Shown: positions 1-27,354 of the stretch, one piece after another | How positions within the stretch are numbered: position 1 is the first letter of the stretch | Layout of the letters: every line of letters begins with the position of its first letter | Origin: Bacteriovoracaceae bacterium | GTDB taxonomy: Bacteria; Bdellovibrionota; Bacteriovoracia; Bacteriovoracales; Bacteriovoracaceae | Length of the DNA: 27,354 bases | Assembly: GCA_041586955.1 (NCBI GenBank) | Contig: JBFGZE010000040.1 | Span: 1 to 27,354, forward strand | Direction: 5' to 3' | The notes under the pieces: generated by a model | Told to the model about the DNA's origin: nothing | The model's input: the letters and a program-made list of their open reading frames with translations, nothing else | The model's database searches: none | Program-made: the position numbers and the translations under genes

Positions 1-1862
1 ACCCGATAAACATGATCTGGGTAAGTGCAGGCCCTTAGTCCTTCGCCGCCATTAATGGGGTTTTTGAGAACTTGATGCTTGAGATTTTCCATAATAGCAT
101 CAACGTTCGGCCATTTATTGGCATCTTTAAAGAGCACACGACCTCTACGCGCCATATGGATAAATGTTGCAATAGGGTTTTTAAATGATTGATCAAATCC
201 ATCTAAATAGAGGTTAGGGTATGGACACGTCTCTTTTTTTGCCTTGGCCCGTGTCAAGACCCGATTACCATCTTCTATGAATTCGGAGTGAAGGAAATCC
301 ATAGCATCACTAAAATTCTTTTTAAATTGAGAATTACCCGTTATTTCATAGACCCGTAATTGAGATTCTGTGAAAAAAACATAATCTTCAAAAAAGGAGG
401 GGGTTTTATCCAGGGTATTTGTATGGTTCATCCCGACAATGACTTGATTCTCCGTTTGTAAAAATTGATTATACATTCCCTCTAGAGCATAATTGAGGAG
501 GTCAGATGCCTTTTGTCTTATCTGATCGTATTTCACGTATTGCATGACTTCTACTAAAGAAGTCAGTAGCATAAAATTCCAGCTGGCGATCCCTTTATTA
601 TCAGTGGCAGGCGGAATACGATTTTTTCTTTCCTCAAGAATACTATTGCGAATTTTACGAATAATTGGCCAGTTTTCATCAGTATAGAAAGAATTTTTTT
701 TATCTGGATCCAAAGAGATCACATTGAGGTTCCGTTCAAAATTGGGGGTATCGCCAATTTGGAACCATCCCTTTATTTCTTCGATCTTATCTTCTAAGGA
801 AAGATTCGTATCAGAGCTGCGGTTGACAAGGTCTTCAAACTCTTCCTTCGTAAAAGTAAAATAAAGGCCCTCAACTCCTTCACTATCGGCATCTTGGGAG
901 GCAAAGAAATAATGATTGTCGGCCTTCATCTCTTTTTCGAGATAATGAAGGGTGTCCATTAGCCCATCAAGAATCATTGGAGATGGGTAGAGAAGAGATG
1001 TCTTGGATAGCACTCGTAAAAGTCCTGATTGGTCGTAGAGCATTTTTTCAAAATGGGGAACGAGCCACTTTTTATCAACGCTATAGCGATGGATTCCTCC
1101 TCTGGCGTGATCATACATTCCACCCATTAGCATACCTTCAATCGAGTCGATAATATGCTGACCTTCCTCTTGAGGAATCATACCCTCTAGCATTTGTTCG
1201 AGGCACCACTCGTAATATGGGAAGTGTGGGAACTTAGGTGCTTCACCATAACCTCCAAATTCGGAATCCTTATAGGGTTCAATCGCCTTGATTATGCCCA
1301 GAGGCCCAGGAAAATGACCTTCGAATTCTACTTTATCTTTTGGAATGAGGCCCTCGCGGATCCGCTCATCAACTTCAGTGGCATTTTTGAGGACTTCCTC
1401 TTTGTTTTCATGATAGGCACGTCTTAATTCTTGAATTAATTCCATGAACGTCGCACCTTCACCCTGTTTCTCCTTAGGGAAATAGGTACCAACAAAATAC
1501 GGCTTCATATCGGGCATAAGAAAGGCGGAGAGTGGCCAGCCTCCAGTTTGAACAAATAATTGGCTGGCCTGTTGGTAGTATTGGTCGAGATCAGGATACT
1601 CCTCTTTATCAACCTTAATGCAAATAAAGTTATCATTGAGGTAATCAGCAGTAGCTTGGTCAACAAAAGATTCATGGGCCATGACATGGCACCAATGACA
1701 GGAGGAATAACCAATAGAAAGAAAGATCGGTTTATTTTCGGTTGCGGCCATGGCCACCACTTCTGGAGAGAAGGGTTGCCAATGGACTGGGTTTGTTTGG
1801 TGTTGTTTTAAATATAGACTTTTCGCCTCGATGAGTCTGTTTTTACGTTTATTTGAATTCAT
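1..1862 (-). CDS. yyaL: Thioredoxin domain-containing protein, YyaL/SSP411 (DUF255) family; 3' end runs off the window
   Basis: Manual translation from ATG at 1862: MNSNKRKNRLIEAKSLYLKQHQTNPVHWQPF...KPIFLSIGYSSCHWCHVMAHESF...IKVDKEEYPDLD...GGWPLSAFL, the family N-terminal signature. AAGGA RBS (complement of 1871-1875). Only the N-terminal part was translated by hand; absence from the ORF track is consistent with no stop inside the window. Confidence 0.9.
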   Translation of the reverse strand, partial: MNSNKRKNRLIEAKSLYLKQHQTNPVHWQPFSPEVVAMAATENKPIFLSIGYSSCHWCHVMAHESFVDQATADYLNDNFICIKVDKEEYPDLDQYYQQASQLFVQTGGWPLSAFLMPDMKPYFVGTYFPKEKQGEGATFMELIQELRRAYHENKEEVLKNATEVDERIREGLIPKDKVEFEGHFPGPLGIIKAIEPYKDSEFGGYGEAPKFPHFPYYEWCLEQMLEGMIPQEEGQHIIDSIEGMLMGGMYDHARGGIHRYSVDKKWLVPHFEKMLYDQSGLLRVLSKTSLLYPSPMILDGLMDTLHYLEKEMKADNHYFFASQDADSEGVEGLYFTFTKEEFEDLVNRSSDTNLSLEDKIEEIKGWFQIGDTPNFERNLNVISLDPDKKNSFYTDENWPIIRKIRNSILEERKNRIPPATDNKGIASWNFMLLTSLVEVMQYVKYDQIRQKASDLLNYALEGMYNQFLQTENQVIVGMNHTNTLDKTPSFFEDYVFFTESQLRVYEITGNSQFKKNFSDAMDFLHSEFIEDGNRVLTRAKAKKETCPYPNLYLDGFDQSFKNPIATFIHMARRGRVLFKDANKWPNVDAIMENLKHQVLKNPINGGEGLRACTYPDHVYR

Positions 1863-1976
1863 ATATTTTATCCTTAGTCTAACTTTGAAGATTATAATAG
1901 TCGACCATGGCCAAAGGTGCATTTAGCGTTGTGTCTAAAACGCTAATAATTTGCCCCATGCCTTGTGTAATCGGTC

Positions 1977-2711
1977 ATGACGGTGTACCAACTCGCCATG
2001 ATTTTTTTAAGACATCAAAAATTGACACTAAAAGGTCGTTTTAAAAGCTTTATAGCGGCGATCGTCATTTTTAAGACCGCTTTTGCTATCCAGTACTTTT
2101 TTCCGCAGAATAATCATTTTCGTTTCTACCAAGCGCCATCGGCCCATCTCATCGAAAAAACTTTTATTGAGCTGACCTGGGGAGAAGCGATCATTAACGT
2201 TATTCCCCGAAGTATTCGACCATCATTTCTTTTATGGCAACATGATATTTGGCAGGCAAGTATAGACTCTGGCCTGGATCCTCTTTTAGTATTGGCCGTC
2301 GCCTGGACAGAGTCTGGCTTTAATCCACAGGCCAAATCCTCTGCCGGGGCCTTTGGCCTAATGCAAATTATGCCACAAACCGCCCTTCATTTAATGACTA
2401 AATACCCCAAGGGCCAGCGCCAGCAATTCGAAAATTTGGGTTGGAGGGAGCCAAAACAAAATATTCTTTTGGCCTCATCTTATATCGGTGAGCTTCTAGA
2501 GCGCTTTCATGGCAATGTTAATTTAGCACTTATCGCCTATAATATGGGTCCATCCTATGTTGTTCGGCAAATCAGAAAAGGTGATTATACAGGTCATAAC
2601 CACGCTTATTTACAAAAGGTGCTTTTGCGTTATCAGAAACTACAAACGCAGGGGTTACCCTTTCATATTGCCCACGTGACACGATGGGGTAAAAAATCAC
2701 CGGCAATTTAG
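1977..2711 (+). CDS. Lytic transglycosylase, SLT domain protein (start uncertain)
   Basis: Catalytic ES motif (AWTESGFNP), GLMQIMP and AYNMG motifs; N-terminal hydrophobic segment. Confidence 0.9.
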   Translation: MTVYQLAMIFLRHQKLTLKGRFKSFIAAIVIFKTAFAIQYFFPQNNHFRFYQAPSAHLIEKTFIELTWGEAIINVIPRSIRPSFLLWQHDIWQASIDSGLDPLLVLAVAWTESGFNPQAKSSAGAFGLMQIMPQTALHLMTKYPKGQRQQFENLGWREPKQNILLASSYIGELLERFHGNVNLALIAYNMGPSYVVRQIRKGDYTGHNHAYLQKVLLRYQKLQTQGLPFHIAHVTRWGKKSPAI

Positions 2712-2782
2712 CTTAGAGTTTTCCTTTTTATTTCCCATTTAAGTTGATAGATTAGAGAGTCACAAAACCAAGGATAGACTTC

Positions 2783-3484
2783 ATGGAGAGGGATCGTGTG
2801 ATCGCTATTGATGGACCCAGTGGAAGTGGGAAATCAACTTTGGCGCGCCTATTGGCCGAAAAAATGAACATACTTTATATTGATACAGGGGCCATGTTCA
2901 GGGCCTTAGGACTTAAGGCCTTTGAAGATAATATAGACCTGGCCGATGAGCAGGCCATGGAACATTTTTTAGAGGGTCTTCATTTAAAATACTTTGGGCT
3001 TCCAGAGCATTTAATAGAAATAAATGGTGACGATTTTTCTCAAAAAATACGCGAGCATCATGTTTCTAAGCTTGCCAGTGAAATTTCTCAAATTCCATCG
3101 GTACGCGATTTTCTTCTCAATTTTCAACGGACATTGCCGAGTCAGGGCATTTGTGTGATGGAAGGCCGCGACATTGGAACGGTTGTTTTTCCTAACGCAT
3201 TTTGTAAAATATTTATTACGGCCTCGGTGGATATTCGCACTGAAAGACGTTTTAACCAATTAGAGCAATTGGGTAAAGTTCCTTCATCTCTAGAAGATAT
3301 TAAGCAAGATGTAATGGAACGAGACCGCCAGGATAAGGAACGCCCTATTGCACCTTTGCGCCAGGCCGATGATGCTGAGTTTTTAGATAGTGGACTGTAT
3401 TCGCAAGAAGACACACTTAGAACTCTCATTCAAATTGTCCAAAACAAGGCCACGGAGGTGGGATTTGATCTATGCGGATCATAA
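2783..3484 (+). CDS. cmk: Cytidylate kinase
   Basis: IAIDGPSGSGKST P-loop, YIDTGAMFR, VMEGRDIGTVVFP, RDRQDKER..APL motifs; AGGA RBS at 2771. Confidence 0.97.
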   Translation: MERDRVIAIDGPSGSGKSTLARLLAEKMNILYIDTGAMFRALGLKAFEDNIDLADEQAMEHFLEGLHLKYFGLPEHLIEINGDDFSQKIREHHVSKLASEISQIPSVRDFLLNFQRTLPSQGICVMEGRDIGTVVFPNAFCKIFITASVDIRTERRFNQLEQLGKVPSSLEDIKQDVMERDRQDKERPIAPLRQADDAEFLDSGLYSQEDTLRTLIQIVQNKATEVGFDLCGS

Positions 3485-4536
3485 TCAACCGCTCCGATGC
3501 TATAGGTGATTTTCTTTTAACCCTGCCTGTGATTATAGGCATCAAAAAACACATTCCTGATTGTCAGATTTTTCTTATTCACGGGCCTCGTGTCCGTGAT
3601 CTTTTGCCCTTTTTTCCTTGGTTTAAAGATTGCTTTTGCTGGGAAAAAAATAAAACAAAAAAAATTGAATTGAGGCGTTGGATGAAAGAAATCGATGCCA
3701 AGGCCTTTATTCATATTGGTGGGGATACGACTCCTTGCTTTCTTTCCCGCTTTTTAAATATTCCTTTTCGCGGGGGGTTAATATCTCGCTGGCAAACATT
3801 TTTGACTTTGAATAAAGGGGTTCGCCAATCGAGGTCTCATCAATTAAAACATGAGAGTGATTGGAATTATGAGCTTCTTGGGCCTTTATGGCCATTCGCC
3901 AAAGTAGACGCTCCAGGTAAGAGTGGCCTGGCACCTGTTTTTGACCTGTCTCCCGAGTTAACTGAAAAGGCAATAGAGTGGTTAGCGACATCTTTTCCTC
4001 AGAAAGGAGCGACTCTTGTCATTCATCCCGGTATGAGCGGTCATACCCTTAATTGGCCGATTTCTCATTATATTGAGTTAATCGAGAGAATTCTTAACCA
4101 TAATAAGACGATTCGTTTAGTACTCAGTTTTACCCCAACTGATCAGCGGTTTATTGATCCAATTAAGAAGCATTTTCAACATGGGCCGCTTTGGATGAAC
4201 CGGATTATGCCCTTTGACGGGTCGGTTTACGGGCTTCCTTTTTATATTCATCTTTTGGCCCAGGCCGATGCCTTTATTGGCCCTAGCACTGGTACGACTC
4301 ATTTGGCCCATTTTCTAGGGACGCCTGTTTTGGCCTTTTATTCCCCGGTTCGAGCTCAGCACGCTAAGCGCTGGGGCCCTTATGAAAAAAACTCCAAGAC
4401 GATCGTCTTGGCCCCTGATATAATATTAAAACCTAAAAACAAAAGCGCATGGCAAAATGCCGAAAGTCTGATGACTCAAATAACCGTCGATCAGGCCTTT
4501 AAAAGTTTAGGCATTTTATTACGAGGTAAAATTTGA
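3472..4536 (+). CDS. Glycosyltransferase family 9 (LPS heptosyltransferase-like)
   Basis: RSDAIGDFLLTLP N-terminus, VIHPG...NWP, FIGPSTGTTHLA..LGTP motifs; adjacent to heptose kinase. Confidence 0.9.
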   Translation: MRIIINRSDAIGDFLLTLPVIIGIKKHIPDCQIFLIHGPRVRDLLPFFPWFKDCFCWEKNKTKKIELRRWMKEIDAKAFIHIGGDTTPCFLSRFLNIPFRGGLISRWQTFLTLNKGVRQSRSHQLKHESDWNYELLGPLWPFAKVDAPGKSGLAPVFDLSPELTEKAIEWLATSFPQKGATLVIHPGMSGHTLNWPISHYIELIERILNHNKTIRLVLSFTPTDQRFIDPIKKHFQHGPLWMNRIMPFDGSVYGLPFYIHLLAQADAFIGPSTGTTHLAHFLGTPVLAFYSPVRAQHAKRWGPYEKNSKTIVLAPDIILKPKNKSAWQNAESLMTQITVDQAFKSLGILLRGKI

Positions 4537-5552
4537 TTTCCAATAAACGCTTCACAGAGATTATCCAATCCTTTGCCCAATTACCGGGGATCCTCGTTAT
4601 TGGTGATGTAGGTATCGATAAATATACTTTAGGGAAAGTGAGACGCATCTCCCCCGAGGCCCCTGTTCCTATTCTTGAAGTTGAAAAGGAATGGCCAAAA
4701 TTAGGGCTTGCGGCAAATATCGCCCATAATATGCGAACCCTTCATATTCCTTGCACTCTTTGTGGTGTCATTGGTGACGATGCCCGAGCTGAGATTTTTG
4801 AGCAATTAATTGAAGATCAGGGCCTTAAGACTTGGGGACTGGTACGTGACCCAGAGCGCCCTACAATCTTTAAAGAGCGCATTACAACTGAAGGACAACA
4901 AATTTGTCGTATTGATTACGAAAAAAATGAACTTCTTTCACCAGCTATGGAAAAAAAATTCTTGGAAAGGGTCTTTGATCTCAATGATGGGCACAAAGGG
5001 GTCATCATTGAAGATTATGCCAAGGGAACTTTGACGCCAGATGTTTTGGTTCGATTAATCGCTGAGTTTAAAAATCGCGGTCTTATGATTGGTGTCGATC
5101 CTGGCCGTCAAACGAATCCTCTATTATACAAAGGTGCCCATTTACTTAAACCGAATTATCAAGAGGCCTTGTTGATGGTCGATGCTTTAGGAGGCCAATC
5201 CCGCGGGATGACTCTATCCGAAATGGCAGAATTTCTCCTTGAAAAATTAGATCTTGAAAAGATTGTGATTACTCTTGGAAAAGATGGCCAGGCCTTCCTC
5301 GATAAATTGGAGAGTAAACCGACTTTAAAGACCATTCCCACTCTCGCGCGGGAAGTTTTTGATGTTTCAGGTGCCGGTGACACGACTATGACTTTGTTAA
5401 TGGCCTCTCTTTTGGCCGGAGCAACTTTGGAAGAAGCTGTGTGGGTTAGCAATTGTGGTGCCGGTGTGGTGGTGGGAAAAGTGGGAACCGCCACCGTCAA
5501 TCAATTAGAACTGCAACAATTTTATGCCCACCTTGAAGCAACAATTAAATGA
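4533..5552 (+). CDS. rfaE1: D-glycero-beta-D-manno-heptose-7-phosphate kinase (stand-alone HldE/RfaE kinase domain, PfkB fold)
   Basis: VIGDVGIDKY..G.V.RISPEAPVP, DYAKG, LLKPN, VFDVSGAGDT, GVVVGKVGTA; TTG start overlapping upstream stop. Confidence 0.93.
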   Translation: MISNKRFTEIIQSFAQLPGILVIGDVGIDKYTLGKVRRISPEAPVPILEVEKEWPKLGLAANIAHNMRTLHIPCTLCGVIGDDARAEIFEQLIEDQGLKTWGLVRDPERPTIFKERITTEGQQICRIDYEKNELLSPAMEKKFLERVFDLNDGHKGVIIEDYAKGTLTPDVLVRLIAEFKNRGLMIGVDPGRQTNPLLYKGAHLLKPNYQEALLMVDALGGQSRGMTLSEMAEFLLEKLDLEKIVITLGKDGQAFLDKLESKPTLKTIPTLAREVFDVSGAGDTTMTLLMASLLAGATLEEAVWVSNCGAGVVVGKVGTATVNQLELQQFYAHLEATIK

Positions 5553-6079
5553 TTCCTCAGTTTTTTGATGATCATGCGCTTCACGATTGTCTTCCTTTTG
5601 CCGGACTCTTATGGCGAGAGGACCTTTTTGATATTGAGACCTTTCTAGGCCTTTGGCAGGAGAAATTCGGCCTATTGTCTAAGATCGAAGTCCCTGTTGA
5701 TACCATGAGTGATTATTATCAAAAAGAAATGGGTGTTTCCTCACAATATAAACGCCTTTTGGTTTTGGGTGGAAATAAGGCAAAAAAAATTGACCTCATA
5801 TCCTGGAAGTTATGGTCCCAGCAAGTGGAAAGTGACTTTATGGACAATGAAGGCCACCGTACTCTCAATATTGATATGGGTTTTATCGCCCTAGATCAGG
5901 TTTTCTTATCAACCTTTAAGCCATTCTCTCATCGTGTCTATATGGGGCAGGGTGTTTTTATCGATCCTACCTATTATTATCATCTAGGTGAATTTCGCTC
6001 TTTTCCTTGGACTTACCCTGATTATCAAAAAGATCTATTTAAAAGCATTTTTAAGAATTGGCGCGCCCTCCTCAAATGA
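5549..6079 (+). CDS. Conserved hypothetical protein, DUF4416-like
   Basis: YY.KEMG, R.LNIDMG, STFKPFSHRVY.G.G, FPWTYPDY motifs; ATGA coupling with upstream gene. Confidence 0.75.
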   Translation: MIPQFFDDHALHDCLPFAGLLWREDLFDIETFLGLWQEKFGLLSKIEVPVDTMSDYYQKEMGVSSQYKRLLVLGGNKAKKIDLISWKLWSQQVESDFMDNEGHRTLNIDMGFIALDQVFLSTFKPFSHRVYMGQGVFIDPTYYYHLGEFRSFPWTYPDYQKDLFKSIFKNWRALLK

Positions 6080-6196
6080 TCTTTAATATTCATTGCTGGA
6101 ATCGTTCAATACGATTTTTTTTTGCCTGTGAGTATTTGATTTTTAAGGCGGACGAGGTAGGATGGCATTTAGTATCAAATATAGAGGATAGACTTC

Positions 6197-7258
6197 ATGC
6201 TCGAGCAATTAGACCAATTATTTCAATCTTTTCAAGAGGCCCTTAGCTCCTCTCAAAATACTGACGATGTTTTAAAATTAAAATCGTCTTTTTTAGGTAA
6301 AAAAGGCAGCTTGAGTGAGATTCTTAAATCTCTCAAGGATGTCACTCCCGAAGAACGTCAGAAAATTGGGCCGGCGGCCAATCAATTGAAATCGGATATG
6401 AATCAAATGGTTCAAGCGCGGATAGAAGACCTTGAGCGTGTGGCGATTAATGACAAATTGGCCAAAAATTCTCAAGATATTAGCCATCTGGACTCCACTA
6501 AGGCCTTTGGCCATTTTCACGGAGGCCTTCACCCTCGTACCATTATTCAACGGGAAATTGAGGATATCTTCTTATCCATGGGTTTTGATGTTTTAGATGG
6601 GCCTCATATTGAAAATGAGTTTTATAATTTTGAAGCGCTTAATATCCCGGGAGACCACCCGGCACGCGATATGCAAGATACTTTCTGGTTCAACGATCCC
6701 ACGGCCAAAGAAGGTGAGAAGCATCTACTAAGAACGCATACCAGCTCAATTCAGGTAAGGGGAATGATGTCCCGTAAACCACCATTTCGCTTCATTGCCC
6801 CTGGTGTTGTTTTTCGTTGTGAAAGAACTGATGCATCCCATGAAATGGTCTTCGGCCAATTAGAGGGAATGATGGTCGGTAAAGATGTTAGTGTCGCCAA
6901 CCTTATCTATTTTATGAAGGAACTGCTAAGGGAGATTTTTCAAAAAGAAGTTGAAGTGCGTTTACGCCCTGGCTTTTTTCCATTCGTTGAGCCTGGTTTT
7001 GAATTAGATATTAAATGTTTAATCTGTCAGGGGAAAGGCTGCTCTGTTTGTAAGCAGGTGGGATGGCTTGAGCTACTCCCTTGTGGCATGGTTCACCCAA
7101 ATGTTTTAAAGGCCGGGGGAATTGATCCAGATGAATGGAATGGTTTTGCCTTTGGCCTTGGACTCGATCGCCTAGTAATGATGAGATATGAAATTGATGA
7201 TATCCGCCATTTACAACAAGGTGACTTGCGTTTTAACCAACAATTTCAATCGTATTAG
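6197..7258 (+). CDS. pheS: Phenylalanine--tRNA ligase alpha subunit
   Basis: LGKKG, NFEALNIPGDHPARDMQDTF, LLRTHTS, FFPFVEPG, GFAFGLGLDRL. Confidence 0.99.
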   Translation: MLEQLDQLFQSFQEALSSSQNTDDVLKLKSSFLGKKGSLSEILKSLKDVTPEERQKIGPAANQLKSDMNQMVQARIEDLERVAINDKLAKNSQDISHLDSTKAFGHFHGGLHPRTIIQREIEDIFLSMGFDVLDGPHIENEFYNFEALNIPGDHPARDMQDTFWFNDPTAKEGEKHLLRTHTSSIQVRGMMSRKPPFRFIAPGVVFRCERTDASHEMVFGQLEGMMVGKDVSVANLIYFMKELLREIFQKEVEVRLRPGFFPFVEPGFELDIKCLICQGKGCSVCKQVGWLELLPCGMVHPNVLKAGGIDPDEWNGFAFGLGLDRLVMMRYEIDDIRHLQQGDLRFNQQFQSY

Positions 7259-7266
7259 GAAAAAAT

Positions 7267-9696
7267 ATGCTTATTTCATTAGACTGGATTCGTGACTTCG
7301 TTAATATCTCTGATCAAAAGACTCCTTCGGATCTTGGTGTCCGCTTAACGATGGCCACCGCTGAAGTAGAGGAAGTTCAAGAGGTTGGAGCTTATTGGCA
7401 AAAAGTTAAGGTTGTTGAGGTCATTGAAAAAGAGCCGCACCCTGAAGCTGATAAGCTTAACTTGGTTACTTTTAAGATTAGTGATGATCAAACATTTCGT
7501 GTGGTTTGTGGTGCTGGGAATGTTTCTGTGGGAATGAAGGCCGCATTTGCTCCCAATGGTACGACTTTGCCTAATGGCCTAACCTTAGAGCCCCGAAAAA
7601 TTCGAGGAATTCTATCAGAAGGGATGCTTTGTTCAGAAGAGGAATTAGGGCTGGCGGAAACATCCGAAGGAATTATCGAATTGGACGATTCCCTGCCTTT
7701 AGGCACATCTATGGGAGAGGTTTATAAGCAAAGTTCCGATATTTTATTTGATATTGATAATAAGTCACTCACTCATCGCCCGGATCTATGGGGGCATTAT
7801 GGTATTGCCCGTGAATTCGCGGCAATTTATCGCGAAGAACTTAAAAATCCTTTTAATGAAGACTGGCAAAATAAAATACTTTCACAAGTCACAAAGGATG
7901 AATCACCAATAAAAATTAAAGTCGATAGGGATTCCTCTTGTCTTGGTTACTTTGGTGTTTCCATGGATCAAGTCACAATTGGGGAGAGCCCTAATTGGCT
8001 TAAAACCCGTCTTATTAATGTGGGATTGCGGCCTATTAATAATATTGTTGATGTCTCTAATTACGTCATGCTCGAATTAGGTGTTCCCTTACATATTTTT
8101 GACCGTTCAAAAATTAAAGGCGGTCAGGTGAATATTAAGCGCATGGGGAGCGATGGTGTATTTAAAACTCTTGATGAAGTGGATCGTCAGTTGACCTCCT
8201 CAGATACAGTTATTTGTGATGCAAATGAACCTTTGGTCTTGGCCGGAATTATGGGAGGCCTAAATAGCGGCGTTGATGATCAAACTCAAAATATTTTTAT
8301 CGAGGTTGCCAATTGGGTCGCACCTGAAGTTAGAAAAACATCGACTCGTTTAGGCCTGCGTACAGATTCTTCTCAGCGTTATGAAAAGTCACTCGATAGT
8401 GCCCTTTTAAAAAGAACACTTTGTCGCACTATTGAATTAATACAATCGCTATGTCCAGGCGCTAAAATTATTGGTGGCGTTGATTATGATGGACCTGAAA
8501 TTAAAATAAAACGCTCGTCCATGGAACTCAACCATAAGCGTATTGAGTCCGTTTTAGGCCAAAAAATAGCGAGCGAGCTTGTTCTTTCTATTCTTTCGTC
8601 TCTCGATTTTGAGGTAGAGAAAAAAGGGGAGAACTACCATATCCTAGTACCGACTTATAGATCGACAAAAGATATTAATTGCACAGCAGACATTATCGAA
8701 GAATTAGGCCGCATGATTGGCTATGATAATATTACCCCAGAGGCGCCAAAGCTTGCGATTAGTGTTTCAAAACTTTCTTCGGCGCAACGATTAACACGAA
8801 AAATGGTAGATTTTTTGTCTTTGCATGGGCAGTCTTTTGAAATGCAAACAAGCCCTATGGTTGGCGAAAAATTATTAAAAAAAGCAGAATGGCCAGACTT
8901 CAACGAGGAGCTTCGGCTGGTAAATGCGATTTCTAATGACCAGGATCGTATGCGTCCAAGTATGCTTCCTAGTCTTATGAGCGTATTAGCGAATAATACC
9001 AAGAATTTTGAACAATGTCGTTTTTTTGAAATTGGTCGCTCTTATTTAAAAGATCAAAAAAACTTTTCCAAAGAGAATCATCAATTGGCCGTTGTTTTTT
9101 ATGATAAAAATGAATCCGTATTTATGGACCTGGCCAATACAATGGAAGGGCTTATGCGCTTTACGAATTTGCCTGGAGATCTCATTGGTAAGCATCCTAA
9201 ATTCAAAAATGAATTGGTTTTGGAAGATTGGCAGGGAATTCATCCCATTGAGTTTTATAACATTAGAGTCATGGGGAAGATGCATGGAGTGATCTTTGGG
9301 CTCCATCCTCTTTATCTAAGAAAATGGAAAATCAAAGGGCATGCGGCCATCGCCCTTTTAAATTTAAATCCATTTATGGAAAAACCAATTAAACAGAAAT
9401 TTAAGTATAAAAGTATTCCAAAATTCCAAGGTTCAACATTTGACTATACTGTTCAAGTCAAGAACCAAACTTCAGTAGGCGAAATTTTGGCAACGTTGAA
9501 AAAAGTCAAGATGAAGGAAGTCCAAGGCCATAAAGTGGTCGACATTTTTCATGATGATGATGCCCTAAAGTCGGTGACTATACGAACAAGCTTTTTAGAT
9601 CCTGAGAAAACGCTAAGTGGTGAATTTCTCAAAGGGGCAGAAAAGTCCATTATCGAAAATCTTTCAAATGCTGGATTCCCTTTAAAACAAGGCTAA
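7267..9696 (+). CDS. pheT: Phenylalanine--tRNA ligase beta subunit
   Basis: HPEADKL, VVCGAGN, IRGILSEGMLCS, RPINNIVD, DIIEELGRMIGY; 809 aa, directly after pheS. Confidence 0.99.
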   Translation: MLISLDWIRDFVNISDQKTPSDLGVRLTMATAEVEEVQEVGAYWQKVKVVEVIEKEPHPEADKLNLVTFKISDDQTFRVVCGAGNVSVGMKAAFAPNGTTLPNGLTLEPRKIRGILSEGMLCSEEELGLAETSEGIIELDDSLPLGTSMGEVYKQSSDILFDIDNKSLTHRPDLWGHYGIAREFAAIYREELKNPFNEDWQNKILSQVTKDESPIKIKVDRDSSCLGYFGVSMDQVTIGESPNWLKTRLINVGLRPINNIVDVSNYVMLELGVPLHIFDRSKIKGGQVNIKRMGSDGVFKTLDEVDRQLTSSDTVICDANEPLVLAGIMGGLNSGVDDQTQNIFIEVANWVAPEVRKTSTRLGLRTDSSQRYEKSLDSALLKRTLCRTIELIQSLCPGAKIIGGVDYDGPEIKIKRSSMELNHKRIESVLGQKIASELVLSILSSLDFEVEKKGENYHILVPTYRSTKDINCTADIIEELGRMIGYDNITPEAPKLAISVSKLSSAQRLTRKMVDFLSLHGQSFEMQTSPMVGEKLLKKAEWPDFNEELRLVNAISNDQDRMRPSMLPSLMSVLANNTKNFEQCRFFEIGRSYLKDQKNFSKENHQLAVVFYDKNESVFMDLANTMEGLMRFTNLPGDLIGKHPKFKNELVLEDWQGIHPIEFYNIRVMGKMHGVIFGLHPLYLRKWKIKGHAAIALLNLNPFMEKPIKQKFKYKSIPKFQGSTFDYTVQVKNQTSVGEILATLKKVKMKEVQGHKVVDIFHDDDALKSVTIRTSFLDPEKTLSGEFLKGAEKSIIENLSNAGFPLKQG

Positions 9697-9711
9697 CTTC
9701 TTAATAATTCG

Positions 9712-9751
9712 TCATAATGGCCAAGTAATAACCAAGACTTGGTCATTATGA
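9712..9751 (+). terminator. Inverted repeat after pheT, probable terminator or stabilising hairpin
   Basis: TCATAATGGCCAAGT (9712-9726) pairs with ACTTGGTCATTATGA (9737-9751), 15 bp with one G-U, 10-nt loop; no strong U-tract. Confidence 0.6.
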
Positions 9752-9854
9752 TCAATTAAATTAATTTAAACATCTGAAAATGTAAGGTTTTTTCTTATTT
9801 AGTCCGAATAGATATTGAGCACAATGGTCTCTCTTTGAGAGGTATGGACTTATA

Positions 9855-11216
9855 ATGTTAGGCGATATGAGTAGAAACTTTAAAATAGTTTTTAATGAGA
9901 ATGATGAAGCGAAGGATGAAAAGTCATCCCAAGCAAACACGTCTTCTCGTGAGAAAGGCCATTTGAAAGTTGTTACTCCTAAGGATGTTAGGGCCGCTCG
10001 TAAAAAAGAGGATTCTTGGTCATCATTTGATATGGAGTTTGAAGAAAAATCCAAGCAAGTGAATTTGAAAACTCCAAGCAAAGAAGAGATGTCCGCCCCC
10101 AACCAAACCTTCGTTAAAATTATAGAAAATGAAGGGCAGGTGACCAATATTGATCCAAAGGATCTTAAAGAAATTATCAAAACAAATAAAGGCATTAAGC
10201 AGGTCGTCGTTGAAAAAATTGGCGTTCAAGAAGCAAGTCGAATTTCTTTAAAGTATGCAAAAGAATCATCGGTGAAATCTTTAAAGGCCTCAGATAGACC
10301 TAAGCTTGGTATAGATAAACCGGCCTTAGATATTCGTGAGTTTGAAAAAGAGCTAAATGGTGAATTCTTGGGAATCTTTATTAACGGGCCAACCTTTGAT
10401 AATAAGAATACTGTTCTCGTTATCGACCAAGACCAAGACCAAGTTCAAAATCAAGACCAAGCTCAAGACAAAAAAACTAAAGAAAGTTTACAAGTTACAC
10501 CCTATAAAGCTTTCTCGTCAGAGGATGAAGATGCATCTTTAAAGGATGTTTCCTACACAAAACATACACTTAATAGAAAATCGAAAAACCATAATGGCCA
10601 TTATTATAGGGCGAAAAACCATGTTGAATTATTTAAAGTGGGGAATTCCTATCTCGATGATTTTCATAAGGGATTGAAGAGCTTTGCCTTTTCTTCGTTT
10701 GGTCTCGATGAAGATAGGGAAAAGTCTGTTTTTGGTGTGGCGGCCTTTTTTAATTATCACGCTCATGAAAAACTTTGTATTGTCGGTGAAAAAACAGATA
10801 AGGCCTTCTACTTCAATTTTGTAAAAAATTATAAAAGAAAAAAAATAAAATTAGATGATAATGTTACGCTCGATTATTACGAGTCCAAGGGCTTTGATTT
10901 TGTGGACTTTGCTGATTTCCGCTCCCTTGAAAAAAGATTAAGAAATACTGATTTTGAGGATGTACTCGATCTATTTATCGATCAATATGATATAATTTTA
11001 TGGGATATGCCCGAAATTTCAATACTAGACCATAATAAAGAAATTTACTTTCCTGTCATACGAACATTGGACAATGTTACATTTGTCGCGAGTTCTGGCG
11101 CTTCAAAAATTAAAGAATTAGATGAATTAAAAAATTATTATAAACGTTACCAAGTTGACCTCAAGGGGATTCTTTTTCGCACAGAAAAAAATACCAAGAA
11201 AAAGGAGGGCAAATGA
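9855..11216 (+). CDS. Protein with charged low-complexity N-half and C-terminal degenerate CpsD/CapB (BY-kinase/MinD-like) domain; start may be 9867
   Basis: C-half pattern KSFAFSS...LFIDQYDIILWDMP...LDNVTFVA...LKGILF follows the CpsD scaffold; Walker A not intact; paralogous to next gene. Confidence 0.6.
   Translation: MLGDMSRNFKIVFNENDEAKDEKSSQANTSSREKGHLKVVTPKDVRAARKKEDSWSSFDMEFEEKSKQVNLKTPSKEEMSAPNQTFVKIIENEGQVTNIDPKDLKEIIKTNKGIKQVVVEKIGVQEASRISLKYAKESSVKSLKASDRPKLGIDKPALDIREFEKELNGEFLGIFINGPTFDNKNTVLVIDQDQDQVQNQDQAQDKKTKESLQVTPYKAFSSEDEDASLKDVSYTKHTLNRKSKNHNGHYYRAKNHVELFKVGNSYLDDFHKGLKSFAFSSFGLDEDREKSVFGVAAFFNYHAHEKLCIVGEKTDKAFYFNFVKNYKRKKIKLDDNVTLDYYESKGFDFVDFADFRSLEKRLRNTDFEDVLDLFIDQYDIILWDMPEISILDHNKEIYFPVIRTLDNVTFVASSGASKIKELDELKNYYKRYQVDLKGILFRTEKNTKKKEGK
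10425..10469 (+). repeat. In-frame hexamer tandem repeat (GACCAA-type, 7.5 units) encoding DQDQDQVQNQDQAQD
   Basis: gaccaa gaccaa gaccaa gttcaa aatcaa gaccaa gctcaa gac. Confidence 0.85.
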
Positions 11217-12094
11217 GTAATTTGAAATTAAAAATTAATAGACAGGAAGAAAGTCTTAGTATCGATAATGAACTTGACCGCATCCTCGGACTTGAAAAGG
11301 AAGCGCCTAGTGACGTTGCAGATGGGCCATCTGAAAAAAAGGTTCGGCCAAATCATGGAAAACTAAAAAAAGTAGAACCTATCACTAAACTGAGTAAACA
11401 GTCTAAGAAAAAAGGCTCCCGTAAGGTTAATAAATATTTTTATAAAGTTTCTAATCATCATGAATTATTTAAAATTGGATCATCTTTTTACCATGATTAT
11501 TTAGAGGGAGTAAAATCATTTGCCATTACCTCGACCGGGTATCAAATGTCTCAGCAGACAAGTATTTTGGGTCTCGCCAGCTTTTTTGATCATAAAGAGC
11601 ATATCAAAATTGGAATTGTTTCCAATAATTTAGTTCAAGGTTCATTTAAAGAAATTATAGAGCTTAGTGAGAAGGAAAAAGTTCTCATTCATGGAGATCT
11701 TGCTGTCGATGTCCATAATTTTTATGACCATTTTCATTTTATTAATCTTAGAGATTTATTGAAAATCTCCAGTGATGGAGAGAGAGAGGAATATGACGAA
11801 GTCTTTGATTCCTTTGCAGACCAATTTGATATTGTTTTTTGGGATGTTCCCGATTTGGAAGAAATACAAAGAGAATCAGAGAAATATTTTCCCATGATTA
11901 TGAAGTTTGAAAGCTTATCGATAATAGTGTCGAAAAATGTTTCAAGTAGCAAGCATTTGGATGGAATTCGTAGTTTCTTCTTAGGTTACGGAATAAATTT
12001 AAAAGGTCTACTCTTGGAGACGCAAGAGGAAGTGAATGTGAAAGATGAGAAGGGGAAAGTTAAAAAAAGAAGTTGGTGGAGGATATTTGGATGA
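11213..12094 (+). CDS. Degenerate CpsD/CapB-like protein, paralogue of upstream gene
   Basis: NHHELFKIGSSF..DY..GVKSFAITST vs NHVELFKVGNSY..DF..GLKSFAFSS; FDIVFWDVP vs YDIILWDMP; LKGLLL vs LKGILF; AGGAGG RBS, overlapping start/stop. Confidence 0.65.
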   Translation: MSNLKLKINRQEESLSIDNELDRILGLEKEAPSDVADGPSEKKVRPNHGKLKKVEPITKLSKQSKKKGSRKVNKYFYKVSNHHELFKIGSSFYHDYLEGVKSFAITSTGYQMSQQTSILGLASFFDHKEHIKIGIVSNNLVQGSFKEIIELSEKEKVLIHGDLAVDVHNFYDHFHFINLRDLLKISSDGEREEYDEVFDSFADQFDIVFWDVPDLEEIQRESEKYFPMIMKFESLSIIVSKNVSSSKHLDGIRSFFLGYGINLKGLLLETQEEVNVKDEKGKVKKRSWWRIFG

Positions 12095-13590
12095 AAAAGC
12101 TAAATATTGTTTTTGATGAAATAACGATAATCAGTTTCCCTTTCCTTGGAAAACTTTTAAAGCGCTATTATATTCTTAGTCTTGCAGTTGTATTTTCTGT
12201 TCTCACATTCTTTTATTATTTTTATACTGCTCAAAATACAATTCATTCATTAGGAAAAGGTTTTAAAAATGTCCACGAGGAAGGTTCCTCACCGACTTCG
12301 GCCCTCAGTGCTGCAATTGGTGAAAAACCAACTTTTCTTTCTGAGCAGGAAGTTTTAGCGATTGTTAATGGAGTTGACTTTCGTTATAAGTTAGCATCTG
12401 TCCTCTATGAACACCCAGAGTTTCATAAGCTTAACTTTAATGGTATTGAGGCCAAGGGGCATAAATTAATAGGGGATTTTATTGGTCATTGTTCCAATGA
12501 TAAAAAATGTATTGTTTTAACACTTTCTCAGGCAATCAATGGGTTTGTGATTGTGACTCAGGATAAGAATGTTGAAAATCATTTTTCCACTGTCGTTCGC
12601 ACAAGAGATGAATTAACAACGAGTGTGATATTGGAATCTATGGAAAAGGTTTTAATTGATGTTCGTTTGGCCATGATTCGTTATAATATTGACCAACAAA
12701 TCGCGATGACGACGAGTTTAATTAAAGGTAAAAATAAAGAAATCAAAGACCTGAATTTGCTCTCGACTCGGGCTAATGTTAATAAGCTAAGAGAAGAGTT
12801 AAAATCGATTGATCGGGAAATTGCAGTTTATTCCCATAATTATTATTCTCAATTAGAGCAATTAAAAAATGCAAAGAGTATCTATGATGAGACAAAGCAG
12901 ACAGTTAATAGAAAAATAAGCTCTACAGTTCTAAAAGCAAGGAAACGTTCTGAACAATTGGCCGAAACAATTGCTTCACTTGAAGGTGACATACAAAGTC
13001 TCGAGGGGACGGGGAGAGCAGTTCGTGGCACTAATAAAGCAGTCTTAGCTTCCCTGAAGAAGAAACTGAAAGATTCGAGAAAAGAGTATAAAGAATATGC
13101 CAAGTATGATAAATCTCAAGGTCATTTTGATAACTTTCAGGATGGCAAAAACAAATCATATAATATGTCAGAATTTGATTATAAGGTTCTTCAGAAAAGC
13201 TTTAAAGAAACAAAGAAAACATTTGAAAATCTTACTAAAAAGAAAGAGGGACTCGTTAAAGAGTTAACTTCCCTTGGTCAAATACTAGAAGAAAATAAAT
13301 CGACTCTTGGTTATATGGAAGTTCTTCAGTCTAAATTGGTTCAGCTTAAGCTCGCCCAATCGACGATTGTTTCGGATATTGTTTTCGACAAATTTAACTT
13401 TGGGAAGCGAGCTTATAAAAAAGTTAATTTGACCCGAACTATTCTGTTCTTCTTTGCGGTTACTTTTTTTGGCCTTATCCTCGTATGCGCTATTCGTTAT
13501 CTTTTCGATGATAAAATCTATGATGTACGTGAATTACAAGAAAACTTCAAAGACCTAAAAATCATTGGTAATACACCAGATTTTAATTAA
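12091..13590 (+). CDS. Polysaccharide co-polymerase / chain-length determinant (Wzc/GumC-like) without fused kinase
   Basis: Two TM segments flanking a long coiled-coil; C-terminal YLFDDKIYDVRELQ..F.DL.IIGNTP matches the Wzc/CapA juxtamembrane motif. GGAGGA at 12078-12083 and ATGA overlap favour start 12091. Confidence 0.8.
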   Translation: MKKLNIVFDEITIISFPFLGKLLKRYYILSLAVVFSVLTFFYYFYTAQNTIHSLGKGFKNVHEEGSSPTSALSAAIGEKPTFLSEQEVLAIVNGVDFRYKLASVLYEHPEFHKLNFNGIEAKGHKLIGDFIGHCSNDKKCIVLTLSQAINGFVIVTQDKNVENHFSTVVRTRDELTTSVILESMEKVLIDVRLAMIRYNIDQQIAMTTSLIKGKNKEIKDLNLLSTRANVNKLREELKSIDREIAVYSHNYYSQLEQLKNAKSIYDETKQTVNRKISSTVLKARKRSEQLAETIASLEGDIQSLEGTGRAVRGTNKAVLASLKKKLKDSRKEYKEYAKYDKSQGHFDNFQDGKNKSYNMSEFDYKVLQKSFKETKKTFENLTKKKEGLVKELTSLGQILEENKSTLGYMEVLQSKLVQLKLAQSTIVSDIVFDKFNFGKRAYKKVNLTRTILFFFAVTFFGLILVCAIRYLFDDKIYDVRELQENFKDLKIIGNTPDFN

Positions 13591-13882
13591 TTTTTTTTTT
13601 TCTTTTACTTTTATATAAAAAGATAAGAGGAAGAACTGAGACTCCAATATCCTTAGCATGCTCCCGCCAATTGGCATTTAAAGTAAAAGAATCGTAATAT
13701 TCCTTGATAAAAACTAAACCTAATAGAATCGTAATGGATTGATATTTTTTCAATTTGAGGATTTTGTGACATGACAAAAGAATTATTGAACCGCCGATTA
13801 AATGGCAAATGATGTCCAATGGAATACCATAGTGTTTTGTTTTAGATATATACATCAGAAGGTTTTTAATCGCTAGGGGCAT
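13583..13882 (-). CDS. Small membrane protein (YfiM/VanZ-like D..H...KE..D...D pattern)
   Basis: DIICHLIGG, GLVFIKEYYD, EHAKDI between hydrophobic segments; -10 element upstream. Confidence 0.6.
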   Translation of the reverse strand: MPLAIKNLLMYISKTKHYGIPLDIICHLIGGSIILLSCHKILKLKKYQSITILLGLVFIKEYYDSFTLNANWREHAKDIGVSVLPLIFLYKSKRKKKIN

Positions 13883-13949
13883 ATCTAAATTCTAGCATAA
13901 AGGAGTTAAAAATACTTGATAATGTCGCAAGAGGCGATAGAATAATATT
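13883..13949. promoter_or_regulatory. Divergent sigma70-type promoters, each -10 hexamer 6 nt before an ATG
   Basis: + strand TTGATA (13916-13921) N16 TAGAAT (13938-13943) AATATT ATG; - strand TGcTAGAAT (13897-13889) TTAGAT ATG. Confidence 0.55.
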
Positions 13950-14495
13950 ATGAAAAAAGTCTTTATTTTTATAATAAGTTGGGTTTTATGGTCTACGCCT
14001 GTCTTGGCAAACAAGGCCAAGGACACGGAAGTTCCTTCTTTGAGCGAGATTGTCTTGCCTTCCGAAGTAAAAGGTCTTAGTAAAGCAGCTGGATCTGTTT
14101 TTTATAGTCCCTTTATTAAGGGAAAAGTTCTTGTTCCAGTGAACATTTGGGGTAGTGTTAAAAAATCAGGCCTTCATTTTGTGCCTATGGATACCAGTTT
14201 GATGAAAGGCCTTTCTCTTGCTGGTGGCGTTTTTTCAGAAAGTAAGTTGGATAATGTACGCCTGACTCGAAAAGAGGGGAGCGAGACTAAAAATTATTAT
14301 ATTGATTTCACTTCTTCATCTAAGGATATTGAGGCGCAAAACTTAAAGTTAAGGTCCGGGGATATTATTTTTGTCGATCGCGATTATTTTCGTGAAAATC
14401 GTGCCTATTATACATCTTTGATTGGTGTTTTTATCAGTATGCTTTCCGGTATCCTTATTTACCGTCAAGTTAAAAGGAATCAAAAAACTCCTTAA
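13950..14495 (+). CDS. SLBB-domain polysaccharide export (Wza/OPX-like) short protein
   Basis: Signal peptide; VNIWGSVKKSGLH...LMKGLSLAGG...NVRLTR...LRSGDIIFV SLBB pattern; C-terminal hydrophobic helix. Confidence 0.8.
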   Translation: MKKVFIFIISWVLWSTPVLANKAKDTEVPSLSEIVLPSEVKGLSKAAGSVFYSPFIKGKVLVPVNIWGSVKKSGLHFVPMDTSLMKGLSLAGGVFSESKLDNVRLTRKEGSETKNYYIDFTSSSKDIEAQNLKLRSGDIIFVDRDYFRENRAYYTSLIGVFISMLSGILIYRQVKRNQKTP

Positions 14496-15609
14496 ATGAT
14501 TCACCTGCTTTCTTCCAGCTAAATTGCTCGAAACATGCCTTTCGACTATTGGCATATTCCTTTCTCTGGTCAATTGTGAGAATTGGAACTTGTTTTATTT
14601 GGTAACTTTTTTGATCGGTATATAAATAAATTCCGGGGAGGCCCTTTAGGATTTCTGACGCCCCAACGTCCTTTTCTGTCGTACTAATATGCATACCGCT
14701 TGATGCCGCCTCAATTAAAACTAGGCCAAAGGGTTCGTACTGGGTTGGAAAAACAAAATGGTCACAGAGATTATAAAATTTGGGCAATTCTTTAGTGAAG
14801 TTTATTTCGGCGACGGTAATTTCCTCTGGCCATGTCCATTTACTGAAACTTTCAGGTTTGCCAATGATAATAATTTGGGGACTCTTTTCTTTGGCAAGGC
14901 GGTCTAAAACCACTCCCAGTCCTTTTCGCTCATAAGCACCCACAAAAAGATGAATTGGCCGCGAAGGATCAATTTTCTGCATTTGTGGATAGCGATCTTT
15001 TAATTGTTCAAAAAGAGTGATGCGATCAATATCGAGTACCGAGAACCTTTCAGTGTTCACTCCTGAATAAATGGTTTTGAGATTACTTTTAGGGATAGAG
15101 AAAGTTTCTTGCATATACTCTGATACGAACTTCGCCAGGCAGCTGAATTTCACTCCAGGCCTAGTGAAAACCTTTTTTTCCATATAGAGAAAATACCCAA
15201 ATAATACTTTTTTATAAAAGTGTACCCAGGCACTCATTTTTTTTTGAAAGAAAAAAGGTGCCCATTGATGGTGAACGAATTGAATATTAATAATGTCGGC
15301 AGATGGTGCCGCAATTCCAATCGATATTCGTTTAAAACCCTTTTGGAGGAAGATGTTTTGATAAATTAGGCAAAAGGCATGATAAAAAACTACTTTGAGT
15401 AGAAAGGGATAGAGGTTTGGAAAAGGAACCCTTATCCATTTTACCTTACCTTTAAGCTCAGGAAATAGTTTGTCGGGATGGTCGCATGTGTAGGCGATAA
15501 TTTTTACTGCATCGATTTCGCTTGAGGGGATCTTTTTAATCGTTTCAATCATGGCATGGCTATGGCCAATTTCTAAAAAAAAATCGTGAACAAATATTGC
15601 TAATTTCAT
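14470..15609 (-). CDS. Glycosyltransferase family 4 (GT-B)
   Basis: IYSGVNTERF, FVGAYERKG, FVFPTQYEPFGLVLIEAASSG (EX7E). Confidence 0.92.
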   Translation of the reverse strand: MKLAIFVHDFFLEIGHSHAMIETIKKIPSSEIDAVKIIAYTCDHPDKLFPELKGKVKWIRVPFPNLYPFLLKVVFYHAFCLIYQNIFLQKGFKRISIGIAAPSADIINIQFVHHQWAPFFFQKKMSAWVHFYKKVLFGYFLYMEKKVFTRPGVKFSCLAKFVSEYMQETFSIPKSNLKTIYSGVNTERFSVLDIDRITLFEQLKDRYPQMQKIDPSRPIHLFVGAYERKGLGVVLDRLAKEKSPQIIIIGKPESFSKWTWPEEITVAEINFTKELPKFYNLCDHFVFPTQYEPFGLVLIEAASSGMHISTTEKDVGASEILKGLPGIYLYTDQKSYQIKQVPILTIDQRKEYANSRKACFEQFSWKKAGESFKEFFDSF

Positions 15610-15726
15610 AATGATCTTGTCGTACTATTTTTGAGTAGTCATTACCCGATCAAAAAGATTCGGAAGAAAACACCAGTATTAAGAAAAGTTAATTTTATGA
15701 CGACAAGAATTAAGAATAAGAGGTTT

Positions 15727-16968
15727 ATGGATAACTTAATAAATAATAATCTTTTCCATGTTTTACTTTTGATGAGCTTTTGCTTGTCTTTGGTACTATA
15801 CATCATATTGTATTTTTCTGGACGAGCGGATATTCGACTTCTTAGAAAGTTAATATATATTCCGGCGCGTAAGTCCAATAGTGGCGCCATTCAACTGGGT
15901 GGTGCACCCTATGCTCTTACTATTTTCATAATTTTGGCCTGTGTTATCATCGGTAATGAAGAAATAATCTCCATGCGACCCTTTGAGTTATCACTTCTTA
16001 AAAAATGGGTTTTCGCTGCCGCGATCATTTTTGTCTATGGATATCTCGATGATAAATATGAATTAAGACCTATCGTGAAGTTAATCGGACAGGTTATTGC
16101 GGTCACATTTTTTGGAATATTCCAAAGTCAATTATTGATGCCGGAGTTTGCTTCTGTCGCATTTCTTGTTTGTTGTTTTTGGGGCCTAGGTGCCGTTAAT
16201 GGAACAAATTTACTTGATGGCCTCGACACGATGACGATAAAGCTTTCAGCGATAAGCTTTTCTTCATTAATTATAATGGGCCATATTTTTAATTACCCAT
16301 TTATAATGGAATTATCAGTGTTATTTTTTATTCCTCTTGTTTCTTTTTATCTTTTTAATATGGAGCCTGCCAAAATTCATTTGGGCGAAATAGGTGGGAG
16401 TTTTATTGGTTTTGTTATTCTTCTTCAATGTTCTCTATTATTCGGTCATTTACACCAAACCGAGTCGGCCATTTTCTCAGCAGGCATTAGCTTAGTACCA
16501 CTTACTTTACCAATGTCAGAGCTAGCGGTCAGTTTTTTACGCCGTCTGGTGAATCGAAAATCACCTTTCAAGGGGGATAAGTTACATTCCCATCATATTC
16601 TAAAAAATTATTACCATTTAAGGGCCGCGCAAGCGGCCACATATTTATCTATTGCTTACGCTCTTATAATGGCGGTTACTTTAATTTTGGGTCATTTTGT
16701 TCACCCTTTTATTGCATTGATATGCCAATTTTCATTGCATTTATGTGCTTATATTATTTGTTGTGGGCGTTATTGGATGTCAGATGATTCAATCCAACTT
16801 AATCCAAAGTCATTGTTTGAGTATTTACGAAAAAAAGATGTCCTAATCATTGAGTCGAAGGCCATTGATGATTTTAAAATAACTATCTTGGCCGAAGGAG
16901 AAGAGCAAGATATTGAGATGGATAAAGATGATTCATCTATTAATGATGATAAGGAATCTGCCGCGTAA
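15727..16968 (+). CDS. WecA/TagO-like polyprenyl-phosphate HexNAc-1-phosphate transferase (MraY family)
   Basis: LGG, GYLDDKYEL, NGTNLLDGLD, FNMEPAKIHLGE.G, RR...SPFKGDKLHSHH; many TM helices. AAGAGG RBS favours ATG 15727 over the TTG at 15631. Confidence 0.88.
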   Translation: MDNLINNNLFHVLLLMSFCLSLVLYIILYFSGRADIRLLRKLIYIPARKSNSGAIQLGGAPYALTIFIILACVIIGNEEIISMRPFELSLLKKWVFAAAIIFVYGYLDDKYELRPIVKLIGQVIAVTFFGIFQSQLLMPEFASVAFLVCCFWGLGAVNGTNLLDGLDTMTIKLSAISFSSLIIMGHIFNYPFIMELSVLFFIPLVSFYLFNMEPAKIHLGEIGGSFIGFVILLQCSLLFGHLHQTESAIFSAGISLVPLTLPMSELAVSFLRRLVNRKSPFKGDKLHSHHILKNYYHLRAAQAATYLSIAYALIMAVTLILGHFVHPFIALICQFSLHLCAYIICCGRYWMSDDSIQLNPKSLFEYLRKKDVLIIESKAIDDFKITILAEGEEQDIEMDKDDSSINDDKESAA

Positions 16969-17009
16969 AACTTTTGTTAAATCTAAAAAGCGTATACAAT
17001 AAACATACT

Positions 17010-18017
17010 ATGCTTGGCCCAAAATCAATTCTTATTACAACACCTGATTACCCTCCTAAAAAAGGCGGACTTTCAACTTATACTTTAAATATTGAAAACA
17101 CTTTAAATGAAATGGGTTATTCCTGTGATCGTCTGGTTTGGAAATCTACAAAAGAGTTATTGAATACAAGATTTGAGAAAAAATATGACCTTATGTTGCA
17201 TATTCATTATATGGCCGGTTTTTTCCTCCAAAAATATGGACATAAACATATAAACTTTCTTCATGGCTCAGAAATTATGTTTACTTCCAAGAACATAGTC
17301 AATCGTCTTTTAAAAAAGATGATGAAAAGGCGAATGTTATCCTATTTAGAAGCATCCTATTTAAATGTTTTTATTTCTCAATTCACACTTCATAACATCG
17401 CTGAGATCGGCTTAAAATTAGACTATGGAAGGGATATAGTGCTTCATAATTGCATTGATCTCTATTCTAAAGAAATGGTTAAAAAGGCTTACCCTCAAGA
17501 TAATTGGAAACTTGTTTGTATCGCTCGAGATGTCCCTCATAAAAACTTAGATGGTGTTTTAGAGTTTGCGCATTGGTTAGGAGAAGTCTCAAAACGCCAA
17601 GTCACAGTTTGGATGAATGCAAAAAGAATTATGAAAAGTACTTGGGTAACTGTTAGAAGTCTTCCTCTTTTAGACGATTCTTCTCGTGATGAATTTTATA
17701 AAAAAGTACACTTTAACCTTTTATTCTCTCTTGATCATAGGGATAAAGGTTTTTATGAAGGTTTCGGGCTAACTCCTCTTGAAGCCGCTCAATGGGGAAC
17801 GCCCTCTTTAGTTTTTAATACTGGCGGTTTACCAGAATCAGTCCACCATGACTTTAATGGCTGGGTCTTTAAAAAGATGGATAAGCAACAAGTTCGCATA
17901 TTTGTTAGTCACCTGCGGCCAGAAATTTATGAAAAATGGTCAAATAATGCGTATCATCACTCTTGGCAATCGCATGGATTGGATCAATATAAAAAATTTT
18001 TAAAAAGGGTTTTATGA
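17010..18017 (+). CDS. Glycosyltransferase family 4
   Basis: TPDYPPKKGGLSTY, HGSE, EGFGLTPLEAAQWG.P, TGGLPESV; ATG 17010 preferred to TTG 16974. Confidence 0.9.
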   Translation: MLGPKSILITTPDYPPKKGGLSTYTLNIENTLNEMGYSCDRLVWKSTKELLNTRFEKKYDLMLHIHYMAGFFLQKYGHKHINFLHGSEIMFTSKNIVNRLLKKMMKRRMLSYLEASYLNVFISQFTLHNIAEIGLKLDYGRDIVLHNCIDLYSKEMVKKAYPQDNWKLVCIARDVPHKNLDGVLEFAHWLGEVSKRQVTVWMNAKRIMKSTWVTVRSLPLLDDSSRDEFYKKVHFNLLFSLDHRDKGFYEGFGLTPLEAAQWGTPSLVFNTGGLPESVHHDFNGWVFKKMDKQQVRIFVSHLRPEIYEKWSNNAYHHSWQSHGLDQYKKFLKRVL

Positions 18018-19174
18018 AGAAAAGAAGGATTCTTGTTCTTAATTCTCCTTATCTTGGAGGTGCTGAGCGAAGTGGAATTGTTCAAGCGGCCTTACTACAG
18101 AAAGAATTTGATATTTTCATTCCTGAGTTGATTCGCGGGGATGGCAAAGAAATAATTAACTTAATTAATAGTGAATTTAAAACCGATGTATGCATCAAAC
18201 GGTTTATTTATCCAAATGCTCTCTTCTCCATTAGTAGAGAGACACCTATTTTTAAAATGATCATCTCAGTTTTTCAAAGTATTTTTCAAATATTTGACCT
18301 CAGTAATGAAATCAATCTTAATCATCAAACGACTATTTGGGTAAATGGGAATAAGGCCGGTTTTCTATTTTTTATTTTGGCCTTGAAAAATAAGTTTAAA
18401 GGGACCTTTTACTGGCACTTTCGAGATTATCCTAGTCAAAGGCCCATTTGGTCTTGTATATGGCGTCTATTGGGCCTAAAGAGGTGCTTTGACCTTGTGC
18501 TCATTGGGAATTCAAAGTCTGTCTCCAAAAGTTTACACCAATTAAAAATTCATAACTCTTCAGTGCAAACCATTTATAACCCCTCTGGCCTGGCCGAAAA
18601 TAAAAAGTTTTCCAAAGGTATCCGCACTATTGGTTTGGCATCAATGTTTGCTCCTTGGAAGGGGATTCACTCTATTCTTTTATGGGTCGGCCTTTATGAA
18701 AAGGAATTACAAGAAATTGGTATTGAGAAAATTAATATTTATGGTGGACAGATCTATCAGACTAGCGGAGGTCATGCTCAATACGATAAGGCGCTCATCG
18801 ACTTAGTTGAAAAATTCAATATCAATATTGTCGAATTCAAAGGCCTTAAAGCACCATCTATAATTTTTGATGAAATTGATCTTTTGATTCATTACTCCCT
18901 TCGCCCGGAGCCATTTGGGCGTATTCTTTTGGAGGCCTTTTCTCGAGGAATACCTACCATCTCAACATCTCTAGGTGGTGCAAACGAATTAGTAGAAAAG
19001 GCCCATGCGCTTAAGGTGATTCCCTACGATTATGCGGGGCTATTTCACACAATTAAAAAACTCACAATTGAATTTCCCTCAACGGCAACTCTTATTTCAG
19101 AGAATGAATTGAAGGCATTTCGTTATTTCGAGGACTTAGCTGAGAAGCAATTGAAAAGGTGTTTTGTTGACTAA
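18014..19174 (+). CDS. Glycosyltransferase family 4
   Basis: LGGAERS, WHFRD, PWKG, PEPFGRILLEAFSRG.P; overlapping start/stop with upstream GT. Confidence 0.9.
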   Translation: MKKRRILVLNSPYLGGAERSGIVQAALLQKEFDIFIPELIRGDGKEIINLINSEFKTDVCIKRFIYPNALFSISRETPIFKMIISVFQSIFQIFDLSNEINLNHQTTIWVNGNKAGFLFFILALKNKFKGTFYWHFRDYPSQRPIWSCIWRLLGLKRCFDLVLIGNSKSVSKSLHQLKIHNSSVQTIYNPSGLAENKKFSKGIRTIGLASMFAPWKGIHSILLWVGLYEKELQEIGIEKINIYGGQIYQTSGGHAQYDKALIDLVEKFNINIVEFKGLKAPSIIFDEIDLLIHYSLRPEPFGRILLEAFSRGIPTISTSLGGANELVEKAHALKVIPYDYAGLFHTIKKLTIEFPSTATLISENELKAFRYFEDLAEKQLKRCFVD

Positions 19175-19522
19175 AAATTGGGGCAATATAGAGAATCGGC
19201 CATCAATCTTATGGCCCTTTCGCTATTCCCTATAAATGATGAATTCTTCTTCATGATTAAATATTATGACAAGTTATTTCGAGGGATTAGGCGTACAAAA
19301 GAATGGTTAAGAAGCACCTTGGCCCAATTTTGACAAAACTTTATCGATTTGAGGCAGTAAGGCCTTAAAATTAACTTATCATAGTAAGGTGATGGAAGAG
19401 TGATTGGTCGAGGGTGAGGGTCTGGATGGACCTCGCTTTGCAGAGCGAATGGGTTAGGCGAATTTATCCTATACAAAAATATTTTTTAAAAAAATACTTT
19501 TTGGTATAAAATGAGGATTATG

Positions 19523-19714
19523 ATGAAAGAAAAAAAGACCGTTGAAACAGAAAATAAAAAAGTGTCTAAAAAGAAAAGACCTTATCAAAAACCAACTATT
19601 GTGACAGAAGAATTAATGTCTTTTGGGGCGCTATGTAATGGTACCTCGACGGGAGGCCGTAAGGCCGCTGCAGGAGCACCAACTTTTTGCAACCCTAGCC
19701 GTTTGACATCATAA
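19523..19714 (+). CDS. RiPP precursor peptide (63 aa; alternative starts 19511/19520)
   Basis: Lys-rich leader with KRPYQKPTI (YxxPx[L/I] RRE-binding motif) then Gly/Ala/Ser/Thr-rich core CNGTSTGGRKAAAGAPTFCNPSRLTS; stop abuts kinase ATG; GAGGA at 19513-19517. Confidence 0.85.
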   Translation: MKEKKTVETENKKVSKKKRPYQKPTIVTEELMSFGALCNGTSTGGRKAAAGAPTFCNPSRLTS

Positions 19715-20650
19715 ATGGAATTGTCTTTGGGCCTTCGCAATCCTCAATTGTTTGAGCAGAAAAAGACCTTAATTAAGAAATTAGAAGATATAGACCTATC
19801 CCAATACCCCATCCATGATAAAAAGCAATTATCTCTTTTTGGCCTAGAGCTTAACCTCGTTAATTACCAAGATTCTGATTTTTTTTCAACAATCGAAAAG
19901 TTCTACCCCGCTTCATGGTGGGGTGAGTTCAATACCAATGGAACTCAGGTTCACCTTCTTAGTTGTGAAGATCTAGGAATGAGCTCTGATGAATTTGAGA
20001 ACGAATTGATGCCAGATTGCATCGATTGGCAAGATGAAATGGGCCATATTGGTATCCAACGGGACTTTATAGGACTTAATAAAAATGATAATCAAATTAT
20101 TATCATAACGGGGAAAGGAGCTGGAGATGGCTGGTTTAATTTTTTAAGATGGTATTTGCCACGGCAGTTATTAAAAAATAACCAAGTGATCTTGCATTCA
20201 AGTGCAGTTGTGAAAAATGGACAGGCCTATGTTTTCCTTGGGCATTCAGGAGCGGGTAAGTCCACTGTCACCGAATTGTCTCCTGATGGACATGTTCTTG
20301 GGGACGACATGAATTTTGTTGAAGTCTCGGACGGTCAATTATATGCTCGCTCCGGAGGGATTGGAGGACGATTTTTTCCACATGCCGATTGCTCTGAAAG
20401 TTTCCCTGTAAAGGCCTTTTTTTGGCTAAACCAAAGTTCTCAAAATAAAATTTATCCTTTTTCAAAAATTGAAGGTGTTAGGTTGATTCTTGCAAGTATG
20501 ACTAACATCTTCTGGGAAACCCTAGAAGAAAAGGAACGACAATTTGCTTTTGATTTTGCTATTCAAATGAATGAACTTGGGCGAGTCTATAAGTTAGATT
20601 TTGAAAAGAAACCAACTTTTTGGGAGGTCATTGATGACTATTGTTTATAA
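19715..20650 (+). CDS. HPr kinase-like P-loop kinase (PadeK/ScmC-like peptide kinase)
   Basis: ILHSSAVV...VFLGHSGAGKST...LGDDMNFV: His, Walker A and DD motifs of the HPrK C-terminal fold. Confidence 0.8.
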   Translation: MELSLGLRNPQLFEQKKTLIKKLEDIDLSQYPIHDKKQLSLFGLELNLVNYQDSDFFSTIEKFYPASWWGEFNTNGTQVHLLSCEDLGMSSDEFENELMPDCIDWQDEMGHIGIQRDFIGLNKNDNQIIIITGKGAGDGWFNFLRWYLPRQLLKNNQVILHSSAVVKNGQAYVFLGHSGAGKSTVTELSPDGHVLGDDMNFVEVSDGQLYARSGGIGGRFFPHADCSESFPVKAFFWLNQSSQNKIYPFSKIEGVRLILASMTNIFWETLEEKERQFAFDFAIQMNELGRVYKLDFEKKPTFWEVIDDYCL

Positions 20651-20915
20651 AAGATCGAAAGATCTTCCCTGGCAAGAAATTCACAATGAGATTATTATTC
20701 TCAATGCCTCTGAAGGGGAAGCTGTCCAATTAAATGAAACGGCTTCATTTTTATGGGATTGTTTAAAAAGCCCGCTCGGTATCGAGGAGTTAGTATTAAA
20801 TACTTGCGATCACTTTGAAGTCCCACCAGATCAGGCAAAAGAAGATATAAATATTTTTCTTAAAGACCTCCAGAGTAAAAACCTTATTCAGGCAGTCGAT
20901 GGCCAATCAAGATGA
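20634..20915 (+). CDS. PqqD-family RiPP recognition element (RRE) 1
   Basis: LNETASFLWDCL...IEELV...DHFEV...AKEDI..FL..L...NLI; GGAGG RBS at 20623-20627 gives ATG 20634. Confidence 0.9.
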   Translation: MTIVYKRSKDLPWQEIHNEIIILNASEGEAVQLNETASFLWDCLKSPLGIEELVLNTCDHFEVPPDQAKEDINIFLKDLQSKNLIQAVDGQSR

Positions 20916-21354
20916 TTTTCTCTTTATTCCTCATCGCGGGCAGAGTATGTTCCCCCTCATTCGCGATGGTGATCAGATTATCGTTGAAAAAATAAAGCGT
21001 AGTCCAATTCCTGGTGATATTATTCTCTATCGCGACATTGACACTAAAGAGTGGGTCGCTCATCGTTATTTAAAAAAAAATACCTTAAAGGGCGACTTTT
21101 CCCTAGTCTTTGACCAAGTTAATGAAGCAGCATTTATGGGTTTTATACGAGGGATTAGACGTCAAGAAAACATTTATCTTTGGAGTCAGATGGGCCATCC
21201 TCTAAAGGGATTTTTTCTTCGCGCCACTGTTTACCGAACGAAAAACAGGCCACGTTGGCTGAGGTGGAGCATTGTTTTTATTTTGCTTATTTTTTCCAAG
21301 GCCATTTTAATTTTGAGCTCAACCAATACCAATCGTATTGAAAAGCTTCAATAA
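20899..21354 (+). CDS. S24/S26-family peptidase (Ser-His type)
   Basis: GQSMFPLIRDGD, GDIILY, VAHR, KGD motifs; C-terminal hydrophobic segment, no N-terminal anchor. Confidence 0.85.
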   Translation: MANQDDFLFIPHRGQSMFPLIRDGDQIIVEKIKRSPIPGDIILYRDIDTKEWVAHRYLKKNTLKGDFSLVFDQVNEAAFMGFIRGIRRQENIYLWSQMGHPLKGFFLRATVYRTKNRPRWLRWSIVFILLIFSKAILILSSTNTNRIEKLQ

Positions 21355-22219
21355 TTCCATCTTTAAGCATGTGCTTTGTAAGCCAATAACTCACTCCTCG
21401 CTGTCCTGTTTGCCAGATTAAGGCAGGCGCTGGTGAGATATTCCATTTTTCATCTCCGCCGGGAGGTGGCCAAATACCTAAATGTTGATCAATATGATGA
21501 TGAATGAACCAAAGCGTTGATGTTATGCCTTTTTTTAATTTTAATTGATTGGCCTTTTCCCAGATAAGTGGCCAATTAAATGTTCCAACTTTAAGTAGTA
21601 GATAAATATCGATTAACCAGAACAATTTTAAAAAATTATGTTGGTTTGCATAATGGCCAATTAGGTGCAGTAATAAATGAGAATCATCTAAAGTTTTGAG
21701 ATGCTTAAAAGGATCTAATAAATTCGTTTTCCAGTCAAAGTTATTTTCTTCCTGATAAAAGCATTTATGGTGAAGTTCAATCACTAATTCTTTTTCGCCA
21801 ATTAATTTAGTAAACTCCCATTTATGGTGATTACCTTGCCAATCCCCCTTTTCCCTTGGGCAATAACCCAATTTAATGATCTCTTTTTCAAATTGTGCCC
21901 ATTTGTTTAATGGTAAAAGAAGATCTAGGTCTGAGGTGTGGCGAGAGCCAAGGTCTTGATAAAACCTGGGTATTAAGGCGTGGCCCTTGAGCACGATTAT
22001 AGAGTTCGATAAATCATTTGGTAATTGGTCGAGGTTGTTGAGCTCTTCTTGATAGGAATGGTTTAAGTCCCATTGCTGTAACCACTTTTTTTTACCACGG
22101 GGATTAGGGCAACCTTGACAGTATTTATAGAGAAAGCCTTCGATTAAGTGTTCTTGATAGAGACAGTCAGGCTTTGCGCCCTCAGGTGGATCCAGTAGAA
22201 ATGAAATAATAGATTTCAT
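21287..22219 (-). CDS. Nucleotidyltransferase family protein (NTP_transf_5-like)
   Basis: IVLKGHAL...Y...GSRHTSDLDLL, IELHH, LLHLIGH, L.WLIDI motifs. Confidence 0.88.
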   Translation of the reverse strand: MKSIISFLLDPPEGAKPDCLYQEHLIEGFLYKYCQGCPNPRGKKKWLQQWDLNHSYQEELNNLDQLPNDLSNSIIVLKGHALIPRFYQDLGSRHTSDLDLLLPLNKWAQFEKEIIKLGYCPREKGDWQGNHHKWEFTKLIGEKELVIELHHKCFYQEENNFDWKTNLLDPFKHLKTLDDSHLLLHLIGHYANQHNFLKLFWLIDIYLLLKVGTFNWPLIWEKANQLKLKKGITSTLWFIHHHIDQHLGIWPPPGGDEKWNISPAPALIWQTGQRGVSYWLTKHMLKDGIIEAFQYDWYWLSSKLKWPWKK

Positions 22220-22290
22220 GGGTTTATTATAACGATGTTTAGATAAAATGGATGCTTTTTTTTAAGTTTAAACTAAGGTAGTATTGCTTT
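22220..22290. promoter_or_regulatory. Divergent promoters, each -10 hexamer 6 nt before an ATG
   Basis: - strand TATAAT (22231-22226) AAACCC ATG; + strand TAGTAT (22279-22284) TGCTTT ATG. Confidence 0.55.
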
Positions 22291-22584
22291 ATGGAAAAGG
22301 TCAAAATAAAATCTCGCATTGCCTTCAAAAAGATTGCAAAAGAAACCTATGTTTTTGATTATTATGGTCAAGGAAAAGGCCATAAATTAAATGAGGTCGC
22401 TTCGTTTATATGGCATCTTCTGGATGGATCCAATACACTTGAATCAATTAGTCAGAAAATGACCCAAGAGTTTTCGGTAGATCGTATGACGGCCCAAAGT
22501 GATCTTGAATGCTTCATCAATGAACTTAAGTCTTTAGAACTCCTTTCGGGTAATGATAATGACCAGCAAAGACAATCGGCCTAA
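22291..22584 (+). CDS. PqqD-family RiPP recognition element (RRE) 2
   Basis: LNEVASFIWHLLDGSNTLESI...EFSVD...AQSDL..FI.EL...ELL. Confidence 0.92.
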   Translation: MEKVKIKSRIAFKKIAKETYVFDYYGQGKGHKLNEVASFIWHLLDGSNTLESISQKMTQEFSVDRMTAQSDLECFINELKSLELLSGNDNDQQRQSA

Positions 22585-23611
22585 AGGCGATCTTTTAGAT
22601 CAGGCCATGCGCCAATCCTACCAAGAATGTAATCCTCTTTTTACTACCATCGAAATTACCCTCGATTGCAATTTAAAATGTAAGCATTGCTATAATTACG
22701 ATCGTGAGGAGCAAAATGTACCTAATGGCCAGGCCATGTCTAGAGAAGAGATTCTGGAGACAATAGCTGCAGTGGCCGCAGAAGGGGCATTATTTATTTG
22801 CTTAACCGGTGGGGAGGCGCTCCTCCATCCACATTTAGAAGACTTCATTCAAGAGATTATTAAGCAACATTCTGTTGCCCGATTAAAAAGTAATGGCCTT
22901 TTGCTTAATGAGAAAAAAATTGAAAGGTTGGCGCGCTTAGGAGTCGATCTAATTGATATTAGTCTCTATGGTGCGAGCGAGGAAAGTTATCGTAATTTTA
23001 CTGGGTCAGGGTCTGCATTCACTCGCGTCATGAATGCTATTGATGCTTGTATCGCTCAAAAAATGAATATCTCACTTAGCATAATTCTTAATCGCTCAAA
23101 TATTCATGAATTGGATGCTATGGTGAATATGGCCCGCGAAAAAGGAGTTTCTTTTCAATTCTCAGATGAGATAACCTCCCGATATGATGGCGATACAGCT
23201 CCGCAGCAGCTCGCTCTTTCGGAAGCCGATTATGAGCAATTGCTAAAAGGTCCTTTTAGTGAATATTTTAACCACTATAATGATGATAATACCTTTCAGT
23301 GCAATTGTGCCCGTAGCGTATGCGGTATTAGTGCTTTTGGCGAGGTCTATCCTTGTATTGGTGCACCGCTCAAGTCTGGAAATCTAAGAAATCAAAGTTT
23401 TGCTCAAATTTGGAAAGAGTCTAAGGTTCTAAACGACATCCGCAATATTCAAAAAGAAGACTTTAAAGAGTGTAATAAATGCGATTTTAAAAATTATTGT
23501 AACCGCAGCTCAGGTGGTATTTATATTAATACTGGGGAGTATAAAGGTTGTGATGAGGATTCCCTGATGAAGGCCAGGGTTCGATCTAAGGTTGCCGCTG
23601 AAGATTCTTAA
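22553..23611 (+). CDS. Radical SAM/SPASM domain peptide maturase (start may be 22559)
   Basis: CNLKCKHC, LTGGEALL, SNG, ISLYG; SPASM region QCNC...GEVYPC...GNLR..SF..IW...CNKCDFKNYC...GC. Confidence 0.93.
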   Translation: MIMTSKDNRPKGDLLDQAMRQSYQECNPLFTTIEITLDCNLKCKHCYNYDREEQNVPNGQAMSREEILETIAAVAAEGALFICLTGGEALLHPHLEDFIQEIIKQHSVARLKSNGLLLNEKKIERLARLGVDLIDISLYGASEESYRNFTGSGSAFTRVMNAIDACIAQKMNISLSIILNRSNIHELDAMVNMAREKGVSFQFSDEITSRYDGDTAPQQLALSEADYEQLLKGPFSEYFNHYNDDNTFQCNCARSVCGISAFGEVYPCIGAPLKSGNLRNQSFAQIWKESKVLNDIRNIQKEDFKECNKCDFKNYCNRSSGGIYINTGEYKGCDEDSLMKARVRSKVAAEDS

Positions 23612-24414
23612 AGAATTAAACGTCCCTTTTTTCTCAGAAAAATCAAACTGCTTTGAAAAAGAAAGTACCCGCTACCTGCATAGGCCAGTCCTAATAATGC
23701 TAGATGAACAAATTCCTGCTGAGGAAAGGGAATTGCTGTTGTTTGGGCAAGAATTTTTCGAACATTGGTTAACAGGATACCATGGGGAATAATTGTCGTC
23801 ATTAGGACTGCTAATTTAGAGGGTAAAATTTCAACCGGAAAAAAGGCCCCTGATAGCGCGCCCAATAAAGCATTTGTTTGAAAAATAAGAGTTTGGCCGC
23901 GACCGCTAATATTGATTAAAGAAAGAGCTAACAAGGCAAACCCGTAAAAGCTAATAAGCGCCAGGGAGGTTAAAAAGAGGGCATATAAAAAAGACAAAAG
24001 TGAAAAGCTAAGTCCTAATCCCATGGAAACGAGAACAATAAAACCCATCCTTAAAAAAGGTCGCCAAATATCGGCAATGATCTGAGAAATAAAATAGCGA
24101 TTCCATGAAATAGCGCGAGAAATAAATATCTCATGGATATGTTCTCTAAAAATAGTCTTATAAGAAGTAATCAGACCGGTAAGAACTTGAATTGGAATAC
24201 CTAAAAATATTTCTCCAACCACCATAAAGCTAAAGAAGTCAGTTTGGTAAAAGTCAAGATGCTCTTGAATTGATGGGCCAAAGGCCTTTGAGGCATACCA
24301 ATATATAATAAGACCCAATGATGAAGAGAATAACTCTAGGAGTAGAGTCATCCAGCTACTAAAACTACCGCGCCAATTTTCTTTAATTAAATAAATAATT
24401 AATTGGGATATCAT
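23608..24414 (-). CDS. ABC-2 type transporter permease
   Basis: About six hydrophobic segments, LSGAFFPVEILP motif; start overlaps ATPase stop. Confidence 0.85.
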   Translation of the reverse strand: MISQLIIYLIKENWRGSFSSWMTLLLELFSSSLGLIIYWYASKAFGPSIQEHLDFYQTDFFSFMVVGEIFLGIPIQVLTGLITSYKTIFREHIHEIFISRAISWNRYFISQIIADIWRPFLRMGFIVLVSMGLGLSFSLLSFLYALFLTSLALISFYGFALLALSLINISGRGQTLIFQTNALLGALSGAFFPVEILPSKLAVLMTTIIPHGILLTNVRKILAQTTAIPFPQQEFVHLALLGLAYAGSGYFLFQSSLIFLRKKGRLIL

Positions 24415-25040
24415 AATAGTGTCTCCAAATTGATTTCGTCATAATCATTGTTGCCACTATGTCGATGATCAGTCAGGACTAAAGTCTTTTCCTGAAAGAA
24501 AGTATTCATAAGGAGGGACAATTCTAAAGCGAGTTCTTGTGAGAGGTTTTGAAATGGTTCATCCCAAAAATAAAAATGAGCATTATGGGAAAGAGCTATT
24601 GCAATCTTAATTAATTGCTTCATCCCGTCGGAGCATTGGTTGACCTGGACTGGTAAACTTTTGTTGAGCGTTTCTATCATGACAGGATAATTAACAAGTA
24701 ATGTTTTGATCTCATCTATCGTCAAACATTGATGAGGTGTTAAATGTTGAAATAGAGTGAAGTTCTCTATCCCAGTTAAATGTGGAAAGAGAGCGTTACC
24801 GCAAGAGGGGAGCCAATTGATTTTGGGATTTACTATACCGCGATAGTGGACACTTCCTTTCGGTGGTAAAAGAATACTTGCCATCAATTTTAATAACGTT
24901 GTTTTACCGATACCATTCTTTCCTTTAATGAGATTCATTTTGTGGAAAGGAATTTTTAGATTGAATTGACTAAAGATAGGACGATTATGATAATGAAAGG
25001 TAAGGTCTTGGCAAATGATGGCATTTTCTTGTTCAGCCAT
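24411..25040 (-). CDS. ABC transporter ATP-binding protein
   Basis: GKNGIGKTT Walker A, CSDGMKQ signature variant, FWDEP Walker B, LTDH switch. Confidence 0.9.
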   Translation of the reverse strand: MAEQENAIICQDLTFHYHNRPIFSQFNLKIPFHKMNLIKGKNGIGKTTLLKLMASILLPPKGSVHYRGIVNPKINWLPSCGNALFPHLTGIENFTLFQHLTPHQCLTIDEIKTLLVNYPVMIETLNKSLPVQVNQCSDGMKQLIKIAIALSHNAHFYFWDEPFQNLSQELALELSLLMNTFFQEKTLVLTDHRHSGNNDYDEINLETLL

Positions 25041-25386
25041 TTGTCTCTACCCTATGCTTTAAATTGAGCAAATGAATGGCCTTAACAAATTGCAACCATT
25101 TTTCAAAATTCTCTTTCTCGGTAAAATTAAAGCGACATCCAATATTGTTTCCTTTTTGCCATACTTTCTTTGCGTTCAGTTTATATTTATTTTTTCCAAG
25201 TAAAGTAATTTCAAACTCAAAGGCATCGGGGAACTGGGAATCGTTAGGTGTTTCAAAACAAATACCTCCAAGTCCTATATCAATAGTCTTAATATTGTGT
25301 GAATCCTTCATCTCAGGAATAAAAAGCTCATTGGAGATGTGCTTTAATGAGTAGCGAGGAAATATACGTTGTCCTTCTTTGTTCAT
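25033..25386 (-). CDS. Stand-alone PilZ-domain protein
   Basis: QRIFPRY (RxxxR), DIGLGGICF (D/NxSxxG variant), AKKVW and IGCRF strands. Confidence 0.8.
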   Translation of the reverse strand: MNKEGQRIFPRYSLKHISNELFIPEMKDSHNIKTIDIGLGGICFETPNDSQFPDAFEFEITLLGKNKYKLNAKKVWQKGNNIGCRFNFTEKENFEKWLQFVKAIHLLNLKHRVETNG

Positions 25387-25811
25387 AATTTTTCTTCTTT
25401 TTGCTGGTAAAGAGTATTGAATATAGTGTGAAATTGCTGGTGCTTTAGTTTTATCCTTTCTAGGAAATGAATTTGCTCTCCTGGGTTAAGTGTATTGATG
25501 TTAAAAATCACGACCTTTTGAATATAATCTGTCCACTCTATAATAAGGGCCACCTCTTGCTGTTCTGAAGCGAAATAAAGGGCCTTTTCAAGCTTGGGGT
25601 CAAATATTTCGGCCTTTGTTCCTAAAACTCTAATAAGAGAAGGATAATCATACATGGTAGAAGGACCATTTTCGGTATGTGTGGGGTTATCTGACCAAAG
25701 AATCTGTAAATTTGATTTTAAGTTTTGGCCAAAAATCCAAGCTGAAGGCAGGGTTTGACCCAGCTCTGTAAAAAATTTCCGGAGAATTTCGGGTCTTAAA
25801 GTTGCAATCAA
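25383..25811 (-). CDS. Hypothetical protein
   Basis: 142-aa ORF, TTG start with AAGGAG about 10 nt upstream, stop overlaps PilZ start; no recognised motif. Confidence 0.65.
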   Translation of the reverse strand: MIATLRPEILRKFFTELGQTLPSAWIFGQNLKSNLQILWSDNPTHTENGPSTMYDYPSLIRVLGTKAEIFDPKLEKALYFASEQQEVALIIEWTDYIQKVVIFNINTLNPGEQIHFLERIKLKHQQFHTIFNTLYQQKEEKL

Positions 25812-25897
25812 AAAGGAAACTCCTTAATTATTTCTATAGCTTATGGAATATTTTACTACGTGAAAGGGCTTTTATCCGGGGGGTCATTTTTGCTGGT

Positions 25898-25957
25898 AAA
25901 AAAAAATAAAATAAAAAAGAAAAAGTACTTGACGGTAATCCTACGAATCTGTAGTAT
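25898..25957 (+). promoter_or_regulatory. rRNA operon sigma70 promoter with A-rich UP element
   Basis: TTGACG (25929-25934), 17 bp spacer, TAGTAT (25952-25957); A-tracts immediately upstream; 16S about 365 nt downstream. Confidence 0.85.
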
Positions 25958-26064
25958 CCATTCTGTTCCGAAGCAAACAAAACAACTTAAACGCCTTAAA
26001 TTAAAGGCTTTTTTATTGTCCTAAAGGTTTCGCGAATTCTTTTAAATTCGAATATTGATAAATA

Positions 26065-26260
26065 TTTCTGGCCTTCGGGTTAGAAAAAGATGAGAAAGGT
26101 CCCAAATCGTTTTTTAAACGGGTTAAGCCTGATGTAACTAGATCGTACAATCGCTGATGTTGAAGCTGAATAAGCTATGTTGAAGTTAAAATTGTAGGAA
26201 AGTCAGGCGCCGTTTTAAAAGACAAATGAACCTAAAATTCGTTTGAGTGTCTTCGGACAT
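26065..26260 (+). other. rRNA leader with two cUUCGg tetraloop hairpins
   Basis: TTTCTGGCC-TTCG-GGTTAGAAA (26065-26086) and GTGTC-TTCG-GACAT (26247-26260). Confidence 0.6.
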
Positions 26261-26322
26261 TACAAATTTTTAAATCGGTCAAGATCTAGCACAAATTTTT
26301 GAGTTAAAAAATTTTTCAAATA

Positions 26323-27354
<1,032 letters not shown>

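Follow-up and report, generated by a model that had tools for sequence, protein, structure and literature searches.

A peptide-maturation cassette embedded in the cell-surface polysaccharide locus of a marine bacterium of predatory type

The 27,354-nt stretch of Bacteriovoracaceae DNA analysed here, which we call the window, comes from a marine bacterium of predatory type and carries a peptide cassette inside its cell-surface sugar-polymer locus. Do peptide and polymer belong to one system, as a first-pass annotation had proposed, or are they separate neighbours? Gene order, family searches and the loci of relatives resolve the window into two separable units. A conserved envelope-polysaccharide locus spans 9855-19174 and has a PilZ gene and a 142-aa gene (25033-25811) as its far flank; the peptide-maturation cassette (19511-25040), self-contained, sits at the junction between the last GT4 gene (GT386) and PilZ. 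The genes of the polysaccharide locus are:

9855..11216, + strand: 453-aa protein, first glycan-locus gene after pheT; orthologues in the same place in relatives
11213..12094, + strand: 293-aa paralogue of the preceding gene, with a Walker-B-like motif (FDIVFWDVP)
12073..13590, + strand: 505-aa long coiled-coil protein with a TM segment near each end (32-50 and 451-469)
13583..13882, - strand: 99-aa small membrane protein, kept in the glycan loci of relatives
13950..14495, + strand: 181-aa SLBB-domain protein (PF22461 28.7 bits, above cut-off; EpsE E 1e-5, below cut-off)
14470..15609, - strand: GT4 glycosyltransferase, 379 aa (PF00534 E 1e-11)
15631..16968, + strand: WecA/MraY-family polyprenyl-phosphate sugar-phosphate transferase, 445 aa with 8 or more TM segments (PF00953 76 bits; TIGR02380 E 5e-19, below cut-off)
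16974..18017, + strand: GT4 glycosyltransferase GT347 (family searches)
18014..19174, + strand: GT4 glycosyltransferase GT386, which closes the glycan module (family searches)
25033..25386, - strand: PilZ-domain protein, flank of the glycan locus (PF07238 28.5 bits)
25383..25811, - strand: 142-aa protein, no family match, in every case paired with PilZ

The 293-aa protein is 29% identical to its 453-aa neighbour, to whose C-terminal half it is paralogous, and has a copy with 60% identity on contig C84; set against a Wzc-like protein, it showed no significant similarity. The 453-aa protein matched no Pfam family and gave a weak tyrosine-autokinase match (TIGR01007, E 0.0065); it possibly contains a degenerate BY-kinase/ParA-like domain. 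The 505-aa protein, which matched no Wzz family, is polysaccharide co-polymerase-like by shape only, and the SLBB protein is probably a short OPX/Wza-like export component. A 519-aa gene with 10 TM segments that lies between the 99-aa and SLBB genes in relatives is absent at that place in the window, and a homologue with 34% identity lies on a different contig of the same genome. Calling the polysaccharide locus incomplete, as had been done, is fair for this stretch; Pfam and NCBIfam searches found no Wzx or Wzy family in the window. The cassette and the gap that precedes it comprise:

19175..19510, no strand: 336-bp gap between GT386 and the precursor gene
19511..19714, + strand: precursor peptide, 67 aa, ending ...NPSRLTS
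19715..20650, + strand: HprK-like P-loop kinase (LppK/PadeK-like), with GHSGAGKST
20601..20915, + strand: PqqD-type RRE 1, lasso/LPP type (PF05402 58 bits)
20899..21354, + strand: S24 / archaeal-type signal-peptidase-I-like leader peptidase (PF00717 25.3 bits, above cut-off; TIGR02228 E 1e-7, below cut-off)
21287..22219, - strand: PF14907 nucleotidyltransferase (LppN/PsmN-like), 97 bits
22291..22584, + strand: PqqD-type RRE 2, radical SAM partner (PF05402 58.6 bits)
22553..23611, + strand: radical SAM/SPASM peptide maturase (PF04055 88 bits, PF13186 38 bits), with a CNLKCKHC cluster motif
23608..24414, - strand: ABC-2 type permease (family search)
24411..25040, - strand: ABC ATPase, the permease's partner (family search)

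The first-pass annotation had correctly placed the precursor on the same strand as the WecA-GT4-GT4 genes and 336 bp behind them, had read its core as ending in Ser (RLTS), and had recognised the kinase and the nucleotidyltransferase. It had omitted the two PqqD RREs, the signal-peptidase-like gene, the radical SAM/SPASM gene, the ABC-2 pair and PilZ. The 336-bp gap contains no terminator-like site on the + strand and four promoter-like sites (1.9 +/- 1.4 in shuffles), and an Rfam search of it gave no match at E<=1. In five genomes whose cassette is elsewhere, GT386 lies directly against PilZ and the 142-aa gene; at this junction three genomes (G000, G009, where the gap shrinks to 58 bp, and G152) have only the cassette, and two (G050, G344) have the cassette together with a giant PorU-like C25 lipoprotein, described below. 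It is this variable junction that leads us to treat locus and cassette as two units.

The precursor is a real gene, because homologues precede the kinase gene at 49 loci (45 distinct sequences). Its start is likelier M4 or M5 (19520 or 19523), preceded by AGGA, and its leader has a Lys-rich N-terminus and a YxxPxI motif. As this motif puts the peptide in register with the leader of linear polyphosphorylated peptides (LPPs; see below), cleavage is predicted after FGA (A40), which would release a 27-aa core, LCNG...GGRK...P..C...RLTS. Two Cys occur in all 45 distinct precursors, a G-x-[RK][RK] motif between both Cys in 44, and a terminal Ser likewise in 44, with Thr in the remaining one; in an alignment of six precursors the C-terminal Ser is the sole invariant hydroxyl residue.

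The cassette gene set is present in 53 of 401 genomes of the phylum and was mapped at 46 loci. Gene fusions across genomes (kinase-peptidase, radical SAM-peptidase, PqqD-radical SAM, NTase-peptidase and peptidase-giant) tie the parts to one another; the leader peptidase alone is found fused to the kinase, the radical SAM enzyme, the NTase or the giant protein, and in G033 RRE 2 and the radical SAM enzyme form one fusion protein, with the RRE at its N-terminal end. The ABC-2 permease is present at 17/25 loci of the window's family and at 5/21 others. The kinase matches ScmC (E 5e-11) and HprK-related kinase A (E 2e-6), both below cut-off; G-S-G-x-G-K-x-T and GDD are invariant among its homologues, and it is predicted to phosphorylate Ser67. 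The best solved relative of RRE 1 is a lasso PqqD-family chaperone (9x90_B, E 7e-7) and that of the radical SAM enzyme is SkfB (E 4.5e-14). The leader peptidase has a GQSMFP Ser motif, an AHR His motif and a C-terminal TM segment. For the NTase, a structural model (pLDDT 91.9; nearest folds MenT toxins, JHP933 and ANT(2'')-Ia) indicates a genuine nucleotidyl-transferase fold that retains the pair of metal-binding Asp residues, and G79, D97 and D99 are invariant among homologues.

Judged by its Pfam and NCBIfam matches, the cassette is the gene set of the Bacillota LPP pathway (LppA/K/B/S/D/N; Popov et al., Nat Commun 2026, PMC13381572) with two additions, a further RRE and a radical SAM/SPASM enzyme. 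Both pair a precursor, marked by a YxxPx[V/I] leader and by an aromatic residue at +13, with an HprK-like kinase, a discrete PqqD-type RRE, a leader peptidase resembling signal peptidase I of archaeal type, an uncharacterised NTP transferase and an exporter; a macrolactam synthetase is absent from both, and LPP and related paeninodin clusters of Bacilli are likewise embedded in polysaccharide loci. The differences are several: 'radical SAM' occurs 0 times in PMC13381572, and that enzyme and the second RRE are particular to the present cassette; the exporter is a two-gene ABC-2 pair rather than MsbA-like; the core, 27 aa long and bearing two Cys, shows strong conservation, in contrast to the variable C-termini of LPPs; the phosphorylated residue of LPPs is core Ser3, in register with an invariant Asn here, while the invariant Ser here is C-terminal; and this cassette is linked to the giant protein and lies in Bdellovibrionota, whereas the authors of that study describe LPPs as restricted to Bacillota. 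A C-terminal target has its own precedent. Consistent with the premises of the first-pass annotation, PadeK-type kinases phosphorylate the C-terminal Ser of precursors (review PMC8498205), and PsmN is required for one or two hexoses on the C-terminal Ser phosphate of pseudomycoidin (PMC6993621). Paeninodin and pseudomycoidin clusters share with the cassette an HprK-like kinase (PadeK, PsmK), a PF14907-type NTase, a PqqD-type RRE and a [Y/W]xxP leader. They differ in that Pfam and NCBIfam searches found neither a lasso cyclase nor a B2 (transglutaminase-type) peptidase in the window, leader removal here is predicted to fall to the signal-peptidase-like enzyme, and a radical SAM enzyme is present; a lasso system was accordingly rejected.

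Sactipeptide and ranthipeptide maturases (SkfB, AlbA, PapB) resemble the cassette in combining a radical SAM/SPASM enzyme and an RRE with a Cys-bearing precursor. All NCBIfam matches here are far below their cut-offs (AlbA, E 2e-22), however, and any thioether is putative; those pathways are not known to include a kinase, NTase or signal-peptidase-like enzyme. The uncharacterised SynChlorMet and GeoRSP cassettes, represented by NCBIfam models only, likewise combine a ScmC-like kinase-fold protein, a PqqD relative and radical SAM/SPASM enzymes. Membership was rejected, all matches (ScmC E 5e-11, ScmD E 1e-6, ScmE E 7e-26) being below cut-off (42 against 125, 28-30 against 100 and 91 against 400 bits).

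To compare the distributions of the two units we took the GT347 orthologue as marker of the glycan module and the kinase as marker of the cassette. Among the 101 genomes of the window's family, both markers occur in 22, GT347 without the kinase in 5, the kinase without GT347 in 7 and no marker in 67, so that the cassette occurs in 22/27 GT347-positive and 7/74 GT347-negative genomes; at least 9 of the 22 have their two markers on different contigs. Fisher values for these counts overstate the association because relatives are not independent. Outside the family all 24 kinase-positive genomes are without a GT347 orthologue. At 19/46 loci, glycan genes are found no more than 10 kb from the cassette (13/25 in the family, with gene order in several arrangements, and 6/21 outside, where they are non-orthologous GT4/polysaccharide clusters in four other families). 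In G000 only five places genome-wide match GT4 profiles, which puts roughly 3% of the genome no more than 10 kb from such a place, a rough baseline since the profiles were built from 2-3 sequences. Four of five within-genus contrasts agree with the association (g16, g20, g43, g7) and one disagrees (g4).

Our preferred account, to which we give an even chance, is of two separable units, an LPP-type cassette with an added radical SAM step and a glycan link that exceeds chance. The frequent joint travel of cassette and glycan genes makes a putative peptide-sugar connection worth testing. We infer the maturation steps as follows. The RREs would hold the precursor leader while the radical SAM enzyme cross-links the core via one or both invariant Cys; the kinase would phosphorylate Ser67, and the NTase would add a nucleotide or sugar onto that phosphate, as PsmN does; the peptidase would then cleave after A40 and the ABC-2 pair export the 27-aa product. 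Most likely, either the NTase-dependent step draws on sugars or glycosyltransferases from such loci, or peptide, glycan and giant lipoprotein would make up one surface structure. A covalent bond between peptide and polymer is possible but not indicated. Several points weigh against the account, among them that LPP phosphorylation falls on core Ser3, where the present peptide has its invariant Asn, that LppN had no activity in a heterologous host (PMC13381572), and that the glycan locus contains polymer-export parts (co-polymerase-like, SLBB) beyond what simple tailoring would require.

The same distributions can be read as showing two functionally independent modules, a mobile cassette having landed in, or been inherited beside, a variable low-GC surface-polysaccharide island, with co-occurrence reflecting shared descent and genome content. 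The GC of 0.32-0.40 across 9-26 kb (0.39-0.43 in upstream housekeeping genes) fits this, as does a glycan locus that is intact and self-flanked without the cassette. No glycan genes lie near the cassette at 27/46 loci, either marker occurs alone in some genomes of the family, and the cassette manages without GT347 in the 24 genomes of other families; two of the seven cassette-positive, GT347-negative genomes (G164, G391) have intact cassettes and giants. About 10 changes of adjacency are needed on the kinase tree, which speaks for a non-random link, but well-supported branches force only 2-3. Independence was named beforehand as the outcome that would count against a peptide-glycan system, and to this extent it was observed. 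It leaves unexplained, however, the association within the family, which holds with the units on separate contigs, the unrelated GT4 clusters beside the cassette in four further families against a rough expectation of about 3%, and the embedding published for Bacilli (PMC13381572). We regard full independence as a serious but rather unlikely alternative, and the peptide-glycan reading as supported in part, by its published premises and the co-occurrence within the family.

Improbable, in our view, is the specific model of the first-pass annotation, in which nucleotidylation would turn the phospho-Ser into an NDP-like donor for joining to an undecaprenyl-linked or exported WecA-GT4 glycan, giving a peptide-decorated surface polymer. 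The predicted NTase fold with its Asp pair and the PsmN-dependent hexose (PMC6993621) are compatible with it, as is the failure to detect the product of the related LPP cluster as free peptide in its native host (PMC13381572). The locus also combines a WecA/MraY-family enzyme with polymer-export-like parts (co-polymerase-like, SLBB). NDP-like activation and transfer onto a lipid-linked or capsular glycan is nonetheless pure inference: Pfam and NCBIfam searches detected no oligosaccharyltransferase or ligase family in the window, the cassette has its own exporter and occurs without this glycan locus in most lineages, and the strong conservation of the core points to a specific protein as its partner.

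More constant than the glycan genes as a partner of the cassette is the giant PorU-like C25 lipoprotein, also omitted from the first-pass annotation. Open frames of at least 1400 aa occur in 41/401 genomes among the matches listed (69 weaker matches lie beyond these), and 38 of the 41 have the kinase, again among the matches listed. The giant adjoins the cassette at 14/25 family loci and 7/21 others. The T9SS sortase PorU attaches cargo to anionic LPS. The giant resembles it in its C-terminal 560-710 residues, whose best match is PorU (NF033707), and in a catalytic His and Cys dyad invariant across 18 giants; it differs in scoring 181-213 bits, below the 420-bit cut-off, and in being a predicted lipoprotein of 2500 aa that carries a Cys-bearing sorting tail of its own at the C-terminus. 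That the peptide serves the giant, be it as a substrate, as an inhibitor or as the acceptor/linker in a sortase-like transpeptidation, with the glycan mattering only in glycan-anchored lineages, is very unlikely: adjacency, the shared genomes, the PorU-like region with its dyad, the fusion to a peptidase domain in Acidobacteriota and the G-x-[RK][RK] motif between the precursor's Cys favour it, but 15/53 kinase-positive genomes have no giant among the matches listed, and in the window's genome the giant is on another contig, outside the window, with neither cassette nor glycan genes beside it. The terminal Ser of the precursor also recurs in at least nine three-Cys precursors from Acidobacteriota, Nitrospirae and one deltaproteobacterial MAG.

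The WecA, GT4 and GT4 genes, the 336-bp gap behind them, and the RLTS-ended precursor, kinase and nucleotidyltransferase (NTase) that follow are all present in the window as the first-pass annotation had described them:

15631-16968, WecA/MraY-family transferase (PF00953)
16974-18017, GT4 gene GT347, overlapping GT386
18014-19174, GT4 gene GT386, overlapping GT347
336 bp, gap between GT386 and the precursor
19511-19714, 67-codon precursor ORF, C-terminus RLTS
19715-20650, HprK-like P-loop protein
21287-22219, strand opposite to precursor and kinase, PF14907 nucleotidyltransferase

Alignment with relatives makes M4 or M5 the likelier start codon of the precursor. The annotation had proposed that the phospho-Ser of this peptide is activated as an NDP-like intermediate and joined to a lipid-linked or surface glycan made by the WecA and GT4 neighbours; the association with glycan genes behind this proposal is real, but several parts of the cassette (19511-25040) had been missed. 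These are two PqqD-type recognition proteins, an S24/archaeal-type signal-peptidase-like peptidase whose C-terminus has a membrane segment, a radical SAM/SPASM enzyme, and an exporter in two separately encoded parts, an ABC-2 permease of 268 aa and an ATPase of 209 aa. Genes upstream of WecA encode a third GT4, an SLBB protein of short length, a membrane protein of 99 aa and a coiled-coil protein of 505 aa that has membrane segments near both termini; two paralogous family-less proteins come directly after pheS and pheT, and a PilZ gene and a gene for a 142-aa protein, likewise missed by the annotation, are also in the window. The 336-bp gap gave no match in an Rfam search at E<=1, and a promoter/terminator scan of it did no better than on shuffles; a G+C-richer stretch within it (19385-19450) neither matches Rfam at that threshold nor contains an ORF that has relatives. 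A partial 16S rRNA gene (26323-27354) reaches the contig end, and the contig break conceals what lies beyond the PilZ flank.

To place the cassette, we searched 401 genomes sampled across the phylum with a kinase profile (E<=1e-10), which matched in 53 of them; in the window's family, the Bacteriovoracaceae, the kinase occurs in 28 of 100 genomes and in the window's own genome (G000; other G numbers are genomes of relatives). Forty-five further loci, taken with ~10 kb on each side and mapped by profiles from the first six loci, brought the set to 46. The radical SAM enzyme is found at 45 of these, the precursor at 44, PqqD and the peptidase at 43 each, the NTase at 42 and the ABC pair at 22. 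Several parts also occur as fusions: kinase with peptidase (G316, G400), radical SAM enzyme with peptidase (G024), PqqD with radical SAM enzyme (G033), NTase with peptidase (a Nitrospirae MAG), and peptidase with a giant C25 protein (Acidobacteriota). These fusions argue that the parts are bound into one pathway.

The precursors were compared as 45 distinct sequences out of 49 loci. Two Cys are present in all 45, G-x-[RK][RK] stands between them in 44, and the C-terminal residue is Ser in 44 and Thr in one. In a six-sequence alignment Ser67 is the sole invariant hydroxyl residue, and the Y and P of the leader motif Y25-x-x-P28-x-I30 are invariant. Outside the phylum, at least 9 of 13 loci (Acidobacteriota, Nitrospirae and one deltaproteobacterial MAG) carry three-Cys precursors with a YxxPx[IV] leader and a terminal Gly-Ser, encoded between the radical SAM and kinase genes. 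Examples of these three-Cys precursors ending in Gly-Ser (…RPEEAVLGHCK…), on the DNA stretches of individual loci (L numbers), are L039:9342-9527, L044:9252-9485, L053:9304-9483 and L031:9431-9592. The cassette order in Acidobacteriota and Nitrospirae is PqqD, radical SAM, precursor, kinase, giant, with the peptidase domain fused to the giant's N-terminus.

The closest described counterpart is the linear polyphosphorylated peptide (LPP) pathway of Bacillota. According to Popov et al. 2026 (PMC13381572), LPP clusters encode a precursor with the leader YxxPxVLxHQxIxFETxxS, an HprK-like kinase responsible for polyphosphorylation of core Ser3, an RRE and a signal peptidase of archaeal type cutting after T-1, an MsbA-like pump, and an NTP transferase that was inactive in a heterologous host; the authors also raise a possible contribution of neighbouring genes to peptide modification. 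Set in register with this motif, the window precursor matches at Y25, P28, I30 and F38, the last at +13 as in the LPP logo. Since A40 then falls at -1, we infer from the sequence that the precursor is cleaved after FGA, which leaves 27 aa as the core. The third residue of this core is N43, within an invariant C-N-G, so the LPP phospho-site, Ser3, is not kept. By analogy with PadeK- and PsmK-type kinases, whose target is a C-terminal Ser (PMC8498205, PMC6993621), the terminal Ser67 is likely the kinase target.

A lasso peptide reading was rejected because paeninodin-type lasso systems are defined by an Asn-synthetase-like macrolactam synthetase (C) and a transglutaminase-like B2 leader peptidase, and neither was found among the 28 window proteins searched against families. 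Common to the window cassette and LPP clusters are an HprK-like kinase, a discrete RRE, a peptidase resembling signal peptidase I of the archaeal type and an uncharacterised NTP transferase, encoded together, as well as a YxxPx[V/I]-type RRE-binding leader motif. The two differ in their exporters, MsbA-like in LPP and an ABC-2 permease plus separate ATPase in the window. Furthermore, LPP clusters have no other class-defining enzyme and yield a linear product, whereas the core of the window cassette includes a second RRE and a radical SAM/SPASM enzyme. Radical SAM/SPASM maturase, RRE and Cys in the core are shared with sactipeptide and ranthipeptide systems. Since the best solved relative of the radical SAM enzyme is the thioether-forming SkfB, and the LPP paper (PMC13381572) makes no mention of 'Radical SAM', the cassette is, in its gene content, an LPP-like set with an additional, putative cross-linking step and a different exporter. 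It thus brings a radical SAM step into an LPP-type pathway, outside Bacillota, and a full-text literature search found no description of a cassette with HprK-like kinase, radical SAM/SPASM and signal-peptidase-like proteins.

At the level of single enzymes, the kinase and the peptidase are recognised as superfamily members only (kinase: ScmC, 42 bits, below cut-off; peptidase: TIGR02228, E 1e-7, below cut-off, and PF00717, above it). Searches for solved structures returned no useful relative for the kinase or for the NTase. The predicted fold of the NTase (pLDDT 91.9) is nearest to MenT toxins, JHP933 and ANT(2'')-Ia, which are nucleotidyl-transferases on hydroxyl acceptors, a likeness that Zyubko et al. 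describe for PsmN as well (PMC6993621). Its G and D-x-D motifs show no variation across 34 sequences.

We then asked how tightly the cassette is tied to glycan genes. At 13 of the 25 family loci the fetched stretch contains orthologues of the window's glycan genes, and 12 of these 13 include a GT or WecA gene (in G391 they are limited to the coiled-coil and paralogue genes); such orthologues are absent from all 21 loci of other families. The order GT386 then precursor is seen in G000, G009 and G152, the ABC ATPase gene overlaps the end of GT386 in G011, the giant and cassette stand between GT386 and PilZ in G050 and G344, and the remaining glycan-adjacent family loci show other gene orders. 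In five genomes with the cassette elsewhere, GT386 directly adjoins PilZ and the 142-aa gene, which indicates that the cassette, with or without the giant, sits at one junction of an otherwise self-contained locus. Orthologues of GT347 (all E<=2e-65) occur in 27 of the 401 genomes, every one in the window's family, and are distributed relative to the kinase as follows.

GT347 and kinase among 101 family genomes
GT347 present: kinase present 22, kinase absent 5
GT347 absent: kinase present 7, kinase absent 67

Fisher's test gave p = 8.5e-12 on genomes and 6e-4 on genera, both of which overstate the association because relatives share history. Five genera vary internally, and four of the five agree with the association. 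In at least 9 of the 22 genomes with both, GT347 and kinase are located on separate contigs, and in G325 the kinase is 170 kb from either contig end.

Beyond the family, the cassette has unrelated GT4 or polysaccharide genes as immediate neighbours at 6 of the 21 loci, in four genera of four families (Pfam, flanking ORFs). In one genus a GT4 gene adjoins the NTase, and the surrounding genes include Wzc-like, CapD-like and UDP-GlcNAc-epimerase ones; another has four or five GT4 genes and an SLBB-like gene; a third has a GT4 gene adjoining the permease; and in the fourth a methyltransferase-GT4 fusion overlaps the end of the permease gene. As a rough baseline, GT4 profiles match only five places in the whole 3.46-Mb genome of G000. 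The same Pfam analysis of flanking ORFs found no glycan genes beside the cassette at the other 15 loci, and there are none beside it at the 12 family loci that lack the orthologous module. Mapped onto the kinase tree, the glycan-adjacent state requires about ten changes, with well-supported branches forcing only two or three. Altogether, the positional, phyletic and other-family counts indicate that the link between cassette and glycan genes is real and recurrent, but not obligatory. As far as we know these are the first counts that connect a cassette of this kind with glycan genes.

The glycan locus itself has an initiating polyprenyl-phosphate transferase (PF00953) and glycosyltransferases (three GT4 genes) in a Pfam scan. 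Wzx and Wzy families had no match among the window proteins, nor does the locus have a Wzm/Wzt exporter of its own; the ABC-2 pair goes with the cassette instead. A reading of that pair as the locus's Wzm/Wzt was rejected as the main one, as the pair enters glycan-free loci with the cassette and is missing from glycan-only loci. An SLBB domain scores above cut-off in a protein of only 181 aa, the co-polymerase-like call for the 505-aa protein is based on topology alone, a BY-kinase likeness has E 0.0065, and the 293-aa protein showed no significant similarity when compared with a Wzc-like protein. The two head proteins of the locus (9855-12094) are paralogues with 29% identity, and a third copy, 60% identical to the 293-aa protein, is on another contig of the same genome (C84:5947-6807). 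Relatives encode, between the 99-aa and SLBB genes, a 519-aa protein with ~10 TM segments and no Pfam family, which may be a polymerase or ligase. It is missing at 13583-13950 of the window; a 34%-identical homologue lies beside a GT4 gene on a small contig of G000 (C103:6659-8113).

The giant C25 protein is a more constant partner of the cassette than the glycan genes are. It has 2000-3500 aa with a C-terminal Peptidase_C25 domain, and adjoins the cassette at no fewer than 14 of 25 family loci and at least 7 of the 21 others, counts that are too low since the gene is 7-10 kb long and has its C25 domain at the far end. Among the matches listed, giant C25 frames occur in 41 of the 401 genomes (with 69 weaker matches besides), 38 of these 41 have the kinase, and 15 kinase-positive genomes have no giant among the listed matches. 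The literature search found no description of a link between such a cassette and a C25/PorU protein. The best match of the giant's last 560-710 residues is the T9SS sortase PorU, below cut-off (NF033707, 181 bits against 420), and all of 18 sequences compared keep the catalytic His and Cys. In Bdellovibrionota the giants begin with a lipoprotein-like signal (AACG, lipobox-like) and end in a tripartite tail, made up of GGGCS, whose Cys is invariant, followed by a hydrophobic helix and basic residues. The C25 and sorting-tail observations, and the one on a G024 protease given below them, come from the following stretches:

L139:8212-15792 (G000, contig C10)
L013:7795-15246
L015:6478-16332
L014:787-1227

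A CPBP protease beside the cassette's ABC ATPase in G024 matches the JDVT-CTERM protease MrtJ (95 bits, cut-off 75). Taken with the tail and the lipobox-like signal, it hints that the giant may have a sorting system dedicated to it. The G000 giant (2526 aa, contig C10) has no cassette or glycan neighbours. Among T9SS markers in this genome (88% complete), SprA_N was unmatched, as was a control search, and there was one PorP_SprF match of 28 bits.

Gene content, conservation, fusions and associations are what we observe directly; on them a putative pathway can be drawn. The radical SAM enzyme would cross-link the core via Cys, the kinase would phosphorylate Ser67 and the NTase would build further on the phosphate, with the leader cleaved after A40, the product exported by the ABC-2 pair, and presumably some functional tie to the glycan genes and the giant. 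RRE-dependent cleavage by a signal-peptidase-like enzyme is established in other systems, as are Ser phosphorylation by HprK-like kinases (PMC8498205) and, for PsmN, NTase-dependent addition of a hexose to the phosphate (PMC6993621). Transfer from an NDP-like peptide donor to a lipid-linked or capsular glycan, as first proposed, is chemically plausible and compatible with the modelled NTase fold. A more elaborate scheme, which we regard as a long shot, is that the terminal phospho-Ser of the cross-linked peptide is coupled via the NTase to a WecA/GT4 glycan or glycolipid, and that the resulting peptide-glycan serves the giant's PorU-like sortase domain as the acceptor through which the giant or its cargo is attached to the cell surface. 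If true, predatory bacteria and several other phyla would have in this arrangement a ribosomal-peptide equivalent of T9SS anchoring to anionic LPS.

For LPP/paeninodin-type clusters, their authors could go no further than to note a location in capsule loci. Here the same core enzymes, with a radical SAM enzyme, have in a distant phylum a measurable glycan link (phyletic, positional, and repeated with unrelated GT4 clusters) and a tighter link to a giant PorU-like surface protein, which makes a vague co-localisation experimentally addressable. Should peptide, glycan and giant form one structure, it would be a new way to build a bacterial surface; should they not, the cassette would still represent an unstudied peptide class with an unusually conserved core.

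Finally, some cassettes have other neighbours. In one genus (G385, G203 and G238; L109 (=L027), L111 and L118) an ImuB/DnaE2-type error-prone polymerase pair lies a few kb away. In G298 an ECF sigma and anti-sigma pair immediately precedes the cassette, and a group II intron reverse transcriptase/maturase, split in two ORFs, is found ~4 kb upstream (L126:5423-6390).

Follow-up and report, generated by a model that had tools for sequence, protein, structure and literature searches.

Gene organization of the cassette

The window analyzed here is a stretch of 27,354 nt from a Bacteriovoracaceae bacterium (contig JBFGZE010000040.1, assembly GCA_041586955.1). Between positions 19511 and 25040 it contains a cassette of genes for a precursor peptide, a kinase-like protein, two PqqD/RRE proteins, an S26-type peptidase, an NTP_transf_5 protein, a radical SAM/SPASM enzyme (rSAM) and an ABC-2 exporter. 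These eight components lie contiguously, just where a sequence-only reading of the same DNA had placed them. No cassette component reaches a curated NCBIfam cut-off, and Asn_synthase and transglutaminase domains are absent among the 27 ORFs of the window that were scanned.

The precursor gene (19523..19714, plus strand) encodes 63 amino acids. Its reading frame is open from 19511, and the likely start at 19523 lies behind a GAGGA sequence at 19513-19517. A weak sigma-70-like promoter was matched directly 5' of the gene (19485..19512, plus strand; 9/12 consensus matches); as the region held 31 such sites versus 21.3 expected, it is a mere consensus match. The start codon of the kinase-like gene (19715..20650, plus) directly follows the precursor stop codon, and the genes for the first PqqD-family protein (RRE1; 20601..20915, plus) and the peptidase (20899..21354, plus) come next. 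The NTP_transf_5 gene (21287..22219, minus) converges on the peptidase gene, and the two share 68 nt at the 3' end of the latter. Further on are the genes for the second PqqD-family protein (RRE2; 22291..22584, plus), the rSAM (22553..23611, plus), an ABC-2-type permease, presumably the exporter (23608..24414, minus; 25.7 bits, below the Pfam cut-off of 31.6), and an ABC transporter ATPase assigned by domain match (24411..25040, minus). As the NTP_transf_5 gene and the ABC pair run on the minus strand, the cassette is not one operon.

The idea that housekeeping genes bound the locus on both sides stands only in part. Downstream are a PilZ-domain gene (25033..25386, minus; 28.5 bits), a gene for a 142-residue protein without family match (25383..25811, minus) and then a 16S rRNA gene; upstream, the neighbours are instead GT4 glycosyltransferase genes of a polysaccharide locus. 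Membership of the PilZ and 142-residue proteins in the system is uncertain; among the 79 related loci described below, the PilZ gene adjoins the cassette in ten, and the 142-residue protein is a repeat neighbour in five.

The precursor peptide

The precursor leader carries the motif Y21-x-x-P24-x-I26. The core contains C38-N-G, G44-G-R-K47 and C56, and the last residue is Ser63. The window precursor has three small relatives (E 8e-18 to 1e-10), and across 41 precursor sequences C38, G40, K47 and C56 are invariant. A profile search against 1.84 billion proteins yielded 93 representatives library-wide; among the 90 small ones, 87 have a Ser or Thr C-terminus and 85 have exactly two Cys within the last 36 residues. 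From the leader Tyr to the first Cys the distance is 17 residues in 60 of 123 sequences. Before this Cys, position -1 is V/T/L/S/A and position -3 is G/A, with no clean signal-peptidase site. The core peptide is better conserved than the leader which, together with the lineage-wide inheritance of the cassette, makes a conserved physiological factor likelier as the product than a strain-specific antibiotic.

The cassette proteins

The kinase-like protein belongs to Pfam ScmC (PF27840), with an HPrK/PEPCK-like fold and a P-loop. In local Pfam and NCBIfam copies it matches ScmC (TIGR04249, E 5e-11), HprK_rel_A (E 2e-6) and PEPCK_ATP (E 1.5e-5), all below the curated cut-offs. Its AF2 model has a pLDDT of 93.8, and the best PDB fold for this model is ATP-PEPCK, not HPr kinase (E 1e-8, TM 0.45-0.50). 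Invariant residues are H161, S178, G181, K182 and T184, and the pair D197-D198 follows the P-loop. The P-loop Lys182 is invariant in 42/42 kinases; the Asp pair is present in just 23 of the 42, the rest having DE or a single Asp. Kinase relatives also occur in Bacillales.

The predicted peptide maturase (Radical_SAM 88.2 bits, SPASM 38.2 bits) has the motif C39-x3-C43-x2-C46 and, in its C-terminal domain, six invariant Cys residues (C250, C252, C268, C307, C310 and C316). It falls in no curated characterised family, as had been anticipated. The closest solved relative is the thioether-forming SkfB (E 4.5e-14 for sequence, 8.5e-15 for fold). SuiB, PqqE, CteB, anSME and EpeE also score; since not only thioether synthases but also C-C cross-linkers, an epimerase and non-peptide enzymes are among the relatives, these cannot discriminate the chemistry.

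RRE1 and RRE2 (PqqD 58.3 and 58.6 bits) are 26% identical. In most relatives an RRE2-type gene sits directly 5' of that for the rSAM. RRE1, a predicted peptide-binding protein, is a lasso-B1-like paralogue limited to a sub-clade, its best NCBIfam match being lasso_PqqD_Bac (40 bits versus a cut-off of 80); only five related loci (L002, L006, L009, L011 and L054) have it between kinase and peptidase.

The S26B-type protease, the presumed leader peptidase, resembles signal peptidases of the Ser/His, archaeal/ER-like type and has a C-terminal hydrophobic helix (S24/S26 match 25.3 bits versus a cut-off of 23.3; sigpep_I_arch E 1e-7). Residues G14, S16, M17, H55, R56, G65 and D66 are invariant in 36/36 sequences. 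The NTP_transf_5 protein (97.3 bits) has a nucleotidyltransferase fold and invariant residues K78, G79, R93, D97, D99, H150, H194 and D204, with the D97/D99 pair kept in 33/33 sequences; a PDB sequence search gave no match.

Conservation in related loci

Seventy-nine loci found through rSAM homology were compared, and the neighbourhood is kept among them. An RRE gene is present in 61, the kinase in 58, the peptidase and the nucleotidyltransferase in 41 each, and a recognisable precursor in 40; all five occur together in 27. The arrangement recurs in dozens of genomes and is thus far beyond chance. The most conserved trio is kinase, RRE and rSAM (55/79). The kinase had been regarded as part of a tailoring module shared with lasso clusters; as a member of this core trio and of Pfam ScmC, it does not fit that description. 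The ABC ATPase accompanies the cassette in 25 loci and the permease in 22, the latter in three different positions.

The cassette family is widespread, mainly among relatives of predatory bacteria. In the tree, the window's own row and 41 rows from Bdellovibrionota loci form a clade of 42 with 99% support, 35 of which have the kinase plus the peptidase or the nucleotidyltransferase. The earlier remark that no such system was known from a predatory bacterium thus had matters the wrong way round. Three well-flanked loci (L013, L037 and L038) have neither peptidase nor nucleotidyltransferase but retain precursor, kinase, RRE and rSAM, so the first two steps are dispensable. Gene fusions join kinase and peptidase (L053, L020 and P0228) or peptidase and NTP_transf_5 (L042).

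Comparison with known systems

The closest known system is the SynChlorMet (SCM) cassette, not a lasso cluster. SynChlorMet is a bioinformatically defined system comprising ScmC, ScmD and ScmE/ScmF (NCBIfam TIGR04248-TIGR04251), and we know of no characterised product; a full-text literature search for it by name found no paper. Both cassettes combine an ScmC-family kinase-like protein, a PqqD-family protein and an rSAM/SPASM enzyme. The window kinase carries PF27840 'ScmC' and has ScmC as its best NCBIfam match, and genuine ScmC proteins (P0316, P0318 and P0320) carry a fused archaeal-type signal peptidase I domain, the type of the window's peptidase, making the cassette a distant sister of SynChlorMet with NTP_transf_5 added. 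The distance is considerable: the window scores 42 for ScmC (cut-off 125) and 28-30 for ScmD (cut-off 100), and its rSAM scores 91 for ScmE and 69 for ScmF (cut-off 400 each). SynChlorMet also has two rSAMs where the window has one, and the window adds NTP_transf_5, the ABC-2 exporter and its own precursor family.

Lasso clusters of the paeninodin/pseudomycoidin type contain an HPr-kinase homologue (K), a nucleotidyltransferase (N), split B1/B2 proteins and a cyclase (C). The window shares with them a PqqD/RRE protein, a kinase-like protein with P-loop and Asp pair, and an NTP-transferase with a D-x-D pair; in the available text of PMC6993621, PsmK depends on D158/D159 and PsmN on D134/D136, both pairs being essential. 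The lasso-type leader of the sequence-only reading is also borne out, the Y-x-x-P-x-I motif and C-terminal Ser being present as in the kinase-bearing lasso clusters covered by the accessible part of PMC8498205. In some relatives of both systems the nucleotidyltransferase is fused to a leader protease, which is B2 in the paeninodin/pseudomycoidin type (as far as the accessible parts of PMC8498205 and PMC6993621 describe it) and S26 here. The window differs in having no cyclase, B2 protease or acidic macrolactam acceptor, with rSAM/SPASM enzyme and S26B peptidase in place of cyclase and B2.

Sactipeptide and ranthipeptide systems (SkfB, CteB, AlbA) likewise have an rSAM with SPASM or twitch domain, an RRE partner and a Cys-containing core, and SkfB is the closest solved structure to the window rSAM in sequence and fold. 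However, the window reaches no curated model of these classes (AlbA 79 versus 850), its RRE is a separate protein, its core has just two Cys, the thioether is putative, and kinase, nucleotidyltransferase and S26 peptidase are additional. HprK-related kinases A and B (TIGR04352 and TIGR04355, the HPr-rel-A systems) also include an HPrK-related P-loop protein adjoining a PqqD-family protein; membership was rejected, the window scoring 27 and 15 bits versus cut-offs of 200.

Proposed pathway and alternatives

We consider it fairly probable that the cassette directs the biosynthesis of a widely conserved ribosomal peptide on an ScmC-type plan (kinase-like protein, PqqD/RRE, rSAM/SPASM and S26B peptidase), extended by NTP_transf_5 and an ABC-2 exporter. 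A literature search found no paper on this gene architecture. One or both RRE proteins would bind the Y-x-x-P-x-I leader of the 63-residue precursor and hand it to the enzymes. The rSAM/SPASM enzyme would modify the conserved core, the likeliest products being one or two intramolecular thioether bridges from the two invariant Cys. The earlier view of an rSAM-modified, non-lasso peptide survives to the extent that this is an RRE-dependent non-lasso cluster with an rSAM/SPASM enzyme; the kinase is no borrowed lasso add-on. The ATP-dependent kinase-like protein may phosphorylate a hydroxyl, in the window's clade most likely the one on Ser at the C-terminus, and NTP_transf_5 may decorate the resulting phosphate in the manner of PsmN in pseudomycoidin. 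In the available portions of the source papers, the paeninodin kinase acts on the linear precursor, placing phosphate on its C-terminal Ser (PMC8498205), and PsmK adds 80 Da and PsmN units of 162 Da on the C-terminal Ser (PMC6993621). The membrane-anchored Ser/His S26B peptidase would cut off the leader within the variable linker that precedes the first Cys, and the ABC-2 pump would export the product.

Phosphorylation of a C-terminal Ser/Thr cannot be universal, since in an Acidobacteriota/Myxococcota clade that retains kinase, peptidase and nucleotidyltransferase, three of five candidate precursors (weak matches, E 0.25-10) end in Ala. These termini would suit a different role for the ScmC protein, as an ATP-dependent partner integral to either the rSAM step or leader processing rather than a C-terminal Ser tailoring kinase; it could activate another residue or serve as scaffold or gate, with NTP_transf_5 acting on a different group. 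We regard this as unlikely, although the trio of kinase, RRE and rSAM is the most deeply conserved, persists without peptidase and nucleotidyltransferase (also in Polyangia L074-L079) and also defines the SynChlorMet cassette, and kinase-peptidase fusions occur in several relatives. Against it, the P-loop has kept its Lys and is followed by at least one Asp, as expected for a working phosphotransferase, Ser/Thr termini predominate among the small representatives, and the sole characterised kinase-nucleotidyltransferase pairs of this kind act on a C-terminal Ser, going by the accessible parts of PMC8498205 and PMC6993621.

It is improbable that the cassette is functionally part of the adjoining cell-surface locus. 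The peptide would then be phosphorylated and glycosylated via NTP_transf_5 and the GT4 enzymes, or would be a regulator controlling c-di-GMP/PilZ-dependent polysaccharide production or a giant C25 protease. Pairs of GT4 genes homologous to those at window positions 16974-19174 occur in 17-18 of the 79 loci in several arrangements, but this could be synteny inherited within a single lineage, and many complete cassettes (e.g., L004, L005, L035, L041, L052 and L054) have no GT within 10 kb. WecA-like, SLBB and Wzc-like genes recur near cassettes, PilZ lies between cassette and GT genes in L020, L024, L026 and L053, and a Peptidase_C25 protein of >2000 residues is encoded in 20 loci, in 16 of them immediately beside the precursor gene and in both orientations; the ABC pair, however, travels with the cassette and not with the GT genes. 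That PsmN may make a glycosyltransferase substrate is raised in the available text of PMC6993621.

A lasso cluster with cyclase and B2 protease elsewhere in the genome is highly improbable: the Y-x-x-P-x-I spacing, a Thr two residues before Gly in some relatives, the lasso PqqD chaperone match of RRE1 and the kinase-nucleotidyltransferase pair, a lasso accessory set in the accessible part of PMC8498205, would fit it, but cyclase and B2 protease are missing from the window, as first reported, and from the vicinity of the 79 loci, Asn_synthase is absent from their conserved neighbour families and from 79 unassigned ORFs (430-760 residues) in cassette-bearing loci, transglutaminase is absent among 47 small ORFs, a conserved Asp/Glu is lacking after every plausible cleavage site, and the conserved partners are an rSAM and a non-B2 protease.

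Organization of the cassette

An ORF listing and family scans recovered every component that the sequence-only reading had named, each where it had placed it. The precursor ORF (19511-19714, + strand) probably starts at 19523, just after a GAGGA box, and would then encode 63 residues; the start codon of the kinase-like gene (19715-20650) directly follows the precursor stop codon. The first RRE gene (RRE1, 20601-20915) encodes a PqqD-family protein (58.3 bits), as does the second (RRE2, 22291-22584; 58.6 bits), and the two are 26% identical. Between them lie the S24/S26 peptidase gene (20899-21354; Peptidase_S24 at 25.3 bits, cut-off 23.3) and, on the - strand, the NTP_transf_5 (PF14907) nucleotidyltransferase gene (21287-22219; 97.3 bits, gathering score 31.2). 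The radical SAM/SPASM (rSAM) gene (22553-23611) scores above both family cut-offs (Radical_SAM 88.2 bits, SPASM 38.2 bits), and the cassette is completed on the - strand by an ABC-2 permease (23608-24414; 25.7 bits, below the cut-off) and an ABC ATPase (24411-25040).

The peptidase and nucleotidyltransferase genes are convergent and overlap at their 3' ends, by 68 nt in the window (21287-21354), 83 nt in L001 and 23 nt in L002, and also in other related loci. Promoter, terminator and repeat scans yielded nothing decisive, with 31 promoter-like sites (21.3 expected) and 11 terminator-like sites (6.8 expected).

Distribution

Relatives of the rSAM number 332 in a set of 5.8 billion proteins, the best being only 47-50% identical. 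An alignment of 20 rSAMs, scanned against one genome per species, returned 131 stretches encoding a relative, and the best 80 of these, corresponding to 79 loci (L001-L079), were examined; the environmental range of the family rests on these protein sets and the species-genome collection. The other components were counted by iterated searches with the window's proteins in all ORFs of the 79 loci, within 6 kb of the rSAM, and separately in a well-flanked subset of 42 loci with at least 4 kb upstream and at least 3 kb downstream. The kinase is present in 58 of the 79 loci (33 of the 42 well-flanked ones), an RRE in 61 (35), the nucleotidyltransferase in 41 (26), the precursor in 40 (29), the ABC ATPase in 25 (18) and the ABC permease in 22 (16). 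The peptidase was counted in 41 (25), a total for the 79 loci that is too low because fused peptidases were missed: the peptidase is fused to the kinase in L053 and L020 and to NTP_transf_5 in L042. Kinase, RRE, peptidase, nucleotidyltransferase and precursor are found together in 27 of the 79 loci.

Two gene orders recur. In one, the precursor is followed by the kinase, sometimes RRE1, the peptidase, the reversed nucleotidyltransferase, an RRE and the rSAM; in the other, RRE, peptidase and rSAM genes face precursor, kinase, nucleotidyltransferase and ABC genes. An RRE1 between kinase and peptidase occurs in just five related loci (L002, L006, L009, L011, L054). A class I SAM methyltransferase gene recurs beside loci of alternative order (L033, L035, L039, L041, L044, L047, L055, L062).

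A quick maximum-likelihood tree, built from 84 rSAMs, puts the window in a clade of 42 rows, its own and 41 from Bdellovibrionota loci, with 99% SH-aLRT support; 35 of these 42 rows have the kinase together with the peptidase or the nucleotidyltransferase. Gene order and the rSAM tree place the window among Halobacteriovoraceae/Bacteriovoracaceae-like genomes, though the best rSAM identity is just 48%. The kinase-linked form extends to Myxococcota, Acidobacteriota, Fibrobacterota and Binatia; the partners are absent, and the contexts different, in a Cyanobacteriota/Sericytochromatia clade (6 rows) and most Planctomycetota rows.

Some individual loci deserve mention. The cassette of L006, labelled a Sulfitobacter MAG, is nearly identical to that of the Halobacteriovorax MAG L009 (branch lengths 0.029, same order), a likeness that is likely due to a mis-binned contig, not to gene transfer. 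The rSAMs of Cyanobacteriota/Sericytochromatia and a Nitrospirota MAG (L014, L015, L025; L059-L061, L065) are without kinase, RRE, peptidase and nucleotidyltransferase. In L014, L015 and L025 the rSAM follows a protein of 834-860 residues with no Pfam family, which looks like a different, also undescribed, context of the same rSAM family. In the Fibrobacterota-type loci L019, L040 and L043, two rSAM/SPASM genes flank the RRE, as in SynChlorMet cassettes, and BamB/PQQ-like beta-propeller proteins are encoded nearby; no component of these three loci reaches the SynChlorMet cut-offs, and no precursor was found in them, also in a search at relaxed thresholds.

The precursor family

Among 41 aligned precursors, Cys38, Gly40, Lys47 and Cys56 are invariant, and Tyr21, Pro24, Asn39, Gly44, Gly45, Arg46 and Leu61 are at least 90% conserved. 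A profile of the family matched 93 of 1.84 billion representative proteins at E <= 0.001 (44 of them at E <= 1e-10), nearly all being proteins of 47-105 residues aligned up to their final residue. In 90 small matches, the C-terminal residue is Ser in 57 and Thr in 30; 85 have exactly two cysteines within the last 36 residues and 80 a C-N/D-G motif. Spacing was measured in 123 of 127 distinct precursor sequences: the leader Tyr precedes the first Cys by 17 residues in 60 and by 19 in 28, and the second Cys lies 7 residues from the C-terminus in 77 and 5 in 41. On these alignment, profile and spacing statistics, the core is conserved more strongly than the leader, an unusual feature for an antibiotic RiPP. 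A chance ORF is ruled out by the conservation of the precursor.

At relaxed thresholds, candidate precursors were found beside the kinase in 16 further loci. These matches are weak (E 0.004-10), and all have an aromatic-x-x-P leader and two cysteines. The weakly matching candidates from Polyangia end in Ser; of those from the Acidobacteriota/Myxococcota clade, also weak matches, two end in Thr and three in Ala. Tandem pairs of precursor genes are present in L035 (11047-11524) and L046 (1300-1786), where a poly-glycine insert separates the leader from the C-N-G motif; precursor representatives with up to about 12 glycines in the insert exist.

The cassette enzymes

In the peptidase, Gly14, Ser16, Met17, His55, Arg56, Gly65 and Asp66 are invariant in all 36 sequences, and the G-x-S-M-x-P Ser box, H-R box and G-D box identify it as an S26 enzyme, with the Ser/His pattern of the ER/archaeal-type S26 (signal peptidase I) group. 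It matches an archaeal-type signal peptidase I model at E 1e-7 and scores 32 bits against TIGR02228, below the cut-off of 51.85. Most members of the family have a C-terminal hydrophobic helix. The nucleotidyltransferase belongs to NTP_transf_5 by its Pfam score and by the acidic residues of the nucleotidyltransferase fold: Lys78, Gly79, Arg93, Asp97, Asp99, His150, His194 and Asp204 are invariant in 33 sequences, and Glu148 nearly so. Neither the peptidase nor the nucleotidyltransferase query found a PDB sequence at E up to 1.

His161, Ser178, Gly181, Lys182 and Thr184 of the kinase are invariant in 42 sequences, and the P-loop is followed by an Asp pair in 23 of these, the remainder having Asp-Glu or a single Asp. 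A PDB sequence search with the kinase returned P-loop and PEPCK fragments only. Its AlphaFold model (pLDDT 93.8) has ATP-dependent PEP carboxykinases as best solved folds (E about 1e-8, TM 0.45-0.50), a fold shared by HPr kinase.

The rSAM has the core motif CxxxCxxC (Cys39, Cys43 and Cys46), which, like six C-terminal cysteines, is invariant in 20 sequences; with its Cys-rich SPASM domain and adjoining RRE and small peptide genes it has the features of a radical SAM/SPASM maturase. The invariant Ser320 sits where the canonical SPASM motif, CX2CX5CX3C, has its last Cys. The closest solved relative is SkfB (E 4.5e-14 by sequence, 8.5e-15 by fold), with SuiB, BlsE, PqqE, CteB, anSME and EpeE close behind. 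Thioether synthases could not be told apart from C-C cross-linkers, an epimerase or anSME by the fold search; since these other enzyme types score close to SkfB, the rSAM chemistry cannot be read from the solved structures. Catalytic motifs are intact in peptidase, nucleotidyltransferase, kinase and rSAM, and the cassette enzymes look active.

Relation to SynChlorMet systems

Neither the window's proteins nor those of seven relatives reached any curated NCBIfam cut-off. Against the models of the bioinformatically defined SynChlorMet cassette, the kinase scored 42.4 bits for ScmC (TIGR04249, cut-off 125; relatives 31-41 bits), so it is not an equivalog; scores were 28.4 and 30.3 bits for ScmD (TIGR04248, cut-off 100) and 91 and 68.6 bits for ScmE/ScmF (TIGR04250/04251, cut-off 400). 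Against a cut-off of 200, HprK_rel_A (TIGR04352) gave 26.9 and HprK_rel_B (TIGR04355) 15.4 bits, placing the kinase outside the HPr-rel-A and -B families. It does belong to the broader Pfam family: a profile built from the kinase alignment matched 114 proteins, the majority of which, the window's own (P0218) included, carry PF27840 in precomputed annotation, a family named ScmC in Pfam 38.1 (Atlas). Four of the 114 are genuine ScmC proteins by TIGR04249 (139-166 bits, cut-off 125), and three of these four also carry a fused archaeal-type signal peptidase I domain. Because the kinase falls in PF27840 and genuine ScmC is fused to such a peptidase, the plan of a kinase-like protein, S26B peptidase, PqqD protein and rSAM/SPASM enzyme is that of SynChlorMet. 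By these profile relationships, the window's cassette is a distant sister of SynChlorMet, differing from it in having one rSAM gene and an added NTP_transf_5 and exporter, and it is rated a putative RRE-dependent rSAM RiPP system of ScmC type.

Full-text searches, whose reach ended short of subscription journals and bioRxiv supplements, turned up no account of this architecture or of a product of any ScmC-type system, and no paper under the name SynChlorMet. Searches on rSAM RiPPs with HPr kinase phosphorylation found the kinase mentioned in lasso clusters only; HprK is absent from papers matching 'radical SAM' or PqqD, among the matches listed. Nothing relevant was found on RiPPs in Halobacteriovorax or Bacteriovorax, and nothing related on NTP_transf_5/PF14907. 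The abstracts retrieved on RiPPs and S26 signal peptidases are without this architecture, and kinase, nucleotidyltransferase and signal peptidase do not occur in the RRE-Finder paper.

Proposed function

The cassette very probably matures a peptide, acting on the 63-residue precursor. What is observed is a set of genes that is conserved as such, gene fusions among them and catalytic motifs that are intact; from this we infer each chemical step. The peptidase would, on balance, be the enzyme that removes the leader. The rSAM may make Cys-derived thioether bridges, a tentative assignment to which two indirect pointers lead: the two invariant precursor cysteines and SkfB as nearest solved enzyme. 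Equally tentatively, the kinase could phosphorylate the C-terminal Ser, which would then be decorated. Such chemistry has precedents in lasso clusters, to which links thus remain: the kinase homologue of paeninodin phosphorylates the linear precursor at its C-terminal Ser (PMC8498205), and on the C-terminal Ser of pseudomycoidin the kinase PsmK adds +80 Da units and the nucleotidyltransferase PsmN +162 Da units, the Asp pairs of both enzymes being required (PMC6993621). Relatives of the window's kinase are found in Bacillales by profile search, at E 1e-29 to 1e-37.

The main rival explanation sees in the ScmC-type protein not a tailoring kinase but a partner that the rSAM step cannot do without; in L013, L037 and L038 only precursor, kinase, RRE and rSAM are kept. 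A bolder reading incorporates this rival: the product would be a new class of RiPP, with two cysteines, rSAM cross-linking and a phospho-linked sugar or nucleotide on the C-terminal Ser, serving as a lineage-wide, surface-tied factor of most Bacteriovoracia-type predators, with the ScmC-type kinase obligatory for the rSAM and not optional tailoring. We regard this combination as improbable. Within it, the peptide might prime or anchor a glycan that the neighbouring GT4 enzymes assemble; alternatively, it might be a partner of the giant C25 protease at the prey interface.

RiPP discovery usually yields variable, strain-specific antibiotics. Here, by contrast, it is the core that is conserved beyond the leader, and the cassette has been inherited throughout a lineage of predatory bacteria, a pattern typical of peptide-derived cofactors or signals. 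With the cassette, the long-uncharacterised ScmC/SynChlorMet-type systems would gain a tractable model: its precursor is short, it has a single rSAM, its genes are low in GC and the mass shifts to be expected form a clear set. It would also show whether a lasso-type pair of kinase and nucleotidyltransferase can act on a scaffold that is not a lasso, and whether leader removal in a RiPP can be the dedicated task of an enzyme resembling S26 signal peptidases.

Comparison with lasso peptide clusters

The Y-x-x-P-x-I spacing of the precursor is that of the lasso leader motif, in which the Tyr is numbered -17. The likeness is only partial, because the position matching the penultimate Thr of lasso leaders, conserved according to PMC10368454, is Thr, Ser or Ala in the precursor family. 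No acidic residue is conserved as macrolactam acceptor (Asp or Glu at core position 7-9) after any plausible cleavage site. RRE1 scores 40 bits against the curated lasso PqqD model (NF033536, cut-off 80) and RRE2 29 bits, compared with 58 bits for the PqqD fold family itself.

The absence of a lasso cyclase and B2 leader protease, already noted from the sequence, held in the 27 window ORFs scanned, none of which has an Asn_synthase or transglutaminase domain. An S26-type peptidase is present where a lasso cluster would have B2, a protease that lasso clusters related to that of paeninodin sometimes encode as a fusion with the nucleotidyltransferase (PMC8498205). Around the related rSAMs, 493 unassigned ORFs within 8 kb were clustered, and the 26 representatives of recurrent families that were scanned comprised C25 peptidase, polysaccharide, methyltransferase and unrelated genes, with no cyclase or B2. 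Asn_synthase matched none of 79 unassigned ORFs of 430-760 residues in cassette-bearing loci (of 121 such ORFs overall), and transglutaminase none of 47 of the 57 small unassigned ORFs near cassettes. We consider it almost certain that the cassette is not a lasso system. Lanthipeptide-like kinase chemistry was rejected, no lyase or cyclase being present, and double-glycine leader processing likewise, the ABC protein having no peptidase domain.

Flanking and neighbouring genes

Upstream of the cassette are genes for GT4 glycosyltransferases, a WecA-like transferase and an SLBB protein, with pheST further upstream; downstream are a PilZ gene, a gene whose 142-residue product matches no family, and a 16S rRNA gene. 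The latter (26323-27354) comprises the 5' two-thirds, running off the end of the window, and was the only RNA gene in Rfam and tRNA scans.

The cassette often adjoins a polysaccharide locus with a GT4 pair, WecA-like, SLBB and Wzc-like proteins and a 505-residue protein of no family. Such neighbours are found, in differing arrangements, in the window (13950-19174) and in L001, L003, L008, L010, L012, L020, L024, L026, L044, L045, L053, L057 and others. In L020, L024, L026 and L053 a PilZ gene separates the cassette from the glycosyltransferase genes; many complete cassettes are without polysaccharide neighbours. At 9000-14000 the GC content falls from about 0.42 to 0.32-0.35. None of the ORFs 9855-11216, 11213-12094 and 12073-13590 can be assigned convincingly to a Pfam family, and a relative of the 505-residue protein among the low-GC ORFs recurs in 6 related loci.

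A giant Peptidase_C25 (gingipain-like) protein, absent from the window, is encoded near the cassette in 20 loci (L001, L004, L005, L007, L008, L010-L013, L016, L024, L026, L030, L037, L038, L048, L050-L053), the ORFs spanning 973-2765 residues and many being cut by the locus end. Its gene is co-directional with the precursor gene in 10 of the 20, the distance between them being -66 to 41 nt. In 6 loci the two are divergent and 143-307 nt apart, and in the other 4 they are separated by 1.6-3.9 kb. Its retention beside the cassette in either orientation hints that the Peptidase_C25 protein and the cassette are functionally linked.
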